Shown one piece after another: positions 1 to 64,000 of a stretch of DNA of 64,000 nucleotides. The DNA comes from Candidatus Gorgyraea atricola (lineage in GTDB: Bacteria > Omnitrophota > Gorgyraeia > Gorgyraeales > Gorgyraeaceae): contig JAVCCW010000029.1 in NCBI GenBank assembly GCA_030765235.1, forward strand, positions 76,939 to 140,938, in the 5' to 3' direction. The position numbers were made by a program, and so were the translations under genes. Below the pieces are notes generated by a model, which was not told where the DNA came from, did no database searches, and saw only the letters and a program-made list of their open reading frames with translations. The first letter of the stretch is position 1. Each line of letters begins with the position of its first letter.

Positions 1-12
1 ATAATTGTTTCA

Positions 13-1149
13 TTGTTATCCTCGAATACCCTCCTGTACGCAGATACTATACATCTAAAAAACGGCAGTAAGGTCGAGGGTATTATCACAAAAGAAGACG
101 AGGAGTCTGTCCAGATAAAGATAAATATCGGGGCCACGGTCGCATTTTCAAAAGAAGACATAAAAAGCATAGAAAGAGATTCTGGCGACGCGCATTCTGA
201 AATGAAAAAATCCTGGGAGGATGAGAAGGCAGAAAGAAAAATCGTAGACGTTGATATAGAAAGAAATATAGAGAAAGGCCTTGTTGAATATGAAGGCAAG
301 TGGATCACGCCCGAGAAAAAAGAAAGACTCCAGGCGGCGGATATAGCCGGAGGCGTAAAAAAGGAAGAAAAAAAGAGAAGATTTTCATTTAACGAAGATA
401 ATGAAAAGAGGTCAGATTTCGCGACAAAGCTTCTTAAGAAAGGAAAATGGTTTCTTAAAGAAACAGAGCATTTTTCAATATTCTATACAGACCTGGCCCA
501 GGCAAAGATAGTGAGCGACAAGGCGGAATACTATTTTGAGAAGATAGCGTATGATTTAGGTTACGAGGGCCAGATAAAGTGGAAGACAAAATGCCAGGTA
601 TATATCGTCGAGAGCGTTGATAAATGGAAACCCTTTTTAAAAAAGATAGGGTTTAATCCAGAGTTAGTCGGAGGCTTTGTCCCAAATTATAAAGAAAGAG
701 AAATGTTTCTCTGTGTGCTTTCAGATGGATATCTCGCTGTTACATTTCCGCATGAATTGACTCATCTTATATTCAGGGACATAGCTGGTAAGAGCACTAT
801 CCCATTATGGCTAAATGAGGGGTTGGCGAATTATGAGGCCAGTGTTACCAGTGTTTCCAACGATCTTCTAGTGAAATACATAAAAGAAGGGACCCATATA
901 CTGCTTGGTGATTTATTGCGCATTGGAACTTATCCTGAAGGAAAAAAGATGAGAGAGCTTTTTTATGCCCAGTCAGAAAAATTAGTGGAATTTCTCATCA
1001 CTCAGCATGGCAGAAAGAAATTCAGAAAATTCTGCGATCTTATATTAAAGGACAAGTCCTTTAAGGATTCGCTTTTTAGCCCTTATAAGGGGGACTTTGA
1101 AGACCTGGAGGATTTTAATATACAACTTGTGGAGTATATTGTAAAGTAA
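13..1149 (+). CDS. Hypothetical Lys/Glu-rich protein with a gluzincin-type zinc-metallopeptidase motif (HELTH-x17-WLNEGLANY, M1/peptidase-MA-like). Probably 5'-partial, since the reading frame is open to the window edge.
   Basis: Long ORF. Contains HExxH followed about 18 residues later by the NEGxAxY glutamate signature typical of gluzincins. No stop codon upstream within the window. Confidence 0.5.
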   Translation: MLSSNTLLYADTIHLKNGSKVEGIITKEDEESVQIKINIGATVAFSKEDIKSIERDSGDAHSEMKKSWEDEKAERKIVDVDIERNIEKGLVEYEGKWITPEKKERLQAADIAGGVKKEEKKRRFSFNEDNEKRSDFATKLLKKGKWFLKETEHFSIFYTDLAQAKIVSDKAEYYFEKIAYDLGYEGQIKWKTKCQVYIVESVDKWKPFLKKIGFNPELVGGFVPNYKEREMFLCVLSDGYLAVTFPHELTHLIFRDIAGKSTIPLWLNEGLANYEASVTSVSNDLLVKYIKEGTHILLGDLLRIGTYPEGKKMRELFYAQSEKLVEFLITQHGRKKFRKFCDLILKDKSFKDSLFSPYKGDFEDLEDFNIQLVEYIVK

Positions 1150-1219
1150 TCGCCCCGAACCACTCACTTCGTTCGGGTACGGGGCACGCGGAACTTACGC
1201 GGAAGAAAAGGAGGAAAAT

Positions 1220-1576
1220 ATGTTTATAAGATTAATTTTATTGGTAGGAGTTGTTTTAATCTTTGCAGGCTGTGCGGATGTAAAAACGCCTACGGCGCAA
1301 TACGCATTGACACATCCCCTTAGCACAAAGACAATGGTCGTCTCTGGTACGAGCAAGGAAGAGGTGATCGAGAAGTGGGGAGAGCCCAATGACGTAATAG
1401 ACATGGGATTCGATGACACAGGACTCAAGAAAGAGGCATGGATATATGAGGCGTGGTTCCCGAACATGCCGCTTGACCACAGGCATTTCTCGAGAAGGAA
1501 GAAGATCTATTTTATAGGAGATCATGTTACAGGATATGAAGATATAGAAGACGTAAATGAGAAGGAGAAAGAATGA
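1220..1576 (+). CDS. Small putative lipoprotein (hypothetical)
   Basis: N-terminal signal peptide ending in the lipobox-like IFAGC. RBS aaaggagg about 8 nt upstream of the ATG. 118 aa. Confidence 0.5.
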   Translation: MFIRLILLVGVVLIFAGCADVKTPTAQYALTHPLSTKTMVVSGTSKEEVIEKWGEPNDVIDMGFDDTGLKKEAWIYEAWFPNMPLDHRHFSRRKKIYFIGDHVTGYEDIEDVNEKEKE

Positions 1577-2469
1577 AGAAGCTATTATTGATAGTTTTAG
1601 TTTGTTTTTTTATTATTCCAACAGTAGTATCTGCTAAGGAATCACAGGAGGAACTTAAGACATATTTAACTCAAATGCACAGGATAGTTATGGAGGTAGA
1701 GGCAGCAATACGGATGATCAGCCTTAATCCCTTAGTAAGTGAATCTGTGACAGGGCAGATATCCAGATCTATAGAGAAGTTTGAAAACCTGAAATCACCT
1801 GTGGTTTTTTCAACAGATCATAATTCCATGCTTACTTCATTTAAACTCATAAGAGACGGACTAACGTTTATATTAAAACCTAACAAGAAACAAGAATCAG
1901 TGGATCTTGTAAAAAAAGGGGCAGATCTTCTAAGGAAGGCAGCTATGAATATAAAGACAAGGGCCGAGCAAGAAGGCCTTATACCCGAGAAGACGACTTC
2001 CACGACGTCTAAAAAAACTAGCTTACCTTCGCAGGCTCCATCAATGATCGCAGGTACACCGCCTATGCCTTCACCTCATATTGCTTCTCCTCAGATAGAG
2101 ACTATACTGACAACTACTACGATTAAGCCTTCTGCCAGTATTAGTGTGTCAGATACTGCAGGTGTATCTGCTATCCCAGCTATTAAAGTAGATTCACAGG
2201 GGGGTTCGGATCAGCCTGCTGTCTTGGCTGCGATTGGTGAAATAGCATCTGTGAAGTCGCAGGAAGATTATTTTATTGTAGAAATTTTGGATAATAATGG
2301 AAATAGCTTAGAAGTTGATATCACGCCAGGGCAGTCTACTATATTAAAAAATCATATCAGCGCAAATCCTCTTGATATCACAACAGGGTCTTCTGTTCAC
2401 GTGCTTTATACCCAAAAAGACAATAGAAATCTTGCAGGATTTGTCAATATTTTGGGATCTACTGATTAG
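1573..2469 (+). CDS. Secreted hypothetical protein with a Ser/Thr/Pro-rich linker
   Basis: The ATGA start overlaps the previous stop. Hydrophobic signal peptide (LLLIVLVCFFIIPTVVSA). Low-complexity T/S/P stretch in the middle. Confidence 0.5.
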   Translation: MKKLLLIVLVCFFIIPTVVSAKESQEELKTYLTQMHRIVMEVEAAIRMISLNPLVSESVTGQISRSIEKFENLKSPVVFSTDHNSMLTSFKLIRDGLTFILKPNKKQESVDLVKKGADLLRKAAMNIKTRAEQEGLIPEKTTSTTSKKTSLPSQAPSMIAGTPPMPSPHIASPQIETILTTTTIKPSASISVSDTAGVSAIPAIKVDSQGGSDQPAVLAAIGEIASVKSQEDYFIVEILDNNGNSLEVDITPGQSTILKNHISANPLDITTGSSVHVLYTQKDNRNLAGFVNILGSTD

Positions 2470-2805
2470 ATGCTGGATATTTCAAGAACCGAGAGATCTA
2501 TTATTTTGGCATTTCTTGTCATGGGCCTGCTTTATGCAGGCCTTTCTTATTATGTAAAGACAAAGACTAACTCTGAGATTAAGACAGTTCACATTGACGA
2601 ATCCCGCTTTTTAATCAATATCAACACAGCTGATAAATTTGAGTTAGAACGCCTTCCTGGCATAGGCCCGGTCATGGCAGGAGATATTGTAGCGTATAGA
2701 GAGACAATAGGGGAATTTACAGGCATAGAACAGCTCAAGGACATAAAAGGCATAGGTGATAAGAAGTTCGAGAAGATGAAGGAGATAGTAACTATAAATG
2801 AATAA
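2470..2805 (+). CDS. comEA: Competence protein ComEA (helix-hairpin-helix DNA-binding protein, N-terminal TM anchor)
   Basis: The C-terminal sequence LININTADKFELERLPGIGPVMAGDIVAYRE...GIEQLKDIKGIGDKKFEKMKE is a classic ComEA tandem HhH. An N-terminal TM helix is present. Confidence 0.8.
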   Translation: MLDISRTERSIILAFLVMGLLYAGLSYYVKTKTNSEIKTVHIDESRFLININTADKFELERLPGIGPVMAGDIVAYRETIGEFTGIEQLKDIKGIGDKKFEKMKEIVTINE

Positions 2806-2840
2806 AGGAGTTATAGATACCTTTCCTCGATGAAAAATTA

Positions 2841-2869
2841 TTGACAAAAAGGTTTTTTTGTAGTATATT
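2841..2869 (+). promoter_or_regulatory. Sigma70-type promoter for the 709-aa AT-rich ORF
   Basis: TTGACA, 17-nt spacer, TATATT. Confidence 0.6.
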
Positions 2870-2930
2870 ATAAATAGATTATAAATATAATTAAGAATAG
2901 TCTTGCTGCTACAGGATGAGGAGGAAAATC

Positions 2931-5045
2931 GTGTATAAAAAGCTAAATAAAATCATAGCTGTAATGATCTTGGCAATGTTTGTTTTTACCAACACAAGTT
3001 CTGCAGCCCTAAATGCTGGTACTCTAAGGATTCCTCTGGAGCTAAAGAGAGAAGAATTAAAACCCGATCTTGATTCTCAAACTACATATTTTCTTAATAT
3101 CCTCACGGCCATAGAAAAAGTTATTGATAAGAACTCTTTCCTAAAAAAAACCATACCTGGTAATTTTATTGAGACAATAAAAAGTAATGCACAGCAGCAA
3201 TCTTTTACCATTAATATGCTCAGTTTATATGTACAAAAGTATGACTGGATAATAAATGATTATATTAAACGCAAAGGGGTGGACAAACAAGTGGTACTTA
3301 ATGAAGTACAAAATGATATATATAAACCAATAATCGGATGTTTAGTTAAAATATCCAAACGTATACAAAATGACGATCTCGTGCCTAATGCAGTAAGCGG
3401 GTTAAATTTATCTATGAAGGATAATTTCGAACCCGCAGTTAACATAAAGAGGGAAGCAAGACTTGAATTATTGGGTATGAAGGGTGATCCCTGGCATGAT
3501 GGACATGTGTGGATGATACTGAATCTATTGGCTGATGGCGCTGATTTTGTGTCAGTTATGTTAGATAACAGCGATCCGGAACGTAAAGTTAATTTAACAG
3601 GGTTGCCTATAAGAGAAGCGGATTTCAAAGCCCTATTAAATGCAATGCAACCATTTGTCGGATATACTACTGTACAACGCGAAGATAAAAACTTATTCGC
3701 TGCTGATGCAGAAACCATATTTCCTGGATTGATCTATTTAAGGCGTAAAATTGCAGAGCTCATTAGAAATGGCTATAATGCAGGATTTGACCATTTTAAC
3801 TGGTTAAACACTAAGCATGAATATGTTCAACTCGATGTCCCATCCAAACTATGTCATGTCGTAACTAAACTTTTCAATTTGGGAATTAATGCAAAAATTA
3901 ATGTTAGATTTCATCATCGCGAAGGCGATAAAGTGGATGATCCTGAAATTATGGGAAAAGATAGAATTTTTGCAATGGAGGCAACAGCCAATAGAAACAT
4001 TATAGAATTTTTATCTGAATCTGCAGGAAAATTAGTCGAAGAAAAAATAGGTAAGGGAAAAGATGTGGCGTCATGGCAAAAGATATCTGAAGAAGTTAAT
4101 TCATGGAAGGAGAGAAAGATAAAAGATCTGGAAAGTTCTTTGAATGTGTTACAAGAAAAATATTATAAAGAATGGTTTATGCAAGGGAGAGAATTACTTT
4201 CGGATCCGTCTAGAAGTCCAGATCTAAAAACATGGCTAGATAGACTTGATTTATCAATGGATTCGATGAAAGGCATGAATTCACTACAGACTCTTTTGGA
4301 TTCTAAAACAGAGTCTATGCAGCAAGAGGTAATCAATGCCCTTAATCACCACATAAAGGCTCTACACATGAGCTTCGAAGTAGTTGATCAGCCAATGGAT
4401 GCTTCTTCTACAGGGGTAAGAGAACGTGGCGAGAATTATGCAGTGCCGCTATCTATTGTGCCTACATTAGAAGCGTTACAACGTTATCCTGCTTATATTA
4501 AATCTGAAACAGTGGAGACTGATAAGAAAATAACAACTGATATATTGGCAGATCTGATTGATCTTGACATTTTAAGTCTTGATAGTAGCAAAGGGATAAG
4601 AAAAGGAGAAATAATAGCTCATCTTGGCAAGAGCTTACCAGATTATGTTGATATTGATGTTTTGTTGAATAAACTTAACGAGCGCCTATCAAAAGGTCAA
4701 GACAAAAGCGCATTTTTATTTGTCACAAACACAGCATATGATACTGCTTTAGAGAAGTTTCAACGTTTATTAAGTTCTGCATACGGAAATGCCCTGCATG
4801 CAGTAGATAGTTATATAGTTAAATGTATGAATGATAAAAAATTTACAGATGAATTTGCAGCAGCTCGTGAAATTCCATCAGTAGATCTGGCTATAGATAA
4901 GCTCGATTCATTACGCGATCTTCTCATTAAAAATAGAGCTGATGAAATCTGCGTAACAGCTCGTAAATCATGGAATCCTACTTCACTCATTGAGAGAGTT
5001 AAGAATATCAAAAAATCTGGAAACGAAATAGGCAATAAGATATAA
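2931..5045 (+). CDS. Large AT-rich secreted hypothetical protein (about 705 aa), no recognisable domain
   Basis: ORF 2916..5045. The better start is GTG at 2931, preceded by GAGGAGG 6 nt upstream. Signal peptide MILAMFVFTNTSSA. A consensus sigma70 promoter sits at 2841..2869. GC is much lower than in neighbouring genes. Confidence 0.55.
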   Translation: MYKKLNKIIAVMILAMFVFTNTSSAALNAGTLRIPLELKREELKPDLDSQTTYFLNILTAIEKVIDKNSFLKKTIPGNFIETIKSNAQQQSFTINMLSLYVQKYDWIINDYIKRKGVDKQVVLNEVQNDIYKPIIGCLVKISKRIQNDDLVPNAVSGLNLSMKDNFEPAVNIKREARLELLGMKGDPWHDGHVWMILNLLADGADFVSVMLDNSDPERKVNLTGLPIREADFKALLNAMQPFVGYTTVQREDKNLFAADAETIFPGLIYLRRKIAELIRNGYNAGFDHFNWLNTKHEYVQLDVPSKLCHVVTKLFNLGINAKINVRFHHREGDKVDDPEIMGKDRIFAMEATANRNIIEFLSESAGKLVEEKIGKGKDVASWQKISEEVNSWKERKIKDLESSLNVLQEKYYKEWFMQGRELLSDPSRSPDLKTWLDRLDLSMDSMKGMNSLQTLLDSKTESMQQEVINALNHHIKALHMSFEVVDQPMDASSTGVRERGENYAVPLSIVPTLEALQRYPAYIKSETVETDKKITTDILADLIDLDILSLDSSKGIRKGEIIAHLGKSLPDYVDIDVLLNKLNERLSKGQDKSAFLFVTNTAYDTALEKFQRLLSSAYGNALHAVDSYIVKCMNDKKFTDEFAAAREIPSVDLAIDKLDSLRDLLIKNRADEICVTARKSWNPTSLIERVKNIKKSGNEIGNKI

Positions 5046-5053
5046 TAGAGGGT

Positions 5054-6610
5054 GTGAATAAGCGTCCGCTTGCTGTAATTGCGATTTTCTTTGCATTAGG
5101 TATTGTCATTGCTAAGTTTTTGCCTGATTCTGTTCTATTTCCGCATGTATTCGTAGTTAGTTTAATCTTCATTTTATCGTCTTTACTTCTCACTCTACGT
5201 AGGCCAGGTTTAAACCTGGCCTACGGTGTAGATGGGGCGAGAAGAAAAGCCTCAAATATCCTTTTACTTTTATCAATAGCTTCATTCGCGATGCTTCTGT
5301 ATATCAATTCAAATATCTTTCCGAATAATCACATCAGCAATTTCTTAGGAGAGGAAAAACTCAAAACAGAGATAGTCGGCACTATCAAAAGCCCTGCATT
5401 GACGCGGAAGCCGTATTATGGGAAAATTAACTCGACGTATATATTCGACTTAGAAGCCATGCTGGTGAACGGTGAACGGTTTACGGTTAACGGATTAAGT
5501 CAGATAAGGATACAGACGGAAAAAGACTATCAATATGGCGATAGATTGCTTGTTAGAGGGACGATAAAAAGACCGTTCAATAGTGTCATTGCGAGCGAAG
5601 CGAAGCAATCTCAAGAAAAAGAGATTGCTTCGGCTGCTTCGCCCCGTTCCAAATCAGAGATTTGGAACGGGGCTTCGCAGCCTCGCAATGACAAGAGGAG
5701 TTTTGATTACCGAGGATTTCTCGAACGACAAAACATCTTTGCCCTTATAAACACAAGAGAGAATAATATTACTGTCCTATCTCACGATTACAAATCAAAT
5801 CCTATCCTGAGATATGCGTATTTACTCCGCGACAAACTGAAAAATCAAATCATTGATAAGATGCCTTTGGATAGCGGCGCTTTTTTAAGGGCGATTCTTC
5901 TGGGAGATCGCTCAGAATTGCCAAAACATGTTCGGGATTCATTTAAAAACTCAGGTACTATACATGTCCTGGCAATAAGCGGTCTGCATATTGGGATTAT
6001 TGCGCTTATGATCCTTTATCTTTTTAGGCTCTTGAGGGTCAGGAGGGAATTTTCTTACGGATTAACAATAATATTTTTGATATTTTTTGCGCTTCTTACG
6101 CTTTCAAGGCCATCAGTAGTAAGGGCAGTGGTTATGGCATCTATATTTCTTATAGGTATGCTTTTGGGGAAAAAGGTGGATGTGTATAATTCTTTGGGCG
6201 CAGCAGCGCTTTTTATATTGGTCAGGAATCCTAAGGATATTTCCAATATCGGGTTCCAGCTTTCTTTTGCGGCCGTTCTTTCTATATTGTTCTTTACGCC
6301 CAAATTCATGAGGCTTGTGAAGGAGGGGACGAATTTCTATATAAAGAGATTCTTGTATACACCTCTGGCAGTCTCAATATCAGCGTGGGCTGCAACAGCT
6401 CCTTTAATATGGTATTACTTCAAGATCACGACACCCATTGCCATTATCGCTAATCTCTTTATAATACCTGGCCTTTTTGCATTATTGATAGGCGGTCTGA
6501 GTTTTCTATTGCTGGGCTGGGTACCATTTATAGGAGATCTTCTGGCAGGCCTTAATGATTTTCTGTGTCAGGTGATCTTTTTTCTCACAACCTTCTTTGC
6601 ATCCTTTTAA
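5054..6610 (+). CDS. comEC: DNA internalization competence protein ComEC/Rec2 (core channel domain only, no C-terminal metallo-beta-lactamase domain). Contains two in-frame repeat-element insertions.
   Basis: HVLAISGLHIGIIALMILY and a multi-TM ComEC core. It follows comEA. The 26-bp palindrome at 5199..5224 and the 108-bp hairpin element at 5585..5692 are both read through in frame. Confidence 0.8.
   Translation: MNKRPLAVIAIFFALGIVIAKFLPDSVLFPHVFVVSLIFILSSLLLTLRRPGLNLAYGVDGARRKASNILLLLSIASFAMLLYINSNIFPNNHISNFLGEEKLKTEIVGTIKSPALTRKPYYGKINSTYIFDLEAMLVNGERFTVNGLSQIRIQTEKDYQYGDRLLVRGTIKRPFNSVIASEAKQSQEKEIASAASPRSKSEIWNGASQPRNDKRSFDYRGFLERQNIFALINTRENNITVLSHDYKSNPILRYAYLLRDKLKNQIIDKMPLDSGAFLRAILLGDRSELPKHVRDSFKNSGTIHVLAISGLHIGIIALMILYLFRLLRVRREFSYGLTIIFLIFFALLTLSRPSVVRAVVMASIFLIGMLLGKKVDVYNSLGAAALFILVRNPKDISNIGFQLSFAAVLSILFFTPKFMRLVKEGTNFYIKRFLYTPLAVSISAWAATAPLIWYYFKITTPIAIIANLFIIPGLFALLIGGLSFLLLGWVPFIGDLLAGLNDFLCQVIFFLTTFFASF
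5199..5224. repeat. 26-bp palindromic repeat GTAGGCCAGGTTTAAACCTGGCCTAC, copy 1 (in-frame inside comEC)
   Basis: Perfect palindrome containing GTTTAAAC. Seven copies in the window. Confidence 0.9.
5585..5692. repeat. 108-bp MITE-like double-hairpin element with GTCATTGCGAGCGAAGC terminal inverted repeats, inserted in-frame (36 codons) in comEC
   Basis: Termini GTCATTGCGAGCGAAGC...GCTTCGCAGCCTCGCAATGAC. Internal hairpins GAGATTGCTTCG and CCCCGTTCCAAATC/GATTTGGAACGGGG. Confidence 0.7.
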
Positions 6611-6613
6611 ACA

Positions 6614-6639
6614 GTAGGCCAGGTTTAAACCTGGCCTAC
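6614..6639. repeat. 26-bp palindromic repeat, copy 2 (intergenic, 4 nt after the comEC stop), followed by ACTACACTAC tandem
   Basis: Identical 26-mer. Confidence 0.9.
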
Positions 6640-6663
6640 ACTACACTACTGAACAGGTCTAAG

Positions 6664-6692
6664 TTGACATTGATATTGAGGTGTGGTAAGAT
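6664..6692 (+). promoter_or_regulatory. Candidate sigma70 promoter upstream of the bamD-like gene (the ATG is 7 nt after the -10, so possibly leaderless)
   Basis: TTGACA, 17 nt, TAAGAT. Confidence 0.4.
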
Positions 6693-6699
6693 TTAACAC

Positions 6700-7644
6700 A
6701 TGAAGAGACTAAGTATTATAGCTTTAATATTGCTTATATATCATATATTAGTGGCGCCGGCGTTTGCCTTCTGGGTGTGGACGCCTGAGAGCGGCAAGTG
6801 GGAGAACCCTAAGTACGCGGCCAAGGATACGCCTGAGGAGCAGCTGCAGCATGCCATAGGTTTCTACGAGGTCAAGAATTACAAGCTAGCCCTAAAGGAG
6901 TTCAAGAAGTTAATAAAGTATTACTCTCTTGCTAAAGAGGCACCCTCTGCGCAGTATTATGTAGGCCGCATCATGGAAGACCTGGATAAGCCATACGATG
7001 CATTTAAGGCATATCAAAAGGTAATAGACCTTTACCCTTATACAGATTTTGTGGATGAAGTTATCGAGAGACAATTTAAGATAGGTAATATGTTTTTGGC
7101 TGGCAAAAAAGTACAGATCCTGGGACCTCTAAAGATGCCGGCCAAGGATAAGGCAATAGAGATATTCAAGGCAGTGGCTGATACTTCTCCATATGGAAAG
7201 TACGCGGACCAGGCAGTGTTTAAGACGGGGCAGGCATATAAAGACATAGCTGATTATGACAGCGCTATAATGAGCTTCAAAGAGGTCATAGATAAATATC
7301 CTAATTCTGAACTTGTTGATACAGCGAGATATCAGCTGGCAGAGTGCTCAAAGTTATTGTCGTTAAGGCCTGAATATGATCAAACGCCTACAATAGCTGC
7401 CAGGGAGGAGTTCGAAGAGTTCATAGAGAAATATCCTGAAAGTGAGATGTCAGAGGATGCCAGGGAGATAGTTGATAAACTTAGAAATAGAGAGGCAGAG
7501 AACGGGTATAAGGTAGCGCAATTTTATGAATCAAGGCGCATGAATGAGAGCGCGGTTATATATTATGAGGATATAATTAGAAGTTATCCTGATACGCAGT
7601 GGGCCAAAAAAGCCCAGGAGAGATTAAATGAGATTAAGAAGTAG
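6700..7644 (+). CDS. BamD/YfiO-like TPR-repeat outer-membrane assembly protein (signal peptide, no lipobox Cys)
   Basis: Signal peptide ending APAFA. TPR-like repeats (YYVGRIMEDL..., FKTGQAYKDIADYDSA..., DTARYQLAECS...) resembling the BamD family. Candidate promoter at 6664..6692. Confidence 0.5.
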   Translation: MKRLSIIALILLIYHILVAPAFAFWVWTPESGKWENPKYAAKDTPEEQLQHAIGFYEVKNYKLALKEFKKLIKYYSLAKEAPSAQYYVGRIMEDLDKPYDAFKAYQKVIDLYPYTDFVDEVIERQFKIGNMFLAGKKVQILGPLKMPAKDKAIEIFKAVADTSPYGKYADQAVFKTGQAYKDIADYDSAIMSFKEVIDKYPNSELVDTARYQLAECSKLLSLRPEYDQTPTIAAREEFEEFIEKYPESEMSEDAREIVDKLRNREAENGYKVAQFYESRRMNESAVIYYEDIIRSYPDTQWAKKAQERLNEIKK

Positions 7645-8173
7645 TTTTTATCTCTTGTCCCTTGTCCCATGTCTCTTGTCCCTAACAAGCTGTGGCTACA
7701 CCACGAAAACCACCCTTCCGAACGATATAAAAACAATTCAGGTCGCTATATTCAAAAACAAGATCGATATAACAAAAGAGGTAAGCGCAAAGGATAAGTA
7801 TGAGGTCTACAGGCCAAATCTCGAAGTGGATCTCAGGGACGAGATCGTAAATAGAGTGTTTCTGGATGGACATTTAAAGGTGGCCTCAGGGAATGTCGCA
7901 AATGCTATTCTCTCAGGCGAGATCACGCAATACAGAAAAGACCCATTGAGATATCAAAATGAAGAAGTGCGTGAATACAGGATAAGCCTGGTATGTGATT
8001 TTAAATTAATAGATTCCAGGAATGGAGAAGTGTTGATAGAGGAAGATAGTATTACAGGAGATACGACTTATTTTACCACTGGCACGCTTCAGAAGAGCGA
8101 GACAGCTGCCTTAACCGATGCAATGCAGGATCTCGCTAGAAGAGTAGTTAATAGAGTAGTTGAGAACTGGTAA
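7628..8173 (+). CDS. lptE: LptE-like LPS-assembly lipoprotein
   Basis: Signal peptide plus the lipobox LTSCGY. Sits immediately upstream of holA, the conserved lptE-holA arrangement. The 5' end overlaps the bamD-like stop and is built from a CTTGTCCC tandem array. Confidence 0.5.
   Translation: MRLRSSFYLLSLVPCLLSLTSCGYTTKTTLPNDIKTIQVAIFKNKIDITKEVSAKDKYEVYRPNLEVDLRDEIVNRVFLDGHLKVASGNVANAILSGEITQYRKDPLRYQNEEVREYRISLVCDFKLIDSRNGEVLIEEDSITGDTTYFTTGTLQKSETAALTDAMQDLARRVVNRVVENW
7651..7683. repeat. Tandem 8-mer array (CTTGTCCC-like, x4, reverse complement of GGGACAAG). Encodes the hydrophobic core of the LptE-like signal peptide.
   Basis: TCTCTTGTCCCTTGTCCCATGTCTCTTGTCCC. Confidence 0.8.
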
Positions 8174-8179
8174 TAAAAA

Positions 8180-9139
8180 ATGCCCACCAAAATATTCCCC
8201 GCGTATCTTTTTCTTGGCGAAGAGGGTTTTTTAAAGCAAGAGGCGATCGAGAAACTGAAGTCGACTCTTTTGGATAAAAACACCCAGGATCTTAACTACA
8301 ATACATTTTACGCTAAGGACAAGAATTTTAACGTCAGTCAGATGCTTGACGATCTTGATACCATGCCGTTTTTATCAAAGAGGAGGCTGGTGATATTAAA
8401 GGAGGCTGATTCTGTAACCGTATCCGCAAAGACATCGATCCTTTCTTATCTGGAGAGTCCGAGGGAAAGCTCTGTTTTTGTTATTGAAAGCGATCTGCCT
8501 GCAATAAAGGGTGATTTTCTTTTAAAGGCCTCAAAGGCCGCGCACCTGATCTATCACAGGAAGCTGACAGACTCTAGCATCAATACATGGCTTGTTAAAA
8601 GAGCAGGCCTTGCCGGCAAAAAGATCTCCACAGAGGCCATTGACGCAATAAAAGAAAACCTGCCGAATGATCTCAGGGTGATCTCTTCCAATATGGATAA
8701 CATAATCCTCTATGTTGGCAAGAGGCCATTGATAAAAAAGCAGGATATTGAGAATATTGTAGGAGTGAGCCCTTCGCATACTGCCTTTGATCTTATAGAT
8801 GCTATAGGAGAGAAGGATGCTAAAAGAGCGCTGCGTATATTTTCTACTCTTAAGAGAGACAAGAAAAGGGAAACAGAGCTTTTAGGGCTTTTGGCATGGA
8901 ATGCGAGGATGCTTTTAAGGATAAAGGAGCTTTTCAGGATCAAGAATAATATGGAGATGCGTCAGGATCTTGACCTGAGCCCAAGGGTATTTGAGAGGAT
9001 CCTGCGTCACGCGTCTATGCTGAAGAAAAAAGAGATCCTCGCGCTGCTGGACGAGATACTCCGCTCAGACCTTGCTATAAAAACAGGCACTTCTCCTGGC
9101 GCTGTGATAGAGAGATTAATCGTAAGGATGTGTATCTAA
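8180..9139 (+). CDS. holA: DNA polymerase III delta subunit
   Basis: N-terminal ...PAYLFLGEEGFLKQEAIEKLK... is a typical HolA start. About 320 aa. Synteny with lptE. Confidence 0.75.
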   Translation: MPTKIFPAYLFLGEEGFLKQEAIEKLKSTLLDKNTQDLNYNTFYAKDKNFNVSQMLDDLDTMPFLSKRRLVILKEADSVTVSAKTSILSYLESPRESSVFVIESDLPAIKGDFLLKASKAAHLIYHRKLTDSSINTWLVKRAGLAGKKISTEAIDAIKENLPNDLRVISSNMDNIILYVGKRPLIKKQDIENIVGVSPSHTAFDLIDAIGEKDAKRALRIFSTLKRDKKRETELLGLLAWNARMLLRIKELFRIKNNMEMRQDLDLSPRVFERILRHASMLKKKEILALLDEILRSDLAIKTGTSPGAVIERLIVRMCI

Positions 9140-9209
9140 CTTTACTTGGCAAGGCTGGACCTCGGCTTTTTTTAAAAAAAGCCGAGGTCCAGCCTTGCCA
9201 AGTAAAGTT
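9139..9209. terminator. Long perfect hairpin (29-bp stem, A/T-tract loop) between convergent holA and rpsT. Bidirectional intrinsic terminator and member of a repeat family.
   Basis: AACTTTACTTGGCAAGGCTGGACCTCGGC-TTTTTTTTAAAAAAA-GCCGAGGTCCAGCCTTGCCAAGTAAAGTT. Confidence 0.75.
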
Positions 9210-9471
9210 AAGCGGTTTTTAGCTTTTTTGAGAGACGGGCAATTTTGCGCGAGGCAGTGTTCTTGTGGATAATGCCTTTTGAACTTGCCCTGTCGAGCGT
9301 TGAGATGAGGACATTGAGCTGTTTCTTTGCCTCATCCAGTTTTTTTGCAGACACAAGATCTATAAATTTCTTTGTCTCAGTCTTTAAAAGAGACTTTATA
9401 GACAGATTCCGCGCGGTCCTTCTTTTGGTTACCTTGATACTCTTGTAAGCAGCATGTAGTATTGGCATCAT
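9208..9471 (-). CDS. rpsT: 30S ribosomal protein S20
   Basis: An 87-aa basic protein reading MPILHAAYKSIKVTKRRTARNLSIKS... matches the S20 family. Convergent with holA and shares the bidirectional hairpin terminator. Confidence 0.85.
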   Translation of the reverse strand: MMPILHAAYKSIKVTKRRTARNLSIKSLLKTETKKFIDLVSAKKLDEAKKQLNVLISTLDRASSKGIIHKNTASRKIARLSKKLKTA

Positions 9472-9514
9472 TTCTCCTTTTTAGTGTAAGATAAGATAAC
9501 ATAATAGGACGCAT

Positions 9515-11038
9515 ATGTCAACGAAAAAGCATATACTTAAATCAGCCGGGATCATAGGGTTTGCTACTGTGGTGAGCCGCGTGCTGGGGTTTGCGCGCGA
9601 TATCTTGATCGCGCGATTCTTTGGCACCGGTAAATTTGCTCAAGCCTTTGTGGTGGCATTCCGCATACCAAATATGCTGAGGGATCTCATAGGCGAGGGA
9701 GCGACTAACGCGGCTGTAGTTCCGGTCTTGAGTGAGTATTCTGAGACAAAAAAGAAAGAGGAATTCTGGCATCTGGCCAATGTATTGCTGAACGTGGTCT
9801 TGATCGTGCTGACAGGTGTGACTTTGGCAGGTATTGTCTTTGCGCCAGTGATCGTGCGTCTTATAGCGCCTGGTTTTATAAGCGATCCTGAGAAGTTAAG
9901 GCTTACAGTGTATCTGACGCGTTTCATGTTTCCCTATGTATTACTCGTGGGACTCCTGGCTTACGGTATGGGCATACTTAATTCCTTGAAGCATTTCTCA
10001 GCGCCAGCGTTTGCGCCGGCGATATTGAACCTGACGATAATAATATGTGTGCTCGTGAGACAGGGAAGTGTTTCAGCGCTTGCAACAGGTGTTTTAATAG
10101 GCGGTGTTGTGCAGATGGCTGTGCAGATACCTGTTTTATTTGCCAAAGGATTCCGTTTTAATTTTAGGAGCGGCTTTCATCACCAGGCTGTAAGAAAGAT
10201 AGGCGCGCTTCTGGCTCCCAGGATACTCGGCTCGTGTGTATATCAGATAAATATTTTTGTCAATACAATGCTCGCGTCACTTTCGTCTATAGTAGGGCAG
10301 GGAGGCGTGGCAGCGCTTTATTATGCGAACAGGATCTTTCAGTTTCCGCTCGCAATATTTGGGATAGCTATTGCGCAGGCAGCATTGCCTACCATGTCCA
10401 GGGAGGCGCTTGAGCAGGGTCTTGAAAAGCTTAAAGATACACTTTCCTTTTCGCTCAGGGCAGTGAATTTTATAATGCTGCCTGCCTCTTTTGGCCTGAT
10501 AGTGCTTGCCAGGCCCATAACCAGTGTATTGTTTCAAAGAGGCATGTTTGGACAATATTCAACATCCATAACTGCGGGCGCGCTCGCGTTTTATTCAATA
10601 GGACTTTTTAGTTACGCGGGGATCAAGATACTGGTGTCGTGTTTTTATTCGCTGAAGGATACATTTACGCCTGTAAAGATCGCGAGTGTATCTTTGGTGT
10701 TAAATGTCGTGCTGGGAGTAATGCTTATGTTTTTTTTAAAGATAAGCGGCCTTGCGCTCGCCACTGCTATATCGGGGATATTTAATTTCTTCCTGCTGTT
10801 TTTTGCCTTAAGAAAAAAGATCGGCGCGTTTGATGATTCGAAGATAGTGACTTCATTTCTGAAGATGTTTGCATCGAGCGCAGTGATGGCAGGGTTGATA
10901 TATTTTAGCGCGTTCCGGATGGGGCTGAATCTTTTTATTGTCATATTAATAGGTATAGTGAGTTATATGTTAGCCGCGTTTGTATTTCGCGTGAAAGAGA
11001 CAAGGGAGTTTTTGAAATGGGCCTTAAGGAGAAATTAA
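9515..11038 (+). CDS. murJ: Lipid II flippase MurJ
   Basis: 507 aa, about 14 TM segments. N-terminal GFARDILIARFFGTGKFAQAFVVAFRIPNMLRDLIGEGA is diagnostic of MurJ/MviN. Confidence 0.85.
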   Translation: MSTKKHILKSAGIIGFATVVSRVLGFARDILIARFFGTGKFAQAFVVAFRIPNMLRDLIGEGATNAAVVPVLSEYSETKKKEEFWHLANVLLNVVLIVLTGVTLAGIVFAPVIVRLIAPGFISDPEKLRLTVYLTRFMFPYVLLVGLLAYGMGILNSLKHFSAPAFAPAILNLTIIICVLVRQGSVSALATGVLIGGVVQMAVQIPVLFAKGFRFNFRSGFHHQAVRKIGALLAPRILGSCVYQINIFVNTMLASLSSIVGQGGVAALYYANRIFQFPLAIFGIAIAQAALPTMSREALEQGLEKLKDTLSFSLRAVNFIMLPASFGLIVLARPITSVLFQRGMFGQYSTSITAGALAFYSIGLFSYAGIKILVSCFYSLKDTFTPVKIASVSLVLNVVLGVMLMFFLKISGLALATAISGIFNFFLLFFALRKKIGAFDDSKIVTSFLKMFASSAVMAGLIYFSAFRMGLNLFIVILIGIVSYMLAAFVFRVKETREFLKWALRRN

Positions 11039-12261
11039 AAAAGATACCGCGCTCGCCTGGTATTTACATGATGAAGGATGCCGGGGGTGAGGTGCTCTAT
11101 ATAGGTAAGGCAAAGGATCTTTCGAAAAGGGTCGCAAGTTATTTTCAGAAGAATCGGCCTGTGACTGCGAGGCGGATGCATTTATTGGAACGCGTGAAGG
11201 ACCTGGATTATATAACTACGACTTCTGAAGAAGAGGCGCTTATCTATGAGTCGAATCTCATAAAGGAGAAAAAGCCGAAGTATAATGTGGACCTCAAGGA
11301 CGACAAGAGTTTTCCTTTTTTGAAATTGACATCGGGTGAGCGGTTTCCGCGACTTGTTATTACGCGGAAAAAGAGTGACGATGGCTCGAGATATTTTGGG
11401 CCGTACACGCGCGTGAAGCTTTTGCGCAAGGCGATTGCGGTAATGAAGGCCATCTTCCCTCTACGCACGTGCAAGAAGATGCCGGATCACGTGTGCCTGT
11501 CATATCATATTGGCCAGTGCGCAGGACCGTGCGTTAAAAAAGTCAGCGAAAAGGAGTATGGCGAGATCGTGAGGCAGCTTGTATTGTTTCTAGAAGGAAA
11601 AAAGGCGACACTTTTAAGAGAATTGGAGCAAAGAATGGGGGACGCAGCAAAGAATGAGAGATTCGAGGATGCGTGCATGATCCGCGACAGGATCGCAGCG
11701 CTTTCAGAGGTGCCTGGAAAAAAGTTCAGGGAATATAGCGGGTATGGCGATGTCGCGGTAAAGCTAAAAAGGCTTTTGCGGCTGCCGAGACTGCCTTTAA
11801 AGGTCGAGGCGTTTGACGTGTCAAATATATCAGGCCAGGAGGCCACAGGGTCGATGGTATATTTCAAGAATGGCAAGCCTGATAAATCAAATTACAGGAA
11901 ATTCAAGATAAAAAGCGTAAAGGACATAGACGACTATGCAATGATCCAGGAAATCGTGAGACGCAGGTACAAGCGGCTCAAGGAGGAAGACAAGGAGTTT
12001 CCCGATCTTATCATAATAGACGGGGGCAAGGGTCATTTACAGGCGGCATACAGGGAGCTCATGAAGCTGAATCTCAGGTATGTACCTATAATATCCATTG
12101 CAAAGAAACAGGAAAAGATATACACGCTTGGCGCTAAAAGCCCGTTGGATGTGAACAGGGACTCGCAGATCGTGCACTTTATCCAGCAGATCCGTGACGA
12201 AGCCCACCGCTTCGCGCTCAAGTATCACCACAAGCTGCGGGATAGGAAAGCAAGCCTCTAA
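11017..12261 (+). CDS. uvrC: UvrC-like excinuclease (short form, 414 aa). Has GIY-YIG, UVR and a RDEAHRFA-containing segment but lacks the C-terminal (HhH)2 domain.
   Basis: GIYMMKDAGGEVLYIGKAKDLSKRVASYF (GIY-YIG). UVR-like segment LRELEQRMGDAAKNERFEDACMIRDRIAAL. IRDEAHRFALKYHH near the C-terminus. The first 22 nt overlap the end of murJ. Confidence 0.65.
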   Translation: MGLKEKLKKIPRSPGIYMMKDAGGEVLYIGKAKDLSKRVASYFQKNRPVTARRMHLLERVKDLDYITTTSEEEALIYESNLIKEKKPKYNVDLKDDKSFPFLKLTSGERFPRLVITRKKSDDGSRYFGPYTRVKLLRKAIAVMKAIFPLRTCKKMPDHVCLSYHIGQCAGPCVKKVSEKEYGEIVRQLVLFLEGKKATLLRELEQRMGDAAKNERFEDACMIRDRIAALSEVPGKKFREYSGYGDVAVKLKRLLRLPRLPLKVEAFDVSNISGQEATGSMVYFKNGKPDKSNYRKFKIKSVKDIDDYAMIQEIVRRRYKRLKEEDKEFPDLIIIDGGKGHLQAAYRELMKLNLRYVPIISIAKKQEKIYTLGAKSPLDVNRDSQIVHFIQQIRDEAHRFALKYHHKLRDRKASL

Positions 12262-12297
12262 CTTTACACTTTTGTGATACACAGAAAAGTGTAAAGT
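12261..12297. terminator. Hairpin ACTTTACACTTTTGTG...CACAGAAAAGTGTAAAGT after uvrC
   Basis: About 16-bp imperfect stem immediately after the stop codon. Confidence 0.55.
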
Positions 12298-12302
12298 AGT
12301 AA

Positions 12303-12328
12303 AGTAGGCCAGGTTTAAACCTGGCCTA
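12303..12328. repeat. 26-bp palindromic repeat, copy 3 (uvrC-prfB spacer), followed by CTACTGCTACTGCT
   Basis: Identical 26-mer. Preceded by the AACTTTACACTTTTGTG hairpin. Confidence 0.9.
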
Positions 12329-12365
12329 CTGCTACTGCTCGGGGTGGTTAGGTGATATGAAAGCG

Positions 12366-12395
12366 TTGACTTTGTTCGAGAAAAAGGTATATACT
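12366..12395 (+). promoter_or_regulatory. Sigma70-type promoter for prfB-secA
   Basis: TTGACT, 18 nt, TATACT. Confidence 0.55.
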
Positions 12396-12425
12396 GTTGT
12401 GAAAAGAAAATATCAGACATAGAAT

Positions 12426-13523
<1,098 letters not shown>

Positions 13524-13524
13524 T

Positions 13525-16272
13525 ATGGCTAACTGGATATTAAATAAAATCATCGGGTCGCAAAATCAGCGGGAGATCAAGAAGCTGCAGCCGCTCGTGG
13601 ATAAGATAAATTCTTTAGAGCCAGAGGTGCAGAAGCTTAGCGACGCTGAACTGCGCCAAAAAACAGACGAGTTTCGAAATCGCGTTTCAAACGGCGCAAA
13701 ACTCGACGAGATCCTACCTGAGGCATTTGCAGTAGTGCGCGAGGTCAGTCAGCGCACCATAGGCATGCGGCATTTTGATGTGCAGCTTATGGGTGGCGTA
13801 GCGCTTCATCAGGGAAAGATCGCTGAGATGACAACAGGTGAAGGAAAAACTCTTGTCGCGACATTGCCAGCATATCTGAACGCGCTGAGCGGCAAAGGCG
13901 TCCACATCATCACTGTGAATGATTATCTTGCCCGTCGCGACAGAGAATGGATGGGGCCAGTGTATGAGTTTCTTGGGCTTAGCGTAGGCGTTATCCAGCA
14001 CGACATGGACCCTGAGGCAAAACAGATCTCTTACAGAAGTGACATCGCCTATGGCACGAACAATGAATTTGGTTTTGATTATCTCAGGGATAACATGGTT
14101 GCGCGCGCTGAAAACATGGTGCAGGGTGAGCTAAATTACGCGATCGTCGACGAGGTGGATAGCATCCTAATAGATGAGGCGCGCACCCCGCTTATCATCT
14201 CAGGCCCGTCAGAAGAATCCACAGATAAATATTATACCTGCAATAAAATAGTGCCGAGTCTAAAAGGCCGCATAATCCTGGAAAAAGACGAGATCGACGC
14301 GAAATTCAAAGGCATAGACCTTTCAACAGGCTATGACTATATCGTGGACGAAAAGGCGCACACCGCGCATCTTACAGAAGATGGCGAGGCAAAGGTCGCT
14401 GAGATGCTCGGCATAACCAACATGCACGATATGTCCACCATGGAATACCGTCACCACATAATCCAGGCATTAAAGGCGCATAATCTTTTTGAAAAAGACG
14501 TGGACTATGTAGTGAAAGAAGGAGGGGTGCTCATAGTCGACGAATTTACTGGCAGGCTTATGCCTGGCAGGCGCTGGTCAGATGGCCTGCACCAGGCAGT
14601 AGAGGCAAAAGAGGGCCTGAAGATAGAAAGAGAAAACCAGACACTCGCCACCATTACATTTCAAAATTATTTCAGGATGTACAAAAAGCTCGCTGGCATG
14701 ACTGGCACCGCGATGACAGAGGCGCAGGAATTCAGCCACATCTATAAATTAGACACAATAGCAGTGCCTACGAATAAGACATTGATAAGGACGCATTATC
14801 CAGATGTCATCTATAAAACAGAAAAAGAAAAATTCAACGCAGTCTGCAATGAGATCGAAGAACTTTACAAAAAAGGCCGCCCGATCCTCGTCGGTACTAT
14901 TTCAATAGAAAAGTCAGAACGCCTGGGCTCGATGCTCAAGCGCCGCAACATCCCGCATAATGTCCTGAATGCGAAATATCACGAGATGGAGGCAGTCATT
15001 ATCGCGCAGGCAGGCAGGCTCAGGGCAGTCACGATCGCCACAAACATGGCTGGCCGCGGCACAGATATTTTGCTCGGCGGCAATCCTGAATCCACGGTGA
15101 GTGACTGGCTAAAGGCAAAAGGCCTGGGCCCGAAGAATGTGACTGAGGATGAAGTAAAAGGTATGCTGAGCGAGGCAAAAGAAAAGGTAAAGAAAGAACA
15201 TGAAGAGGTTGTCTCACTTGACGGCCTGCATATAATCGGTACAGAACGCCACGAATCCCGTCGCGTAGATAATCAGTTGCGCGGACGTTCAGGCAGGCAG
15301 GGCGATCCTGGCTCGTCGAAGTTTTACATATCTTTAGAGGATGACCTGATGCGGCTCTTTGGCTCTGGCAGGATCTCAGCTATATATGAGAAGCTCGGCA
15401 TAGAAGAGGGTCAGGATATACAGCACCCTCTTGTCTCACGCGCCATCGAGGTCGCGCAGAAAAGAGTGGAACAGCATAACTTTGACATACGAAAACACGT
15501 GCTCGAATATGACAATGTGATGAATAAGCAAAGAGAGGTCATATACGAGGAGCGGCGCAAGGTCTTAGCAGGTGAAAATATAAAACAGCATCTCCATGAG
15601 ATCATAAAGGAAGTCATTGATAGCGCAATGGGCCTTTATTTCAATGCTGAGGCGCATAAGAGTGACTGGCAGTATGCTGAGTTTTGCGAATGGTTCCGGT
15701 CAAAGTTTAATATCAGACTTCAGAATATAGAAGACATGGTCGAAGGCAAAGATAGCGACACAATTCTTAATGAACTGAGCACAATGGTAAAATCCGCGTA
15801 CGAAGAAAAAGAAAAAAAGATGGCGCCAGGGCTCTTGAGACATATCGAAAAGATGCTCATGCTCCAGGTCATTGATACAAAATGGAAAGATCATCTTCAT
15901 GCAATGGATAATCTGCGAGAAGGGATCGGCTTGCGCGCATATGGACAGCGTGATCCATTAGTGGAATATCAGCATGAAGGGTATGATATGTTTATGAGCA
16001 TGATAGATTCTATCAAGGATGAGACATTGGAATTTTTGTTCAAGGTCCAGGCTGTGCGCGAAGATACTTCTTCGCGAGGTGTGTTCCAGTCGCTCCCACA
16101 GCAGTTCGTACATGATGAGATCGCTCCTATGTCAGGGCCTCCTCCTTCACAGCCACCGCGAGATCTACCAGAGCCGCCTACTCAGCATAAAAGAGAAGAG
16201 CCTAAGGTCGGCAGAAATGACCCATGCCCATGCCATAGCGGCAGGAAGTATAAGAAGTGTTGTGGGAAATGA
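13525..16272 (+). CDS. secA: Preprotein translocase ATPase SecA
   Basis: 915 aa. [21 protein letters not shown] at the N-terminus. DEAD-like motor motifs. C-terminal zinc finger [14 protein letters not shown]. Confidence 0.95.
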
Positions 16273-16277
16273 GGTAT

Positions 16278-16412
16278 AGTTGTGAGTTATGGGGGTGTGT
16301 TGTGAGTTATGTGTCGAGTTATGAGTTGTGGGTTGTGAGTAAAAAAACACACAACTCATCCCCACAACCCGACCCACAACCCATAACCCATCCTCACTCT
16401 CACAACAACTAG
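16278..16412. repeat. About 130-bp imperfect palindrome (TGTGAGTTATG... / ...CATAACCCATCCTCAC, centre GAGTAAAAAAACACACAACTC) immediately after secA
   Basis: The left arm is GT-rich and the right arm is its AC-rich complement. Confidence 0.8.
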
Positions 16413-16416
16413 TTAT

Positions 16417-17811
16417 ATGCTACTCACCATCATCTCTGCCATACTACTAATACTCGCCTTCCCAAACTTTAATCAGAGTTATTTTGTTTTTATAGGTTTT
16501 GTCCCGCTCCTTTTTGCAATACAGAAAAAGTCGGCAAAAAAGGCATTTTGGAATTCGTACCTGTGCGGGTTTTTATTTTACCTCGGTGTCTTATACTGGC
16601 TTTACCATGTGACAGGTGTTGGACTTATTATTCTTTGTCTCTATCTTGCGCTGTATTTCGGGATCTTTGGATTTTTATTCAATCGCGCCACCTATTATAC
16701 TTCAGGTTTCAGCCTTTTATTTATACCGCTAATATGGATTTTTCTTGAATATGTACAGTCTCATCTTTTTTCAGGTTTTGGCTGGGCCTTGCTGGGCTAT
16801 TCGCAATACAAGAAGCTGCATCTAATCCAGATCGCGGATTTTGCAGGAGTCTATGGTGTTTCATTTCTTGTGATGATGGTGAATGTCGCAGTCTATAAGT
16901 TTTTCAAGAGATCAGCAAAACATCTTGTGATATCTGCTTTGGTTCTGGCAATGGTATTTTGGTATGGGAAAATGAGGGAGAATGAGGGGGAATGGGGGGA
17001 TGGTCTTAAAGTATCAGTTATACAGGGAAACATTCCGCAGGAGATTAAATGGGATCCTTTTGCGAGTGACGAGATAATGAAGTCATATTTTAATCTAACC
17101 AGGCTCGCAGCATTTGACGAACCTGATTTAATAATCTGGCCTGAGACGTCTTTCCCTGGATTTTTTATAAGCGATGAGGAAAAAACCAAACAGGTCCTTG
17201 ATCTGGCAAGAAAGATACAGATCCCGCTTTTAATAGGAGCAAATACTGTAGATGGTTTGGATATTTTAAATAGCGCAGTGCTTATCTCAAAAAAAGGCGA
17301 AGTGATAGACAAATACGATAAGCTCCACCTTGTGCCTTTTGGCGAATTCGTGCCATTTGGAGACAAAATCCCTTTTTTGCATAGACTGGTGCTCGGCGAA
17401 CTGGGTCATTTTACAGCAGGAGAAGAGTACAGGATATTTAAGATCGAATACCCTTCTCCGCAGAAAATCTTTGATTTTAGTACAGGCGAACAGCAAGCCG
17501 CAAACATCGAGCATAGATTTGCTACGCTGATCTGCTTCGAGGACATCTTTCCTGGCATTGCCAAGCGGTTTGTCCAGAAAGGCGCGCAGTTTCTAGTGGT
17601 AATCACGAACGATGCCTGGTATGGCAAAAGCGGCGCACCTTATCAACACACAGCCTGCTCAGTCTTCCGCGCAATCGAGAACCGCGTCCCAATCGTACGC
17701 TGCGCCAACACAGGCTTTTCCTGCTTCATAGACCCCTACGGCCGCATCCACGACCCCATAGAAGATATATTTACCTCTAAACACAAAACCTCCACTGTTA
17801 AACTGAGATAA
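16417..17811 (+). CDS. lnt: Apolipoprotein N-acyltransferase
   Basis: N-terminal multi-TM region plus a CN-hydrolase domain (LICFEDIFP, WPETSFPG). Confidence 0.8.
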   Translation: MLLTIISAILLILAFPNFNQSYFVFIGFVPLLFAIQKKSAKKAFWNSYLCGFLFYLGVLYWLYHVTGVGLIILCLYLALYFGIFGFLFNRATYYTSGFSLLFIPLIWIFLEYVQSHLFSGFGWALLGYSQYKKLHLIQIADFAGVYGVSFLVMMVNVAVYKFFKRSAKHLVISALVLAMVFWYGKMRENEGEWGDGLKVSVIQGNIPQEIKWDPFASDEIMKSYFNLTRLAAFDEPDLIIWPETSFPGFFISDEEKTKQVLDLARKIQIPLLIGANTVDGLDILNSAVLISKKGEVIDKYDKLHLVPFGEFVPFGDKIPFLHRLVLGELGHFTAGEEYRIFKIEYPSPQKIFDFSTGEQQAANIEHRFATLICFEDIFPGIAKRFVQKGAQFLVVITNDAWYGKSGAPYQHTACSVFRAIENRVPIVRCANTGFSCFIDPYGRIHDPIEDIFTSKHKTSTVKLR

Positions 17812-17845
17812 CTTGACACTTTTCTATGTGTCACAAAAGTGTAAA

Positions 17846-17871
17846 GTAGGCCAGGTTTAAACCTGGCCTAC
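17846..17871. repeat. 26-bp palindromic repeat, copy 4 (after lnt), flanked by two CACAAAAGTGTAAAGT motifs
   Basis: Identical 26-mer. Confidence 0.9.
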
Positions 17872-17898
17872 CGAGGGTCACAAAAGTGTAAAGTTACT

Positions 17899-17927
17899 TT
17901 GACAAGGAAGGGGCTTTTTGGTATAAT
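17899..17927 (+). promoter_or_regulatory. Consensus sigma70 promoter for the J-domain repeat protein gene
   Basis: TTGACA, 17 nt, TATAAT. Perfect consensus. Confidence 0.7.
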
Positions 17928-17956
17928 GGTAAGAAGTATTTAAAAGTCTTTAATTG

Positions 17957-19585
17957 ATGATCATGAAAAAAGTAATATTGATTTTAATAATATTGTCCCT
18001 CCTGACTCAAGGGCAGAGTTTTGCCTTGAGGCCGCGTTTGCGTTTTAATGAGCCAGAAATACTTAATTCAAATAAAGAAATTAATCCTGAAGACTATGCC
18101 ACAGGTGAAGAGATATCAATTACAAGTGGGCAGGTTATACCTATGCCAGACACAGACGGTATTTATGTGGTAGATTATCTACTAGAAAGATACGTTGATT
18201 CCGACGAGGCCAAGACAAGACTTTTTGCCATAGTCGAGAAAGAAGGAAAAGATATTATTGCCAAAATAATCTCCAAAGAAGATAATGGCACAATAAAACT
18301 TTGGGAAAAACATAAATTCATCAAAGGAAAATTTAAAAGTAAATACGGCAAATATGTTAGCGGCAAATGGAAACTTGTTTTCGTTAACATGGAAGCTTAT
18401 ATCACAGCTGAAGAAATGCCTCTTGTAAATAGATTTCCTACGTTTATTCCAAGAACCAATCAGGTACACTTACCGGATTACCTGATGAGATTATATCCCA
18501 ACATCAAGAGGATGATAGTAAAAGAAAAAGGCAATATTATTACTAAAATATTCTCTAGAGAAGATGGTAAAGTGATAGTCTGGGAAAGGTATAGGTTCAT
18601 TCCATGTGGGATTATAACGAGAGGCGGTGCATATTTTATTGGTAAATGGAAGCGCATTTTTTATCTAGAAAATTATACTGTCTCCAGAGAAATGCCTATT
18701 GCAGTAGTATCCCCGCGGTTGATACCAGAGGGAGAAAATAGACTCTATATACCACGTTATCTAATGGAAACCTATGTTAATCCTAACAAAGCCAAAACAA
18801 GACTTTTTGCTATGTTAAAAAAAGAAGAAGGCTATATTAACTGTAAAATAATTTCCAGAGAATCTGATGGAATAGTAAAATACTGGGGAAATCATAAGTT
18901 CATACTAGCCAAAATTAAAAAGCAGGGCGTAGAATTCGCTGGTAAATGGAAATTCGAATGGAGTAAAAGTTTTGTTGCTAAAAAGCCAAAAAGGGAAGTC
19001 GGTAAAAAAGAAGTCTCTAGAGAAAACTCTTCTAAAAAAATCTCTTTTTACCGCGAGCTCAAGAGGCAGTTGAAGATGGGAAATAAAATAAAAGACTATT
19101 ACAAGAGGTTAGGGCTAGGCATATATGCCACTACTGACGAGATAAAAAGGGCATATCGCATGTTAGTAATGCAGTTTCATCCTGATCAGGGTAAAGATTC
19201 AGATGCAAAGGTCTTTAAATTGATCAAAGAGGCATATGAAGTTTTAAAGGATCCCAAAAAAAGACAAAGTTATGACCGTTTCATGAGAAATAGTTTCAAA
19301 CCTACAGAGTTAAAGAAAATAAACAGTTACCTTGAGCGACCTGAGAATATAGGAGTAATTTTTCATTTTGACAAAAGGACGGGCAAGAGAGTATTCCTTA
19401 TTCCGCGTAAGGTTGTAGCTAAAGCTGTAAAGATAGATGTTGATCTAATCGACTGGGCTATTGAGAAACATAACTATCAACAACATAGAAAAACTGGAGG
19501 ATATTTCACCCCATTCTCCTTTCCACCTGAAAAGATGCTGAATAGTATATTAGAAACAGCAGACGCAGCACGGACAGATAATTAA
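17957..19585 (+). CDS. AT-rich membrane-anchored or secreted J-domain protein. Three ~100-aa tandem repeats are followed by a DnaJ (HPD) domain and a C-terminal domain.
   Basis: Signal or anchor peptide KKVILILIILSLLTQGQSFA. Three repeats share Y[LV].Y....KAKTRLFA....E....KIISRE.G.IK.W...KFI..K.K....F.GKWK. J domain YYKRLGLGIYATTDEIKRAYRMLVMQFHPDQ. Consensus promoter at 17899..17927. Confidence 0.6.
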   Translation: MIMKKVILILIILSLLTQGQSFALRPRLRFNEPEILNSNKEINPEDYATGEEISITSGQVIPMPDTDGIYVVDYLLERYVDSDEAKTRLFAIVEKEGKDIIAKIISKEDNGTIKLWEKHKFIKGKFKSKYGKYVSGKWKLVFVNMEAYITAEEMPLVNRFPTFIPRTNQVHLPDYLMRLYPNIKRMIVKEKGNIITKIFSREDGKVIVWERYRFIPCGIITRGGAYFIGKWKRIFYLENYTVSREMPIAVVSPRLIPEGENRLYIPRYLMETYVNPNKAKTRLFAMLKKEEGYINCKIISRESDGIVKYWGNHKFILAKIKKQGVEFAGKWKFEWSKSFVAKKPKREVGKKEVSRENSSKKISFYRELKRQLKMGNKIKDYYKRLGLGIYATTDEIKRAYRMLVMQFHPDQGKDSDAKVFKLIKEAYEVLKDPKKRQSYDRFMRNSFKPTELKKINSYLERPENIGVIFHFDKRTGKRVFLIPRKVVAKAVKIDVDLIDWAIEKHNYQQHRKTGGYFTPFSFPPEKMLNSILETADAARTDN

Positions 19586-19605
19586 AATCACACCTTAAGT
19601 CCCAC

Positions 19606-19637
19606 CCCCGTACCAGTCGCTTCGCTCCGGTACGGGG
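19606..19637. terminator. GC-rich hairpin CCCCGTACC...GGTACGGGG after the J-domain protein gene
   Basis: 9-bp GC-rich stem. A related CCCCG...GGTACGGGG motif occurs at 1150..1185. Confidence 0.5.
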
Positions 19638-19651
19638 CAAACCTATTTCTA

Positions 19652-19680
19652 TTGACACTATAATACATATAGGATATAAT
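19652..19680 (+). promoter_or_regulatory. Consensus sigma70 promoter for lysS
   Basis: TTGACA, 17 nt, TATAAT. Confidence 0.7.
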
Positions 19681-19706
19681 TGCCCAGAAGGAAGGGGTGT
19701 ATTTTT

Positions 19707-21149
19707 ATGCAGGATGTGAATGAGTTTGTAAAGCAGCGCATTGATAAGCTTAATGCCTTGAAAGAGATAGGTGTTGAAGTATATGGCAGGCATTTTAATA
19801 AGGCGCAGGGTATTGACGAGCTTGTTAAGGGGTTTAAAGAAGGGGATAAAGTCGAGACTGCTGGTCGCATTACTGCGCTTCGGGAGCACGGGAAGAGTGC
19901 TTTTATGGATTTAAGGGATGCCAGCGGAAGAGTGCAAATCTATGTAAAAGCGAACATAATCGGAGTCGAGACATTTAATAGTATATTTAAGAAATTAGAT
20001 ATAGGTGATATATTAGGGGTAAAAGGCGAGTTTTTTAAGACGCGCACTGAAGAGGTTACAATAAATGCCAGTGAGATAACTGTTCTTGCTAAGGGGCTGA
20101 GGCCGCTTCCTGAGAAATGGCATGGTCTAAAGGATGTTGAGATCAGGTATCGCCAGAGATATGTAGATCTGATAGTCAATGAAGATGTGCGCAAGGTCTT
20201 TCAGCTTCGCAGTAAGATCATATCAAAGATCAGGGAGCTTCTGGATAAAAAAGGATTCTTAGAAGTAGAGACTCCTATGATGCATTCGCTCGCAGGCGGC
20301 GCAGCAGGTGAGCCATTTAAGACGCACCATAAGGCTTTGGATACTGATTTATATTTGAGACTGGCGCCGGAATTACATTTAAAGAGATTGCTGGTGGGCG
20401 GTTTTGATAAGGTCTATGAACTCAATAGAAACTTCAGGAACGAGGGCATCTCTATCAGGCACAATCCTGAGTTTACAATGGTTGAGATCTACCAGGCTTA
20501 TTCTGACTGCGAAGGCATGATGCGGCTTACAGAAGAGATATTGAGCTTTGCCGCAAAAGAGGCTTTGGGGAGTCTAAAGATTAAATTTAAAGATCAGGAG
20601 ATCGATCTATCGACGCCATGGCCCAGGTGGTCTTTTGCCAGCGAGATCAAAAAGAAGTTTGATATAAATCCTGATGATCCTGCTGAAGAATGGATCAAGA
20701 AGCTCAAGAAAAAAGGCATGAATTTCAAGGGAAAGGATGTTACTCGCTCGCAGATCGTAAATATAATTTCAGAGATGCTCGAGCCCGAGACAAAGGATAA
20801 GCCGATGTTTGTCGTGGATCTATTTGCTGAGCTGTGCCCATTGGCAAAGAAGCAAAAGGATAATCCGTTACTGACTGACAGGTTTGAGCTTTTTATGGGC
20901 GGCATGGAAATAGCGAATGCATATTCAGAGCTGAATGACCCGATCGAACAGGAAAAGAGATTCAAGGAACAGCTTGTGGGACAGGAAGGCACTAAGAAGA
21001 TCGACGAGGACTTTGTCAGGGCCTTGGAATACGGCATGCCGCCAGCAGGCGGCCTGGGCATAGGCATAGACAGGCTCGTGATGTTACTCGCGAACCAGCC
21101 GTCGATCAGGGATGTCATATTGTTTCCGCAACTTAAGCCGGAGAAATAA
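19707..21149 (+). CDS. lysS: Lysyl-tRNA synthetase (class II)
   Basis: Class II motifs plus an OB anticodon-binding domain. ATG at 19707 with RBS GGAAGGGG. Consensus promoter at 19652..19680. The TTG at 19680 given in the ORF track is unlikely to be the start. Confidence 0.9.
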   Translation: MQDVNEFVKQRIDKLNALKEIGVEVYGRHFNKAQGIDELVKGFKEGDKVETAGRITALREHGKSAFMDLRDASGRVQIYVKANIIGVETFNSIFKKLDIGDILGVKGEFFKTRTEEVTINASEITVLAKGLRPLPEKWHGLKDVEIRYRQRYVDLIVNEDVRKVFQLRSKIISKIRELLDKKGFLEVETPMMHSLAGGAAGEPFKTHHKALDTDLYLRLAPELHLKRLLVGGFDKVYELNRNFRNEGISIRHNPEFTMVEIYQAYSDCEGMMRLTEEILSFAAKEALGSLKIKFKDQEIDLSTPWPRWSFASEIKKKFDINPDDPAEEWIKKLKKKGMNFKGKDVTRSQIVNIISEMLEPETKDKPMFVVDLFAELCPLAKKQKDNPLLTDRFELFMGGMEIANAYSELNDPIEQEKRFKEQLVGQEGTKKIDEDFVRALEYGMPPAGGLGIGIDRLVMLLANQPSIRDVILFPQLKPEK

Positions 21150-21150
21150 C

Positions 21151-22329
21151 TTGGTAGAAGCGTGGATCAGTTTTAGATATTTGGTTTCAAAGCGCAGGGA
21201 GAAGTTTATCTCCATTATTAGTCTTATCTCGATAATGGGTGTGGCTGTTGGTGTGATGGCGCTTATTGTGGTGCTGGCTGTTATGAGCGGGTTTGACAAT
21301 GATCTGCGCGAGAAGATCGTGGGCACGAATTCGCATATTGTAATAGAGAAAGACGGCGGGATCGCGAATTATAACCAACTTGTAGATGAAATAAACAAGA
21401 TGCCGCATGTAGTAGCTAGCGCGCCTTTTGTAAATGGCCAGGCGCTTATCAGGCAAAAAGATAAAGTCACTGGTGTGATCTTTAGAGGCATAGACCCTGA
21501 GAGAGAAAAACATGTAACTAATATAGGAAAGTATTTAGTCGTAGGTACGCTTGAGTTAGATAAAGACAGTGTAGTAATTGGCAGGGAGCTTGCGTGGAGA
21601 TTAAACTTAAGTATAGGCGATGAGATTTCTCTTGTTTCAGCTGCTACGCCAAAGCCGACACCTTTTAAAATAGCAGGCATATTTAACTCAGGCATGTTTG
21701 ACTATGACATGAATCTGGTTTTTACAAGCATTGAAGGCGCTCAGGAGTTTTACGCAGTTGAAGGATTGGCAGGCGGCATAGGCGTAAAGGTTGATGATCT
21801 ACACAAGGCTGATGCGATACGAGACCAGATCCAGGAAGCGATCGGGTTTGGCTATTGGGCAAGGAGCTGGTCAGATCTAAACAAGAATCTTTTCAGCGCA
21901 TTGAAGCTAGAAAAGATAACCATGTTTATAATACTTGCATTAATCGTGCTTGTCGCGTGTTTTAATATAATAAGCACTCTCATCATGATGGTAATGGAGA
22001 AGACAAAAGACATTGGCATATTAAAATCCATAGGCGCAACAAATGCCAAGATAAGAAACATCTTTATGCTGAATGGATTTTTCATAGGATTTACAGGCAC
22101 AGCACTTGGCGCAGCAGGTGGATTTATCCTGTGTTATTTGCTTAAGACGTACGAGTTTGTAAAATTACCAAGAGACATTTACTATATAGATAAGCTTCCT
22201 GTGAATTTAAATTTAGCGGACGCAGGGACTGTGATCATAGCAGCAATTGCAATAAGCCTGATCTCCACCTTGTACCCTGCATGGCAGGCAGCGAGGATGG
22301 AACCAGTAGAGGCGCTTAGGTACGAGTAA
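21151..22329 (+). CDS. Lipoprotein-releasing ABC transporter permease (LolC/LolE family, FtsX-like)
   Basis: N-terminal LVEAWISFRYLVSKRREKF matches the LolC/E start. Four TMs with a large periplasmic loop. Followed by lolD. Likely TTG start at 21151 after RBS gccggag. Confidence 0.8.
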   Translation: MVEAWISFRYLVSKRREKFISIISLISIMGVAVGVMALIVVLAVMSGFDNDLREKIVGTNSHIVIEKDGGIANYNQLVDEINKMPHVVASAPFVNGQALIRQKDKVTGVIFRGIDPEREKHVTNIGKYLVVGTLELDKDSVVIGRELAWRLNLSIGDEISLVSAATPKPTPFKIAGIFNSGMFDYDMNLVFTSIEGAQEFYAVEGLAGGIGVKVDDLHKADAIRDQIQEAIGFGYWARSWSDLNKNLFSALKLEKITMFIILALIVLVACFNIISTLIMMVMEKTKDIGILKSIGATNAKIRNIFMLNGFFIGFTGTALGAAGGFILCYLLKTYEFVKLPRDIYYIDKLPVNLNLADAGTVIIAAIAISLISTLYPAWQAARMEPVEALRYE

Positions 22330-22333
22330 TCCG

Positions 22334-22365
22334 AAAAAAAGCCGAGGCTGGACCTCGGCTTTTTC
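22334..22365. terminator. Short hairpin GCCGAGG-CTGGA-CCTCGGC flanked by A- and T-tracts after lolE. Related to the core of the 29-bp-stem family.
   Basis: AAAAAAAGCCGAGGCTGGACCTCGGCTTTTTCTG. Confidence 0.6.
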
Positions 22366-22369
22366 TGAT

Positions 22370-23038
22370 ATGTTGCGAGCTGAAAAGATTCAAAAAATAT
22401 ATAGAAACGGGAAGAAGGGCCTGCGGGTTTTGCAGGATGTTGATCTGGAGATCAAGAAGGGCGAGGCCTTGGCAATAGTAGGGCCGTCAGGCGCTGGCAA
22501 GTCAACGCTCTTGCATATATTAGGAGGCATAGACAGGCCCAGCTCAGGCAAGGTGGTTTTTGAAAATCAGGATTTATATGCATTGCCAGACAATAAGAGA
22601 GCTGAGATCAGAAATAAGAAAATAGGATTCGTATTTCAGTTTTATCACTTGTTGCCGGAATTTACGGCGCTTGAGAATGTGTTGATGCCGACCTTGCTGA
22701 CGGGCCAACGGGCCAACGGGCCAACGGGCAACGATAAGACAAAGAAGTTATTGCAAGAGTTGGGGCTTGGTGAGAGAATGCGTCACAGGCCGAGTGAGCT
22801 TTCTGGGGGCGAACAGCAGCGCGTAGCAATTGGCCGGGCGCTCATAAATGATCCAGATATACTTCTCTGTGACGAGCCCACAGGAAACCTGGATTCAAAG
22901 ATGGGCGAAGAGATACTTGATATTTTACTTGGACTTAATAAAAAGAATCGCACGACAATTGTCATTGTCACACATGATAAAGAAATCGCAAAAAGGGCAG
23001 ATAGAATAATTAAAATTCAAGACGGGAGGATATTATGA
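22370..23038 (+). CDS. lolD: Lipoprotein-releasing system ATP-binding protein LolD. Carries a (CGGGCCAA)x4 insertion in frame.
   Basis: Walker A GPSGAGKST, LSGGEQQRVAIGRAL and Walker B ILLCDEPTGNLD. The 32-bp 8-mer array at 22701..22732 encodes GQRANGPTGN. Confidence 0.85.
   Translation: MLRAEKIQKIYRNGKKGLRVLQDVDLEIKKGEALAIVGPSGAGKSTLLHILGGIDRPSSGKVVFENQDLYALPDNKRAEIRNKKIGFVFQFYHLLPEFTALENVLMPTLLTGQRANGPTGNDKTKKLLQELGLGERMRHRPSELSGGEQQRVAIGRALINDPDILLCDEPTGNLDSKMGEEILDILLGLNKKNRTTIVIVTHDKEIAKRADRIIKIQDGRIL
22701..22732. repeat. Tandem 8-mer array (CGGGCCAA)x3 plus a degenerate fourth unit, in-frame in lolD
   Basis: CGGGCCAACGGGCCAACGGGCCAACGGGCAAC. Confidence 0.85.
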
Positions 23039-23904
23039 CAAAGGTCTATATCAATGGCGAGTATTTTGACAAGAAGGATGCGAAGATCTCTGTTTTTGAC
23101 CATGGTCTCTTATACGGGGATGGTGTGTTTGAGGGTATTCGCTCCTATAACAGACTGGTTTTTAGATTAAACGAGCATATTGACAGACTCTACGAGTCTG
23201 CCCATGGGATCATGATGAAGATAAATCTTTCAAAGAAAGACATGACAAAGGCGGTCATTGATACATTGAAGCTTAACTCGCTTGATGACGCCTACATCAG
23301 ACTTATTGTCACAAGGGGCGTTGGCGACTTGGGTCTTGATCCAAGAAAGTGCAAAAATGCTTCGATCATTATTATCACAGACAAGATCCAGCTTTATCCA
23401 GAGAAGCTATATAAAGAGGGTTTGAAGATCATTACAGTGTCTACTCCCAGAAATATACCAGAGGCATTGAATCCGCAGATAAAATCATTAAACTATCTTA
23501 ATAACATCCTGGCTAAGATAGAGGCGGTGAATAACGGCTACGAAGAAGCGCTTATGTTTACTGCATCAGGCTATGTGGCAGAGTGTACAGGGGACAATAT
23601 TTTTATCGTAAAAGGCGATTCTCTTATTACGCCTCCTGCATATCTTGGGATCTTAAAAGGTATTACGCGGGACGCGGTAATGGGTATCGCAAAGAAACTC
23701 GGCTTTGACGCAAGAGAGGATGTGCTTACAAGGCACAATCTTTTTACCGCAGACGAGTGTTTCCTAACAGGCACAGCAGCTGAGATCATACCTGTTGTGA
23801 GTATTGAGAAGAGGACCATTGGCGCAGGAAAACCAGGGAAGATGACATTGAAGCTAATGAAAGAGTTTAGAGAGCTGACGAAGAAAGACGGAGTGAAATA
23901 TTAA
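23035..23904 (+). CDS. ilvE: Class IV aminotransferase (branched-chain amino-acid / D-amino-acid aminotransferase family)
   Basis: 289 aa with a fold-type IV PLP signature. The start overlaps the lolD stop (ATGA). Confidence 0.7.
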   Translation: MTKVYINGEYFDKKDAKISVFDHGLLYGDGVFEGIRSYNRLVFRLNEHIDRLYESAHGIMMKINLSKKDMTKAVIDTLKLNSLDDAYIRLIVTRGVGDLGLDPRKCKNASIIIITDKIQLYPEKLYKEGLKIITVSTPRNIPEALNPQIKSLNYLNNILAKIEAVNNGYEEALMFTASGYVAECTGDNIFIVKGDSLITPPAYLGILKGITRDAVMGIAKKLGFDAREDVLTRHNLFTADECFLTGTAAEIIPVVSIEKRTIGAGKPGKMTLKLMKEFRELTKKDGVKY

Positions 23905-23918
23905 TCGGAGGTTTACTC

Positions 23919-24431
23919 ATGTTATGTGATACATGCAAAAAGTCTCAGGCAACAGTGCATTTGACAGAGATCATAGACGATCAGATGACAGAGCTTCATC
24001 TGTGCGAGGAATGCGCGCAGAAAAAAGGCGCGCAGATGGAGAGTCACTTTGGCCTGGCAGATCTTTTAGCCGGCCTTGCAGACTTAGGTAGCGGCCAGTT
24101 TACCAAGGCAAAGAGTGAGACGCAGGTCAAGTGCCCGCGATGCGGCCTTACCTATGAGGATTTTAAAAAAGTAGGAAGATTAGGCTGCGGTGAATGTTAT
24201 TCCGCGTTCAAAGAGGCGCTTATGCCTCTTCTAAAAAGGATACACGGCTCTACGCAGCATTATGGCAAGTCTCCGAAAAAGATGACAAAGACAACAAAGT
24301 CAGTAAAGAGCAAAAATGAATTACAGGAACTAAAAGATAAGCTGCAAAAGGCAATACAGGTGGAGGAGTTTGAGGAAGCAGTTAAGGTGCGAGATAAAAT
24401 CCGTGATATAGAGAAACGCAGGAAGAAATGA
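23919..24431 (+). CDS. mcsA: Protein-arginine kinase activator McsA (zinc-finger plus UVR-domain protein)
   Basis: Two CxxC pairs at the N-terminus (CDTCKK...CEECAQ, CPRCG...CGECY). C-terminal UVR motif (EEFEEAVKVRDKI). Immediately upstream of mcsB-clpC. Confidence 0.75.
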   Translation: MLCDTCKKSQATVHLTEIIDDQMTELHLCEECAQKKGAQMESHFGLADLLAGLADLGSGQFTKAKSETQVKCPRCGLTYEDFKKVGRLGCGECYSAFKEALMPLLKRIHGSTQHYGKSPKKMTKTTKSVKSKNELQELKDKLQKAIQVEEFEEAVKVRDKIRDIEKRRKK

Positions 24432-24536
24432 CCAATGCCCAATTACCAATGACCAATAAATTCCCAATTACCCAATTTCCAATTGGTCATTGGACATTGG
24501 TCATTTATTGGTAATTGGGAATTGGTAATTGGAAAT
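24431..24536. repeat. About 106-bp imperfect palindrome built from CCAAT/ATTGG units (centre CCAATTGG), between mcsA and mcsB
   Basis: ACCAATGCCCAATTACCAATGACCAATAAATTCCCAATTACCCAATTTCCAATTGG... mirrored. Confidence 0.8.
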
Positions 24537-24554
24537 TTTAAGGGGGTTTTACAC

Positions 24555-25604
24555 ATGAAAATAGATGATTTAGTAGGTAACCAAGGCGAGTGGCTGAGGA
24601 GTACCGGGCCGAATTCTGACATCGTGATGTCTTCGCGCATACGGCTGGCAAGGAATCTGGCAAAATATCCTTTTGCGCACTGGGCGAGCAAAAAAGAACA
24701 GCAAGAAATATGGCAGACTGCAAGGGACACGATAAAAACTTCAAAGAAAGTCAAGGGGTCCCTGTGCCTGGATATAGGAAAGATAGATTCTACAGACAGA
24801 CAGTTTCTAGTGGAAAGACATCTGATGAGCAAGGAACATACTGTTGACGCAGAGAACAAGGGCCTTTGCGTGAGCGACAGGGAAATCGTAAGCATAATGG
24901 TGAATGAGGAAGATCATTTGCGCATCCAGGTCATGAAATCAGGTTTTGACCTTAGAGATGCCTGGCACATAATCAATGATATTGATAATGAACTCGGCAC
25001 TTCTTTAAATTACGCGTATTCTATGGATTTCGGATACTTGACAGCATGCCCGACAAATACCGGCACAGGCATGCGCGCGTCAGTGATGCTGCATCTTCCG
25101 TCGCTGGTGATGACAAAGCAGATCGCCAAGGTCTTACAGGCGATCACTAAACTCAGTCTTACCGCGAGAGGCCTGTACGGAGAAGGCACAGAGGCAAGTG
25201 GAAATTTTTTCCAGATATCGAATCAGGTCTCGCTGGGCCACGCGGAAGAGGATATCATTGATAATATAGAAAGAATCATCAAGCAGATCATAGGCCATGA
25301 GCAGAGCGCAAGGGAATCGCTTGTTTCACAAAATAAAAATGCCCTTGCAGACAGGGTCTGGCGGGCGTATGGGACATTGAAAAACGCGTATATCATATCG
25401 AGCAACGAGACTATCGATCTTCTCTCGCTTGTGAGGTTAGGCGTTGACCTTGATTTAATAAAGGAAGTGGATCGCGCGCTTATAAATGAATTATTTATAA
25501 TAATACAACCCGCGCATCTTCAAAAGTTAGAGAAGAAAAAACTAAATCCAAATGAGAGGGATGTCAGGCGAGCGCAGTTGATCAGGGAGAAACTGGGAAA
25601 ATAA
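24555..25604 (+). CDS. mcsB: Protein-arginine kinase McsB (ATP:guanido phosphotransferase)
   Basis: [18 protein letters not shown] is the phosphagen-kinase active-site motif. ATG at 24555 follows RBS AAGGGGG. The upstream part of the track ORF lies inside a large palindrome. Confidence 0.85.
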
Positions 25605-25618
25605 GGAGGGTACGCAAG

Positions 25619-28072
25619 ATGTTTAACAGATTCACGGAACGGGCACGCAAGGTGATCTTACTTGCAAAGGAAGAAGCAAAGAGATTCAATCATGATTACA
25701 TTGGCACTGAACATATTCTGCTTGGGCTTGTCAGAGAAGGCGAGGGTGTGGCCGCGGTGGTGCTCCAGAAGATGGGGCTCAGCCTTCAGCAGATACGCCT
25801 TGAGATAGAAAAGCTTGTAAAGCCAGGACCGAGCACAGTTATATCAGGCGATATACCTTTTACGCCAAAGGCAAAAAAGGCAGTAGAGTTTTCCGGCGAA
25901 GAGGCGCGCGCGCTTGGCCATAATTACATTGGCACAGAGCATCTTTTGTTAGGGCTTATACGAGAAGGAGAGGGTGTTGCTTCTCAGGTGCTTTTAAATA
26001 TGGGAGTGGATCTTGATAAAGTAAGAGGCGAGGTGGTCGAGCTTTTAGGCTCTGCAACGCCAGGTTTTAGCGCTGGACCGCAGCAGCAGAAGGGTCCTGG
26101 AGGCCGCGCACCAGGCGCAAAATCAAGTTCAAAGACGCCTGCGCTTGACGCATTTGGCAGAAACCTTTCGCAGCTCGCGCGTGATGATAAATTAGATCCT
26201 GTAATCGGAAGACAGAATGAGATCGAAAGGGTGATCCAGATACTTTCAAGGCGCACAAAGAATAATCCAGTACTGCTCGGCGAGGCAGGCGTGGGCAAGA
26301 CTGCTATTGTGGAGGGCCTTGCGCAGAAGATAATAAAAGGAGATATCCCGGAGCTATTGAAGAATAAAAAGGTTATTATCCTGGATCTTGCGCTCATGGT
26401 CGCTGGTACTAAATACAGAGGCCAGTTTGAAGAAAGAATAAAGGCGATCATGGATGAGATAAAGCGCTCGAACGATATAATCATCTTTATAGATGAGCTT
26501 CATACATTGGTAGGAGCAGGCGGCGCGGAAGGCGCTATAGACGCGTCAAATATCTTGAAGCCAGCGCTTTCACGAGGTGAGATTCAATGCATTGGAGCTA
26601 CCACCCTGGATGAATACCGTAAGCACATAGAAAAGGACGCGGCGCTTGAACGTAGATTCCAGACAATAATGGTGGATCCGCCAACAGTGGCTGAGACCAT
26701 AGAAATACTCAAGGGCTTAAGGGATAGATACGAGGCGCATCATAAAGTGGAGATCACAGATGATGCAGTCGAGGCAGCAAGTAAGTTTTCAGACAGATAT
26801 ATTGCTGGCAGGTTCCTGCCAGATAAGGCAATCGACCTTATAGATGAGGCTGGCGCAAAGGCAAGGCTCTCTATCATGACTGCTACTCCTGAGATAAAGG
26901 AGTTAGAGGAAAAGGCAGAGGAGATAAAAAAAGAAAAAGACGCCGCTATAAAGGACCAGGATTTTGAAAAGGCAGCGGGTCTAAGGGATAAAGAAAAAGA
27001 GAGCCGTAAAAAACTCGATAAGACCAAACAACAATGGAAAAAGGCCAGGATGGAGGCAAGACCAAAGGTCGACGAGGAACTAATAGCGGATATTGTTTCG
27101 AAATGGACAGGCATTCCTGTAGCGAGGATGGAGCAAAAAGAGGGTGAGAGGCTCTTGAGGATGGAAGACGAGCTTCACAAGAATATCATCGGACAGGATG
27201 AGGCAATAATTGCTATTGCCCGCGCAGTGAGGCGTTCACGCGCAGGCATAAAAAATCCCAAAAGGCCCATAGGCTCTTTTGTATTTCTCGGGCCGACTGG
27301 AGTGGGAAAGACGCATCTTGGAAGGGTCCTGGCAGAATTTATGTTCGGGGACGAGAACGCGCTTATACAGATTGACATGTCAGAGTACATGGAGAAGTTC
27401 AATGTCTCGCGTCTTATAGGCGCGCCTCCTGGATACGTTGGATACGAGGAGGGCGGGCAGCTTACTGAGAAGGTAAGGCGCAGGCCTTATTCTGTGGTGC
27501 TCCTGGATGAGATAGAAAAGGCGCATCCTGATGTATTTAATCTCCTTCTTCAGGTGCTGGAAGACGGGAGACTCACAGACAGCTTTGGAAGAAAAGTAGA
27601 TTTTAGGAATACGATACTCATCATGACTTCGAACGTGGGCGCTGAGATCTTCAGACGACAGGGCTCCATTGGTTTTAAGTCAGAGAAAAAGGAAATGACC
27701 TATAATGATACAAAGGAAAAGCTGCTTGAAGAAGTAAAAAAGACCTTCAAGCCTGAGTTTTTAAACAGGATCGACGATATTATCGTGTTCCATGGCCTTA
27801 CCAAACAGGATCTCTATAAGATCGTAGAGATAGAATTAAAGGAAGTCAAGGACAGGCTGAAGGAACAGGATATTGAGGTAGAATTAGATAAGTCTGCAAA
27901 GGAAATATTAGTGGAAAAGGGATTTGATCCGATCTTTGGCGCGCGGCCTCTTAAACGCACGATACAGAGACTGCTGGAAGATCCTCTGGCAGAGGAGATC
28001 ATTGCCAAAAACTTTGACAGGTCTAAACCTATCAAGATCAGCGCTAAGAACGGGAAATTAGTATTCAAATAA
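25619..28072 (+). CDS. clpC: ATP-dependent Clp protease ATP-binding subunit ClpC
   Basis: Double N-terminal Clp repeat, two AAA+ modules ([30 protein letters not shown]), a UVR-like middle domain. 817 aa. Confidence 0.9.
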
Positions 28073-29163
28073 TGCGCTATGTTATTGCAAGGCATAAATT
28101 CAGGGCGGTCCTGTTATTAATTTTATTAGGCCTGTCCATCGTCTCTATCGCACCTTGGGTTTATGAAAAGATATTCATACAGGAGGAGCCGTTCGGTAAC
28201 ATCGCGCATTATTTGCCGTTGGTGCCTGAGGATATAGAAACAAATAGCGGCACTTTTCTTGATGTAGATTTTTTGAACGATGGTTATGTATTTTCTAGAT
28301 TTAGATTAGAGGATCTTAAGATAAAGGATTTAGTAGTTTCAGCTACTGTTGTTACAAAGGGACAGATCATTAAGGATGAAAACGGAGAGGATGCTGGTTT
28401 TTCAGGAAAGCTTTCTTCCCGAGATATAACATTGGATTCAAATGAATTGCTGCCGCTTGATGTGTTTTATGAGATCAAGGGAGATGTATTAGAGATCAAA
28501 GAGCTGCGCCTGGGTAATTCATGTCGATTAAAAGGCACGATAGGCCTGGCAGAACCTTTTAAGACAGATCTACACCTTGACGTAATCAGGGCAGACATGA
28601 GAAGGATCTCTAAGTTCACGAAGATAAAAGGACATGGTCTTTCGCTTGGTATTGTGAGCGCCAGCTTTGATATTAAAGGAGATATGGCTGGTAATATCTT
28701 TTCAGAAGGGATAATTGAGAGCAGAAATGGAAAGATAGGGTCTATAGGATATAACTTTGTGACGCTTAAATTAGAGGGCTTTGGACCTGTGATAAATATA
28801 GTTGATTCCAGCCTGCATCAGGATAGCAGCAGCCTGACCATGGAAGGTTATATAGATCTGAGAAATATTGCGAAAGGCGGACTGCTTGACGGACTCAGAA
28901 TCAAGTCAGACATGAAGACGATAGCCTGGGATGGCTGGGATATAAGCAAGGATGGCACAGATGAGCTTACCATGTCAAAGGATGTTGGCGAAAATGTCCG
29001 CGTGGGGTTTAAGACAATGCGCAGGGAACCGATCACCACATATCAGGATAGAGAAAATCCAGAAGAGATGAGTCTGGAATATAAGATGGGACTGCAGAAT
29101 CTAAAGATGAAACTCAAGGAAGACGAGGAATTTCTTGGAGTAGAGCATAGCGTGAAGTTTTGA
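28072..29163 (+). CDS. Hypothetical membrane-anchored protein, translationally coupled to clpC (TAATG overlap)
   Basis: N-terminal TM helix. No recognisable motifs. Lies between clpC and mlaE. Confidence 0.5.
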   Translation: MRYVIARHKFRAVLLLILLGLSIVSIAPWVYEKIFIQEEPFGNIAHYLPLVPEDIETNSGTFLDVDFLNDGYVFSRFRLEDLKIKDLVVSATVVTKGQIIKDENGEDAGFSGKLSSRDITLDSNELLPLDVFYEIKGDVLEIKELRLGNSCRLKGTIGLAEPFKTDLHLDVIRADMRRISKFTKIKGHGLSLGIVSASFDIKGDMAGNIFSEGIIESRNGKIGSIGYNFVTLKLEGFGPVINIVDSSLHQDSSSLTMEGYIDLRNIAKGGLLDGLRIKSDMKTIAWDGWDISKDGTDELTMSKDVGENVRVGFKTMRREPITTYQDRENPEEMSLEYKMGLQNLKMKLKEDEEFLGVEHSVKF

Positions 29164-29173
29164 TGGAGACGAT

Positions 29174-29956
29174 ATGAAGAAAATGATAAAACGGCTCGGT
29201 CACAATACAGTGAACTTTTTCATATACATAGGCGGGGTGTTTCATCTTTTGGTCTCTACGCTCTTTCATTTATTCAGGCCGCCTTTTAGGAGGAAAGAGA
29301 TATTCGAACACATGTACAATATAGGTGTGCTGAGTTTTCCGATCGTGTTTCTAGTCTCTCTTTTTACTGGTATGGTGCTGGCGCTTCAAAGCGCGTACCA
29401 GCTTACCAAGATGGACGCGCAGATGTATATATCGAGCCTTGTGGCGCTTTCAGTAGTGAGGGAGCTGGGTCCGGTTTTGACAGCACTTGTGATCGCGGGC
29501 AGGGTCGGCGCGAGCATTACAGCTGAGCTTGGCACAATGAAGGTGACCGAGCAGATCGATGCGCTCGAGACACTTGCGGCAAATCCTGTGAAATATCTTG
29601 TTGTGCCGCGATTTCTGGCGCTCTGTATTATGCTGCCTATATTGACGATATATTCAGATTTTATAGGTATAGCGGGCGGATATCTTATAGGTGTGTATAA
29701 GCTGCTGATAGGCCCTACTATTTATGTAAAAATGACATTTGATCCGCTTATGTTTAAGGATGTGTTTTCAGGCCTTTTTAAGTCGCTGGTATTTGCGGTT
29801 ATTATATGCATAATTTCGTGTTACGAGGGTTTTAGGACAGAGGGTGGCGCTGAAGGCGTGGGTAAATCCACGACGCTTTCTGTTGTCACGTCATTCATTT
29901 TAATAATAGCAGCGGATTGCTTGTTTACAGCGCTGTTTTATTTCATGTTCCCATGA
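29174..29956 (+). CDS. mlaE: Phospholipid ABC transporter permease MlaE
   Basis: 260-aa multi-TM permease. Followed by the MlaF ATPase and MlaD (MCE). Confidence 0.8.
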   Translation: MKKMIKRLGHNTVNFFIYIGGVFHLLVSTLFHLFRPPFRRKEIFEHMYNIGVLSFPIVFLVSLFTGMVLALQSAYQLTKMDAQMYISSLVALSVVRELGPVLTALVIAGRVGASITAELGTMKVTEQIDALETLAANPVKYLVVPRFLALCIMLPILTIYSDFIGIAGGYLIGVYKLLIGPTIYVKMTFDPLMFKDVFSGLFKSLVFAVIICIISCYEGFRTEGGAEGVGKSTTLSVVTSFILIIAADCLFTALFYFMFP

Positions 29957-30702
29957 TAGAGATAATTAATTTAACAAAATCATTCGGCGGAAATAGAGTC
30001 CTTGATAATCTGAATCTTATTATCAAGTCTGGCGAGACCATGGTTATTATAGGCCGTTCTGGCTGCGGTAAGAGTGTTCTCTTAAAGCACATGATAGGGA
30101 TCCTTAAGCCCGAGTTTGGGCAGGTTATTATAGACGATAGTGATGTTTGCAAGATGGAAGCAAAGGAACTGGACAAGTTAAGGATGGATTTCGGTATGCT
30201 CTTTCAGGGCGCAGCGCTTTTTGATTCAATGACTGTGGGCGGGAATGTGGGCTTTGCCCTCAGGGAACACACTGACATGCCTGAGTATCAGGTGCGCGAA
30301 AAGGTTGCAAAGGCATTGCATTTAGTGGGCCTTTCCGGCATAGAGAATCTCATGCCTGCTGAGCTGAGCGGCGGCATGAAAAAACGTGTGGGCCTTGCAA
30401 GGGCTATATGCAATGAGCCTAAGATTATTCTATATGACGAACCTACAACGGGTCTGGATCCAGTAATGGCCGATGCCATAAATAATCTTATTATAGATCT
30501 GACCAATAAATTAAAGGTGACCTCTATCGTGGTCACTCATGACATGGTTAGCGCTTATAAGGTAGGGACCAGGGTCGCTATGTTATATCACGGAAAGATC
30601 GTTGAGGTAGGAACGCCTAAGGAGATTAAAAATACAAAAGATCCATTGGTAAAACAATTTATAACAGGCGCTTCAAAAGGGCCAATTACAGACGGAAGAT
30701 AA
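29953..30702 (+). CDS. mlaF: Phospholipid ABC transporter ATP-binding protein MlaF
   Basis: MIEIINLTKSFGG..., Walker A GRSGCGKS, LSGGMKKRVGLARA, ILYDEPTTGLD. The ATGA start overlaps the mlaE stop. Confidence 0.85.
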   Translation: MIEIINLTKSFGGNRVLDNLNLIIKSGETMVIIGRSGCGKSVLLKHMIGILKPEFGQVIIDDSDVCKMEAKELDKLRMDFGMLFQGAALFDSMTVGGNVGFALREHTDMPEYQVREKVAKALHLVGLSGIENLMPAELSGGMKKRVGLARAICNEPKIILYDEPTTGLDPVMADAINNLIIDLTNKLKVTSIVVTHDMVSAYKVGTRVAMLYHGKIVEVGTPKEIKNTKDPLVKQFITGASKGPITDGR

Positions 30703-30715
30703 TAAGGAGGTGGCG

Positions 30716-31441
30716 ATGTTCACTCGATCAAATTTTGAATTAAAGGTCGGTATATTTATTTTTATCGGAATAGTCATATTATCGATCATAGTATTTTCAA
30801 TAGGTAATTTTTACAGCATCAAACGCGGCTATACCATAGATATAGTTTTTAGTTTTGCCAATGGCATAAGCGTGGGCGCGCCTGTCAGGTATGCAGGCGT
30901 AGAGGTCGGCGAGGTGCAGGATATAGAGGTATATTATGACGAGATAGAGCAGAGTCCTATGGTAAAGGTCTTTGTGTGGGTGTCGCAGAATACCTGGATA
31001 AACGAGGATGCAAAGGCAGCCATAAATACGTTAGGCCTGTTAGGTGAGAAGTATCTTGAGATAGTACCAGGTTCAAAGGATAAAAGGCTTTTGAAAAAGG
31101 GAGATACATTAAGGGGGCAGGATCCTGTATCTACGGAGGAGCTTGCAAGGGATACCAAGGAACTGGTTGCAAAGATGGAGATCATGATAAAATCAATAGG
31201 AGAGGTCGTAGGTGACGAAGAATTTCAGAGTTCTGTAAAAAATACAGTCTCTAACCTGGAGGCCCTTACAGCGGACATGAGAGATTTTATTACTAAGGCA
31301 AAAGAAGGCGACGGAACCATAGGCCGCTTTATGTCAGACGACAGCTTGTATAAAAATATGGACGAGATGATCCTGGACATAAAGAAACATCCATGGAAAC
31401 TTTTATACAGGCCGAAAGAGAGTAGGAGGAAGAAGAAATGA
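30716..31441 (+). CDS. mlaD: MCE-domain protein MlaD
   Basis: N-terminal TM helix plus an MCE domain (GISVGAPVRYAGVEVGEV). RBS AAGGAGGTG, then ATG at 30716. Confidence 0.75.
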   Translation: MFTRSNFELKVGIFIFIGIVILSIIVFSIGNFYSIKRGYTIDIVFSFANGISVGAPVRYAGVEVGEVQDIEVYYDEIEQSPMVKVFVWVSQNTWINEDAKAAINTLGLLGEKYLEIVPGSKDKRLLKKGDTLRGQDPVSTEELARDTKELVAKMEIMIKSIGEVVGDEEFQSSVKNTVSNLEALTADMRDFITKAKEGDGTIGRFMSDDSLYKNMDEMILDIKKHPWKLLYRPKESRRKKK

Positions 31442-32454
31442 CTTTAATTTTCATACGCGTATTTTTCATGTTACTAAGTATCATAGTTGGTTTTCAAGTT
31501 GGTTCTTTTGTGCAGGCAGGTGAAATGGATTTTGCGCTTATTGGCGCAGCGATTGGTTTTATTGTAGCGGTATCGATAATCGCGTTCGAATTTGTAACGA
31601 GAAAGGCGTCTATAAGGGGACTCTCGTCTGCTGTATTCGGCCTTATATTCGGACTTATAATGGCAAAGCTTGTCTCTGATACGCTTTCGCTCATACCGCT
31701 TAACCCAACAGTCCTTTATTCTTCAAAGGTAATACTTACCCTGATCTTTTGTTACCTGGGTATGATAGTCGCTGTGCGCGGCAGGGATGAGTTCAATATT
31801 ATCGTGCCATACGTCAAGTTTTCACGGCAGGATCAGAAGGATGAACTCATTATCCTTGATACAAGTGTTATCATAGACGGCCGCATAGCAGATATTTGCA
31901 AGAGCAGATTCATGGAAGGCAAGTTTATTGTGCCGCGTTTTGTGCTAAAGGAACTGCAGGCCATAGCTGATTCCAGTGATTCATTGAAGCGGGCTCGCGG
32001 CAGGAGAGGCATGGATATCCTGAGCAAGCTACAGAAAAATTCAAATATAGACGTGAAGATCCATAATGAGGATTTTCACGACGTAAAGGAAGTAGATGCG
32101 AAGATCGTGAGGCTCGCCAAGATCTTGAGCGCAAAGGTCTTTACAAATGATTATAATCTCAATAAGATCGCAGAGATCCAGGGCGTGAAGGTCTTGAATA
32201 TAAATGAACTGGCAAACGCCTTGAGGCCAGTGGTATTGCCTGGCGAGACAATGGATATACGCCTTGTAAAAGAAGGCAAGGAATACAATCAGGCAGTGGG
32301 ATATCTTGAGGACGGTACCATGGTGGTCGTGGACAATGGAAGAAGATCAATAGGCCAGAGTGTACGTATAGTAGTGGGCAGTGTGCTCCAGACAGCAGCA
32401 GGAAGGATGATATTTGGGAAGTTACCCGAAGACATTAAGAAGAATAAACGTTAG
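31438..32454 (+). CDS. yacL: PIN/TRAM-domain membrane protein (YacL-like)
   Basis: N-terminal TM segments, a PIN-like core (ILDTSVIIDGRI) and a C-terminal TRAM-like barrel. Sits upstream of ispD-ispF as in Firmicutes. Confidence 0.7.
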   Translation: MTLIFIRVFFMLLSIIVGFQVGSFVQAGEMDFALIGAAIGFIVAVSIIAFEFVTRKASIRGLSSAVFGLIFGLIMAKLVSDTLSLIPLNPTVLYSSKVILTLIFCYLGMIVAVRGRDEFNIIVPYVKFSRQDQKDELIILDTSVIIDGRIADICKSRFMEGKFIVPRFVLKELQAIADSSDSLKRARGRRGMDILSKLQKNSNIDVKIHNEDFHDVKEVDAKIVRLAKILSAKVFTNDYNLNKIAEIQGVKVLNINELANALRPVVLPGETMDIRLVKEGKEYNQAVGYLEDGTMVVVDNGRRSIGQSVRIVVGSVLQTAAGRMIFGKLPEDIKKNKR

Positions 32455-32458
32455 TCAA

Positions 32459-33127
32459 ATGAATGTCGCAGCCATAGTTCCCGCCGCAGGTAAAGGTAGG
32501 CGCATAAAATCAAAGATAGCCAAGCCACATATAAAGCTTTGCGGCAAACCAATACTTGCGCATACGCTAGTCAGGCTTTCAAAGAATAAACACATAAAAG
32601 AGATCATTGTCAGCGTCGATAAAAAACATATAGCAAGGGTCAAGAGATTCAAGATCAAGAATGTAAAGGTAGTAGCTGGAGGAAGGGAAAGAAAGCACTC
32701 CGTGCTTAATGCATTGAAAAAGGTGTCTAGCAACATAGATTATGTATTGATCCACGATGGCGTGAGACCCTTTCTTACTGATAAATTAATAAACGCCTCT
32801 TTAAAGGCAGCTCGCTCTTTTGGCGCAAGTGTTGTCGCGGTACCTGTAAAACCTACCTTGAAATGCGCTGGGAGGAGAGGCTGTGTAGCATACACGCCTG
32901 ATAGGACAAAGTTTTGGGAGGCGCAGACACCTCAGGTATTCAAAAGAGATTTAATAGAGAAGGCATACAGGGCCATTGGCAAGAAAAACATAACAGATGA
33001 TTCCATGCTGGTCGAGCTCCTGGGCATAAAACCAAAACTAGTCATGGGCTCGTACAGAAATATAAAGATCACGACAGAAGAAGATTTGAAACTGGCAAAG
33101 ATGTTGTGTAGTTTACCTCCTCTGTAG
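32459..33127 (+). CDS. ispD: 2-C-methyl-D-erythritol 4-phosphate cytidylyltransferase
   Basis: MNVAAIVPAAGKGRR is a typical IspD start. The stop codon TAG lies inside the 26-bp palindrome at 33124..33149. Confidence 0.85.
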   Translation: MNVAAIVPAAGKGRRIKSKIAKPHIKLCGKPILAHTLVRLSKNKHIKEIIVSVDKKHIARVKRFKIKNVKVVAGGRERKHSVLNALKKVSSNIDYVLIHDGVRPFLTDKLINASLKAARSFGASVVAVPVKPTLKCAGRRGCVAYTPDRTKFWEAQTPQVFKRDLIEKAYRAIGKKNITDDSMLVELLGIKPKLVMGSYRNIKITTEEDLKLAKMLCSLPPL

Positions 33128-33157
33128 GCCAGGTTTAAACCTGGCCTACAGAGGAGG
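33116..33157. repeat. 26-bp palindromic repeat, copy 5, with an extended 42-bp palindrome CCTCCTCTG...CAGAGGAGG. Carries the ispD stop codon and the ispF RBS.
   Basis: Core at 33124..33149. The arms extend the palindrome to 42 bp. Confidence 0.9.
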
Positions 33158-33176
33158 AGGGAAATAGGAGGCACAT

Positions 33177-33647
33177 ATGCGTGTAGGAATAGGTTATGAC
33201 ATACATAGATTTGTTGATGATAAGCCTCTTATGTTGGGTGGGATCGAGATCCCGCATATCAAAGGGCTTTCCGGGCATTCAGATGGAGATTCACTCCTGC
33301 ATGCAATATGCGATGCAATACTTGGGGCCGCGGGCATGGACGATATAGGCCATCAGTTCCCTAACAATGATGATAGATACGCTGGTATAGCGAGTAGTGA
33401 ACTCTTAAAAATGGTTGCGGATAAGATAAATAAAAAAGGCTTTAAAGTCGACTATGTGGATTCTGTGATCATATTGGAGGAACCCAAGATAGCGCCTTTT
33501 AAAGATGCCATGAGGCAAGAGATAGCAAAGACACTAGGGATAGCTAAGGAGAGCGTCAATGTCAAGGCAACGACACAAGAGGGTATTGGCGCGCTTGGCA
33601 GAGGCGAGGCCATAGCGGCGTATGCCGTAGCTTCTTTAGTGAAATAA
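33177..33647 (+). CDS. ispF: 2-C-methyl-D-erythritol 2,4-cyclodiphosphate synthase
   Basis: MRVGIGYDIHRF..., HSDGD...HA..DA, 156 aa. The RBS GGAGG is supplied by the palindrome arm. Confidence 0.9.
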   Translation: MRVGIGYDIHRFVDDKPLMLGGIEIPHIKGLSGHSDGDSLLHAICDAILGAAGMDDIGHQFPNNDDRYAGIASSELLKMVADKINKKGFKVDYVDSVIILEEPKIAPFKDAMRQEIAKTLGIAKESVNVKATTQEGIGALGRGEAIAAYAVASLVK

Positions 33648-33649
33648 AA

Positions 33650-35011
33650 ATGAAGATATATAATACGCTTAAGAGAAAAAAGGAAAGTTTCGAGCCCAAG
33701 AGAAAAATCGGTATGTACGTATGCGGCCCAACGGTTTACGACGCGCCTCATATCGGTCACGCGAGAAGCGCTTATGCATTTGATGTGATACGCCGGTATT
33801 TTGAATATAAAAAACACAAGGTTACTTTTGTAAGAAATGTCACTGATGTCGACGATAAGATAATCAATAAAGCGAGAGATGAATTTAAGAAAGAGGATTT
33901 AAATAGCGCGGTAAAAAAGGTCTCAGATAAATACCTCAAGGTCTATCATAAATACATGGATGATCTGGGTATCAAGCGGCCTGATAAAGAGCCAAAGGCC
34001 ACAGAGTATATAGGTAAGATGAAGGATTTTATCGCTATATTGATAAAAAAAGGCGTAGCTTATGAATCAGATGGCGATGTGTATTTTAATATTAAAAAGG
34101 CAAAGAAATATGGCAAATTGTCAAATCAGAGCATTGAGAACCTGGAGGTTGGGGCGCGAGTTTCTCCAAAAGAACACAAAAAGGACCCACTTGATTTTGC
34201 TCTTTGGAAAAAGGCCAAGGATGGTGAGCCTTATTGGGAGAGTCCATGGGGAAAAGGCAGACCTGGCTGGCATATAGAATGCTCGGTGATGAGCTCGGAT
34301 ATTTTAGGAGACGAGTTTGACATACACGGCGGAGGCATAGATCTTATCTTTCCGCACCACGAGAACGAGATTGCGCAATCAGAGGGCGCAGGAAAAAAAT
34401 TCGCGCGTTTTTGGATACACAACGGACTTTTGACTATCAATAAAGAAAAGATGGCCAAGTCCCTGGGAAATTTTATTACAATAGAAGAGATCCTGAGTAA
34501 ATATTCAGCAGACGTACTTAAGATATTATTCTTACAGACGCATTATTCTCATCCAGTGGATTTTTCCTGGGAGAGGATGGAAGAGGCGAAGAGGGCGATG
34601 GAGAGGTTCAGTATCGTGTTGGGCAGCTCCGATAGCAACAAGCGACAAGCAACAAGGGACAAGGGGGTTGAAGAATTTCGCAAGAGGTTTGAGGAGGCTA
34701 TGGATGATGATTTTAATACTCCAAGTGCACTTGCGGCGCTGTTCGATTTAGTTACGTATGTTAATAAATTAGGGACAAGGGACAAGGGACAAGGGACAAG
34801 GGAGTTGTTGGATTTGGGTAGGGTGTTCGGGTTGTTTGAGAAAAGAAAAGTCCAGAAACTTAAGGTAGAGGTAAAAAAACTCATAGAGGAAAGAAATAAA
34901 GCCAGGAAGGAAAAGGATTTCAAGGCAGCGGATAAAATAAGAGAAAAATTAGATAAAATGGGCATTATACTCGAGGATCAAAAAGACGGCACCACCTGGC
35001 GAACGACCTAA
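33650..35011 (+). CDS. cysS: Cysteinyl-tRNA synthetase. An in-frame (GGGACAAG)x4 array lies in the linker region.
   Basis: HIGH (PHIGHARS) and KMSKS (KMAKSLGN) motifs. Zinc-binding Cys residues. Array at 34772..34803, with a degenerate copy at 34624..34656. Confidence 0.9.
   Translation: MKIYNTLKRKKESFEPKRKIGMYVCGPTVYDAPHIGHARSAYAFDVIRRYFEYKKHKVTFVRNVTDVDDKIINKARDEFKKEDLNSAVKKVSDKYLKVYHKYMDDLGIKRPDKEPKATEYIGKMKDFIAILIKKGVAYESDGDVYFNIKKAKKYGKLSNQSIENLEVGARVSPKEHKKDPLDFALWKKAKDGEPYWESPWGKGRPGWHIECSVMSSDILGDEFDIHGGGIDLIFPHHENEIAQSEGAGKKFARFWIHNGLLTINKEKMAKSLGNFITIEEILSKYSADVLKILFLQTHYSHPVDFSWERMEEAKRAMERFSIVLGSSDSNKRQATRDKGVEEFRKRFEEAMDDDFNTPSALAALFDLVTYVNKLGTRDKGQGTRELLDLGRVFGLFEKRKVQKLKVEVKKLIEERNKARKEKDFKAADKIREKLDKMGIILEDQKDGTTWRTT
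34772..34803. repeat. Tandem 8-mer array (GGGACAAG)x4 in-frame in cysS. A degenerate array lies upstream at 34624..34656.
   Basis: GGGACAAGGGACAAGGGACAAGGGACAAGGGA. Confidence 0.85.
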
Positions 35012-35077
35012 CTTTACTTGGCAAGGCTGGACCTCGGCTTTTTTAAAAAAGCCGAGGTCCAGCCTTGCCAAGTAAAG
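35009..35077. terminator. Second copy of the identical 29-bp-stem hairpin, between cysS and tmk (same strand)
   Basis: Same stem sequence as 9139..9209. The loop is TTTTTTAAAAAA. Confidence 0.7.
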
Positions 35078-35093
35078 TTAGGTTAAGGGGATC

Positions 35094-35714
35094 ATGAATA
35101 AGCGGGGATTGTTCATCACATTCGAAGGGCCGGAAGGGAGTGGTAAGAGTACACATTCTAAGCTCTTGTGTGATTTTTTGAGGGAAAAAGGTCATAAGGT
35201 TTTATATACCAGGGAGCCGGGCGGCACGCTTATCAGTGAAAAGATACGCAAGGTATTGCTGGACCCCAAGAATAAAGGCATGGATGTAGCATGTGAGATG
35301 CTTTTATATATTGCCGCGAGGGCGCAGATCATAAAGGAAAAGATCTTACCCGCGTTAAAGAGAGGCGAGATCGTAGTCTGTGATAGATTTACAGATGCTA
35401 CGCTTGTTTATCAGGGATATGCAGGAGGAATTGATTTAAAGACCATAAAGGACATAAATACGATTGCTACAAAGGGTATATCTCCTGAAGTTACTTTTTT
35501 ATTGGACATAGAGGCGAAAAAGGGACTTTTACGTTCAGGAAAAAATAAAGACAGGATGGAGAGAAAATCACTCCTCTTTCATAAAAAGGTCAGGCAGGGA
35601 TATCTGATGATCGCCCGCAAGGAACCGCGCAGGGTAAGGATACTTTCAGCGATAGGGGAGATTTCAGAAACGCAGGAGAAAATTAGAAAAATAGTTTTAA
35701 AGTTAATAGGTTAG
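35094..35714 (+). CDS. tmk: Thymidylate kinase
   Basis: FITFEGPEGSGKST P-loop, DRF motif. 206 aa. Confidence 0.85.
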   Translation: MNKRGLFITFEGPEGSGKSTHSKLLCDFLREKGHKVLYTREPGGTLISEKIRKVLLDPKNKGMDVACEMLLYIAARAQIIKEKILPALKRGEIVVCDRFTDATLVYQGYAGGIDLKTIKDINTIATKGISPEVTFLLDIEAKKGLLRSGKNKDRMERKSLLFHKKVRQGYLMIARKEPRRVRILSAIGEISETQEKIRKIVLKLIG

Positions 35715-35842
35715 TTGTGAGGGTGAGGATGAGTTATGGGTTGTGGGTCGAGTTGTGAGGTGTAGGTAGTGAGTAAAAACACACAACCCATCCTCACAAC
35801 CCGACACATAACTCACAACACACCCACACAACACACAACAAA
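35715..35842. repeat. Second copy of the TGTGAGT-type 130-bp imperfect palindrome, immediately after tmk
   Basis: Shares the GAGTAAAAACACACAAC centre and the CCCATCCTCACAACCCGAC motif with the 16278 copy. Confidence 0.8.
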
Positions 35843-35851
35843 ATAATAGAT

Positions 35852-36793
35852 ATGTCATTCGAAAATATAATCGGGCAAGACATAGCGGTTAATTCGCTTA
35901 AGGGCATAATCGCGCAGGATACAGCAAGGGGGAGCTATCTATTTTTCGGACCTGACGGCATTGGTAAGCGCACTGCGGCCATTGAGTTCGCAAAGGCCAT
36001 AAATCACGATGATATAGCGTCCAGAAAAATAGATTCTGGGAATCACCCGGATGTATTTATCGTATATCCAGAAGGAAAGTCCAGTTCTATAAAGATAGAG
36101 AAGATAAGAGAGATAATCTATCAGGCGAGCCTGAAGCCGTATGAGGCAAAGAAAAGGATCTTTATCATAAGCGATGCAGAGGCCATGACCCTGGAGGCGC
36201 AGAATGCGCTTTTAAAGCTTCTGGAGGAGCCGCCGCAGAATCATATATTGATATTGACCAGCTCTAATGCCGCAGCGCTACTCCCTACGGTTTTATCGAG
36301 ATGCAAGGTCGTGAAGTTTTATTCTCTTAGCCAGAGTAGAATTCAGGAATTTCTTGAGGCGCGGAACATGGAAGAAAAAGAGGCTGTGCTATTTTCGCAT
36401 ATGGCAATGGGTAGCCTTGGCAGGGCAATGGAGCTCAAGGAAGGGGATATTATTGCGCGACGCGACCAGGTCGTGAATGATTTTTTCTTGAGAAAGAGCG
36501 CGCTTTTAAAAGAAAATGTTTTATCAGGGGATTTGCTAAAGAATATCGGCCAGTCTCTATATATGCTTTTGTGCTGGTACAGGGATCTATTGGTGTCAAA
36601 ATTTACACAGGCACCTGACGAATTATTAAATGCGGATCGTTCACGCGAGATCTTTTCGTACGCGTCCAGGTTTTCAAGAGAGAAATTACAGAAAGATGTC
36701 TTGGCCATAATGAAGACAATAGGCCATGTGAGAGCGAATGTAAATCCAAAAATAGCGCTTTTCAATTTAGCAGTGGAACTGAAACGAGGTTAA
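35852..36793 (+). CDS. holB: DNA polymerase III delta-prime subunit
   Basis: AAA+-like YLFFGPDGIGKRT. Follows tmk, as is conserved. Confidence 0.7.
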   Translation: MSFENIIGQDIAVNSLKGIIAQDTARGSYLFFGPDGIGKRTAAIEFAKAINHDDIASRKIDSGNHPDVFIVYPEGKSSSIKIEKIREIIYQASLKPYEAKKRIFIISDAEAMTLEAQNALLKLLEEPPQNHILILTSSNAAALLPTVLSRCKVVKFYSLSQSRIQEFLEARNMEEKEAVLFSHMAMGSLGRAMELKEGDIIARRDQVVNDFFLRKSALLKENVLSGDLLKNIGQSLYMLLCWYRDLLVSKFTQAPDELLNADRSREIFSYASRFSREKLQKDVLAIMKTIGHVRANVNPKIALFNLAVELKRG

Positions 36794-36794
36794 C

Positions 36795-37580
36795 GTGAAG
36801 GAAGTGATTCAAGTCAGATTAAGAGAGGCAGGTATTACCTTATATTATGAACCCAATGATATGAAGCCGAAGGTGGGGGACTATGTGATCGTCGGAGTTG
36901 AAAGGGGTCAGGATTATGCTCAGGTGATAAGCGTGCCAGAGAGCATTTCAGAGGACAAGCTTAAAAAACCATTGAAGAAAATTGTGCGCATAGCTACAAA
37001 GGATGATATGGAGCGCATAAATGAAAACAAGAAGCGGATCAAGTACGCGTCCCAGACATGCACCAGAAAGATCCAGGAACGCAAGCTTGATATGAAGCTG
37101 ATCAATGTGGAATATTCCTTTGACAGGACAAAGCTTATTTTTTATTTTACCTCTGAAGGCAGGGTGGATTTCAGGGAGCTTGTAAAGGACCTGGCCCATA
37201 TATTTAAGGTAAGGATAGAGTTGAGGCAGGTAGGCGTCAGGGATGAGGCAAGGATGCTGGGCGGGTTCGGGCATTGCGGCCGGCCTCTGTGCTGCTCTAG
37301 TTTTTTAAAGGGTTTTGAGCCAGTGACGATAAGGATGGCAAAGGAACAGAATCTTCCGCTCAATCCTTCAAAGATCTCAGGCTGTTGCGGCAGGCTCATG
37401 TGTTGCCTGGGATATGAATATCAGAATTATAAGAAGTATCTAAAAGGACTCCCAAAAGAAGGCGAAAAGATAAAGACAAAGCATGGCAAGGGCAGGGTAG
37501 TAAGTGTAAACGCCTTAAGGCGCAAGGTAACTGTTGAACTGGAGGAAGGAAAGCATATAGAGTTAGATTACAATAAATGA
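36795..37580 (+). CDS. ricT: PSP1-domain protein (RicT/YaaT family)
   Basis: Conserved PSP1 C-terminal region with Cys-rich GHCGRPLCCSSFL...CCGRLMCCL. Firmicute-like tmk-holB-ricT synteny. Confidence 0.75.
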   Translation: MKEVIQVRLREAGITLYYEPNDMKPKVGDYVIVGVERGQDYAQVISVPESISEDKLKKPLKKIVRIATKDDMERINENKKRIKYASQTCTRKIQERKLDMKLINVEYSFDRTKLIFYFTSEGRVDFRELVKDLAHIFKVRIELRQVGVRDEARMLGGFGHCGRPLCCSSFLKGFEPVTIRMAKEQNLPLNPSKISGCCGRLMCCLGYEYQNYKKYLKGLPKEGEKIKTKHGKGRVVSVNALRRKVTVELEEGKHIELDYNK

Positions 37581-37702
37581 AATCCCAAATCCAAATACTA
37601 CCAAATCCCAAATAAATCCCAATTTCAAAATCCCAAAATTGGGATTTGGGATTTTGGATTTATTTGGTAGTATTGGTATTATTGGTAGTATTGGGATTTA
37701 TT
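37581..37702. repeat. About 120-bp imperfect palindrome of CCCAAAT/ATTTGGG units (centre CCCAAAATTGGG) between ricT and metG. Shares an identical 29-mer with the greA-upstream element.
   Basis: GATTTATTTGGTAGTATTGGTATTATTGG occurs at 37657..37685 and again at 47326..47354. Confidence 0.8.
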
Positions 37703-37708
37703 AAAATT

Positions 37709-39193
37709 ATGAGAAAATTTTATATCACCACCCCCCTATATTACGTAAACGGTAATCCGCACATCGGGCATTCCTATACTAACATTGCCTGTGATGTGCT
37801 TGCCAGGTTCAGACGACTGCAAGGCGACGAAGTATTATTTGCCACAGGTACTGATGAGCATGGTCAGAAGATACAGGACTCAGCCAGTGAAAAAGGCATG
37901 GAGCCGAGGGCGTTTGTGGATAGCGTGGTGCCAAGGTTCAAGGATCTGTGGAAGCAGCTTAATATCTCATACGATGATTTTATCCGGACTACAGAGCCCA
38001 GACACGAAGAGGTGGTCAAAAAGATACTCGAGATGTTGCATAAGAATGGGGATCTCTATGAAGGCGAGTACAGCGGGTGGTATTGCACCCCGTGCGAAAG
38101 TTTTTGGACAGGGGCGCAGCTCATAGAGGAGAAGTGCCCTGACTGCAAGCGTCAGGTAGAACACATAAAAGAGAAGAATTTCTTTTTCAAGCTCTCCAAG
38201 TATCAGGGTTGGCTCGTAGATTACATTAATTCGCACGAAGATTTTATATTACCTGTTATAAGACGCAATGAGGTCTTAAGTTTTTTAAAAAACCCTTTGA
38301 ATGACCTGTGTGTCTCAAGGCCAAAATCAAGGCTTTCATGGGGAGTGGCAATGCCTTTTAGCGAAGACCATGTCACATATGTGTGGTTTGACGCGCTCAT
38401 AAATTATATAAGCGTATGTGGCTATGGCGATGATCCAAAGAAATTTAAAAAATTCTGGCCGGCAGACATACACATGATAGGTAAGGATATTTTAAGGATG
38501 CATGCGGTTAACTGGCCCATAATGCTTCATGCTGCAGGCATAGAGATGCCAAAGACAGTGTTCGCGCACGGCTGGTGGAAGATAAACGAGGACAAGATGT
38601 CTAAGTCCAAGGGCAATATAATAGATCCAAAGGAAATGGTAGATAGATTTGGCATTGACGCATATAGATATTTTCTTTTAAGAGAAGTGCCGTTTGGCAT
38701 GGATGGCTCGTTTTCGGAAAAGGCCTTGATATCAAGGATCAACAGCGACCTTGCTAATGATCTTGGTAATCTCCTGCACAGGACGCTTTCAATGATAGAG
38801 AAATATTTTGAAGGAGCTGTGCCTAAAAGGACGCGGAATGTTGATGAGCTTAGTAAATCTCTTATTGATAAGGCAAAGGGTTTGGAATCCGAGATCAAAG
38901 TAGCCCTGGATACTATAAATTTCAGCAAGGCGCTTACAGCCATATGGGAATTGATAAACATGGCGAATAAATTCATAGAACAGAAGGCGCCATGGAAGCT
39001 TTCTAAGGAAAAAAAGACTGACCAGTTAAAAGATATGATGCGTGATCTCTATGATGTCTTGAGCATAGTTTGCAGCGCACTATACCCGTTTATGCCGACT
39101 ACATCAGAGAATATGGCGATTCAACTCGGCCTTGCAAAGCCAGGTACCAAGATCAATAAAGGTAAACCACTTTTTCCCAGAATAGAGAAGTAA
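37709..39193 (+). CDS. metG: Methionyl-tRNA synthetase (short form, no C-terminal tRNA-binding domain)
   Basis: MRKFYITTPLYYVNGNPHIGH (HIGH motif), KMSKS. Zinc knuckle CTPCESF...CPDC. The track ORF start at 37646 lies inside the upstream palindrome. Confidence 0.9.
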   Translation: MRKFYITTPLYYVNGNPHIGHSYTNIACDVLARFRRLQGDEVLFATGTDEHGQKIQDSASEKGMEPRAFVDSVVPRFKDLWKQLNISYDDFIRTTEPRHEEVVKKILEMLHKNGDLYEGEYSGWYCTPCESFWTGAQLIEEKCPDCKRQVEHIKEKNFFFKLSKYQGWLVDYINSHEDFILPVIRRNEVLSFLKNPLNDLCVSRPKSRLSWGVAMPFSEDHVTYVWFDALINYISVCGYGDDPKKFKKFWPADIHMIGKDILRMHAVNWPIMLHAAGIEMPKTVFAHGWWKINEDKMSKSKGNIIDPKEMVDRFGIDAYRYFLLREVPFGMDGSFSEKALISRINSDLANDLGNLLHRTLSMIEKYFEGAVPKRTRNVDELSKSLIDKAKGLESEIKVALDTINFSKALTAIWELINMANKFIEQKAPWKLSKEKKTDQLKDMMRDLYDVLSIVCSALYPFMPTTSENMAIQLGLAKPGTKINKGKPLFPRIEK

Positions 39194-39202
39194 GGAGTCA
39201 AC

Positions 39203-40360
39203 ATGCGACAAATTTATTTAGATCATAACGCCACTACACCGCTTCGCAAGGAAGTTTTAGATGCCATGATGCCGTATCTTACTAGCGATTATGGCAATGC
39301 CTCGAGCGTGCACTCTAAAGGTCAGTCTGCGCTTAAGGCAGTGGAATCCTCAAGAGAGATAATAGGTAATGCCATAGCTACAGAGCCAGTGGATATCGTC
39401 TTTACATCAGGCGGCACAGAATCTGATAATTTTGCGATAAAGGGCGTTGCGATCGCAAATCTTGATAAAGGCAGGCATCTCATAACTACACAGATAGAGC
39501 ATCACGCGGTCCTGGAGTCATGCAAATTTTTAGAAGAGCAGCTTGGGTTTGAAGTGACGTACCTGCCTGTTGACAAATATGGCGTGGTGGATTTAAACAG
39601 ATTAAAGGAAGCGATAAGAAAAGATACAGTTCTTGTTTCAGTTATGTTTGCCAATAACGAGATAGGTACTATCCAGCCAATAAAGGAGATCGCAAAGATC
39701 ACGAAAAAAAATGGCGTGTATTTTCACACAGACGCGGTTCAGGCCCTGGGCAAGGAATCTATAGATGTGGAAGATCTAGGCGTGGACCTCTGTTCATTTT
39801 CTGCCCATAAATTAAGTGGGCCAAAGGGTATAGGAGCGTCATACATCCGGAAGGGTGTTAAGATCGTACCTTTTCAGGCTGGCGGGTATCACGAGAGAAA
39901 GAGAAGGGCTGGGACATTGAATGTGCCTGGTATTGTTGGTTTCGCAAAGGCCATGGAGATAGCAAAGCGCGATATGAAGAAAAACAATAAACACATGAAA
40001 AGGTTGAATAAAAAATTACTGACTGGCCTCCAGAAAGAGCTCGATGAGATCTACCTGAATGGCCATCCGGATAACAGGCTCTCAAATACCCTTAATGTAA
40101 GTTTCAGGTATATTGAAGGAGAGTCATTGATATTGAATTTTGACATGAAGGGTATATTTGCCTCGACAGGTTCTGCCTGCACGTCTGGTTCGCTGGAAAC
40201 TTCTCATGTCCTTACCAGTATAGGAGTCCCGCCAGATCGCTCGCAAGGTTCTATAAGGTTCTCATTCGGTTACGAAAATAAAGACGAGGACGTAGATTAT
40301 TGCCTGATAGAGATCCCGCCTGTAGTAAAAAGACTCAGAGAAATGTCCCCTCTATGTTAA
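39203..40360 (+). CDS. iscS: Cysteine desulfurase (IscS/NifS family)
   Basis: PLP lysine motif FSAHKLSGPKGIG. Active-site Cys loop SACTSGS. Confidence 0.85.
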   Translation: MRQIYLDHNATTPLRKEVLDAMMPYLTSDYGNASSVHSKGQSALKAVESSREIIGNAIATEPVDIVFTSGGTESDNFAIKGVAIANLDKGRHLITTQIEHHAVLESCKFLEEQLGFEVTYLPVDKYGVVDLNRLKEAIRKDTVLVSVMFANNEIGTIQPIKEIAKITKKNGVYFHTDAVQALGKESIDVEDLGVDLCSFSAHKLSGPKGIGASYIRKGVKIVPFQAGGYHERKRRAGTLNVPGIVGFAKAMEIAKRDMKKNNKHMKRLNKKLLTGLQKELDEIYLNGHPDNRLSNTLNVSFRYIEGESLILNFDMKGIFASTGSACTSGSLETSHVLTSIGVPPDRSQGSIRFSFGYENKDEDVDYCLIEIPPVVKRLREMSPLC

Positions 40361-41121
40361 TAGACACACACTGCCATCTGGATTTTAAGAATTTTGACGA
40401 AGATAGGAGTGAAGTCATTGCTCGTTCAAAAGAACAGGGCATAGAATTTATCATCAATGTTGGTTCCAGTATGGAAGGTACTAAAAGGTCTCTGGAGCTC
40501 GCAGAGAAGCATGAATTTATATACGCCGCAGCAGGTATCCATCCGCACGACGCTGATCATGCAGGAGATGAGGATCTGGAATCATTCAGAAGATTTTTTG
40601 AGAGCAAAAAAGTCGTCGCGGTCGGGGAGATAGGCCTTGATTATTATAAAAATATCTCATCAAAAGAGAACCAGAAGAAATTATTTATAAAATTATTGCG
40701 CGAGGCAAAAGAAAGAGAATTACCTATTATTATCCATAATCGCGACGCCCATAAAGATACATTAGCTATTTTAAGAAAAGAGATAGGGAAGTCTATAAAG
40801 GGTGTTATGCATTGTTTTTCAGGAGACGAGGCCCTGCTTAGGGAGTGTCTGGACCTTGGCATGCATGTATCTTTTACCTGTAATCTTACATTTAAGAATG
40901 CTGGTAGGCTGCGCGATATAGCAAGGCTCGTGCCCATGGAGAGACTTCTGCTTGAGACAGACGCGCCTTTTTTAGCGCCGCAGGAGTTTAGGGGAAAGCG
41001 CAATGAACCCATGTATGTGAAGTATTTGGCTGAGGAGATCGCGAATATAAAAGGTCTAGACTTTAAAGAAGTCGCGAAGATTACAACGGAGAATGCAAAG
41101 AGGTTGTTTGGATTATGCTAG
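40354..41121 (+). CDS. tatD: TatD-family metal-dependent DNase
   Basis: MLIDTHCHLDF... with conserved His/Glu/Asp metal ligands. ATG at 40354 overlaps the iscS end by 7 nt. Confidence 0.85.
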   Translation: MLIDTHCHLDFKNFDEDRSEVIARSKEQGIEFIINVGSSMEGTKRSLELAEKHEFIYAAAGIHPHDADHAGDEDLESFRRFFESKKVVAVGEIGLDYYKNISSKENQKKLFIKLLREAKERELPIIIHNRDAHKDTLAILRKEIGKSIKGVMHCFSGDEALLRECLDLGMHVSFTCNLTFKNAGRLRDIARLVPMERLLLETDAPFLAPQEFRGKRNEPMYVKYLAEEIANIKGLDFKEVAKITTENAKRLFGLC

Positions 41122-42173
41122 AGTTCATCAGGCGTGAAAAGATATATTTCCTAATACTCTTTTTTATATTAGCTGTAAATTTGATGCAGGTAAAGACCGT
41201 AAAAAAAGAGACGCCTAGTGAAAAGTCTTTGTCTTCGATGAACTTTGAGGAACTGGGTGTTACAGAAGAAAAGGTTAAGGACTTTTTCGAGTCTGATAAG
41301 TTCAGCGCAAAATTCTTTAAGTATCTTGTATACTTTGGATTTTTTATATTTGCCCTGTCTTTGGTGCTGAATCTTGTTTTTATTTTTAGGGGAAAGCCCC
41401 GTCTCTGTAGGCCGGGTTTAAACCCGGCCTACAGAGACGGGGTGGAGATAGGGAGAAAGGGTGCGGGAGCACCATGGGAGATACTGGACATATTCAGGGC
41501 AGTCCTTATTATAATATTTGCAGGTTATGTGCTGGCGATCATCGAGGCGTATGTCGTGAAGTCCTTTCATCTTGAATTGACTATGAATCTACGCATGATA
41601 ATCAATACCTTTTTTATAGATATTGTTGCAGCGATGGTGATCTTGTATTTTGTCATGGTCAAATACAAAAAGAACATACAGGAGTTGGGACTAAAGACCT
41701 CTTCTTTTTTAAGAAATATTTTATCTGGCATAACTGCCTATATTTTTATGTTGCCGGTTTTGCTGGTAATATTGATCTTCTCTATATGGATCTTGAATGC
41801 GTTGGGATATACGCCGCCGCCTCAGCCTGTATTTGAGGTGTTCATGGAAGAGAAGAAGAGCCTGGTGCTTTTATTTCTGACAGTCTTTGTATCAGTGCTT
41901 GGGCCTATAGTAGAAGAGGTCTTTTTTAGAGGGTTTATGTACAGTGCTGTAAGAAAGCATACAGGTGTATTGGCCGCGGCATTTTTAAGTGGCGCTATTT
42001 TTAGTATGCTGCATACAAACATCGTTGGATTTTTACCCATAATGGCGCTGGGCGTGCTTTTGGCATATCTCTACGAGACTACAGGTTCGCTTGTGGCGTC
42101 GATAAGTGTTCATATATTGCATAATTCCATTATCGTGGCTTTTGTATTTTTTCTAAAAGAATTAATAGGTTAG
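41115..42173 (+). CDS. CPBP-family intramembrane metalloprotease (Abi/CAAX protease). Carries an in-frame 26-bp palindrome insertion.
   Basis: Conserved EE(V)xFRG (GPIVEEVFFRGFMY) and HxxxN/H motifs in TM helices. The palindrome at 41407..41432 encodes CRPGLNPAYRDG. Confidence 0.6.
   Translation: MLEFIRREKIYFLILFFILAVNLMQVKTVKKETPSEKSLSSMNFEELGVTEEKVKDFFESDKFSAKFFKYLVYFGFFIFALSLVLNLVFIFRGKPRLCRPGLNPAYRDGVEIGRKGAGAPWEILDIFRAVLIIIFAGYVLAIIEAYVVKSFHLELTMNLRMIINTFFIDIVAAMVILYFVMVKYKKNIQELGLKTSSFLRNILSGITAYIFMLPVLLVILIFSIWILNALGYTPPPQPVFEVFMEEKKSLVLLFLTVFVSVLGPIVEEVFFRGFMYSAVRKHTGVLAAAFLSGAIFSMLHTNIVGFLPIMALGVLLAYLYETTGSLVASISVHILHNSIIVAFVFFLKELIG
41397..41442. repeat. 26-bp palindromic repeat, variant copy 6 (GCCGGGTTTAAACCCGGC core), with extended CCCCGTCTCTG arms. 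In-frame inside the CPBP protease.
   Basis: Core at 41407..41432. The variant keeps the palindrome through a compensatory change. Confidence 0.85.
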
Positions 42174-42183
42174 GCCCAAATTA

Positions 42184-43275
42184 ATGAAGGCAAAGGTTTC
42201 TCTTGTAAAGTGTAAGACATATAGCGCTGAAGAGGTCGGCCCTGCAATTAAAAAGGCCTTTGGCCTTCTAGGCGGCCTGGAGCTTTTTGTAAAAAAAGGC
42301 GAAAAGGTACTTCTTAAGCCTAATATGCTTTCAAGAAAAACGCCAGAGCAGGGCGCTAACACGCACGTTGAGATCGTCAGGGCATGCGCGAGGCTGGTAA
42401 GGGATTGTGGCGCAGTGCCAATAGTAGGTGATAATCCAGGCGGCTCTTTGACCCCTAAAGAGGCATATGATGCTTCAGGATTCTTAAATATGGCAAAGGA
42501 AGAAGGTATTGAGCTTGGCCAGGGTAAGGATGTCAAGATGGTTCGCGGCATTCCGATATCTTCTTATTTTTTCGAGTGCGATAAGATAATTAATCTGCCT
42601 AAGATGAAGACGCATAGTCTGACGACCTTGACAGGTGCTATAAAAAATATGTATGGCGCTGTCTCTGGTCTTATAAAGACCGAGTACCACAAAAGATTTC
42701 CTAATCCCAGAGAGTTTGTTGGTACCTTGGTGGATGTCTACGAGATAGTTAAGCCGCATCTTGTTTTAATGGATGGGATTGTTTCAATGGATGGAGATGG
42801 GCCTAGCGCAGGCAGGCTGAGAGATACCGGGATTTTGATGGCAGGTAGTGATGGCGTGGCTATAGATAGTGTGTTTTCGCATTTGATCGGGGTCAGGCCT
42901 TCGGATATCCTGACGACCAAAGAAGCTAATAAAAGAGGTCTCGGAGAGATATCTTTAGAAAATATTGAGGTTGTAGGCGAAAGCGTTTCAGAGAATTTCA
43001 TAGAAGGGTTTAAGTTGCCACATTCTAAGAAGCTATTCATGCTGCCGGATCGCACCCTTAAGATGCTGGCAAGTTTTATCAGATTTGGACCGTATATAAA
43101 TAAAGATATTTGTAAAAAATGCGATATCTGTACTAAGAGTTGTCCTGTATCTGCAATTAAAGGATTCACTATAGATCATCATAGGTGTATCAGGTGCATG
43201 TGCTGTCATGAGGTGTGCCCGCATAATGCAATAGAATTAAGACGGAATTTCCTGGCCCGCGTCTTTGGCCTATAA
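42184..43275 (+). CDS. DUF362-domain protein with a C-terminal 2x[4Fe-4S] ferredoxin domain
   Basis: Two CxxCxxCxxxCP clusters (CKKCDICTKSCP, CIRCMCCHEVCP) at the C-terminus of a DUF362-like fold. Confidence 0.7.
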   Translation: MKAKVSLVKCKTYSAEEVGPAIKKAFGLLGGLELFVKKGEKVLLKPNMLSRKTPEQGANTHVEIVRACARLVRDCGAVPIVGDNPGGSLTPKEAYDASGFLNMAKEEGIELGQGKDVKMVRGIPISSYFFECDKIINLPKMKTHSLTTLTGAIKNMYGAVSGLIKTEYHKRFPNPREFVGTLVDVYEIVKPHLVLMDGIVSMDGDGPSAGRLRDTGILMAGSDGVAIDSVFSHLIGVRPSDILTTKEANKRGLGEISLENIEVVGESVSENFIEGFKLPHSKKLFMLPDRTLKMLASFIRFGPYINKDICKKCDICTKSCPVSAIKGFTIDHHRCIRCMCCHEVCPHNAIELRRNFLARVFGL

Positions 43276-43290
43276 ACGGAGGAAGAAGTT

Positions 43291-44316
43291 ATGCTGCTTG
43301 AACCTATCAAGTGGGAGAAGAATAAGATAGTTTTTATTGATCAGACAGAGTTGCCAGCGCGGCTAAAGTATGTGAGATGCGCTGATGTAGATACGCTGTG
43401 CGAGGCTGTAAAGAAGCTAAGGGTTCGCGGCGCGCCTTTAATAGGTGTATCTGTTGCATTAGGTTATGCCCTCGCAGCCATAAATTCAAAGGCAAAGACA
43501 TTAGCTGGACTTAAGAAGGATCTGAAGAGCGCTTATCTGAAACTTAAAAAGACTCGGCCAACTGCAGTGAATCTTTTCTGGGCGCTAAAAAGAATGGAGA
43601 ATTGCTTTTTGAATATTTCATCTTCTTCTAATCTTCACCAGATTAAAAAAGCAATTTTAAAAGAAGCGCTTTCTATAATGAACGAAGATAAACAAATGTG
43701 CCGCGCAATAGGAAAGAACGGCGCCAGATTGATAAAGAACAGAGACATTGTACTCACGCATTGCAATGCAGGCATGCTCGCAACAGCAGGCTATGGCACA
43801 GCGCTTTCTCCTCTTTATGAGGCAAAGAAACAGGGTAAGCGTTTTAAGGTGTACGTGGATGAGACACGGCCGCTCATGCAGGGGTCGCGGCTTACCATGT
43901 GGGAGCTTATGAAAAACAAGATCGATGCCATACTTATATGCGATGACATGGCAGCGTCTACCATTAAGAATAAGGGCGTCACAAAGATCATCGTCGGTGC
44001 TGACAGGATCGCGCGAAATGGAGATGCTGCGAATAAGATCGGCACATATGGACTCGCAGTGCTTGCCAAACATCACAAGATCCCTTTTTACGTGGCAGCA
44101 CCAAGTTCTACCATAGATAGAAATGCAGCCACAGGCGCTGACATCCCTATAGAAGAAAGAAAACCTGAAGAACTTATCTATGTGGGATCAAAACAGACAG
44201 CGCCAAATAAATCCAAGGTCTTTAATCCAGCATTTGATGTAACGCCAAGTGAACTCATAACAGCAATAATAACTGAATCAGGTGTATATGCGAATAAGAG
44301 ATTTGGGAGAATTTAA
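43291..44316 (+). CDS. mtnA: S-methyl-5-thioribose-1-phosphate isomerase (eIF-2B-like MtnA family)
   Basis: eIF-2B alpha/beta/delta-like fold, about 340 aa, with a typical Gly/Ala-rich Rossmann segment. Confidence 0.75.
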   Translation: MLLEPIKWEKNKIVFIDQTELPARLKYVRCADVDTLCEAVKKLRVRGAPLIGVSVALGYALAAINSKAKTLAGLKKDLKSAYLKLKKTRPTAVNLFWALKRMENCFLNISSSSNLHQIKKAILKEALSIMNEDKQMCRAIGKNGARLIKNRDIVLTHCNAGMLATAGYGTALSPLYEAKKQGKRFKVYVDETRPLMQGSRLTMWELMKNKIDAILICDDMAASTIKNKGVTKIIVGADRIARNGDAANKIGTYGLAVLAKHHKIPFYVAAPSSTIDRNAATGADIPIEERKPEELIYVGSKQTAPNKSKVFNPAFDVTPSELITAIITESGVYANKRFGRI

Positions 44317-45109
44317 ACTTATAAAAAGGATCACTAAGTCTACGAACTTAGATGATACAGCTGTTTTAAAATACAAAAAGGGTAAGTTTCTTTTGTTTAC
44401 AACTGATATGCTGCTTGAGGGAAGGCATTTCCGTAAGACTGCCTCGCCATACCTGATCGGTAAGAAAAGTCTGTCAGTAAACATAAGCGATATCGCGGCA
44501 ATGGGAGGGATTCCCAAGTGCGCAGTGATATCCCTGGGTATACCAGGTTCTTTAAAAGTAAAATATGTGGACGCTATATATAAAGGTATAAGGGATGTTG
44601 CGAGGAAGTTCAAAGTAGATCTAGTTGGTGGAGACACAATCGCCTCCAAAAAGATCATCATAAATATTGCGCTCCTCGGTGAGGTCGAAAAAAAGAACCT
44701 GGTTTTACGCAGCGGCGCCAAGAAAGGCGATGCGATATTGGTCACAGGCTCTATCGGAGGGTCGCTAAAAGGTAAGCATTTAAGATTTACTCCTCGTCTA
44801 AAAGAGGCGAGGTTTCTTACTAAAAATTTCAATATTCATTCAATGATAGATGTATCTGACGGTCTGTTAGCTGATCTTGGCCATATATTGGAAAGAAGCA
44901 ATGTCGGCGCAGTGATCAATGATAAGGATATACCGCTTACAGGATCCATAGAAGACGGGGAAGATTTTGAGCTGGTATTTACAGTTTCTAAAAAAGACAC
45001 AAAGAGATTAATAAAATCATGGCCTTTTAAGGCAAGGCTTTCAAGGATTGGCGCAATTACTGGCAAAAAGCACAAGCCACCAACAAAAGGCTACAACCAT
45101 TTTAAATAA
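44282..45109 (+). CDS. thiL: Thiamine-monophosphate kinase
   Basis: AIR-synthase-related fold. N-terminal GEFKLIKRI and the DDTAV motif are typical of ThiL. Confidence 0.75.
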   Translation: MYMRIRDLGEFKLIKRITKSTNLDDTAVLKYKKGKFLLFTTDMLLEGRHFRKTASPYLIGKKSLSVNISDIAAMGGIPKCAVISLGIPGSLKVKYVDAIYKGIRDVARKFKVDLVGGDTIASKKIIINIALLGEVEKKNLVLRSGAKKGDAILVTGSIGGSLKGKHLRFTPRLKEARFLTKNFNIHSMIDVSDGLLADLGHILERSNVGAVINDKDIPLTGSIEDGEDFELVFTVSKKDTKRLIKSWPFKARLSRIGAITGKKHKPPTKGYNHFK

Positions 45110-45111
45110 GC

Positions 45112-45531
45112 ATGCTGACACATAGTCCAGAAGAGACAATTAAGTTGGGTGAGGATTTGGCAAAGAGGTTGTCTAAGGGGAGCGTGGTGGCGCTTTTTGG
45201 TGATCTTGGCAGCGGTAAGACTACGTTTACAAAGGGCATTGGAAAAGGCCTTGGTGTAAAAAATGCCATGCATATAAATAGCCCCACATTTGTTCTTATA
45301 AAGGAATATAAAGGTAAGTTCCCCCTGTATCACCTGGATCTCTACAGGCTCGAAAATTTACAGAATATAGAAGACATAGCGGTCGAGGAGTATATATATG
45401 GTGATGGCGTAACTATTATAGAATGGGCAGGAAAGATGAAAAGACTTCTTCCAAAAAAACACATTGCTGTAAAATTTACCATTAAAGGCGAGAGCGAAAG
45501 AGAGATAAAGATTGAAGATCTTGGCGATTGA
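45112..45531 (+). CDS. tsaE: tRNA threonylcarbamoyladenosine biosynthesis protein TsaE (YjeE ATPase)
   Basis: P-loop GDLGSGKTTFTKG. About 140 aa. Followed by tsaB. Confidence 0.8.
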   Translation: MLTHSPEETIKLGEDLAKRLSKGSVVALFGDLGSGKTTFTKGIGKGLGVKNAMHINSPTFVLIKEYKGKFPLYHLDLYRLENLQNIEDIAVEEYIYGDGVTIIEWAGKMKRLLPKKHIAVKFTIKGESEREIKIEDLGD

Positions 45532-46168
45532 TACAAGTTCGAAATTTTTAAGCATTGCGCTGGGAAATGGCAAGGATATAATAAAGGAAGAGAATTATCT
45601 TCTTGATAGGAGGCATTCGAGTTTATTAGTGCCTAAGATCAAGGAGATGTTAGAGGGCTCAGGTCTTTCAATAAAAAAGATAGACGCGTTTGTCGTAGGA
45701 TTAGGCCCTGGCTCATTTACAGGTTTACGCATAGGTGTAAGCGCAGTAAAGGGACTTGGCCTTGCCTTGAAAAAACCCTGTATCGGCGTCGCGAGCATTG
45801 ACGCGATTGCAATGAATGCAGATTCTGGCATGATCGTTCCTATCATAGACGCGAAGAGGGAGAATGTCTATAGCGCTATCTATGAGAAAAAGAATGGCCG
45901 TGTTGTCAGGAAAACAGATTATTTATTGATAAAGATGAACGAGCTTTTAAAAAAAGTAAAGAAGGATGCTATTTTTTTAGGTGATGGCATTAGTATTTAT
46001 AAAGATAAGATAGGACGAGGAATCTTTTTGGAAGAAAAATATTGGTATCCAAAGGCAGGCAATCTAATAAAACTGGCACTACCAAAAATAAAACGAACCA
46101 AGAAGTGCAATTTAGCTAAACTCGAACCCATTTATCTATACCCTAAAGACTGCCAGGTGAAAAAATGA
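45512..46168 (+). CDS. tsaB: tRNA threonylcarbamoyladenosine biosynthesis protein TsaB (inactive Kae1/YgjD homolog)
   Basis: MKILAIDTSS... ASKHA-fold N-terminus. Adjacent to tsaE. Confidence 0.75.
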   Translation: MKILAIDTSSKFLSIALGNGKDIIKEENYLLDRRHSSLLVPKIKEMLEGSGLSIKKIDAFVVGLGPGSFTGLRIGVSAVKGLGLALKKPCIGVASIDAIAMNADSGMIVPIIDAKRENVYSAIYEKKNGRVVRKTDYLLIKMNELLKKVKKDAIFLGDGISIYKDKIGRGIFLEEKYWYPKAGNLIKLALPKIKRTKKCNLAKLEPIYLYPKDCQVKK

Positions 46169-47283
46169 AATTTTACAGGCCGACATATGCAGAGATAGAT
46201 CTGGGCGCGATGCGCCATAATCTGCGTGCGATAAAGAAGATCGTGGGTAAGGACATGGAGATACTTGGCATTGTAAAGGCAGATGCATATGGCCATGGCA
46301 TGCTCGAGGTCTCAAGGACGCTCATTAAGCAAGGAGTGAAATACTTAGGTGTTGCCTCTCTGGATGAAGCTGCGTTGCTGCGCGCAGCAGGCATAAAGGC
46401 AAAGATCATCGTGCTCGGTTCAATCTTGCCACAAGAGGCTGAAGGTGTATTGAAATTTAATGTAATACAGACGGTTTCAGATCTAGATATTGCAAAGACG
46501 CTCTCAAGACTTGCCCAGAGAAGAAAGAAAAAGATAAGGATCCACATAAAGATTGACACAGGCATGGGTAGGCTTGGTTTTTGGCATGAAGAGGCAATAG
46601 GTTTTGTTAAAAAGATAGCATTACTAAAAAACATTATTATAGACGGTATCTTTACGCATTTTCCCAGCGCGGAGAGTGACGCGCCTTTTACACAGAAACA
46701 GATAAAGGATTTTAATTTTCTTATGCGGTCTCTTTGGCGATGCGGTATTGAAATACCTATAAAGCATACCTCGAACAGCATGGCGCTTGTAGATTTTAAA
46801 GAGTCTCGCATGAATATGGTGAGGCCTGGTCTTATTATGTATGGCCTGCATCCTAGAGCCGATTTATTTAAGAGACTGGGCCTGAAGCCGGTCTTAAAGT
46901 TCAAGACAAAGATCGTGCATCTTAAATCAGTAGCGCGAGGAAGAAGTGTAAGTTATGGAAGGGCGTATATTGCAGGCGAAGACACAAAGATCGCTACGAT
47001 CCCAGTGGGATACGGAGATGGTTATTCGCGACATTTATCAAACAGGGCAGATGTTTTAATAAAAGGTAAACGCGCGCCAGTAGTGGGCAGGGTTTGCATG
47101 GATATGACCATGGTCTATGTAGGGCACATAAGAGGTGCGAAGGTCGGAGACGAGGTGGTGTTGATCGGTGCTCAGGGTAAAGATATTATAAGGGCTGAGG
47201 AACTCGCGAATCTCATATATACTATTCCGTACGAAATTGTGTGCAACATTGGCCGCCGAGTGCCAAGGGTATATAAAACATGA
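46165..47283 (+). CDS. alr: Alanine racemase
   Basis: PLP lysine motif GIVKADAYGHG. Conserved C-terminal beta domain. 372 aa. Confidence 0.9.
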   Translation: MKFYRPTYAEIDLGAMRHNLRAIKKIVGKDMEILGIVKADAYGHGMLEVSRTLIKQGVKYLGVASLDEAALLRAAGIKAKIIVLGSILPQEAEGVLKFNVIQTVSDLDIAKTLSRLAQRRKKKIRIHIKIDTGMGRLGFWHEEAIGFVKKIALLKNIIIDGIFTHFPSAESDAPFTQKQIKDFNFLMRSLWRCGIEIPIKHTSNSMALVDFKESRMNMVRPGLIMYGLHPRADLFKRLGLKPVLKFKTKIVHLKSVARGRSVSYGRAYIAGEDTKIATIPVGYGDGYSRHLSNRADVLIKGKRAPVVGRVCMDMTMVYVGHIRGAKVGDEVVLIGAQGKDIIRAEELANLIYTIPYEIVCNIGRRVPRVYKT

Positions 47284-47372
47284 AAAATCCCAAATCCCAA
47301 AACATGTTTGGGATTTTGAAATTGGGATTTATTTGGTAGTATTGGTATTATTGGAATTTGGGATTTATCGCG
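47284..47372. repeat. CCCAAAT/ATTTGGG hairpin element between alr and greA (same family as the metG-upstream element)
   Basis: AAATCCCAAATCCCAAAACATGTTTGGGATTTTGAAATTGGGATTT plus the shared 29-mer. Confidence 0.8.
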
Positions 47373-47395
47373 CAATATTAAGGAGGAAAGCCATT

Positions 47396-47869
47396 ATGTC
47401 AGAAACTATTTTTTTAACAAGAGAAGGTCACGCGAAGTTAGTAAAGCAGCTCAAGGTCCTTAAAGGCGCCAAGCGCAGGGAGATAGCAAATGCGCTTGCA
47501 AAGGCACGGGCCATGGGAGACCTGAGCGAGAACGCAGAATATGACGCAGCCAAGCAGGATCAGGCAATAAACGAAAAAAGGATATCTGAGCTCGAGCAAA
47601 AGCTCATAAATGCCAGGCTCATTGAAGAGGAGAACATCCCAAAAGATAAGGCCTATATAGGCGCTACTATTAAATTAGTAGATATTGAATCAAAAGAGGA
47701 AATTTCCTACACGCTTGTGTCAGAGGACGAAGCAGACTTTGCCCAGGGCAAGATCTCTACTTCCTCGCCTGTAGGCAAGGCACTGTTAGGCAAAAAAAAG
47801 GACGAGATCGTGCACATAAGAATCCCAGCCGGCACGCTAAAGTACAAGGTCACATCTATCACTAGATAA
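47396..47869 (+). CDS. greA: Transcription elongation factor GreA
   Basis: MSETIFLTREGHAKL...GDLSENAEYDAAK (acidic finger tip). RBS AGGAGG 9 nt upstream. The upstream part of the track ORF lies within a palindromic repeat. Confidence 0.9.
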   Translation: MSETIFLTREGHAKLVKQLKVLKGAKRREIANALAKARAMGDLSENAEYDAAKQDQAINEKRISELEQKLINARLIEEENIPKDKAYIGATIKLVDIESKEEISYTLVSEDEADFAQGKISTSSPVGKALLGKKKDEIVHIRIPAGTLKYKVTSITR

Positions 47870-47934
47870 CCTGGGCAACTTCGTAAGTTACCCATTGGGT
47901 AACTTACGAAGTTGCCCAGGGTGTTTCTTTTCTA
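47870..47934. terminator. Rho-independent terminator after greA (perfect 23-bp stem plus T-tract)
   Basis: CCTGGGCAACTTCGTAAGTTACCCA-TT-GGGTAACTTACGAAGTTGCCCAGG, followed by GTGTTTCTTTTCT. Confidence 0.8.
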
Positions 47935-48013
47935 TTGTAAGCACCTAATTTATGTAGTATAATATAGACAAACTAAGATTGAGTCAAAAAGGCTCTAATT
48001 TTTTGCCTTCGTT

Positions 48014-49057
48014 ATGATAAAGTTTAAAAAACTACCCTTTTTAAAAATTATTTCTCTATGTGTGAGCATTTGTTTTTTTGTACACACTATAGTATATGCT
48101 GCACCTAATTTAAGACCTAATTCTATCTTAGATAGAGTGGATAAAATAGATGATGAAAAAAGACTCAACATAACATTGTCTATTATTAGTTCAAACAGTA
48201 AGATCGAAAAAGAGATTAGGTTAATTCTTGAATCTTTAAGGCCAGTAGATTTTCAAATAAAAAACGAGCTTACTCTAGAAGAATTCGAGCAGCATATAAA
48301 AAGTGAACTAAAAAAACGCAATATAAAGTATAAAGATTCAAAAACTCAACCATGGAATACGTTTTTTTATCTTTCCAGAGATATAATAGTAAGTATTGTA
48401 TCTTTAAATCTTAAACGACTAGCTATAAATTTACCAGAATTGATTTTTATGACCTTTATACCCAGTGCTTATGGACATCAAAAATTTACTTTTAGTCGCG
48501 ATTCAAAATTGTCAAGTGTTCAGATAGTGACTACGGGACGATTTAATTTTACGACTCCTATATTGCATTATTCTGTTATTTTAGGAGCACTTGCGCCAAA
48601 GTTTTTAAATATGAATTTTGATAGGCCCTTTCTTCTATTTTTAGTATTATCAGCACTATTTTCTATGGTTATGTTTTCTTTTATGGGGGCATATTTTGAA
48701 AGGCAAAATTATAAATTTAGGAAGGGTATTAAGATGCATGAATTAATACATGGACAGACGTATTTGTCAGAAGATGTTCTAAAAGAAAAAGGAAAAATAA
48801 AAAAATACATCGGCATAGGTTTGTCAGATTATTTTGAAAAGAATAAAGAATCTCTAAAGAAAACCATTAGCAGAAATGACTTTTTTAAATTAGAAGAGGA
48901 AATTTTAGCTGCGATTAAACATGAGTTAAAAAAGAATGAATCAGATATTGATTTACAAAAGCGTACAAATCCTAGAAAAAGAAAAATTTTTAGAAGAGCC
49001 GTTTTTAATATAAAGAATATTTTAGGAACTACTGCTAAAATTACTCAAAATATATAG
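48014..49057 (+). CDS. AT-rich hypothetical membrane protein (347 aa)
   Basis: Several hydrophobic segments and a Lys-rich C-terminus. Very low GC. No recognisable motifs. Confidence 0.45.
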   Translation: MIKFKKLPFLKIISLCVSICFFVHTIVYAAPNLRPNSILDRVDKIDDEKRLNITLSIISSNSKIEKEIRLILESLRPVDFQIKNELTLEEFEQHIKSELKKRNIKYKDSKTQPWNTFFYLSRDIIVSIVSLNLKRLAINLPELIFMTFIPSAYGHQKFTFSRDSKLSSVQIVTTGRFNFTTPILHYSVILGALAPKFLNMNFDRPFLLFLVLSALFSMVMFSFMGAYFERQNYKFRKGIKMHELIHGQTYLSEDVLKEKGKIKKYIGIGLSDYFEKNKESLKKTISRNDFFKLEEEILAAIKHELKKNESDIDLQKRTNPRKRKIFRRAVFNIKNILGTTAKITQNI

Positions 49058-49119
49058 ACCTTTTATAATAGCCTCTCTAAAAAATCCAAAATTTTTTGAA
49101 AGAAAACCATCCTCCAGGC

Positions 49120-49256
49120 TGTTTGGGAGCGTCCGCCGCGTCCGAAGGTAGCCTTTTATGGGATAAGTGGGGCGTGGGGTGTTCTGTGAGTGGGAGGATC
49201 CACGCCGGGCGGAGGGGCCCACGAACAGAATACCCCGCGCCCCACAATATGCGATA
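49120..49256. ncRNA. GC-rich, highly structured non-coding segment (candidate small RNA or structured repeat) upstream of the PPIase gene
   Basis: 14-bp stem GTGGGGCGTGGGGT (49167..49180) pairs with ACCCCGCGCCCCAC (49232..49245). Nested TTCTGT/ACAGAA and GTGGG/CCCAC pairings. No long ORF. Abuts the MITE-like fragment. Confidence 0.25.
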
Positions 49257-49258
49257 AA

Positions 49259-49319
49259 GAGATTGCTTCGCTTCGCCCCGCCCTTTCTTCAGAAAGGGCG
49301 GGGCTTCGCTCGCAATGAC
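49259..49319. repeat. Partial or derivative copy of the GTCATTGCGAGCGAAGC-terminus element (intergenic)
   Basis: GAGATTGCTTCGCTTCGCCCCGCCCTTTCTTCAGAAAGGGCGGGGCTTCGCTCGCAATGAC. Its right end is a perfect reverse complement of the left terminus of the comEC copy. Confidence 0.6.
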
Positions 49320-49419
49320 AGTATGGTTGTAAAAAATATATTGTATTTTTCCATACTGGGTGGCATAATATATAGCTAATGATAATAGGTCCGGAAGGGC
49401 CATAACAAAAGGAGAGATA

Positions 49420-50382
49420 ATGCGTATGCGTAAGATTGGTATCTTCGTATCTCTGGTTTTAGTGTTGGCACTTGGTTTTGCTATATCTAGTAGTGCTGCT
49501 TCGAAATATGCAGCAAAGGTAAATGGCGTAAAGGTCAAGTCTATGACGCTTGAGGCCGCGGTCGATAATTTTATTGCAAATCAAAAGATGATGGGCATGC
49601 AGACCAATGAAGGGGATAGGGATAAGCTGCGCGCACAGATACTAGAGGAATTGATCTCTGCGGAGCTCTTGTATCAGGAGAGCAAAAAGGCTGGCCTGGA
49701 TAATTTAAATGATAAGGTAAAGGAACAGTTTGAAAATATTAAAAAGGGATTTGCCTCAAAGGATGAATTTAAGAAGGTTTTAAAAGAAAGAGGCGTGAGC
49801 GAAAAAGAGCTTAAGAACGACATAAAAAAGGGTCTTTACATAAAGGCATTTCTGGATAGGGACATCTATGCTGGTGTTACTGTAAGTGAGCAGGAGAAAC
49901 AAGCAGAGTATGAGAAAAATAAAGATAAGCTTAGCGTCCCTGAGCAGGTAAAGGCAAGCCACATATTGATTATGGCTAAGCCGGATGCAAGTGATGAGGA
50001 TAAAAATGCGGCAAAGGCAAAGATAGAGGATCTAAGAAGAAAGGCTTTATCAGGCGAGGATTTTGCAGAACTGGCAAAGGCGAATTCGCAGGATGGATCA
50101 GCTTCGAATGGTGGAGACCTGGGTTATTTTGGAAGAGGCGCAATGGTAAAACCGTTTGAGGATGCCGCGTTTAGTCTGGAAGCAGGACAGATAAGCCAGA
50201 TAGTTGAGACACAGTTTGGCTATCACATTCTAAAGGTTACGGACAAGCAGGAGCCCAGGACCTTGAGATATGAAGAGGTCGCGCCTGATATCGAGAGATT
50301 TTTATTAAATCAGCGCAGAGGAGAAGTACTGCAAAAATTTGTCACTGGATTAAGGAGTAAGGCGAAGATAGAGGTTTATTAG
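49420..50382 (+). CDS. Parvulin-type peptidyl-prolyl cis-trans isomerase (SurA/PrsA-like, secreted)
   Basis: Signal peptide plus a PpiC domain (SHILI...GGDLGYFGRGAMVKPFEDAAF...GYHILKV). Confidence 0.75.
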   Translation: MRMRKIGIFVSLVLVLALGFAISSSAASKYAAKVNGVKVKSMTLEAAVDNFIANQKMMGMQTNEGDRDKLRAQILEELISAELLYQESKKAGLDNLNDKVKEQFENIKKGFASKDEFKKVLKERGVSEKELKNDIKKGLYIKAFLDRDIYAGVTVSEQEKQAEYEKNKDKLSVPEQVKASHILIMAKPDASDEDKNAAKAKIEDLRRKALSGEDFAELAKANSQDGSASNGGDLGYFGRGAMVKPFEDAAFSLEAGQISQIVETQFGYHILKVTDKQEPRTLRYEEVAPDIERFLLNQRRGEVLQKFVTGLRSKAKIEVY

Positions 50383-50420
50383 TATAAAGGTATAAAAGTT
50401 TAAAGGTTAGGAGTTGGGTT

Positions 50421-52073
50421 ATGAAAAGCGACACGATAAAAAAAGGAATCTCAAGAGTTGGGAATAGAGCTTTATTGTATGCAACGGGCTGTTCTAAAAA
50501 AGATATGCAAAAGCCTTTTATAGGCATTGCGTCGAGCTTTACTGATCTTGTGCCTGGACACATACACATGAGAGGCCTTGAGCGCGCGATTGAAAATGGC
50601 GTTTATGCAGGTGGAGGGAAACCGTTCGTCTTTGGCGTGCCTGCTATCTGCGACGGCATTGCAATGGGCCACTTTGGCATGCGGTATTCGCTGGCATCAA
50701 GGGAGCTCATAGCAGATTCTATTGAGACAATGGCAGGGGCGTACGCTCTTGACGGACTAGTGCTTCTTACGAATTGCGATAAGATCACGCCTGGTATGCT
50801 CATGGCATGCGCGAGGGTTAATGTGCCTACCATTATCGTGACAGCAGGCCCTATGCTTACCGGGCATTACCAGGGCAAGAGATTAGATCTTGTGCACGAC
50901 GCATTTGAGGCAGTTGGCAGATACAAAAAGGGTGAGATCTCAAAGCATGACTTGAATGAACTGGAGACCAATGCGTGTCCTGGCCCAGGTTCATGCCAGG
51001 GACTTTTTACTGCCAATACAATGAGCTGTCTCACAGAGACAATGGGAATGTCGCTGCCTGGCTGCGCAACCTCTTTAGCTGTTTCAAGCAAAAAGGCAAG
51101 GATTGCATTCGAGAGCGGCGAACGCATAATTGAGTTAGTCAAAAAGAATGTGAAGCCGCGCCAGATTATTAATAGGAAATCCATCTTTAACGCGGTTATG
51201 GTGGATATGGCGTTGGGCGGATCTACAAATACGGTTTTGCATCTTGCGGCGATTGCAAAAGAGGCAGGAATCGATCTGCCGCTGGCTACTTTTGATAAGA
51301 TAAGCTGCAAGACTTCAAAGATATGTGATCTCAGGCCAAGCGGGGAATATTTCTTAGAGGATCTTGAGATCGCAGGCGGCATTCCAGCTGTTTTAAATAG
51401 ACTTCAGCTAAAGTTGAGCGACAATCCAACTGTTTGCGGAGCCTCGATTAAGAAAATTGCAAAAGCCGGCAAGATTTATGACGAGGATGTCATAAGGCCG
51501 CTGGATGATCCTTATAAAAAGGAAGGCGGCATTGCGATATTAAAGGGAAACATCGCGCCAGATGGTAGTGTTGTAAAACAGGGCGCTGTGGATGAAGAGG
51601 CAATGCTGTTTAAAGGCAAGGCAAAGGTCTTTGATTCTGAAGAAGCTGCAATGAGCGCTATCCTGAACAGCAAAGTGAAAAAGGGCGATGTTATTGTCAT
51701 ACGATACGAGGGTCCGAGCGGTGGCCCTGGCATGAGAGAGATGCTTTCTCCTACATCAACTATTGTGGGCATGGGTCTGTCCAATGACGTTGCGCTTATT
51801 ACAGATGGCAGGTTTTCAGGCGGTACTCGCGGGCCGTGCATAGGACATATTGCGCCTGAGGCTTATAAAGGCGGGCCGATTGCTATATTAAGGAATGGCG
51901 ACAGGATCAGGATTGACATAAAAAAGAGACGCTTGGACGTAGATCTGTCCAAGGCTGAGATAAAGCGACGCTTAAAGAGATGGCGCCAGCCCAGGCCAAA
52001 GGTCCAACATGGCTGGCTTTCCAGATACGCGAAGTTGGTAAGTTCCGCCTCCAAAGGCGCAATCCTAACCTAA
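50421..52073 (+). CDS. ilvD: Dihydroxy-acid dehydratase
   Basis: IlvD/EDD family. Cys ligands CDKITPG, CPGPGSC. 550 aa. Confidence 0.9.
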
Positions 52074-52110
52074 AGTAGACAAAACAGACAGTGTCTGTTT
52101 TGTCTACTTT
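52072..52110. terminator. Perfect 18-bp-stem hairpin between ilvD and ilvB (terminator or attenuator-like)
   Basis: AAAGTAGACAAAACAGACA-GTG-TCTGTTTTGTCTACTTT. Confidence 0.6.
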
Positions 52111-52134
52111 AGCTATTTTAGCAAGGGATATACT

Positions 52135-53805
52135 ATGAAAATGACAGGCGCAAGGATATTTATTGAATCGCTTAAGAAGCAGGGTGTCGAGGTTATGTTC
52201 GGCTATCCTGGCGGGGTAGTGCTGCCTATTTTTGACGCACTCTATGACAGCGATATCAAATTTATATTAACAAGACACGAGCAGGGCGCAGCGCATGCAG
52301 CAGATGGCTATGCACGCGCTACTGGAAAAGTCGGAGTCTGTCTCGCCACCTCTGGTCCTGGCGCGACAAATCTTGTCACAGGCCTTGCAACAGCTAACAT
52401 GGATTCTGTGCCAGTAGTAGCCTTTACAGGCCAGGTCAAGACCTCTCTCATAGGAAACGACGCGTTTCAGGAAGTAGATGTCAGCGGCATAACGCGACCT
52501 ATCTCAAAACACAACTACCTTGTAAAGGATGTCAAGAATCTGACGACTGTCATAAAGAACGCGTTTCACATAGCATCAACTGGCAGGCCAGGCGTAGTGG
52601 TCGTGGATCTACCAGTCGACGTTCAAATACAGGAGACAGATTTTCAATATCCTGAGAAGGCAGAGATAAGAGGCTATAAGCCGACGTGCAAAGGCCATAT
52701 CGGGCAGATAAAAAAGGCCTGTAAGCTGATCGCGAATAGCAAAAAACCTCTCCTATATGTTGGCGGCGGGGTGATCATCTCAGGCGCAGCAGATAATCTG
52801 GCAGAGTTTGTCAAAAAAACAAGCATACCTGTTACAATGACACTCATGGGTCTGGGCGCGTTTCCCGGCACTCACAAACTTTCTCTTGGCATGCTCGGTA
52901 TGCACGGCACTGCGTACGCGAATCACGCTGTACAGGACTCTGACCTTTTAATAGCAGTGGGCGCCCGGTTCGACGACAGGGTCACTGGCAAGATCGATGA
53001 ATTCGCGCCGCACGCAAAAATAATACACATCGACATAGACCCGTGCGCAATAAGTAAGAATGTAAAGGTGGACATACCTATTGTGGGTGACGCGAATAGT
53101 GTGCTGGCAGATTTCAATAAATATATAAAGGAACCAGATATCTCCAAATGGCACAAACAGATCGAGTCATGGAAGGAAAAATTTCCGCTAAGCTATAAGA
53201 ATGATTCAAAGCTCAGGCCGCAATATGTCGTGGAAGAGATCTATAATATTACAAAAGGCAAGGCTATTATTGCTACTGAAGTCGGGCAGAATCAGATGTG
53301 GGCCGCGCAATTTTATAAATATGAGAGACCCAGGCAGTTTATTTCAAGTGGTGGCCTTGGCACAATGGGCTATGGCTTCCCAGCCGCAATAGGCGCGCAG
53401 ATGGGCTGTCCCAAGAAGACGGTCTTTGACATCGCTGGCGACGGCAGTATCCAGATGAATATACAGGAGCTTACAACAGCAGTAGCGAATAAGCTGCCTG
53501 TTAAGATCGCTATATTGAATAATGGTTGTCTGGGTATGGTCAGACAGTGGCAGGAACTTTTTTACAAGAGAAGATATTCACATACTATATTGGAATCATG
53601 CCCTGATTTTGTGAAACTCGCGGAGGCGTATGGCGCAGCTGGCATGAGGATCACCAAAAAGTCAGAGGTCAAAAAGGCAATAAAAAAGGCATTGGACATA
53701 AAGGGCCCTGTTCTCATGGATTTTCGTGTTGAGCCAGAGGAGAATGTATTTCCAATGGTCCCAGCAGGACAACCTATTAACAAGATGATAGGAGCGCTCG
53801 CGTAA
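52135..53805 (+). CDS. ilvB: Acetolactate synthase large subunit
   Basis: ThDP-binding motif [15 protein letters not shown]-binding region. 556 aa. Confidence 0.9.
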
Positions 53806-53806
53806 T

Positions 53807-54280
53807 ATGAAAAAAACCATTTCTGTTTTAGTTGAAAATCACTTTGGTGTTTTAACACATGTATCTGGACTTTTTAGCGCGCGTGGATTTAATATCAATA
53901 GCCTTGCTGTGGGAGAGACAGAGGACCCGTCTATCTCGAGGATGACCATTGTTGTGGACGGGGATGAAAAGACACTGGAGCAGGTCAAGAAGCAGCTCAA
54001 TAGGCTCATAGATACTATAAAGATAATCGATCTTACAGAAGAGGATTTTATAGACAGGGAACTACTGCTTGTGAAGGTCAAGATGGATTCCAAGAATCGC
54101 TCTGAGATCTTGCAGATAGCAAACACATTTCAGGCAAAGATAGATGACGCAAAGAAAGACACGGCTGTTATAGAGGTAACAGGTGATGAGAATAAGATAA
54201 AGTCTTTCATAGAAATGATCAGGCCGTTCGGCATCGTTGAAGTAGTGCGCACCGGCCGTATCGCAATGGGGAGGAAATAA
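53807..54280 (+). CDS. ilvN: Acetolactate synthase small (regulatory) subunit
   Basis: ACT domain start ISVLVENHFGVL. 157 aa. Immediately after ilvB. Confidence 0.85.
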   Translation: MKKTISVLVENHFGVLTHVSGLFSARGFNINSLAVGETEDPSISRMTIVVDGDEKTLEQVKKQLNRLIDTIKIIDLTEEDFIDRELLLVKVKMDSKNRSEILQIANTFQAKIDDAKKDTAVIEVTGDENKIKSFIEMIRPFGIVEVVRTGRIAMGRK

Positions 54281-54283
54281 TCA

Positions 54284-55273
54284 ATGGCAAAGATTTATTA
54301 TGACAAGGATGCTGACTTAAATGTTTTAAAGGGAAAGAAGATCGCGATCATTGGCTATGGCATTCAGGGTCGTGGTCAGGCATTGAATCTGCGTGACAGC
54401 GGGCTTGATGTGATCGTAAGCGAATTAGAAGGAACAGAAAACTACAAGACCGCGCAGGCTGATGGTTTTACGCCAGTTGCCGCGATCGAGGCAGCCAAAG
54501 AGGGCGACATCATACAGATACTTACTCAGGACCATGTGCAGGCAAAGGTCTACAAAGAGTCTATAAGACCAAATCTTAAAAAGGGAAAGGCCATGGTTTT
54601 TTCTCATGGCTTTAACATACATTTTAAGCAGATCAAGCCGCCAAAAAAGGTAGACGTATTTATGGTGGCGCCCAAAGGTCCTGGCGCGCTCGTAAGGCAG
54701 ATGTATGAAGAGGGAAAAGGTGTTCCGTGTCTAGTGGCTGTATTCCAGGATGCAAGCGGTGACGCGCTTAAACAGGGTCTTGCATATGCAAAAGGCATAG
54801 GCGGCACAAGGGCAGGCGTTATCGAGACTACATTTGAGGAAGAGACAGAGACAGATCTTTTTGGCGAGCAGGTTGTGCTGTGCGGCGGTACCACTGAGCT
54901 TATCAAGGCAGGCTTTGATACATTGATAGAAGCTGGTTACCAGCCAGAGATAGCATATTTTGAATGCCTGCATGAATTGAAATTGATCACAGACCTAATT
55001 TACGCGACAGGCATTCAGGGCATGCGCAAACGAGTTTCAGATACAGCAGAATACGGGGATGTTACGCGAGGCAAGCGCATTATAACTGAGAGAACGCGCA
55101 AGGAAATGAAAAAGATCCTGAAACAGGTGCAGTCGGGCAGATTTGCCAGAGAGTGGATCAAGGAAAATGAAAACGGCAGGCCTGAATTCACTAAATTAAG
55201 AAAAGCAGACGACACCCATCCTGTTGAGGTAATTGGCAAGAAACTCCGCGGGATGATGGACTGGATTAAATAG
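54284..55273 (+). CDS. ilvC: Ketol-acid reductoisomerase
   Basis: NADP Rossmann motif [21 protein letters not shown]. 329-aa class I KARI. Confidence 0.9.
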
Positions 55274-55305
55274 GGACAAGTGACAAGAGACAAGGGACAA
55301 GGGTA
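55273..55305. repeat. Tandem 8-mer array (GACAAGNG-like, x4), filling the whole ilvC-leuA spacer
   Basis: GGACAAGTGACAAGAGACAAGGGACAAGGGTAG. Confidence 0.8.
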
Positions 55306-55306
55306 G

Positions 55307-56839
55307 ATGAAGAAAATCATTATTTTTGACACGACTTTAAGGGATGGCGAGCAGTCGCCTGGCGCTAGTTTGGACATAAAGGCAAAGATAGAGATCGCCA
55401 AACAGCTTGCGCGTCTTGGCGTTGACGTGATCGAGGCAGGATTTCCTGTTGCTTCAACTGGTGATTTCCAGGCAGTGAGCGAAGTCGCCTCTCTAGTCAA
55501 AGGCCCGTCCATATGCGGCCTTGCCAGAGCAAAAAAAGAGGACATAGACCGCTGCAGAGACGCGCTTAAGAACGCAGGCCGTTCGCGAATCCACGTATTT
55601 TTGGCCACTTCAAAGATCCACATGCAGTATAAATTAAAAAAGGCAGAGTCAGAGATATTGAAACAGGCAGGAGAATTCGTAAAATATGCCCGCAAATTTT
55701 CTGATGATATTGAATTTTCTCCAGAGGATGCCTCGCGCTCAGAAGTGGATTTTCTGTGCCGCGTCGTCGAGACAGTGATAAAAGCCGGCGCAAAGACAGT
55801 GAACATACCTGATACTGTCGGGTATGCAATACCAGCCGAATTCGGTAATCTCATAAAGACCATAAAAACAAAGGTCCCGAATTCAAACAAGGCGATAATA
55901 AGTGTACATTGTCATAATGATCTTGGGCTTGGTGTCAGTAATTCTCTCGTGGCGATTCAAAATGGAGCAGAGCAGATCGAATGCACGATAAACGGGCTTG
56001 GCGAACGCGCAGGCAATGCGTCACTAGAAGAAATAGTGATGACGCTTAAGACCAGGCAGGATATTTTTAAATGTACTACATCTATAAATACAGTCGAGCT
56101 TTACAATGCTAGCCGTCTTGTAAGCAAGCTCACAGGCATTGTTGTTCAGCCAAACAAGGCAATAGTTGGCCGCAATGCATTCAGTCACGAGGCAGGCATT
56201 CACCAGGACGGGATCCTGAAAAAGCGTACCACCTACGAGATCATGAAACCTGAGGACGTGGGTTTTGGTGCTACGCGGCTTGTATTGGGAAAACATTCTG
56301 GAAAGCATGCGTTCAGTGAGAGATTGAAAAAAATAGGAGTTGAATTAGAAAAAGAGGATCTGGTAAAGGCGTTCCAGCGTTTTAAGGATCTTGCAGATAA
56401 GAAAAAAGAGGTGTTTGACGAGGATCTCCTGGCAATAGTAGAGGACGAGATCATCTCTATACCTGAGACCTATAAGATAACAGGATTTGAATATAAAAGC
56501 GGTAAGACCATTGAACCGCATGCTACAGTAGAGATCGTAAAATCCGGCGTTACAAAGAAACAATCTTCTTCAGGAGACGGGCCTGTGGACGCGTGCTACA
56601 AGGCCATTGAAAAGATAACAGGCGTAAAACTAGAATTGCTGGATTATTCCTTAAAGGCTGCGACAGGCGGCAAGGACGCGCTGGGAGAAGTTTCTGTAAG
56701 AGCAAGATCATCAAAAGGCATCGAGGTATCTGGCCGGGGCGCATCTACTGACATAGTAGAGGCAAGCGCCAAGGCCTACGTAAACGCGGTAAACAAAGTA
56801 CTCTTTACCAAGACACGCAAAGCCACAGCTGAACTGTGA
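55307..56839 (+). CDS. leuA: 2-isopropylmalate synthase
   Basis: IFDTTLRDGEQSPG, HCHNDLGL. C-terminal LeuA dimerisation/regulatory domain. 510 aa. Confidence 0.85.
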   Translation: MKKIIIFDTTLRDGEQSPGASLDIKAKIEIAKQLARLGVDVIEAGFPVASTGDFQAVSEVASLVKGPSICGLARAKKEDIDRCRDALKNAGRSRIHVFLATSKIHMQYKLKKAESEILKQAGEFVKYARKFSDDIEFSPEDASRSEVDFLCRVVETVIKAGAKTVNIPDTVGYAIPAEFGNLIKTIKTKVPNSNKAIISVHCHNDLGLGVSNSLVAIQNGAEQIECTINGLGERAGNASLEEIVMTLKTRQDIFKCTTSINTVELYNASRLVSKLTGIVVQPNKAIVGRNAFSHEAGIHQDGILKKRTTYEIMKPEDVGFGATRLVLGKHSGKHAFSERLKKIGVELEKEDLVKAFQRFKDLADKKKEVFDEDLLAIVEDEIISIPETYKITGFEYKSGKTIEPHATVEIVKSGVTKKQSSSGDGPVDACYKAIEKITGVKLELLDYSLKAATGGKDALGEVSVRARSSKGIEVSGRGASTDIVEASAKAYVNAVNKVLFTKTRKATAEL

Positions 56840-56889
56840 AATCGCGGAACCTACGCAGAAGCTCAACTTTACACTTGAGCAAGGCTAAA

Positions 56890-56921
56890 GAAGTAGCCCA
56901 GGTTTAAACCTGGGCTACTTC
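56890..56921. repeat. 26-bp palindromic repeat, variant copy 7 (GTAGCCCAGGTTTAAACCTGGGCTAC) with GAAG/CTTC arm extension. leuA-aroE spacer.
   Basis: Core at 56893..56918. Compensatory G/C swap on both arms. Confidence 0.85.
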
Positions 56922-56930
56922 TTATACGAG

Positions 56931-57833
56931 ATGGACACATACGGCATAATAGGTTATCCAGTAAAACATAGTTTATCTCCAGCAATGCACAATGCTGCGT
57001 TCAAAAAACTCGGCATCGACGCAGAATACCGCAAATTCGAAGTAAAACCCACCGAGCTGGAAGGTTTCTTGCTTGGAAATATTTCAGTTAAAGATACAGA
57101 TGGAAATCCTATACATGCTGGACAAGTAAAGGGGTTTAACATAACTATTCCGCATAAGGTAAAAGCGAAAGAAATATTAGAGAAGAAATTTCCTAACGCT
57201 TCATCTGATTCTGATATTGCTTTATCAGGAGCAGTTAATACAGTTAAAAGAGTTGGAGATAAACTTGAATACAGAAATACAGATGTTTCAGGTTTTGGCG
57301 AATCTCTTGATAAAGATTTAAAATTTGGAGCATCAGAGCGTAAAGGAAGTAGCGTATTCATATTAGGATGCGGAGGAGTTGCTAGAGCAATTATAGCGGA
57401 TTTAGAGAATTCTCATGTTCGTAAGATATATGTTTATGATATAGATAAGAATGCCGTAGATTCGGCAGAGAATCATTTTTCAGGTCTTTCAGGTAAGCTT
57501 GAATTTGTTCGTCAGCAAAAGGAAATAAATAACAAGATAAAAGATTGTAAATTATTAGTCAATGCTACACCTATAGGCATGGAACAAGACGATGAGTCTC
57601 CTATAGACAAGAAATTGCTTCATAAAGATTTATATGTTTATGACGTTGTTTACAATAGACAGACTCAGCTTGTAAAGGACGCATTTGCATCAGGGGCTAA
57701 GGCTGTAACAGGAGAAGGCATGCTTGCTTGGCAAGGAGTATTAGCTTTTTTCTGCTGGATAGATAGATGTAAGCCTGTTGATGATGTTATAGGGGTAATG
57801 AGGCAGGCATTGGATAATGCCTTAGAAAGGTAA
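56931..57833 (+). CDS. aroE: Shikimate dehydrogenase (compositionally mosaic; the middle and C-terminal part is AT-rich)
   Basis: N-terminal GIIGYPVKHSLSPAMHNAAF, NTD motif, Rossmann motif LGCGGVARA. Confidence 0.75.
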   Translation: MDTYGIIGYPVKHSLSPAMHNAAFKKLGIDAEYRKFEVKPTELEGFLLGNISVKDTDGNPIHAGQVKGFNITIPHKVKAKEILEKKFPNASSDSDIALSGAVNTVKRVGDKLEYRNTDVSGFGESLDKDLKFGASERKGSSVFILGCGGVARAIIADLENSHVRKIYVYDIDKNAVDSAENHFSGLSGKLEFVRQQKEINNKIKDCKLLVNATPIGMEQDDESPIDKKLLHKDLYVYDVVYNRQTQLVKDAFASGAKAVTGEGMLAWQGVLAFFCWIDRCKPVDDVIGVMRQALDNALER

Positions 57834-57838
57834 GCTTT

Positions 57839-58016
57839 GCACTCCCCAGACCAGTAGGGCGAGAGGCATCGTTGGGCCGAGCGGGCACGGTGCCTAACCT
57901 GACACTTTAAGTATGACTTAAAGTGTCAGGTTAGGCGAGCGAGGAACAACAATGAGAAAAAATTTCCTCGCTGGGGAAATTTTTGCGCCCTCTCGACCTA
58001 CTGGTCTGGGGAGTGC
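57839..58016. repeat. Composite nested inverted-repeat element between aroE and pilD. 28-bp terminal inverted repeats (1 mismatch) enclose an inner 20-bp-stem hairpin.
   Basis: Terminal repeat GCACTCCCCAGACCAGTAGGGCGAGAGG at 57839..57866 pairs with CCCTCTCGACCTACTGGTCTGGGGAGTGC at 57988..58016. Inner hairpin CCTAACCTGACACTTTAAGT...ACTTAAAGTGTCAGGTTAGG at 57893..57935. Confidence 0.8.
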
Positions 58017-58027
58017 AGACATTTGAT

Positions 58028-58798
58028 ATGATACATTTAGTCGTTTTTATCTTTGGTTCAATGATCGGGAGTTTTTTGAATGTGTGCATATACAGGATAC
58101 CTAGGGAGGAGTCTATTGTTTCTCCTGGTTCAAGGTGTACCTCCTGCGAAAAGCCAATACTGTGGTATGATAATATCCCTTTATTAAGCTATGTTATTTT
58201 AATTGGCAAGTGCAGGCATTGCAAAAAAAGAATATCCTTTCGCTATTTCGCAGTTGAACTCATAAGCGCACTCGCGTTCTTAACACTGTTTTATTATTTT
58301 GGATTAACCGCGAAGTTCTGGATCTATAGCCTGGTGACATTCGCTCTTATCGTAACGACATTTGTCGACCTGGAATTCCAGATCATACCTGACAGGATCA
58401 GTCTTGGCGGCCTGGTCTTAGGAATCATTTTAAGTATCTTAATACCGCAGCTTCATAATAGTCTTACATGGGAAACAGGATTTATGAAATCTCTATTGGG
58501 TATGTTTGCGGGCGGCGGACTCATATATCTTACAGGTTATGTCGGCCAGATCATATTCAAGAAAGAGAGCATGGGCGGAGGAGATGTAAAACTTATGGCT
58601 ATGCTGGGCGCTTTTCTGGGTTGGAAAATGGCAATACTCATATTTTTTCTCGCGCCATTTTTCGGCACACCCGCGGGCCTGTATTTGAAATTTAAGAAAA
58701 AACAGGATATAATTCCCTATGGGCCCTATATAGCGTTGGCCAGCTTTGTCGCAATGATCTGGGGCCGCAAAATATTGAATATGTTATTTTTTTATTAA
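58028..58798 (+). CDS. pilD: Type IV prepilin leader peptidase (A24 family). No N-terminal zinc-finger or methyltransferase extension.
   Basis: MIHLVVFIFGSMIGSFLNVCIYRIP, tetracysteine CTSCEK...CRHCKK, a catalytic Asp-containing segment. The track start at 57983 lies inside an inverted repeat, so ATG at 58028 is preferred. Confidence 0.75.
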   Translation: MIHLVVFIFGSMIGSFLNVCIYRIPREESIVSPGSRCTSCEKPILWYDNIPLLSYVILIGKCRHCKKRISFRYFAVELISALAFLTLFYYFGLTAKFWIYSLVTFALIVTTFVDLEFQIIPDRISLGGLVLGIILSILIPQLHNSLTWETGFMKSLLGMFAGGGLIYLTGYVGQIIFKKESMGGGDVKLMAMLGAFLGWKMAILIFFLAPFFGTPAGLYLKFKKKQDIIPYGPYIALASFVAMIWGRKILNMLFFY

Positions 58799-58805
58799 AT
58801 GAGGA

Positions 58806-58976
58806 CATGACTTACGAAAATCAAAGATTTTCGTAAGTCATGTGTCCGAATTTAACCCCACACCCAGTTACTTCGAAGTGTTGCTTTGGTGTATCTGGGT
58901 GTGGGGTCCAATTCGTACAATCAAAGTAGTTGTTCAAGGGAGATTGGTTTACGAAAATCAGAGATTTTCGTAAACC
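58806..58976. repeat. Composite element between pilD and aroC. Two related hairpins flank a GC-rich hairpin.
   Basis: Hairpin 1: (TGACTTACGAAAATCAAAGATTTTCGTAAGTCA). Hairpin 2: (GGTTTACGAAAATCAGAGATTTTCGTAAACC). Central GC-rich hairpin: CCCCACACCCAG...CTGGGTGTGGGG at 58856..58906. Confidence 0.8.
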
Positions 58977-58998
58977 AAGTACTCATTGGAGGTGCAAG

Positions 58999-60042
58999 AT
59001 GCTAAGATTTTTAACTGCTGGTGAATCACATGGTGAAGCGCTTGTTGGTATTTTAGAAGGCATGCCTAGTGGGCTAAAGGTAGACAAGGTCTTTATAGAT
59101 AACGAACTCAAACGTCGTCAACAGGGCCATGGACGTGGTAACAGGATGAAGATAGAGAATGACCACGCAAAGATCCTGTCCGGATTAAAAACTAGCCTCA
59201 CTATTGGCAGCCCCATAGCCATTCTCATAGAAAATAAGGATTGTTCAATAGATAAACTGCCTGATGTAAAAAATGTGCGGCCTGGCCATGCAGACCTTGT
59301 AGGGATTTTAAAATATGGTTTCAAAGACGCCCGTCCTGTGCTTGAACGCTCATCTGCCAGAGAAACAGCCATGCGTGTTGCAATAGGTGCAATCTGTAAA
59401 CTGCTTTTGCAGGGATTCAAGATACGCCTGTCAAGCCACGTCACAATGATAGGCGGCGCTGAGTCAAAAGATAAGATGAAAGAAAGAATAGATAGCGCAA
59501 CTGCTAAAAAGGATACGCTCGGCGGGCAATTCGAGGTTGTAATAAAAGACGTGCCAGTAGGCCTGGGCAGCTACGCGCATAGTGACAGGCGGTTAGATGC
59601 AAGGCTCGCCGCAGCCATCATGTCCATCCCAGCTATCAAGGCAGTTGAAATCGGCAGCGGCATTGAATCCGCGAAAAAACTCGGCTCAAACGTGCACGAC
59701 GAGATATTTTACTCCAAGGCAAAAGGCATTTACAGAAAGACAAACAATGCCGGAGGCATTGAAGGCGGCGTATCAAATGGCGAAGACATAATCGTGCGCG
59801 GCTACATGAAGCCCATAAGCACCTTGATGAAAGGGCTAAACACAATAGATATCTCTACAAAAGAAGCAGTAAAGGCAGCCACAGAGCGTTCTGATGTATG
59901 CGCTGTTCCCGCGGCAGGAGTAATAGGTGAATCAGTTGCTGCATTCGTAATAGCTAATGCCTTGCTTGAAAAATTCGGCGGGGATAGTGTTCTAGAAATA
60001 AAAAGGAATTACGAGGGATATTTATCCAGCCTAAAATCTTAA
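58999..60042 (+). CDS. aroC: Chorismate synthase
   Basis: MLRFLTAGESHGEALVGI... is a typical AroC N-terminus. RBS GGAGG at 58988. Confidence 0.9.
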   Translation: MLRFLTAGESHGEALVGILEGMPSGLKVDKVFIDNELKRRQQGHGRGNRMKIENDHAKILSGLKTSLTIGSPIAILIENKDCSIDKLPDVKNVRPGHADLVGILKYGFKDARPVLERSSARETAMRVAIGAICKLLLQGFKIRLSSHVTMIGGAESKDKMKERIDSATAKKDTLGGQFEVVIKDVPVGLGSYAHSDRRLDARLAAAIMSIPAIKAVEIGSGIESAKKLGSNVHDEIFYSKAKGIYRKTNNAGGIEGGVSNGEDIIVRGYMKPISTLMKGLNTIDISTKEAVKAATERSDVCAVPAAGVIGESVAAFVIANALLEKFGGDSVLEIKRNYEGYLSSLKS

Positions 60043-60651
60043 GGTAAGGGACGTACTCACGTAGTCAGTGTCGAGTGCGTGAATCCTATCTGTGTGACGC
60101 CAGCCAATTCCAACTGAAAATAAATCAACAGGCGCGTAGAGTATTTCAGCTATTGACTCACAATATTCATCCCTTCCTTTTTCAAGATTAATCGAGTATT
60201 CTTCAAAGAGACGCAAGGAAAATACTTCTAAAAAAGGTACTTCCAGTCCGACTTTTGTAGTCGTATCAAAGGAATAACTGTCTGCATCAAAGACCAGATA
60301 ATCTAACATCTCGCCAGATATGAATTGAAAGGATTGACCTACATAAAAATAGTCTGAAAAAGATTTCCCTATCTCTAATCCAGATAAGAGCTTTTCCCAT
60401 TCGTCTGTTTCCATGTTCCACTGCGCTTCTCCAAAAAACGAAAGCTCTGTATCAGACGAATCCAATTTTTTATGAATGGAAAGCCGCTCCATGGCAATGT
60501 CGCCGTCATCCCTTCTTACATCCACGAGATAGTCAGTTCTACTCTCTACCTCGACGCTAAATCCAGGATTCGCAAACAGCACCAACATTAATAATACCAG
60601 AATTATCTTCATATTTTTGTAAAGCATATCATATAACATCATGACATTCAA
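60031..60651 (-). CDS. Secreted hypothetical protein (possible outer-membrane or periplasmic). The start may be an internal Met at 60612.
   Basis: Signal peptide MKIILVLLMLVLFANPGFS. Alternating hydrophobic pattern and a C-terminal F-ending segment suggest a beta-rich OM protein. Divergent from aroK. Confidence 0.45.
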   Translation of the reverse strand: MNVMMLYDMLYKNMKIILVLLMLVLFANPGFSVEVESRTDYLVDVRRDDGDIAMERLSIHKKLDSSDTELSFFGEAQWNMETDEWEKLLSGLEIGKSFSDYFYVGQSFQFISGEMLDYLVFDADSYSFDTTTKVGLEVPFLEVFSLRLFEEYSINLEKGRDEYCESIAEILYAPVDLFSVGIGWRHTDRIHALDTDYVSTSLTLRF

Positions 60652-60714
60652 CTATTAAGTTAACTTTACATTTAAGGTCTTGCTTCAAATGTAAAGTTAT
60701 GTTATAAGTTTAAT

Positions 60715-61215
60715 ATGAAGAATGTTGTGCTGGTTGGATTTATGGGGACTGGGAAGACTGTGGTGGCAAAGAGGCTTGCGGAGAAGCTGAAGAGGGAATT
60801 TCTGGAGCTGGATGCGATCATTGAGAAGAGAGAGGGCATGTCCATTAAGGATATATTCGAGAAAAAGGGTGAGCCATACTTCAGGGAGCTTGAGAAAGAG
60901 GTCGTGAAAGCATCGAGCCAGAAACAAGACCTTGTAATATCTGCAGGCGGCGGCGCAATAATAGATGAAGAGAATTTCAATACCCTTAAGCCAAATAGCA
61001 TTATAATCTGCCTCCAGGCCTCACCTGACACAATAATGCAGCGTACAAAAGGCAATGTCTGCCGCCCACTCCTAAACGTGTCAGACCCAAAGAAGAGAAT
61101 AGAAGAGCTCCTAGCAAAACGAGCCCCCTATTACAAAAAAGCAAACCACTGCGTCCCCACTGACAACCTCACCATAGACCAGGTAGTCGACCAGATCTCA
61201 AAACTCCTTGCATAG
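60715..61215 (+). CDS. aroK: Shikimate kinase
   Basis: P-loop GFMGTGKT, followed by the DxD and LID region. 166 aa. Confidence 0.85.
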   Translation: MKNVVLVGFMGTGKTVVAKRLAEKLKREFLELDAIIEKREGMSIKDIFEKKGEPYFRELEKEVVKASSQKQDLVISAGGGAIIDEENFNTLKPNSIIICLQASPDTIMQRTKGNVCRPLLNVSDPKKRIEELLAKRAPYYKKANHCVPTDNLTIDQVVDQISKLLA

Positions 61216-61323
61216 CCCCTATTTATATGCTATAATTACATAAGAATCAATAGACTGCTAACAAGCCTTAATAAAGGGCTATTTTTTGTCTGGATTATGA
61301 TTATGTTTAAAAAAGGGTATAAT

Positions 61324-61470
61324 GTGAAGATAATATTTATAGCAATAGGCCTAACTTTATTGCTTAATGGCATATGTTTTGCCCTGCGTATACCAATCGA
61401 TCCAGAAAATATAGAGAAACGTTTTAAGGGATTTAAGAATTTAAAAGCAGAAGCTGCATTCGAAACATAG
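61324..61470 (+). CDS. Possible small secreted peptide ORF (48 aa, GTG start). Very uncertain; may instead be the 5' leader of the downstream gene.
   Basis: Signal-like IIFIAIGLTLLLNGICFA. AAGGG 6 nt upstream of the GTG. A TATAAT hexamer at 61318..61323 overlaps it. Confidence 0.2.
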   Translation: MKIIFIAIGLTLLLNGICFALRIPIDPENIEKRFKGFKNLKAEAAFET

Positions 61471-61523
61471 GATTTTCTGGAAGGCGTGAACTAGGAATTG
61501 CAAGGGCGATTGATCAGACAGAG

Positions 61524-63437
61524 ATGGGGCTAGATGACGATGTTTTAATTGTAGGTCAAGGAGGTACGATTTATTTACCAATGGCTTGTGCTGTTAGAGC
61601 GAAAAGAGTAGACATAGTCCAGCCTGATAGATCCGAGAATGTTAAGCAGCGTAAACATTTGAAAGATAAATTTGATCATATGAGAATTTTTGAGGCTGGA
61701 ACATTGCAAGCTTATTTAGTCAATAAGATTGATATCGATAGCTATAGAGGCTTAATTGAAAATGTAAGAGTTCCCAAAGGACATTATCGTTATGTGTTTA
61801 TACCTGCTGTTTTGGATTATCTTAATCGTTTTGCACGTAGTAAAAAGGAAAAACTTGTCAAAGCTATTTTATCTACTCTTAAAGACGATGCAGTCGTACT
61901 CATATCTACACTAAGCGGAAATACGAAAATTACAGTGAAGCAGGAAGCTGATTTTTTTCAAGAATATGCAAAGAGTCATGGTTATGAGATTACAGGAAGA
62001 AGAGCGCTGAGGCCTGTTCATACTTTAGGCGGAAGCCCTACTATCGAGCTTAAGATAAGTCGAGAGACAAGGCATGATGCAGTCAAAAAAATTGCAGAAG
62101 AAGTTTTGGGAGATATCGAGAGAATGTGGCATAGGATGGTAAAAGATCAGGAGTTAATTTTTGAAATAGTTAGCGATAGGGATTTATTTGAGTCCATTCC
62201 AACAGATTTAAGGAAAGATATTCCTTATGCAGCGTTGCATCAAGTAGGCCTAAATATTACTTTAATTTATGGAGATCTCCAGTATCTGATGGAAAAAGGG
62301 CAACCATATGTGATTGAGAAGATGTATAAGAGCTTGTTGCTAATCGAACCAGATTTAAAGACGATGATAAAACTTAATCGAGATGAGATGATAGAGGTCT
62401 TAAACCGAGGTTTAAGACTTAAACTAGGAACGCTCAGTAATAAAAAAGATGATATTGGTCCTATTGATGAATTAGCGCGTCAAACTATTCAGGCTGTTTT
62501 GGATGGAATAGAGGTAGAAGAAGATAAGCTATTAGGGATTCGAGATGTTCTTCCAGAAACCATCAAAATTATTACTGAGCTCAGAAGAATGATTACTGAA
62601 GAAAAATTAATCATTAAAATAGAAGAAGATGAGTTTGTGATTCTGAAGGAGCTGTATACTAATGTGTATAAGGCTGATGATTCAAAAAGACAAAAGAAAG
62701 TAGTGCTTAAGTTTCAAGGAGATAGAAATAGCTCAGTATACGAAAAAGCCTTCTTCGAGCTAGTTCCTCCTCATGATAATATAGTTAAAGGATATGCTTT
62801 AGAAGATGAATCAGGAAAGATCTTGATTGTACAAGATTTTATTGAAGGCAAGACATTAGAAGACTATAGTGATTTAGAAGGGGTGGATCATAAACGTTAT
62901 TATAAGGAGTTATTCCCGATATTATTAGAGAAATTTGTAGAAGCAGTTAACGCGGAAAAACACGTATTAAAGAATGACCAAAGGATGTTTTATCATGAAT
63001 TTGATTTAGATCATATCATTATCGATGAAACTAGGGCAGGAAAACCTATCCTGATAGACTTTAATGAGCCCGCTCCTAGGCAAATTGAGAAAAAAGTTAT
63101 TTCAAATATTGGAAACTCATTATGTAAGTTAGTTATGGCGCAGTTATACAGCGATGACGAAGATGATCTTTCTGAATATGGTATAGATGATGACGATCTT
63201 AATAAGGATGATTATGCTGTTAACGCAAAAAAAATCTGTCCATATGTTTCTGATGAACTAAACCAGATACTAATGAGATTTGCAGCGAGTAGTACTAATC
63301 CTTATGAAGATATAGATGAATTAATCAATGATCTTGAAGTTGTGCTAGACTATCTCAAATCACAATTTTCTCCATCCGAGAGTATCGAGTCTTTGTTGAA
63401 TAACGGTAATCTCGAGACCTTGAGAAAGCAGTTATAA
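61524..63437 (+). CDS. AT-rich 637-aa hypothetical protein. N-terminal Rossmann-like segment and a C-terminal atypical protein-kinase-like (ePK-like) domain with an acidic tail.
   Basis: DVLIVGQGGTIY (Rossmann or MTase-like motif I). In the C-terminal half: VVLKF (VAIK-like Lys), HDNIVKGY (HPNIV-like), ILIVQDFIEG (hinge-like), HEFDLDHIIID (catalytic-loop-like), ILIDFNE (DFG-like). Confidence 0.5.
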   Translation: MGLDDDVLIVGQGGTIYLPMACAVRAKRVDIVQPDRSENVKQRKHLKDKFDHMRIFEAGTLQAYLVNKIDIDSYRGLIENVRVPKGHYRYVFIPAVLDYLNRFARSKKEKLVKAILSTLKDDAVVLISTLSGNTKITVKQEADFFQEYAKSHGYEITGRRALRPVHTLGGSPTIELKISRETRHDAVKKIAEEVLGDIERMWHRMVKDQELIFEIVSDRDLFESIPTDLRKDIPYAALHQVGLNITLIYGDLQYLMEKGQPYVIEKMYKSLLLIEPDLKTMIKLNRDEMIEVLNRGLRLKLGTLSNKKDDIGPIDELARQTIQAVLDGIEVEEDKLLGIRDVLPETIKIITELRRMITEEKLIIKIEEDEFVILKELYTNVYKADDSKRQKKVVLKFQGDRNSSVYEKAFFELVPPHDNIVKGYALEDESGKILIVQDFIEGKTLEDYSDLEGVDHKRYYKELFPILLEKFVEAVNAEKHVLKNDQRMFYHEFDLDHIIIDETRAGKPILIDFNEPAPRQIEKKVISNIGNSLCKLVMAQLYSDDEDDLSEYGIDDDDLNKDDYAVNAKKICPYVSDELNQILMRFAASSTNPYEDIDELINDLEVVLDYLKSQFSPSESIESLLNNGNLETLRKQL

Positions 63438-63541
63438 AGCCCTGGATATAAAGCCCTGGAGACGTCTACCAAGTTGTTCGGGAAGCTGTCTTCAAATCAA
63501 TCGGGAAACTGTCTGTAGTGTGGGTGGTTATTTTTAAGACT

Positions 63542-64000
63542 ATGACATTGTTTAAGAAAAAGTATAATTCAGGGATTAAGGGAGCATTGTCGACTTTTGT
63601 AGTGCTGTTTTTGCTTGCAGGATCTTTGCGCGCGGATGATTTTCTTAGAGTGAGAATAGATGACTCTACGCATACCCGTATACGTGAAATGTGTGGGATG
63701 TACTATAGTTTGGAGTCAACTGTAACAACACAAGTTGCTTTAATGGAGATAGGGAAAATTGAACAGATAGGAAGGCAGACAATCCCGTTCTATGAAAGTA
63801 AATACCAGAAGCCACTATTTGTTACTACGATGGTCGCAAGAGATTTTATAAATGACGGTAGGGCTGTTGGCGGCTATAAAAATCGAGATAAAAGTATCAA
63901 AGGGCTTTCGTTTGTTTTGGTGGCCACTGATCTTGCTGTATCTGAGGTAATAGGTTTTGAGCTCAACCCTAAAATCAGAGTTGGGCCAAAAGGCGAATTA
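63542..64000 (+). CDS. Secreted hypothetical protein, 3'-partial (runs off the window)
   Basis: ATG at 63542. Signal peptide ALSTFVVLFLLAGSLRA. Open frame to the end of the window. Confidence 0.4.
   Translation, partial: MTLFKKKYNSGIKGALSTFVVLFLLAGSLRADDFLRVRIDDSTHTRIREMCGMYYSLESTVTTQVALMEIGKIEQIGRQTIPFYESKYQKPLFVTTMVARDFINDGRAVGGYKNRDKSIKGLSFVLVATDLAVSEVIGFELNPKIRVGPKGEL

Follow-up and report, generated by a model that had tools for sequence, protein, structure and literature searches.

The tandem arrays embedded in lolD, cysS, lptE, and the ilvC-leuA spacer of 'Candidatus Gorgyraea atricola' (Omnitrophota) are repeats of the same kind as the STRRs of cyanobacteria and the heptameric simple-sequence repeats that are over-represented in other bacteria. 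They probably belong to a larger set of tandem heptanucleotide repeats, dispersed through the genomes of the Gorgyraea branch as a whole, that is produced by slippage and sieved by selection on frame and peptide. Different lineages retain an array at orthologous sites, but the unit sequence and the encoded peptide turn over. The window analyzed here is a 64,000-nucleotide stretch of a metagenome-assembled genome (MAG), and related contigs are denoted by L numbers. The four arrays flagged in the first-pass annotation were all found where it had placed them (Table 1), and they indeed represent one related phenomenon. The 8-bp unit assigned to them was not reproduced: TRF and a direct period scan, on which the period calls in the window are based, gave period 7 at three of the four loci (cysS, lptE, and ilvC-leuA), and a head-to-tail 7-nt unit was seen in these three and in at least eight other arrays. 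An 8-mer unit stands for lolD alone, where three copies of GGGCCAAC are followed by a 7-mer. The 8-mer reading GGGACAAG resulted from extending GGGACAA by the G that opens the following unit. The assigned gene names held, the ORF at 7651 being confirmed as LptE by PF04390; the three quoted translations (lolD, cysS, and the 7651 array) were correct, and the degenerate second array in cysS was located 137 bp upstream, at 34634.

Table 1. Coordinates of the heptamer arrays, inverted elements, and host genes in the window
Feature	Coordinates	Strand	Units and repeat identifiers
comEC-like ORF array	5464..5493	+	(GGTGAAC)2 (GGTTTAC)(GGTTAAC), in frame
lptE array	7651..7685	+	(CTTGTCC)x4.3, TTGTCCC-type, reverse complement of GGGACAA, 82% matches
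Inverted G-rich and C-rich blocks	16279..16406	.	substructure of ~7 nt, GAGTTAT / CACAACC types (I2, I4, D10)
lolD gene	22370-23038		
lolD array	22700..22733	+	(GGGCCAAC)x3 + GGGCAAC; sole 8-mer array of the four
mcsA-mcsB spacer	24427..24537	.	inverted heptamer blocks AATGACC, AATTACC, AATTCCC, then GGTCATT, GGTAATT, GGGAATT (I7)
cysS gene	33650-35011		
cysS degenerate array	34634..34665	+	AGCAACA, AGCGACA, AGCAACA, AGGGACA, AGGG; second variable loop
cysS main array	34771..34803	+	(GGGACAA)x4.7 (= AGGGACA phase), perfect, in frame
PSP1-like gene-metG spacer	37575..37702	.	inverted AAATCCC, then GGGATTT and TTGGTAGTA
Second AAATCCC / GGGATTT / TTGGTAGTA element	47285..47354	.	repeats D3, I16
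ilvC-leuA spacer array	55272..55304	+	(GGGACAA)x4.6 (AGGGACA phase), 88% matches

When at least 18 matches in 21 positions were required, the scan of the window detected six period-7 arrays, compared with 0.0 in 20 dinucleotide shuffles, which excludes a chance origin; other periods yielded zero or one array in the same scan. In total, the window contains about 12 period-7 arrays and its relatives contain many more, so that the arrays are not isolated low-complexity segments, as the first-pass annotation had allowed. Across 178 kb from the clade, period-7 arrays reached a density of 18.5 per 100 kb, compared with 2.3 per 100 kb across 1.25 Mb from other phyla; the clade showed a peak at period 7 only, whereas periods 6, 9, and 12 prevailed in the other phyla. 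Perfect period-7 arrays of at least three copies occurred at 39 per Mb in the clade versus 4.8 per Mb in the other phyla. Although non-coding DNA makes up only about 6.6% of the window, 7 of the 12 arrays are located there. The window arrays are mainly intergenic, as is typical of STRR-like heptamers, and the flagged arrays are the coding minority.

The lolD loop provides the clearest view of turnover at an orthologous site. Arrays of about 32 nt occupy this site in six lineages (the window, L087, L003, L006, L089, and L090), sharing the 5' boundary but carrying six units (GGGCCAAC, GGGACAA, GGGTGWA, GGCTCAA, GGGTTAC, and GGGACGA); the array of L003 combines two unit variants in a 2+2 block. 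GGC units are present at the site in L006 and L164, and CGCTCGT in L106. The window array is translated as TGQRANGPTGN, and different lineages have unrelated peptides at the site (GQRANGPTGN, GQGTRDKGQG, GVGCRVKGEG, QGSRLKTQD, GYGLRVTGYE, and TRDEGRGTRDE). Among 89 unique LolD loops, the amino-acid identity at offset 7 was 0.166, compared with 0.04–0.076 at other offsets, and the offset-7 count was 179, whereas 500 shuffles averaged 76.5 and never exceeded 101. The loop lengths peak at 25 and 18 residues, a difference of 7 residues. No period-7 signal was seen at this site in some 35 different LolD genes of other bacteria, which served as a control.

The main cysS array encodes GTRDKGQGTRE in a length-variable loop of CysS. 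Both cysS arrays are absent from the relatives L001 and L002 (83–86% nucleotide identity), compared with which the window gene is longer by 15 nt at each array site and has its ancestral bases replaced there. Since 15 is divisible by 3 but by neither 7 nor 8, no clean whole-unit insertion took place in cysS. In L213, (GGGTGAA)x4 occupies the CysS loop matching the degenerate array of the window (loop 1). The lptE array encodes LLSLVPCLLSL, the hydrophobic core of the lipoprotein signal peptide, and is 91% complementary to the cysS array (inverted repeat I12). Cores with a 7-residue periodicity are abundant in LptE signal peptides (about 120 homologues), and the corresponding DNA is (CTATCCG)x4.6 in L211 and (GGTTAYC)x13.7 in L212. 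In comEC of L211, GGCTSWA units form an array at the relative position that the comEC array occupies in the window. The ilvC-leuA array spans the whole spacer, from the ilvC stop codon (55271–55273), which it overlaps, to the leuA ATG (55307). It is unusual for arrays to persist in frame at corresponding positions of essential genes. The fact that arrays are translated with the frame maintained might suggest selection for a repeated peptide module required by the proteins, but we regard this as extremely improbable: the lolD-site peptides bear no relation to one another, GGGACAA is also present in a non-coding spacer (ilvC-leuA) and on the opposite strand of lptE, and close relatives manage without either cysS array.

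Each copy of a unit whose length is not divisible by 3 moves the reading frame, as the first-pass annotation noted, so that in-frame arrays in essential genes require selection on total length. In the origin that we consider probable, replication slippage favoring a 7-nt register would create and homogenize the arrays. In essential genes, the surviving changes would be those that keep the frame, either three-unit blocks (21 nt, 7 residues) or compensated events, and arrays would persist only where all three frames of the unit yield an acceptable peptide. The purine-rich GGGACAA, giving Gly, Thr, Arg, Asp, Lys, and Gln, may suit a surface loop, while its complement TTGTCCC, giving Leu, Ser, Val, Pro, and Cys, may suit the core of a signal peptide. 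Under such a filter on frame and peptide, the recurring "hotspots" would reflect vertical inheritance and filtering rather than targeting, and point mutation would gradually turn old arrays back into ordinary coding sequence. Slippage by a single unit, on the other hand, would frameshift an essential gene, which counts against the birth or homogenization of arrays by slippage inside cysS or lolD.

Copy numbers were identical between near-identical contigs from different samples (L087 versus L088; L003, L004, and L005), and thus the slipped-strand variation that the first-pass annotation proposed to check for was not seen in this tiny sample. The absence of polymorphism in this small set also weighs against slippage. 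It also argues against phase-variable contingency loci, in which one-unit slippage would toggle genes or alter promoter spacing. A 7-bp unit does shift the frame, and heptanucleotide SSRs are reported to drive phase variation in Haemophilus; however, cysS, lolD, and lptE are single-copy, essential housekeeping genes, and the arrays lie mid-gene within loops and are in frame in every lineage examined, making this explanation highly improbable. Phase-variable SSRs are expected in surface or virulence genes or in the promoters of these, whereas the present arrays are in cysS, lolD, lptE, comEC, and the ilvC-leuA spacer.

The distribution of units and lengths bears on whether the arrays are written by a dedicated mechanism. 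A few units are reused within each genome, and the preferred heptamer differs from genome to genome. In the window, GGGACAA occurs at four loci (34771, 34645, 55272, and, as the reverse complement, 7654) and AAATCCC/GGGATTT at 37580, 37639, 47285, and 47308; in GCA_042571405.1, the GGCTSAA and CTATNCG families each occur at three or more loci. The occurrence of one unit at several unlinked loci is not predicted by purely local slippage and needs ectopic exchange, a shared source, or sequence selection. The length of about 32 bp noted in the first-pass annotation holds for high-identity arrays, which are 29–37 nt long whatever the unit, while for imperfect arrays the mode near 32 nt comes in part from the score threshold of TRF. 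In the clade, perfect arrays concentrate at 4.1–4.7 units, and the longest arrays reach 96 nt. The copy number of perfect arrays is non-monotonic (one array with 3.x copies and five with 4.x; small n), which is unexpected under simple slippage models.

One could accordingly imagine, in line with the templated mechanism of fixed length put forward in the first-pass annotation, that arrays of about 32 nt are written with the genome's current heptamer as the template, through reiterative synthesis by a specialized enzyme (a polymerase or a reverse transcriptase) or through conversion of one array by another at an ectopic position. The genome-specific unit shared by unlinked loci and the narrow length range of high-identity arrays are in line with this idea, as are the occurrence of the window's dominant unit in cysS where close relatives have no array and the construction of the hairpin arms of L087 from modules of about 32 nt with distinct units. 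However, the analysis revealed no candidate for the enzyme or the template and no signature in the flanks, the cysS sites gained 15 nt with replacement of bases rather than a clean insertion, and array length is neither fixed, extending to 96 nt, nor independent of the TRF threshold in imperfect arrays. In addition, the fixed 5' boundary at lolD and the related units in related lineages fit inheritance. The observations in its favor are also explained by slippage with a frame filter, and we consider templated writing decidedly unlikely.

The G-rich units (GGG followed by 4–5 nt, in at least four copies) can form G-quadruplexes, as judged by folding with the gquad option of ViennaRNA, which is a prediction. 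For the cysS array at 34771 (−13.7 versus −2.5 kcal/mol) and the lolD arrays of L087, L003, L089, and L090, a quadruplex was the predicted MFE structure, the energies for these five ranging from −13.7 to −18 kcal/mol. The window has four canonical G-quadruplex motifs, versus 0.5 in shuffles. These predictions lend themselves to an explanation in which the arrays are selected quadruplex elements of DNA or mRNA: four or more sense-strand GGG tracts spaced by 4–5 nt would tune transcription, translation speed, or mRNA stability, and the loop bases, and hence the peptide, would drift freely. Five of the six lolD lineages keep at least four GGG tracts with differing loop bases, a pattern resembling structural constraint that counts against slippage with a filter, and most perfect arrays of at least four copies contain G3 or C3. 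A four-unit preference and in vitro quadruplex formation were also reported for GGGNATC repeats by Rehm et al. (2015, PMC4692102), who could not establish a function. On the other hand, about half of the 4.x-copy arrays lack G3 or C3 (e.g., GGCTCAA, CTATCCG, GGTGAAC, AGCTTTC, and AATGACC). In the window, four or more tracts of at least three G are found in the cysS (34771) and lolD (22702) arrays and are lacking in the ilvC-leuA, lptE, and comEC arrays and in most intergenic ones; the ilvC-leuA array has just three intact GGG tracts and thus no predicted quadruplex, and the lptE array likewise has three. The lolD array of the window is predicted to favor a hairpin over a quadruplex, and the GGC and CGCTCGT units at the lolD site (L006, L164, and L106) also depart from the pattern. 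About half of the arrays are predicted to be quadruplex-capable, and selection for quadruplexes appears to us an unlikely origin. We treat this capacity as a side property rather than the purpose of the arrays, although it may favor four to five units.

A broader proposal combines these ideas: in Gorgyraeia-type Omnitrophota, and perhaps in their PVC relatives, an active process (templated or by inter-array ectopic conversion) would install arrays of about 32 nt of the current heptamer at permissive sites, including essential genes, and/or the mRNA or DNA would need a periodic element, for instance a G-quadruplex or a platform to which proteins bind. We consider it quite unlikely; if a periodic element were needed, nucleotide-level selection would outweigh the protein sequence at the array sites.

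Intergenic arrays are often inverted pairs predicted to fold into long hairpins, in whose arms five bases of each heptamer are paired and two are variable. The mcsA-mcsB spacer is wholly occupied by inverted heptamer blocks with a predicted RNA hairpin of −44 kcal/mol (z = −4.2); the spacer is missing in L006, and other hairpin elements occupy it in L003 and L087. The element between the PSP1-like gene and metG is predicted to form a hairpin of −47.8 kcal/mol (z = −5.5) and includes a terminator-like stem with a T-rich tail at 37624–37658. The element at 47285 is 91% identical to that at 37639 over 47 nt, and its predicted fold is weak (z = −1.4). The blocks at 16279..16406 have a paired copy at 35714–35840. 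Judging from these predicted folds, the hairpin-forming arrays between genes probably serve to terminate transcription or to stabilize RNA.

In the literature, we found no description of such heptamer repeats for Omnitrophota. The arrays bear on a minor question, namely why heptamers are over-represented among bacterial tandem repeats, how such arrays originate, and whether they have a role. Because the present arrays lie inside conserved single-copy genes, their flanks can be aligned across many lineages, and how arrays are born, exchange their unit, change in length without losing the frame, and decay can be traced at LolD, CysS, LptE, and ComEC, which is not the case with intergenic repeats. 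In essential genes, simple-sequence DNA here provides new protein segments, namely the cores of signal peptides and loops at the surface. Array segments can also mislead alignments, length comparisons of orthologues, and annotation of G-quadruplexes and repeats in Omnitrophota MAGs.

Heptamer repeats are known from cyanobacteria, Xanthomonas, and Beggiatoaceae (PMC4692102, PMC4679880). Heptameric SSRs are over-represented, prefer four units, form inverted pairs, and occupy orthologous positions with variable sequence, and a polymerase footprint has been considered as the reason for period 7 (PMC4692102). The repeats of Rehm et al. (GGGNATC and GGGGA(C/T)T in Xanthomonas and Nostoc; PMC4692102) resemble the present arrays in the GGG + 4 nt unit, the preference for about four units, the inverted stem-loop pairs, the intergenic positions shared by related species with variable length and sequence, and the housekeeping hosts. 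They differ in that the cysS and lolD arrays lie on the coding strand inside essential ORFs, about half of the present arrays have no G-tract, and quadruplex formation is here predicted only. The units found here (GGGACAA, GGGCCAAC, GGGTGWA, GGGTTAC, and GGGACGA) also deviate from the GGGNATC / GGGGAYT consensus.

The TAACTGA direct repeats of marine Beggiatoaceae, cyanobacteria, and Bacteroidetes (MacGregor 2015, PMC4679880) are heptamers of two to six copies that often lie just upstream of a start codon, like the ilvC-leuA array and that at 9977–10000 of L089, and are sometimes in frame at tolerant protein positions. A single unit is found across phyla in that system, whereas many lineage-specific units are found here, and its coding copies are at the termini of mostly hypothetical proteins, in contrast to the internal loops of conserved enzymes. 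REP/BIME-type palindromes and intrinsic terminators share with the present elements the long hairpins directly after stop codons, one with a T-rich tail, but the arms here consist of tandem 7-nt units instead of one conserved palindrome.

STRR heptanucleotides are known from heterocystous cyanobacteria such as Calothrix PCC 7601 (cited as ref. 39 in PMC4692102). They likewise consist of tandem 7-nt units of a few families at many dispersed, mostly intergenic loci, with no function established. The window unit TTGGTCA/ATTGGTC (24482–24505) resembles STRR2. Strict membership in STRR1–3 does not apply, the host being an omnitrophotan rather than a cyanobacterium and the dominant units (GGGACAA, CCAATNN, and AAATCCC) being different. 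A further distinction from STRRs is that several of the present arrays are read in frame within housekeeping genes and are retained at orthologous positions across lineages.

All four arrays that the first-pass annotation had described as about four tandem copies of an 8-bp unit were found where it had placed them. Their host genes, too, were as named (cysS, lolD, ilvC and leuA assigned via NCBIfam; for LptE, the source annotation together with Pfam PF04390), and the quoted peptides were correct. The 8-bp unit, however, holds only at lolD, where three 8-mers are followed by one 7-mer; the other three arrays have a period of 7, so that three of the four unit lengths were wrong. When stretches with s[i]=s[i+p] were sought directly, cysS again showed period 7, and period 8 appeared at lolD only. 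When 18/21 matches were required, six period-7 arrays were observed in the window versus 0.0 in 20 dinucleotide shuffles, and no other period between 4 and 15 gave more than one array. In total, the window contains about 12 period-7 arrays, five coding (one in comEC, one in lptE and three calls over two sites in cysS) and seven intergenic, yet its non-coding share is only ~6.6%. More were found in relatives; absence elsewhere had been proposed as the sign of unremarkable low-complexity segments. An assembly artefact was ruled out, because the arrays are shorter than the read length and reappear at the same sites in independent NCBI, JGI and ENA assemblies. The ilvC-leuA spacer is array throughout: the repeat begins at the ilvC stop codon and ends 3 nt short of the leuA ATG; within it, ACAAGGGA resembles an ACA-GGA core and is, by this resemblance, a candidate CsrA-type site.

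Tandem arrays and associated elements in the window, in relatives and in control loci
Feature	Locus	Position	Unit or build	Remark
comEC array	window	5464		coding
lptE array	window	7654-7683	(CTTGTCC)x4.3	reverse complement of AGGGACA unit; TRF
cysS array, second	window	34634-34663	degenerate AGCGACA type	TRF
cysS array	window	34771-34803	(AGGGACA)x4.7	100% matches; TRF
ilvC-leuA array	window	55272-55303	AGGGACA x4.6	88% matches; TRF
lolD array	window		(GGGCCAAC)x3 + GGGCAAC	peptide GQRANGPTGN
lolD array	L087		(GGGACAA)x4 + GGG	peptide GQGTRDKGQG
lolD array	L003		(GGGTGTA)2 (GGGTGAA)2 GGG	peptide GVGCRVKGEG
lolD array	L006		(GGCTCAA)3 (GACTCAA)	peptide QGSRLKTQD
lolD array	L089		(GGGTTAC)x4	peptide GYGLRVTGYE
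lolD array	L090		(GGGACGA)x4	peptide TRDEGRGTRDE
S23p-like gene	L006	9561-9996		PF05635; GCA_042571405.1 JBHPHU010000019.1
lnt array	window	16966-16999	GGGAGAATGA x3.3	period 10, G-rich; lnt ORF 16417-17811
mcsA-mcsB spacer	window	24427-24537	AATGACC, AATTACC, then GGTCATT, GGTAATT	inverted blocks
Upstream of metG	window	37575-37702	AAATCCC, then GGGATTT	inverted blocks
Related to pre-metG element	window	47285-47354	AAATCCC/GGGATTT	
9-mer arrays	window	37664-37694, 47333-47354	TTGGTAGTA	attached to GGGATTT blocks
Two-copy intergenic element	window	16279-16406, 35714-35840	G-rich block + C-rich complement	~7-nt substructure (GAGTTAT / CACAACC)
78-nt palindrome	window	9137-9210, 35006-35083	perfect	copies 98% identical
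78-nt palindrome	L087	4944-5020		fills mcsA-mcsB spacer
26-nt palindrome	window	5199-5224, 6614-6639, 12304-12329, 17846-17871, 33124-33149, 41407-41432, 56893-56918	GTAGGCCAGGTTTAAACCTGGCCTAC, perfect	seven copies
Control array	L013	6849-6989	AAACTCG x4.6 (perfect) + TTTCGAA	inverted pair
Control array	L018	16475-16577	~4.6 copies	inverted pair
Control array	L036	7295-7324	AATGACC, ~4.6 copies	inverted pair
Control array	L041	6476-6550	~4.6 copies	inverted pair

The comparison of the lolD site among six lineages is the key result. In the window and in five relatives whose DNA was read (L003, L006, L087, L089 and L090), the site directly follows the LEN..MP.L codons with an identical 5' boundary and is occupied by a tandem array of ~30-34 nt, the unit being different in each. 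The encoded peptides are unrelated, so that it is the DNA repeat architecture, not the protein, that is conserved there. Such periodicity extends widely: among 89 unique loop sequences out of 108 Omnitrophota LolD homologues, the amino-acid identity at offset 7 was 0.166, compared to 0.04-0.076 at every other offset, and the 179 identities at offset 7 exceeded both the mean (76.5) and the maximum (101) of 500 shuffles. Loops of 25 and of 18 residues are the two common size classes, and the gap between them, 7 aa, corresponds to 21 nt or three units. No period-7 signal was detected at this site in ~35 distinct LolD genes of other bacteria (gut and others), obtained by a degenerate flank-pattern scan of metagenomes, save in a few heptamer-rich contigs (e.g. 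L106 and L164); few further Omnitrophota arrays were among the matches listed in that scan. Much longer insertions (up to ~43 aa) were also observed, at the loop of LolD homologues P0184, P0160, P0188 and P0204 and at the signal peptide of LptE homologues P0260, P0300 and P0313, and the protein sequences of some such insertions display partial 7-aa periodicity. Between lolE and lolD, relative L006 carries the gene of an S23p-like 23S-rRNA-intervening-sequence protein with an inverted heptamer array on either side, (ATAGCGN)x3.6 and (CTATNCG)x4.4, whereas the window spacer contains a 40-nt hairpin only. In the Coxiella IVS, tandem heptamers precede the S23p ORF too (PMC4990558).

The other coding arrays were compared with relatives, too. 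Both cysS arrays are missing in L001 (JGI metagenome) and L002 (GCA_042571405.1), relatives with 83-86% nucleotide identity to the window, which has 15 additional nt at each site; when 16 Omnitrophota CysS proteins are aligned, the two sites fall in loops of variable length. Accordingly, the cysS arrays are recent and specific to the lineage, and their net length change is divisible by 3 but not by 7. At the first site, the more distant relative L213 has (GGGTGAA)x4, and many CysS homologues possess 7-aa periodic peptides, such as RLKAEGSRLKA and RVKGKGLRVKG. Hydrophobic cores with a 7-aa period (e.g. LLVTGYWLLVT, LLLYCSIVLLLYC and SYRLSVTGYRSSVTGHRLPVTGYRLPITCY) abound in the signal peptides of ~120 LptE homologues; the DNA bears this out with (CTATCCG)x4.6 in L211 and a 96-nt array, (GGTTAYC)x13.7, in L212, both lptE-bearing comparison loci. 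The window lptE array (82% matches) is common to one 92%-identical relative, and relatives at 74-81% identity have what seems a decayed version of it (LSLVSC, LAPCLLSL), suggesting that, with age, arrays can turn into ordinary coding sequence. In L211, comEC carries an array of another unit at a relative position matching that in the window, and leuS contains a perfect (CCCGAAT)x5.3. The G-rich array in the window lnt ORF, of period 10, conforms on its sense strand to the canonical G-quadruplex motif.

Most intergenic arrays are laid out as adjacent inverted blocks. Two of them form long predicted RNA hairpins, in the mcsA-mcsB spacer (-44 kcal/mol, z = -4.2) and upstream of metG (-47.8 kcal/mol, z = -5.5), in which ~5 bases of each heptamer are paired and 2 are variable; one of the two has a terminator-like T-rich tail. 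No Rfam family matched anywhere in the window. The orthologous mcsA-mcsB spacer is occupied by interchangeable hairpin elements: differing heptamer hairpins in the window and L003, a 78-nt perfect palindrome in L087, short hairpins in L089 and L090, and nothing in L006. In the window, this palindrome begins at the TAA stop codon of the upstream gene (TAACTTTACTTGGCAAGGCTGGACCTCGGCTTTTTT, then AAAAAA...). The two copies of another intergenic element match at 89-91% as inverted repeats. A 26-nt palindrome, mostly intergenic and with compensatory changes preserving the stem in two of its seven copies, was sought as a link to the arrays; none of the 213 fetched loci has it, close relatives included, and for this reason it looks genome-specific and REP-like. 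All called genes of the 64-kb window lie on the + strand, and GC skew stays above zero across all 4-kb bins (+0.09 to +0.22).

Period-7 arrays are enriched in the clade, that is, the window and its Gorgyraea-branch relatives. In ~178 kb of clade sequence, they amount to 18.5 per 100 kb (33 arrays), compared to 2.3 in 1.25 Mb of control loci from other phyla, centred on ClpC and taken from among the matches listed in a ClpC contig scan. The controls are dominated by periods 6, 9 and 12; in the clade, other periods gave 0-9 arrays each. Six more distant Omnitrophota-like loci gave 1.7 per 100 kb. Perfect arrays of at least three units number 39 per Mb in the clade and 4.8 per Mb in comparison sequence. 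Each genome reuses its own units: GGGACAA and AAATCCC/GGGATTT each occur at four loci of the window, and GGCTSAA at five and CTATNCG at three of GCA_042571405.1. Roughly 1,170 heptamer classes are possible when rotation and strand are merged (our own calculation); sharing to this extent is not due to chance. As for copy number, 23 of the 51 period-7 TRF rows in the clade have 4.x copies. We rejected this mode as stand-alone evidence, since it is partly a score-threshold artefact (with the score cutoff at 30, arrays of ~85% identity are reported only once they reach ~32 nt) and the same bump appears in controls. Perfect runs were counted instead; those of 2.x, 3.x, 4.x, 5.x and 6.x copies numbered 11, 1, 5, 1 and 0 in the clade and 26, 6, 2, 1 and 1 elsewhere (2.07 Mb). 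The claim of about four copies and about 32 bp thus holds for well-preserved arrays, with small n. Slipped-strand variation across samples, suggested as a check, was not seen: the arrays were identical in a handful of same-species contigs (L087 versus L088; L003, L004 and L005), compared at the contig and not the read level.

The simplest account fitting everything has five parts. Tandem heptamers would be generated at a high rate in these organisms, and those surviving would be mostly intergenic. In essential genes, survival would be limited to frame-preserving arrays at sites tolerating the peptide from any unit frame. The strand would explain the site: GGGACAA encodes Gly, Thr, Arg, Asp, Lys and Gln, probably suited to a loop, and its complement Leu, Ser, Val, Pro and Cys, probably suited to a signal-peptide core. 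Once established, an array would be inherited, with its unit turned over by mutation and in-frame expansion or contraction; such turnover agrees with the 2+2 variant block of L003 and with loop lengths that fall into classes 7 aa apart. Local slippage fails to account for three things: the birth or homogenisation of arrays in essential genes without passing through lethal frameshifts, the use of one unit at unlinked loci, and the clustering of well-preserved arrays around four to five units. For this reason, a templated or ectopic-conversion mechanism retains a modest probability, and so does a functional reading in which the arrays act as G-quadruplexes or protein-binding sites. Both (GGGACAA)4GGG and (GGGCCAAC)3GGG are canonical G3N4-5 motifs, and the window has four canonical motifs versus 0.5 in shuffles. 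Ordinary RNA folding of direct arrays gave z ~0 and no structure, which appears only with G-quadruplex-aware folding. With such parameters, the predicted MFE structure is a quadruplex for the cysS array (-13.7 versus -2.5 kcal/mol) and the lolD arrays of L087, L003, L089 and L090; for the window lolD array, a hairpin is predicted over the quadruplex. In the ilvC-leuA and lptE arrays, no more than three G-tracts are intact. Quadruplex formation may be relevant for a subset of arrays according to these predictions, and cannot be the general explanation, since about half of the 4.x-copy arrays lack G3/C3 wholly. The first-pass interpretation, strong selection or templated insertion of a fixed length, is partly supported. 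The arrays are chiefly valuable as a natural experiment in which the dynamics of heptamer repeats can be traced.

Hairpins of like build, made of heptamer arrays, were also found among the controls, at the Verrucomicrobiota and Planctomycetota loci L013, L018, L036 and L041, so that such repeats may be present throughout the PVC group; the L013 hairpin has -47 kcal/mol, and the L036 unit is common to the window. Full-text searching of the available Omnitrophota papers for tandem, heptamer or quadruplex repeats returned no account of such arrays, which is no proof that they are undescribed. According to refs 33 and 39 of PMC4692102, heptameric SSRs are over-represented in many bacteria, and Calothrix has three heptanucleotide families. 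The GGGNATC and GGGGAYT repeats that Rehm et al. (PMC4692102) reported from Xanthomonas and Nostoc favour four units, occur in inverted pairs, keep their positions among related species while varying in sequence, are under-represented on the ORF coding strand, and form G-quadruplexes in vitro; no function could be assigned to them. The TAACTGA repeats described by MacGregor (PMC4679880) lie immediately 5' of start codons and are now and then read in frame at the ends of proteins. The present arrays are a variant of these known heptamer repeats. They are like them in kind but differ in phylum and units, and they lie more often in frame inside conserved housekeeping genes, where they persist at orthologous sites.

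Follow-up and report, generated by a model that had tools for sequence, protein, structure and literature searches.

Gene X, which lies between lnt and lysS in the 64-kb stretch of Candidatus Gorgyraea atricola DNA analysed here (the window), encodes a J-domain protein built of a predicted signal peptide, an acidic linker, three repeats, a basic helix, a J domain and a C-terminal domain, in this order. We tentatively interpret it as a lineage-restricted class C (type III) J co-chaperone that may be exported and behave like an effector, acting on the Hsp70/DnaK of another cell. The first-pass annotation of this locus holds as a whole with few corrections: the AT-rich gene, its strong promoter, the signal-like N-terminus, the J domain and the triple repeat are all real, and the suggestion that the gene was 'apparently acquired' fails if taken to mean a recent insertion bounded by the flanking repeats (see below).

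The gene X locus and its relatives

The open reading frame (17954..19585, + strand) has in-frame starts at TTG 17954, ATG 17957 and ATG 17963. The frame annotated in the first pass is retained, with its start moved from 17957 to 17963, and the resulting product of 540 aa (plus stop) corresponds at 100% to a protein deposited at NCBI (Table 1). The gene is AT-rich relative to both of its neighbours, as had been noted, with a GC content of 0.355 versus 0.427 for lnt and 0.446 for lysS (0.478 for secA), and its GC3 of 0.327 compares with a window mean of 0.449 (sd 0.073). The window holds a set of low-GC3 ORFan genes to which X belongs, several of them with signal-peptide-like N-termini. There is no DnaK gene and no second J-domain gene within the 64-kb window, no integrase or transposase gene is present near gene X, and PADLOC and Rfam scans were negative.

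Table 1. Features of the gene X locus, with coordinates in the window and residue numbers of the 540-aa product.
Feature	Coordinates	Strand	Remarks
Palindromic intergenic element 3' of lnt	17830..17894	+	26-bp perfect palindrome between two 18-nt direct repeats
Gene X promoter, sigma-70-type	17899..17927	+	TTGACA, 17-nt spacer ending TGG, TATAAT; extended -10 (TG); 12/12 match
Gene X 5' leader	17928..17962	+	Short, AT-rich, unstructured (MFE -2.8 kcal/mol, z +1.4)
Gene X CDS (J-domain protein)	17963..19585	+	100% to NCBI 'DnaJ domain-containing protein', Ca. Gorgyraea atricola
Predicted Sec-type signal peptide, aa 1-21	17963..18025	+	MKK / VILILIILSLL / TQGQSFA; predicted cleavage after SFA (A21, before L22)
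Acidic variable linker, aa 22-59	18026..18139	+	pI 4.3; contains NPEDYATG
Repeat 1, aa 60-151	18140..18415	+	
Repeat 2, aa 152-243	18416..18691	+	Without KTRLFA segment
Repeat 3, aa 244-341	18692..18985	+	Modelled (AF2)
Lys/Arg/Glu-rich linker, aa 342-377	18986..19093	+	Predicted helix into J domain (low-confidence model, secondary structure only)
J domain, aa 378-440	19094..19282	+	PF00226 70.7 bits; HPD aa 406-408 = nt 19178-19186
C-terminal domain, aa 441-540	19283..19582	+	Unclassified; motifs PEN.G.IF, WAI; only in X family
GC-rich hairpin 3' of X	19606..19637	+	-18 kcal/mol, z about -3.7; without T-run
lysS promoter, second perfect TTGACA-17-TATAAT	19652..19680	+	Identical in relative L001

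The perfect TTGACA-17-TATAAT promoter reported for gene X is present at its expected place, and the window contains two such sequences versus 0.04 expected per 64 kb. The other one precedes lysS, which, having a perfect promoter of its own, would be transcribed independently of X; given that X likewise has its own promoter and a base composition unlike that of its neighbours, its synteny with them does not amount to an operon. In the relative L001 the X promoter is kept as TTGACG-17-TATAAT with an identical TGGTATAAT, and the 5' leader, in which no obvious Shine-Dalgarno sequence was seen (17928..17962), aligns as nearly identical.

Repeat elements lie on both sides of the gene, as first described. 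Upstream, a 26-bp perfect palindrome at 17846-17871, of which the window has 7 copies versus 0 expected, is flanked by exact 18-nt direct repeats GTCACAAAAGTGTAAAGT at 17830-17847 and 17877-17894, and the whole element is predicted to form a stem-loop of -23 kcal/mol (z -3.65). The GC-rich hairpin downstream of X has a second copy at 1153-1184, and no intrinsic terminator was called for it. L001 differs from the window in having another palindrome upstream of X, in missing the GC hairpin, and in having an additional palindrome in the lysS leader. The flanking palindromes are genome-wide intergenic families that vary from one relative to the other, and they do not form part of gene X.

When 1.84 billion protein representatives were searched with a profile, the X family turned up in two other lineages. 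One holds a syntenic orthologue, with the gene order prfB-secA-lnt-X-lysS, and the other holds P0003, a distant homologue with two repeats and without a signal peptide or any hydrophobic N-terminus; a good Shine-Dalgarno sequence precedes the P0003 gene, whose frame meets a stop 21 nt upstream. A metagenome scan gave only the two known contigs among the matches listed, viral, phage and plasmid scans for X relatives were negative, PHROGs matched X over the J domain only, and a scan of contigs with the unspecific pattern MKKVILIL returned only unrelated J-domain proteins.

Domain organization of the gene X product

The acidic linker that follows the N-terminal segment is variable, with 26% identity to the orthologue, a dN/dS of ~0.8 and an 18-aa deletion in the orthologue; its NPEDYATG motif is common to X and P0003. 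Next come the three internal tandem repeats seen in the first pass, with a period of 92-98 aa (~95) and pairwise BLASTP E values among the three copies of 4e-22, 3e-16 and 3e-14. The sequence pattern said to be shared by all of them is only partly so, since only repeats 1 and 3 carry KTRLFA, 7 residues being deleted there in repeat 2, and KFI.K.K is clear in these same two copies only. The repeats are basic, with pI values of 9.3-10.2, and rich in beta structure. An AlphaFold2 model of repeat 3 has a short helix and a four-stranded antiparallel beta meander (pLDDT 60, pTM 0.51), and no fold match was found for it; a full-length model of X, built from a two-sequence alignment, reached a pLDDT of only 33, too low to be of use.

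Single repeats had no Pfam match even at E<=10, NCBIfam scores were far below the model cutoffs, and no Pfam, PDB, phage, plasmid or defence family matched the repeats or the C-terminal tail. The proposal that the repeat is novel and unlike the accessory domains of DjlA, CbpA or DnaJ is thus borne out. The first-pass annotation had set its view of X against the possibility of an ordinary DjlA-like cytoplasmic J domain with a known accessory domain as the repeat; no such accessory domain was matched and the N-terminus looks signal-like (see below), so that this view is not refuted.

The third repeat is joined to the J domain by the Lys/Arg/Glu-rich linker, in which an FY.ELKRQLKMGN segment is kept. 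The J domain itself is bona fide, as had been stated: PF00226, the sole Pfam match of X, covers aa 378-438 with profile positions 1-63 complete (E 1e-19, 70.7 bits versus a cutoff of 27.8). H406-P407-D408 of the window protein recurs unchanged in P0002 and P0003, and the HPD together with the basic helix II residues is intact in X and conserved across all three homologues. The J domain is internal and is followed by a C-terminal domain that is present as described but smaller than first estimated, at ~100 rather than ~130 aa. No relatives of this domain outside the X family were found in Pfam, PDB, phage or metagenome searches, and a profile search with it yielded nothing beyond the known orthologue in a truncated annotation. 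A word-seeded homology search with the domain alone was empty, and as it missed even the query's own protein this negative is a weak one.

Comparison with known J-domain proteins

Like X, the membrane-anchored class C protein DjlA of E. coli is a bacterial J-domain protein in which a hydrophobic N-terminal segment for membrane targeting and a middle region unlike that of DnaJ precede the J domain; neither DjlA nor X has a G/F region or zinc finger, and each is presumed to steer DnaK to a place or client. DjlA has a type III topology (N-out, C-in) with a long dimerising transmembrane helix, a TerB-like domain and a J domain at the extreme C-terminus (PMC11451591), whereas X has a short hydrophobic core, an SPase I motif, a basic N-flank, three repeats, and 100 aa past the J domain. 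With 26.3 bits against the NCBIfam DjlA model NF006948 (cutoff 162), no TerB Pfam match, and a J domain that is not C-terminal, X was rejected as a DjlA.

Similarity to the class A/B Hsp40 proteins DnaJ and CbpA is confined to the J domain with its HPD, the best NCBIfam matches being to the first ~75 positions of DnaJ models. X lacks the G/F region, the CxxCxGxG zinc finger and the DnaJ C-terminal substrate-binding domains, and its J domain is internal; assignment to either family was rejected on scores of 82.8 bits versus a cutoff of 377 (DnaJ) and 46.6 versus 403 (CbpA).

An architectural parallel is HopI1, a type III effector of Pseudomonas syringae that, once secreted, takes over the Hsp70 of a different organism, and whose repeats are required for function yet dispensable for Hsp70 binding (PMC4617103). 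In both HopI1 and X, tandem repeats stand between an N-terminal targeting region and a J domain. The likeness is an analogy of architecture only, with no sequence similarity beyond the J domain, and HopI1 differs in its type III signal, its disordered P/Q-rich repeats of 27-38 aa, where X has beta units of ~95 aa with a predicted fold, its C-terminal J domain and its plant host. Rki of phage RB43 and AtcJ are small-family or ORFan class C J proteins in which a J domain together with DnaK serves one specialised outcome (PMC3486835, PMC6715715), and the Rki J domain works with a foreign DnaK (PMC3486835). Unlike X, both are short and cytoplasmic, with an N-terminal J domain and without signal peptide or repeats.

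Each X repeat also contains a beta-hairpin of the form S-[KR]-E-x-D-G-x-[IV]-K-x-W that resembles the WD40 strand DGTIKLWD, and the repeat profile gave motif-level matches, over only ~16-30 profile positions, to designed WD40 and propeller-like repeat proteins. The X period of 92-98 aa differs from the ~40 aa of WD40, there are three copies where WD40 domains usually have at least 6-7, and the model is a helix with a four-stranded meander and not a set of blades. Kinship with WD40 or propeller proteins was rejected as motif-level, single repeats having no PF00400 match even at E<=10.

Export signal or membrane anchor

The signal or anchor peptide reported for X was found as MKK, VILILIILSLL and TQGQSFA followed by L22, and was judged by inspection and heuristics. 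It has the basic n-region, the hydrophobic h-region (7-15 aa in such signals) and the polar c-region of a Sec/SPase I signal, with S-F-A supplying the small residues expected at -3 and -1, all kept in the orthologue. Its core of Ile/Leu/Val measures just 11-12 aa, and the insertion free energy summed over 19 residues of this segment is +1.0 to +1.4 kcal/mol; as this is positive, no stable membrane helix is predicted. The N-flank carries a charge of +2 and the C-flank has a net charge of 0 in the orthologue, so that an N-in and not an N-out orientation is predicted. From its sequence, the N-terminus resembles a cleavable Sec signal more than the N-out anchor of DjlA. A lipoprotein signal was rejected because there is no Cys in the signal, and a Tat signal because there is no twin-arginine ahead of the h-region. 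Other predicted exported proteins of the window, e.g. BamD, have a similar N-terminus.

Past the predicted cleavage site, Arg occurs at +2, +4 and +6 in the window protein and only at +2 in the orthologue. Arg soon after a cleavage site is unfavourable for translocation in E. coli Sec export. The signal is identical in the orthologue at 20/21 positions (95%, dN/dS 0.06) compared with 58% for the whole protein, and conservation this far above that of the mature protein is atypical of a cleaved signal.

These residues bear on a serious rival to export, which we place on the unlikely side, namely that X is a DjlA-like, membrane-tethered cytoplasmic co-chaperone. With an uncleaved anchor and most of the protein facing the cytoplasm, the J domain would bring DnaK of the same cell to the inner membrane, where the basic repeats and the C-terminal domain would bind a membrane-proximal client. 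It is well established that J domains need cytoplasmic Hsp70 and ATP, and the distant homologue P0003, clearly devoid of a signal, is therefore a cytoplasmic protein, which makes a cytoplasmic ancestral function the more parsimonious. The three Arg residues after the hydrophobic segment of the window protein fit the positive-inside rule, the unusual conservation of that segment recalls the functional DjlA transmembrane helix (PMC11451591), and the neighbours are envelope-biogenesis genes, the context of secA, lnt and lolCD suiting such a role. Tethering is opposed by the shortness of the core and its positive insertion energy, by the N-in orientation predicted from the basic MKK flank and the uncharged C-flank of the orthologue, and by conservation of the canonical S-F-A cleavage motif, as well as by the lack of a TerB-like domain and a DjlA score of 26 bits versus 162. 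The own promoter and deviating base composition of X also count against it, as they speak against an operon with the envelope genes.

It is improbable that X is exported and then stays in the periplasm or at the surface to serve in structure or binding. In that case the functional part would be the repeats, binding for example an envelope polymer or another cell, and the J domain would have an Hsp70-independent, non-canonical role or a folding role before export only. The signal-peptide features, the basic and beta-rich repeats, and the place of X among the low-GC3 ORFans of the window, several with signal-like N-termini, would all suit such a protein, but the HPD and the helix II/III signature are kept in three lineages and the J domain has a dN/dS of 0.29, which points to a canonical Hsp70 interaction. 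We know of no established Hsp70-independent function of a J domain.

Evolution of gene X

X is 58% identical to its orthologue, compared with 87-94% for prfB, secA, lnt and lysS, and its dN/dS is 0.35 versus 0.07-0.12 for these neighbours; within X the values are 0.29 for the J domain and 0.32-0.49 for the repeats. By these estimates X is fast-evolving and under purifying but relaxed selection, a tempo typical of proteins with accessory or interaction roles. X is a real coding gene, its ORF being unbroken in two lineages.

The search for X between lnt and lysS in relatives, which the first-pass annotation had recommended, was positive in one relative. Its gene shares not only the position but also the low GC (0.357) and a near-consensus promoter, along with a conserved leader, and X is therefore not a recent insertion. 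A recently acquired mobile cassette or decaying gene bounded by the flanking repeats, as the low GC and GC3 relative to neighbours, the palindromes on both sides and the very narrow phyletic distribution might suggest, is highly improbable and was rejected as largely refuted by synteny and selection: X holds the same position and GC in a relative whose neighbouring genes are at a dS of ~0.45, the palindromes are genome-wide and not conserved between relatives, dN/dS is well under 1 with a 540-codon ORF intact despite AT-rich DNA, and neither relatives among phages, plasmids or defence systems nor a neighbouring integrase or transposase gene were found.

A possible role in manipulating foreign Hsp70

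J domains dock onto Hsp70 (DnaK) and trigger ATP hydrolysis, and in X the repeats and the C-terminal domain would decide on the client or on where the protein acts. In the export reading that we favour, the N-terminus would, by sequence rules, insert N-in, signal peptidase I would cut, and X would leave the cytoplasm. The envelope is diderm (Lnt, LolCD, BamD), so that a Sec substrate would arrive first in the periplasm, a compartment without Hsp70 or ATP; with the J domain under selection, the partner of X would then be the Hsp70/DnaK of another cell. X would be delivered onward by a putative route from a putatively host-dependent Omnitrophota bacterium, and may subvert host or prey proteostasis in a manner analogous to the subversion of foreign Hsp70 by HopI1 and phage Rki. 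Omnitrophota have been proposed to be predators or parasites (PMC10066038), and T2SS and Tad systems are present in Gorgyraeia genomes (bioRxiv 10.64898/2026.06.07.730766). It counts against this reading that gene X has not been connected with any secretion system, host or route of delivery. Somewhat doubtful is the most specific version of this proposal, in which an ultra-small, putatively predatory or parasitic Omnitrophota would use X as a Sec-exported effector to seize the DnaK/Hsp70 of a bacterial or archaeal host, with the repeats as targeting module. To our knowledge, no J-domain effector with a Sec signal has been described in interactions between prokaryotes.

J domains are the universal adaptor by which Hsp70 is directed to a place and a substrate. 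Behind an export signal in a diderm, such a domain could mean either a membrane-tethered co-chaperone with a client-binding module not previously recognised or, of more interest, a secreted manipulator of the chaperones of another cell. X also contributes two unclassified domain families, the repeat of ~95 aa and the tail of ~100 aa, found in three lineages among billions of proteins. We know of no molecular effectors in the Omnitrophota, although the phylum is suspected of predation or parasitism; as an exported factor, X would be a concrete and testable effector candidate for these bacteria and, if this is true, would represent a new mode of attack on the proteostasis of prey.

Gene X and its promoters

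The J-domain gene, gene X, lies in the genome of Candidatus Gorgyraea atricola (phylum Omnitrophota) within the gene order prfB-secA-lnt-X-lysS-lolC-lolD, with every gene on the + strand. With ATG 17963 adopted as the start codon its product is 540 aa long, and is 100% identical to a protein of a Candidatus Gorgyraea atricola MAG at NCBI, whose sole name there is 'DnaJ domain-containing protein'. The gene is strongly AT-rich relative to its neighbours, as the first-pass annotation had it (GC 0.355 vs 0.43-0.48), and its GC3 of 0.327 is below the window mean of 0.449 (sd 0.073), such that the AT-richness derives from codon choice as well as from a Lys/Ile-rich composition. The consensus promoter described for X is also borne out, and only one other perfect TTGACA-17-TATAAT is present in the 64 kb, before lysS, the two flanking X (expected 0.04 per window). 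Both promoters are kept in the relative carrying the syntenic orthologue (P0002, below), in which the 35-nt leader of X is almost the same; no structure was found in the leader and start region of X. The 10-nt sequence AAGGAAGGGG is present in the X promoter spacer (17904) and as the lysS Shine-Dalgarno region (19688).

X is one of a small set of low-GC3 genes in the window lacking a Pfam domain. Three of the other four (1573-2469, 2916-5045 and 48014-49057) have signal-peptide-like N-termini, with none obvious in 61524-63437, and these four and X may constitute a class of orphan, AT-rich genes with probably exported products. About 4 kb downstream (23919-28072) is a cluster of mcsA-like (UvrB/C-motif protein), mcsB-like (373-aa ORF at 24483) and clpC-like (817 aa) genes, a resemblance judged from N-terminal sequences only; mcsA, mcsB and clpC are protein-quality-control genes, and no evident link of this cluster to X was seen.

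Features of gene X, its product and its surroundings, with protein segments compared to the orthologue P0002
Feature	Position	Strand	Description	Identity	dN/dS
lnt	16417-17811	+	upstream neighbour of X
26-bp perfect palindrome	17846-17871		upstream of X promoter, between two exact 18-nt direct repeats
X promoter	17899-17927	+	TTGACA-17-TATAAT, extended -10 TG; 12/12 sigma-70 consensus
ORF of X	17954-19585	+
GC-rich hairpin	19606-19637		3' of X
lysS promoter	19652-19680	+	perfect TTGACA-17-TATAAT
lysS	19707-21149	+	downstream neighbour of X
Other low-GC3 genes without Pfam domain	1573-2469, 2916-5045, 48014-49057, 61524-63437		GC3 0.21-0.32 vs mean 0.45
GTAGGCCAGGTTTAAACCTGGCCTAC palindrome copies	5199-5224, 6614-6639, 12304-12329, 17846-17871, 33124-33149, 41407-41432, 56893-56918
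Signal	aa 1-21		MKK / VILILIILSLL / TQGQSFA; textbook n-h-c pattern, S at -3, A at -1	95%	0.06
Acidic linker	aa 22-59		pI 4.3; 18-aa indel	26%	~0.8
Three repeats	aa 60-151, 152-243, 244-341			48-61%	0.32-0.49
Basic linker with helix	aa 342-377
J domain	aa 378-440		PF00226, 70.7 bits; HPD at 406-408	71%	0.29
C-terminal domain	aa 441-540		helix, beta-hairpin, helices (predicted secondary structure only)	67%	0.30

Domain organization

The bona fide J domain previously noted is readily recognized, and with its intact HPD tripeptide X is by sequence a class C J-domain protein. The three repeats match one another with BLASTP E values of 4e-22, 3e-16 and 3e-14 (33-49% identity), are all basic (pI 9.3-10.2), and have in common positions that include P..YL...Y, KIIS+E.DG.[IV]K.W, +F[IL] and GKWK. 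The initial observation stands with minor corrections, such as the restriction of KTRLFA to repeats 1 and 3.

The AF2 model of full-length X is unusable (pLDDT 33), and that of repeat 3, built from an eight-repeat alignment (pLDDT 60, pTM 0.51), has a core in which a short helix leads into an antiparallel meander of four strands. A Foldseek search with this model against PDB and BFVD returned nothing convincing (best E 0.02-0.1, TM <0.4).

Relatives and evolution

With the N-terminal 353 aa of X as query, a word-seeded search across 5.8 billion proteins recovered only X itself and P0002 (516 aa), encoded on an 8.3-kb JGI contig (L001) where the order prfB-secA-lnt-X-lysS is the same. The same genome is NCBI MAG GCA_018818505.1, with the orthologue at 885-2432 of JAHIRR010000290.1 (L009). 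Just a 172-aa C-terminal fragment, beginning at an internal Met, is annotated there, an under-call in AT-rich DNA: all 516 codons of the ORF are intact, signal peptide included.

When a six-repeat profile was run exhaustively with HMMER against 1.84 billion cluster representatives, it gave one real addition, P0003 (422 aa, E 1e-13). The 13 other weak matches are WD40 or propeller-like repeat proteins aligning only at a ~16-30-residue 'S.E.DG.I..W' hairpin motif, at which alone designed WD40 proteins in PDB also match. P0003 has two repeats together with the J domain and C-terminal domain seen in X, and repeats, J domain and tail are therefore the conserved unit. Its source genome is ~30% GC and its gene context (rplS, tRNAs, membrane proteins) is unrelated to the X locus. 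Neither the repeats nor the tail had other relatives in Pfam (even at E<=10), NCBIfam, PHROGs, PADLOC, PDB sequences, IMG/VR, INPHARED phages or PLSDB plasmids, or among the matches listed from a JGI metagenome scan; as delineated by these searches, three lineages are known to carry the family.

An identical octapeptide, NPEDYATG, is present in X (aa 41-48, nt 18083-18106; before repeat 1) and P0003 (aa 147-154, ~2775-2798 of its contig, L006; before the second repeat), two proteins with just 34% overall identity; it is deleted from the closer orthologue P0002, and may represent a short linear motif. The P0003 gene is preceded by ~400 bp of elevated GC (L006 1700-2130; 0.41 vs ~0.30) without a convincing ORF or an Rfam match at the gathering threshold; a hairpin, ctcccgaaatcaaagctttgatttcgggag, lies at ~2098-2127.

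The neighbours of X share 87-94% protein identity with those of the relative (dN/dS 0.07-0.12, dS 0.37-0.50), compared to 58% for X (dN 0.25, dS 0.71, dN/dS 0.35). Together with the values for individual segments, these show that X is real and constrained, but that its rate of evolution is several-fold that of the adjacent housekeeping genes. The GC of the orthologue is similarly low (0.357). Position, low GC and promoter were, on this comparison, already present in the common ancestor of both lineages, and X is no recent arrival, contrary to the proposal that it was acquired.

Intergenic palindromes

The 26-bp perfect palindrome GTAGGCCAGGTTTAAACCTGGCCTAC has seven copies in the window, all just 3' of + strand genes, with the stem preserved by compensatory double substitutions in two of them, and appears to be a REP- or terminator-like element spread across the genome. 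At two loci it occurs together with the motif (C)ACAAAAGTGTAAAGT, which forms direct repeats enclosing it at 17830/17877 (17830-17894) and an inverted pair immediately upstream at 12261(-)/12280(+) (12261-12297), and which may be a target-site duplication or a piece of a composite element. The GC-rich hairpin, with a second copy at 1153-1184, represents one of at least three more palindrome or hairpin families in intergenic spacers.

Palindrome content is unlike at orthologous sites of the two genomes in the lnt-X spacer, the X-lysS spacer and the lysS leader: the relative has a different palindrome between lnt and X (L001 6138-6208, equivalent to window 9137-9210), has no GC hairpin 3' of X, and has an additional ~55-bp palindrome in the lysS leader (L001 ~7880-7940). 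This suggests several intergenic families, mobile or turnover-prone and MITE/REP-like, perhaps acting as terminators. The flanking elements are uninformative about X specifically. The first-pass interpretation is upheld in part: the architecture is indeed unusual, with repeats and tail unclassified, and the reading of X as an acquired, repeat-flanked element is unsupported.

Topology and possible function

J domains bind Hsp70-ATP and set off its hydrolysis, with the remaining domains defining the client or site of action. X combines a J domain with a new set of domains and a probable export signal. Judged by sequence rules, its N-terminus has a hydrophobic core of 11-12 residues and a predicted insertion energy of +1.0 to +1.4 kcal/mol (biological scale, summed over 19 residues), which is signal-peptide-like rather than that of a stable membrane helix. 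The N-flank has a charge of +2, and the C-flank (15 residues) carries +3 in the window protein but 0 in the orthologue; as orthologues should share topology, the positive-inside rule favours N-in/C-out. The conserved S-F-A motif is compatible with signal peptidase I, and BamD (6700-7644) is among further predicted envelope proteins in the window with a similar N-terminus.

In the main alternative, X would be tethered to the membrane as DjlA is, its J domain facing the cytoplasm (PMC11451591), a reading that these charge and length rules disfavour. It is favoured by P0003, which is without a signal peptide, having AAGGGGGTG before its ATG and an in-frame stop 21 nt upstream; Arg at +2, +4 and +6 of the window protein and the unusual degree of signal conservation also count against export. 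On balance we consider it likely that X is exported. Membership of the DjlA family itself is excluded (26 bits vs 162, no TerB-like domain, and a J domain that is not terminal).

If exported, X would leave what the window markers Lnt, LolCD and BamD indicate is a diderm cell, placing it beyond reach of its own DnaK; with the J domain under selection, its partner would then have to be the Hsp70 of another cell. Precedents for J domains acting on foreign Hsp70 include the type III effector HopI1, which has repeats and a J domain (PMC4617103), phage Rki (PMC3486835) and exported Plasmodium J proteins (PMC1431722). The foreign-Hsp70 reading fits the hypothesis that Omnitrophota are predators or parasites (PMC10066038) and the report of T2SS and Tad systems in Gorgyraeia (bioRxiv 10.64898/2026.06.07.730766).

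Follow-up and report, generated by a model that had tools for sequence, protein, structure and literature searches.

A leader-bearing methyltransferase-fold and pseudokinase-like gene of an Omnitrophota-restricted protein family, apparently split by one base, in Candidatus Gorgyraea atricola

Omnitrophota are uncultivated nanobacteria that are thought to be predators or parasites, and the size of their giant multi-enzyme proteins precludes direct study. In the searched text of two preprints, the long proteins of this phylum bear signal peptides or transmembrane (TM) segments, with methyltransferase, GNAT, HATPase, and radical-SAM domains tiled along them (bioRxiv 10.64898/2026.06.07.730766; bioRxiv 10.1101/2023.11.21.568195), and the Archaeovorin-type and other very long multi-enzyme proteins of both (West-Roberts et al., 2023, being the second) served as our comparison for the locus. 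Like Archaeovorin-type proteins, the gene from Candidatus Gorgyraea atricola comes from the same phylum and class, begins with an N-terminal signal-peptide-like leader (read by eye), and belongs to a family that strings together methyltransferase, GNAT, and radical-SAM-type modules. In contrast, its product has 0.7 thousand residues rather than >10-100 thousand, is without TM arrays and SecA-like or peptidase domains, and is not encoded beside a full T2SS or pilus locus within the window, i.e., the whole 64,000-nucleotide stretch of DNA that was analysed. The window covers the upstream context, where only a prepilin peptidase (57983-58798) is found, 2.7 kb away inside the ilv/leu/aro block. 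Moreover, the methyltransferase-like N-module occurs at internal positions of Omnitrophota proteins with 3382-7381 residues, and the kinase-like module in proteins with 1789 and 6938 residues. Hanks-type kinase modules, the LR(P) leader motif, and a short paralog family all go unmentioned in the searched text of both bioRxiv papers.

The main open reading frame (61524..63437, + strand) runs uninterrupted from ATG to stop for 637 residues in the ORF list of the window, and its GC content of 0.35 (GC3 0.28) is indeed much lower than that of aroK (0.47), as the initial annotation had observed; with the window at 0.425, this places the ORF in the lowest 1.3% among equally sized windows. Our search among 1.84 billion representative proteins returned 63 relatives that fall into three modules, and every relative with a source name is from Omnitrophota. 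On these sequence matches, the gene is a member of a lineage-specific, Omnitrophota-restricted family of leader-bearing modular proteins. Four copies are located in the window (starting at 2916, 48014, 61297/61524, and 63542; Table 1), each with a different cargo but all with a leader that carries an LR(P/A/I) motif. In all leader-bearing proteins (16/16), the LR motif falls within residues 28-50, as compared with 17% of background windows. The genes occur as tandem neighbors in the window and in three related loci (L001, L002, and L003), and in the relatives the modules are recombined with CN_hydrolase, GNAT, radical SAM, and second methyltransferase domains. The secreted protein that was first described as running off the end of the window does have a hydrophobic N-terminus from 63542, and it is a paralog in the same family, for whose cargo neither a homolog nor a Pfam match was detected within the window-truncated part. 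Thus, of the supposed small secreted ORFs on both sides of the gene, this one is a paralog and the other is the gene's own leader.

Table 1. Coordinates of the features in and around the gene (↓, cleavage-like site; residue numbers count from ATG 61524 where given as aa)
Feature	Position	Strand	Basis or remark
Terminator-like hairpin and T-run	61264..61280	+	Between aroK (60715-61215) and leader ORF
Leader ORF, 57 aa	61297..61470	+	Apparent detached 5' end of the same gene as the 637-aa ORF
AAA run, inferred one-base deletion site (or assembly error)	61463..61465	+	Profile scores, alignment
Coding-quality sequence 5' of annotated ATG, main frame, IGFSGRRELGIARAIDQTE	61467..61523	+	Homology, E 1.7e-19
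Class-I SAM-methyltransferase-fold domain, aa 1-190	61524..62093	+	Model, structure matches, family alignment
All-helical middle module, aa 193-371	62100..62636	+	Common only to P0002 and P0005; low-confidence model
Hanks-type (ePK) kinase-fold domain, degenerate, aa 372-620	62637..63383	+	Model, profiles, alignment
Lys396, β3 (VAIK) lysine, retained	62709..62711	+	Alignment
Glu407, αC glutamate, retained	62742-62744	+	Alignment
Catalytic-loop remnant HEFDLDH, aa 491-497	62994..63014	+	Alignment
DFN, aa 512-514, DFG-equivalent	63057..63065	+	Alignment
Acidic loop DDEDDLSEYGIDDDDLNKDDY, aa 544-564	63153..63215	+	Inside kinase C-lobe
C-terminal tail GNLETLRKQL	63405..63434	+	Matches P0002 GNLKTLRHQL
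Dispersed paralog, 709 aa, leader ...SSAALNAGTLRIPLELK	2916..5045	+	GC3 0.28; no Pfam match
Dispersed paralog, 347 aa, leader MIKFKK...VYAAPNLRPNS	48014..49057	+	GC3 0.21, the window minimum; no Pfam match
Downstream paralog, leader MTLFKKKYN...LRA↓DDFLRVRID	63542..64000	+	Cut by window end

For the N-terminal domain, in which a Rossmann or methyltransferase-like motif had been recognized, we obtained an AlphaFold2 model with a pLDDT of 91.9 that gave 763 class-I methyltransferase matches in the PDB (E<=1e-3), and both results bear out the earlier call. Foremost among these were NNMT, INMT, and PNMT (TM ~0.6), so that by the model these small-molecule N-methyltransferases are structurally nearest, though the NNMT-type substrate-binding cap is absent. 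Like other class-I methyltransferases (Methyltransf_23/11), the domain shows a seven-stranded Rossmann-like fold with a terminal β-hairpin and a GxG after β1, and its motifs follow the order VLxVGxG, VDIVQP, YSYVFLLNVLD, and LKDxAxILIS. Motif I is present as VLIVGQGG, with Gly11 invariant among family members (n=23). In contrast, the sequence identity to class-I methyltransferases is about 12%, and the domain passes no Pfam threshold (12.8-15.1 bits for Methyltransf_23 against a cut-off of 27); nine of the 23 relatives match Methyltransf_23 weakly (best E 1e-4). Strand β2 (residues 28-33) ends in Gln33-Pro34, and no acidic ribose-binding residue was found at this position of the query in the family alignment (n=23). 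The Gln-Pro pair of the VDIVQP signature is near-invariant, with the Gln33 position conserved in >=90% of the family and the proline in all of it, and a single member (1/23) has Asp instead (VDVVDP). With the GxG kept, the module may still bind SAM, although Gln stands in for the usual ribose-binding acidic residue.

The C-terminal region had been called kinase-like from the order of its motifs, all of which we found (VVLKF 393-397, HDNIVKGY 417-424, ILIVQDFIEG 433-442, HEFDLDH 491-497, and LIDFNE 510-515). These fit the β3-Lys, β4, β5/hinge, catalytic-loop, and DFG columns of a family alignment in which 22 of 35 relatives match Pfam Pkinase (PF00069, best E 6e-37), and the motif order is therefore not a chance one. 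Though the query alone scores under the Pkinase threshold (12.5 vs 31.7 bits), the family profile matches 285 PDB kinase sequences, and the model of residues 362-637 (pLDDT mostly >90) gave at least 1964 PDB kinase matches at E<=1e-3, in agreement with the call. The fold is bilobal, as in bacterial Hanks-type kinases, with Foldseek matches to S. aureus Stk1/PknB (TM to target 0.63-0.65), and the top PDB sequence match of the family profile is the pseudokinase domain of RNase L (E 8.9e-11). As in PknB/Stk1-type kinases, the β3 lysine, the αC glutamate, and the DFG aspartate (Asp512, conserved in >=90% of the family) are all present. In contrast to those kinases, Phe493 takes the position of the HRD aspartate (a column whose identity was checked against the HRD of MSK1 and RNase L), His497 that of the metal-liganding catalytic-loop asparagine, and a Gly-rich loop was not found, with zero glycines in residues 372-392. 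Relative to the family HGDIRxDH, the query's catalytic loop has a one-residue deletion, while His at the Asn position is common to the wider HGDIRxDH family. The D...N pattern is kept in the leader-bearing relatives P0036, P0010, and P0030, and is lost in the closest relative, P0003 (NEF-AIYH), which also has Phe at the HRD-Asp position. Asp494 or Asp496 of the query could in principle replace the lost catalytic aspartate.

Because the HRD Asp, the Asn, and the Gly-rich loop are lost though Lys396, Glu407, and Asp512 remain, the kinase module is by its residues a pseudokinase, predicted to be catalytically dead. The initial annotation was right to suspect this from the missing asparagine, and the degeneration goes further than it noted, with the HRD aspartate also gone. 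Such a module would not phosphorylate but would bind either another protein as its partner or a ligand, which may be a nucleotide. What sets it apart from both PknB/Stk1 and RNase L is a 21-residue acidic loop in the C-lobe, as well as its placement behind a secretion-type leader and its fusion to a methyltransferase-fold domain. This acidic stretch had been taken for a tail, but it is an internal loop, since a conserved PY(I/V)xDELNxIL helix and about 70 residues come after it. Overall, the order in the 713-residue repaired protein (see below) is leader, class-I methyltransferase fold, helical module, kinase fold, and short conserved C-terminal tail, while in P0002 the helical and methyltransferase modules are in reverse order before the same tail. 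Together, the low GC, the tandem and dispersed paralogs, and the changed order of domains suggest that the family evolves fast and shuffles its domains.

As for where the gene begins, the initial annotation placed an independent 48-residue signal-peptide ORF upstream. A leader-like ORF is there, but it has 57 residues from ATG 61297 (48 only from an internal GTG), and it appears to be the detached leader of the same gene, as upstream-frame homology, profile gain on repair, and a continuous alignment all indicate. It consists of a basic n-region (MIMFKKGYNVK), a hydrophobic core, CFA↓LRIPID, and then KAEAAF, which matches the [S/T/K]AEEVF pre-domain helix of the family. One A added at 61463-65 fuses this ORF with the main frame into a 713-residue product, and on repair the family profile score climbs from 41.3 to 57.7 to 61.0 bits. 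The product aligns in a single stretch with P0006 (3-267 vs 14-298) and P0020 (6-176 vs 6-189), and is colinear with these intact relatives from the leader through the methyltransferase domain. Moreover, family homology extends 19 codons upstream of ATG 61524 in the same frame, where the sequence corresponds to the family segment ...A.MIDxLxIG, and in the alignment the Met of this ATG falls on an Ile inside the conserved IDxLxIG. We thus read the two ORFs as one gene that is split by a one-base frameshift in the AAA run, although placing the shift there gains only ~3 bits over elsewhere in the 61437-61470 overlap. The alternative that the annotation is correct, with a leaderless cytoplasmic 637-residue regulator or scaffold from ATG 61524 beside an independent secreted or membrane peptide of 57 residues, we consider unlikely. 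It would account for 637 intact codons with a usable ATG, for a methyltransferase domain that models confidently without the upstream segment, and for the availability of SAM and ATP, which a cytoplasmic site makes no problem; nor is the weak ribosome-binding site counted against this ATG, because about half of the window genes are without a strong Shine-Dalgarno (SD) sequence. It leaves the same-frame homology 5' of the ATG, the Met-Ile alignment, the family leader and pre-domain helix in the 57-residue ORF, and the colinearity with intact relatives as they are, and these argue for the split gene. Programmed -1 frameshifting at T_TTA_AAA (61440-61446), helped by the SD-like AAGGGA (61425-30), is highly improbable, even though a -1 shift is what the frames require, the 34-nt overlap between them contains a correctly phased X_XXY_YYZ heptamer, and the SD-like element is 9 nt upstream of it. 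Here, there is no stable downstream structure (z-score +0.3 to +1.1 vs shuffles), 0.6% of codons in this AT-rich gene coincide with such a heptamer (a chance of ~0.07 per 11-codon window), zero-frame homology (KAEAAF) goes beyond the heptamer, repair in the A-run scores better (61.0 vs 58.0 bits), and the two-frame arrangement is seen in no relative. As to the cause of the split, which is known from a single assembly, a real mutation and an assembly error are roughly equally likely. The gene as assembled may be a copy that has lately lost its function, a cytoplasmic version that starts at ATG 61524 without a leader, or an assembly error. The hairpin with T-run weakly suggests a transcription unit separate from aroK, such sites being as numerous as expected from shuffles, and the TATAAT box that was first pointed out loses its meaning in the same manner, with promoter-like sites no commoner than in shuffles (11 found, 11.5 expected).

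For the kinase module, another reading is that it is active but atypical, with Asp494/Asp496 as the base and His497 as a metal ligand, or with some other nucleotide-dependent reaction, as is catalyzed by some atypical kinase-fold enzymes. Lys396, Glu407, and Asp512 are kept, two aspartates sit beside the lost HRD position, the whole wider family has His instead of Asn, and 46-48% identity to P0003 across the domain implies constraint. Nonetheless, P0003 has zero Asp in its catalytic loop, the absence of glycine from residues 372-392 leaves no Gly-rich loop, and the catalytic loop is one residue shorter, and so we hold an active enzyme to be rather doubtful and the pseudokinase assignment preferable. 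Equally to be weighed is the suggestion in the initial annotation of an AT-rich accessory island with a signaling, toxin, or defense module, taken here as horizontally acquired and, for defense, as anti-phage. Its GC is below that of the neighbors, there are weak partial matches to the defense kinases PD-T4-6 and MAD6, and toxin-antitoxin pairs and an IS200-like transposase are found near relatives in L001 and L003. The query does have the generic Ser/Thr kinase fold of PD-T4-6 and of MAD6 from MADS, a system that couples a kinase with methylation functions and in this is akin to the methyltransferase-kinase fusion. However, PADLOC and NCBIfam yielded only generic kinase fragments that score 13-25 bits and span 35-85 residues, where a cut-off may be as high as 460 bits (13-19 bits over 36-86 residues in PADLOC and 17.1 bits vs 460 for NCBIfam MAD6, thus no full-length match), and unlike these defense kinases the query has neither partner genes nor a mobile context and lacks catalytic residues. 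Neither tRNAs nor integrases nor flanking repeats turned up, and we found no phage or plasmid relatives and no link of the locus to defense systems, toxins, phages, or plasmids. The neighbors are housekeeping genes (ilv, leu, and aro) that differ between family loci, with no conserved partner gene in the related ones. Moreover, low GC is also seen in three more ORFs of the window, all of them members of this paralog family, whose GC3 of 0.21-0.37 contrasts with 0.46+/-0.06 (p=0.0009) and whose copies are AT-rich wherever placed, in four genomes. A mobile or defense island is thus very improbable.

We favor, with a likelihood somewhat above even, the explanation that a one-base frameshift interrupts a single gene here, whose family is restricted to Omnitrophota and consists of leader-bearing modular proteins. 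The initial annotation is hereby confirmed in part as an observation and supported in part as an interpretation. Read by eye, the leaders show a basic n-region, a hydrophobic core of 12-18 residues, and small residues at -3/-1, with cleavage-like sites CFA↓L, AFA↓Y, VYG↓L, and LRA↓D, and in the repaired protein (713 residues; 637 as annotated) the leader holds the only hydrophobic segment. From these features, we infer that the intact protein would be exported by Sec. Its site of action would then be extracytoplasmic, or else on or inside a host or prey cell, and its role would be of the kind served by the long multi-enzyme proteins of the phylum, which reuse its modules. At best, we would guess at an exported protein that has a binding or modifying role and is a relative of these. 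Since neither SAM nor ATP should be present beyond the cytoplasm, an exported methyltransferase- and kinase-like protein makes sense only under unusual circumstances, e.g., if it is delivered into another cell or does not work by catalysis. Secreted kinase-fold effectors and pseudokinases, some catalytically atypical, are known from Legionella (LegK and SidJ) and Pseudomonas (HopBF1), and work only once delivered into another cell, where ATP is available. By analogy, and not by sequence, the query resembles these in joining a kinase-fold module to an export signal, though theirs are T3SS or T4SS signals as opposed to a Sec leader, and delivery by Omnitrophota is hypothetical. An improbable but wider reading is that of an unrecognized family of short Sec-exported domain-shuffling (pseudo)enzymes delivered to host or prey cells, with the giants as concatenated effector modules. 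Its members would be 'mini' relatives of the giant Archaeovorin-type proteins, recognizable by a conserved leader (signal peptide and an LR(P/A/I) motif close to where the mature protein starts), by Q-x-L/A at the C-terminal end, and by cargo that can be exchanged. Once delivered, the methyltransferase and pseudokinase modules would draw on the SAM and ATP of the host or bind to targets there.

While the locus alone reveals no new mechanism, it serves as a worked example of misleading annotation, in which a leader split off by one base mimics a "small secreted ORF" beside a "cytoplasmic" enzyme. With it, Hanks-type kinase and pseudokinase modules join those already known from long Omnitrophota proteins. 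Modules of the giant proteins are present as well in short proteins of 250-700 residues, which have a common leader, are found as several duplicates per genome, and show visible shuffling. Provided that the family is exported, these short proteins would offer tractable handles on what the modules of the giant proteins do.

In this metagenome-assembled genome of Candidatus Gorgyraea atricola (Omnitrophota), the product of the 637-aa ORF at 61524..63437 on the forward strand matches the hypothetical protein P9L93_06235 with 100% identity. Its GC content (0.35, with GC3 at 0.28) falls below the window mean (0.425) and, as had been pointed out in the initial annotation, far below that of aroK (0.47); such AT-richness is matched by only 1.3% of windows of equal length. 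Direct scans of Pfam, PDB sequences, NCBIfam, and PADLOC with this protein gave sub-threshold hints only, and among 5.8 billion proteins a word-indexed search recovered, besides the protein itself, no more than a single partial relative (P0002). Scanning 1.84 billion cluster representatives exhaustively with HMMER, we obtained 63 relatives, which sort cleanly into three modules (N, M, and C; see table) and which, where their source is named, belong to Omnitrophota in every case. When species-representative genomes were scanned, neither the query protein nor a tight N-domain alignment picked up any relative.

Modules, kinase residues, reading-frame scores, and paralogs of the 637-aa ORF (residues count from ATG 61524)
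Feature	Position	Observation
Module N, methyltransferase-fold	residues 1-190	many relatives, some at internal positions of 3.4-7.4-thousand-residue proteins
Module M, helical middle	residues 203-357	relatives are two proteins only
Module C, kinase-fold	residues 363-621	many relatives
Gly-rich loop	residues 372-392	absent (0 Gly)
β3 Lys	Lys396	kept
αC Glu	Glu407	kept
HRD Asp	Phe493	lost
Catalytic-loop Asn	His497	lost
Catalytic loop length		altered, one residue shorter
DFG Asp	Asp512	kept
Profile score, annotated start ATG	61524	41.3 bits
Profile score, main frame extended upstream of ATG		57.7 bits
Profile score, slip at heptamer		58.0 bits
Profile score, one A restored in AAA run	61463-65	61.0 bits
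Leader paralog	2916-5045	709 aa, ...GTLRIPLELK, low GC, without Pfam match
Leader paralog	48014-49057	347 aa, MIKFKK...APNLRPNS, low GC, without Pfam match
Leader paralog	63542-64000	same kind of leader

For module C, Pfam Pkinase is reached by 22 of the 35 relatives (best E 6e-37), and the family profile matches 285 distinct PDB kinase sequences, with the RNase L pseudokinase domain, MSK1, MELK, and S. aureus Stk1/PknB at the top. Moreover, the AlphaFold2 model of the query is confident over residues 362-637, and its C module matches at least 1964 PDB kinase chains. At the level of the fold, this upholds the kinase-like motif order proposed in the initial annotation, all of whose quoted motifs are found in the protein in that same order. 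Residue equivalences were taken from a family alignment anchored on solved kinases; here, the reported absence of the catalytic-loop Asn proved correct, and the HRD Asp is lost too. The nearest relative, P0003 (46-48% identity), has the catalytic loop NEF-AIYH, without any Asp, and more distant leader-bearing Omnitrophota relatives carry HGDVHSGN (P0036), HSDIHLKN (P0010), and KGDIHSDN (P0030). Given the Asp-free loop of P0003 and the HGDVHSGN-type loops of these distant relatives, the clade of the query and P0003 is a predicted pseudokinase descended from apparently competent ancestors. The acidic stretch at residues 544-564 had been described as a poly-acidic tail; it is an internal loop of the C-lobe, with a strongly conserved PY(I/V)xDELNxIL helix and about 70 residues beyond it. 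Outside the leader-bearing group, the closest kin of the Omnitrophota kinase-like module are a distinct leaderless kinase family of about 320 aa (P0014, P0018, P0024, and about 25 others) with the signature ...RFG..D.PK.WVK...HGDIRxDH...WIDFD...PYIP..LN.IL, in which His replaces the catalytic-loop Asn, and for which we found no curated family name.

In module N, the sequence signal for a methyltransferase identity points one way throughout, though weakly: with Methyltransf_23 (cut-off 27) the query reaches 12.8-15.1 bits, 9 of the 23 trimmed relatives match the same family below threshold, and the best PDB profile match is phosphoethanolamine N-methyltransferase (E 9e-4). The structure predicted from the 23-sequence alignment (pLDDT 91.9, pTM 0.86) has alternating β/α elements and a β-hairpin at the end, and Foldseek gave 763 PDB matches with it at E<=1e-3, all of them class-I SAM-methyltransferases and headed by NNMT, INMT, and PNMT (TM ~0.6, identity ~12%). 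In the family, β1 is still followed by a GxG loop, where Gly11 is invariant, and a VDIVQP signature places Gln33-Pro34 at the end of β2. An acidic ribose ligand is usual for methyltransferases at the end of β2; Asp occupies the Gln33 position in one of the 23 aligned members (VDVVDP). An hhalign comparison of the N-domain family with human NNMT aligned only 20 columns, from which no residue mapping is possible. Because of the model, the Foldseek matches, and the GxG loop, we consider a class-I methyltransferase fold, read previously as a Rossmann or methyltransferase-like motif, to be established at the level of the predicted structure, and putative SAM binding to be plausible.

Between these two modules, residues 193-371 are all-helical and poorly modeled (pLDDT about 45-65). 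This middle module is common to the query, P0002, and P0005 only, and a profile search with it gave no matches, the input proteins themselves also being unrecovered, so that this negative carries no weight. It comes before the methyltransferase-like module in P0002 and after it in the query, yet the two proteins have the C-terminal tail GNL(E/K)TLR(K/H)QL in common; since the module order is reversed and the tails are alike, the sequences offer direct evidence that domains were rearranged within the family. The C-terminal endings likewise appear non-random across the Omnitrophota group, with a terminal Leu in 9/32 members (binomial p=0.002), and could be a candidate sorting or processing tag. 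Short members, P0002 and P0005 among them, end in Q-x-L or QL; the query ends in ...LRKQL (63405-63434), and P0012, P0015, P0016, P0027, and P0045 end in ...SPAxQAL. Long and giant members end in alanine, often as an A-A pair, as in the ...QAA/IAA/VAA of the long proteins P0010, P0021, P0030, P0033, P0040, P0047, and P0053.

In many relatives the N-terminus resembles a signal peptide and an LR(P/A/I) motif comes next, as in P0002 (MIRFKKGYNLIVIFIAI...LRLPID). The same is true of the 57-aa ORF at 61297-61470 (MIMFKKGYNVKIIFIAI...LRIPID), just upstream of the query. An LR at residues 28-50 is present in 16/16 leader-bearing proteins, a set partly picked by eye, versus 17% of same-sized background windows. 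The three closest members (61297-61330, P0002, and P0003) have [K/R]KG↓YN(L/V) and a hydrophobic stretch, resembling a prepilin (class III) cleavage site, and a prepilin peptidase (A24) gene lies at 57983-58798, 2.7 kb upstream. A prepilin-type leader is not favored, as Glu+5 is missing and most family members have no Gly; a lipoprotein signal is rejected for want of a lipobox.

The main frame is open from 61437, and the pre-domain profile of the relatives begins to match this frame at nt 61467, 19 codons ahead of the annotated ATG (E 1.7e-19), with the annotated Met aligned to an internal Ile in a conserved IDxLxIG segment. In the relatives, this segment is preceded by a conserved [S/T/K]AEEVF helix, which here reads KAEAAF and lies in the other frame, where the small ORF ends. 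Restoring a single A raised the profile score, and the repaired 713-aa product aligns in one stretch, from the leader into the methyltransferase domain, with the intact relatives P0006 (residues 3-267 to 14-298, E 3.5e-29) and P0020 (residues 6-176 to 6-189, E 1.4e-26). Taken together, the upstream homology, the KAEAAF segment, the score gain on repair, and the continuous alignments establish by sequence homology that the small ORF and the 637-aa ORF were one gene, parted by a one-base indel; what had been taken for a separate small secreted ORF is the gene's own leader. Programmed -1 frameshifting would instead join the two ORFs during translation, and an in-phase T_TTA_AAA heptamer does lie inside their overlap, but no structure follows this heptamer (z>0), the AT-rich gene contains heptamers of this type often, and homology puts the shift site downstream of it, so we reject this explanation. 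As for the indel itself, a single homopolymer error in the assembly is a possible source; the remaining 60 kb of the window hold dense, long contiguous ORFs in which frequent breakage is not seen, and therefore the assembly is not poor in general. RBS strength did not discriminate among the candidate starts of the gene, and a promoter and terminator scan gave sites at chance level. At the other end, where the 637-aa ORF stops, a perfect 14-nt tandem duplication (TATAAAGCCCTGGA x2, 63433-63460) extends across the stop codon.

The low GC of the query is shared by its leader paralogs in the window: GC3 in the four family genes is 0.21-0.37 versus 0.46+/-0.06 in the other 50 ORFs (Mann-Whitney p=0.0009), and on three other Omnitrophota contigs family genes are AT-richer than their surroundings, with tandem neighbors of different cargo. 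The query itself sits among housekeeping genes (ilvD-ilvB-ilvN-ilvC-leuA-aroE, prepilin peptidase, aroC, and aroK), with no tRNAs, flanking repeats, or Rfam elements marking its locus and no relatives in phage and plasmid searches. Its PADLOC and NCBIfam matches to defense kinases are negligible. The AT-rich locus is thus part of a dispersed family and not an accessory island, and the suggested defense module finds no backing either. The supposed secreted neighbor downstream is the family paralog at 63542; a homolog search with this partial ORF in the 5.8-billion-protein collection found none, and because its full-length parent is also missing there, the paralog may be unannotated or flagged as a pseudogene in the source record. 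Overall, the fold-level reading of the initial annotation stood, and its island, defense, and flanking-ORF reading did not.

Low GC is also seen outside the leader family, in a DnaJ-domain protein (17954-19585, GC3 0.33) and in aroE (shikimate dehydrogenase; 56931-57833, GC3 0.26). Between aroC and aroK, on the opposite strand, a 206-aa ORF (60031-60651) has a signal-peptide-like N-terminus and ends in ...TSLTLRF, with no match in Pfam, NCBIfam, or PADLOC; a terminal Phe is typical of outer-membrane β-barrels. Elsewhere in Omnitrophota, an IS200/Y1-type transposase (1552-2184 of contig L001) lies between the leader paralogs P0002 and P0005 (17-1414 and 2334-3794) and is followed by a PhdYeFM/YoeB toxin-antitoxin pair, and on contig L003 an MNT/HepT pair is just upstream of two family genes.

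Very long Omnitrophota proteins, those of Gorgyraeia especially, have been described (bioRxiv 10.1101/2023.11.21.568195; bioRxiv 10.64898/2026.06.07.730766). According to these two preprints, 94% of the catalogued long proteins have signal peptides or TM segments, they tile methyltransferase, GNAT, HATPase, and radical-SAM domains, T2SS or pilus loci often adjoin their genes, and extracellular, prey-directed roles are proposed for them. Term searches of both papers turned up neither Hanks-type kinase modules (PF00069) nor these short paralogs, and the LR leader motif was not seen described in them. The query's modules resemble the long proteins in recombining with such domains, namely CN_hydrolase (P0003), GNAT (P0040 and P0017), radical SAM (P0010), and second methyltransferases (P0006, P0021, and P0027), and they also occur inside proteins thousands of residues long.

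The structure of the gene, both folds, the loss of catalytic residues from the kinase module, the origin as a single gene, and the traits of the family are established; beyond them, a role for the intact protein may be proposed. Since its leader joins a basic n-region to a hydrophobic core and has small residues at positions -3/-1, ahead of the LR motif, it would be exported by Sec, with the pseudokinase presumably acting as a binding module and the methyltransferase-like module possibly binding SAM; the leader family may then serve extracytoplasmic or host/prey-directed functions, as the giant proteins may. One objection to the export reading concerns whether SAM and ATP are available outside the cytoplasm, and only delivery into another cell, or roles that need no catalysis, can meet it. 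Though no new mechanism is shown by this locus, its gene adds an architectural variant to the poorly understood Omnitrophota modular-protein repertoire, providing a correction of annotation and a tractable way into these modular proteins.
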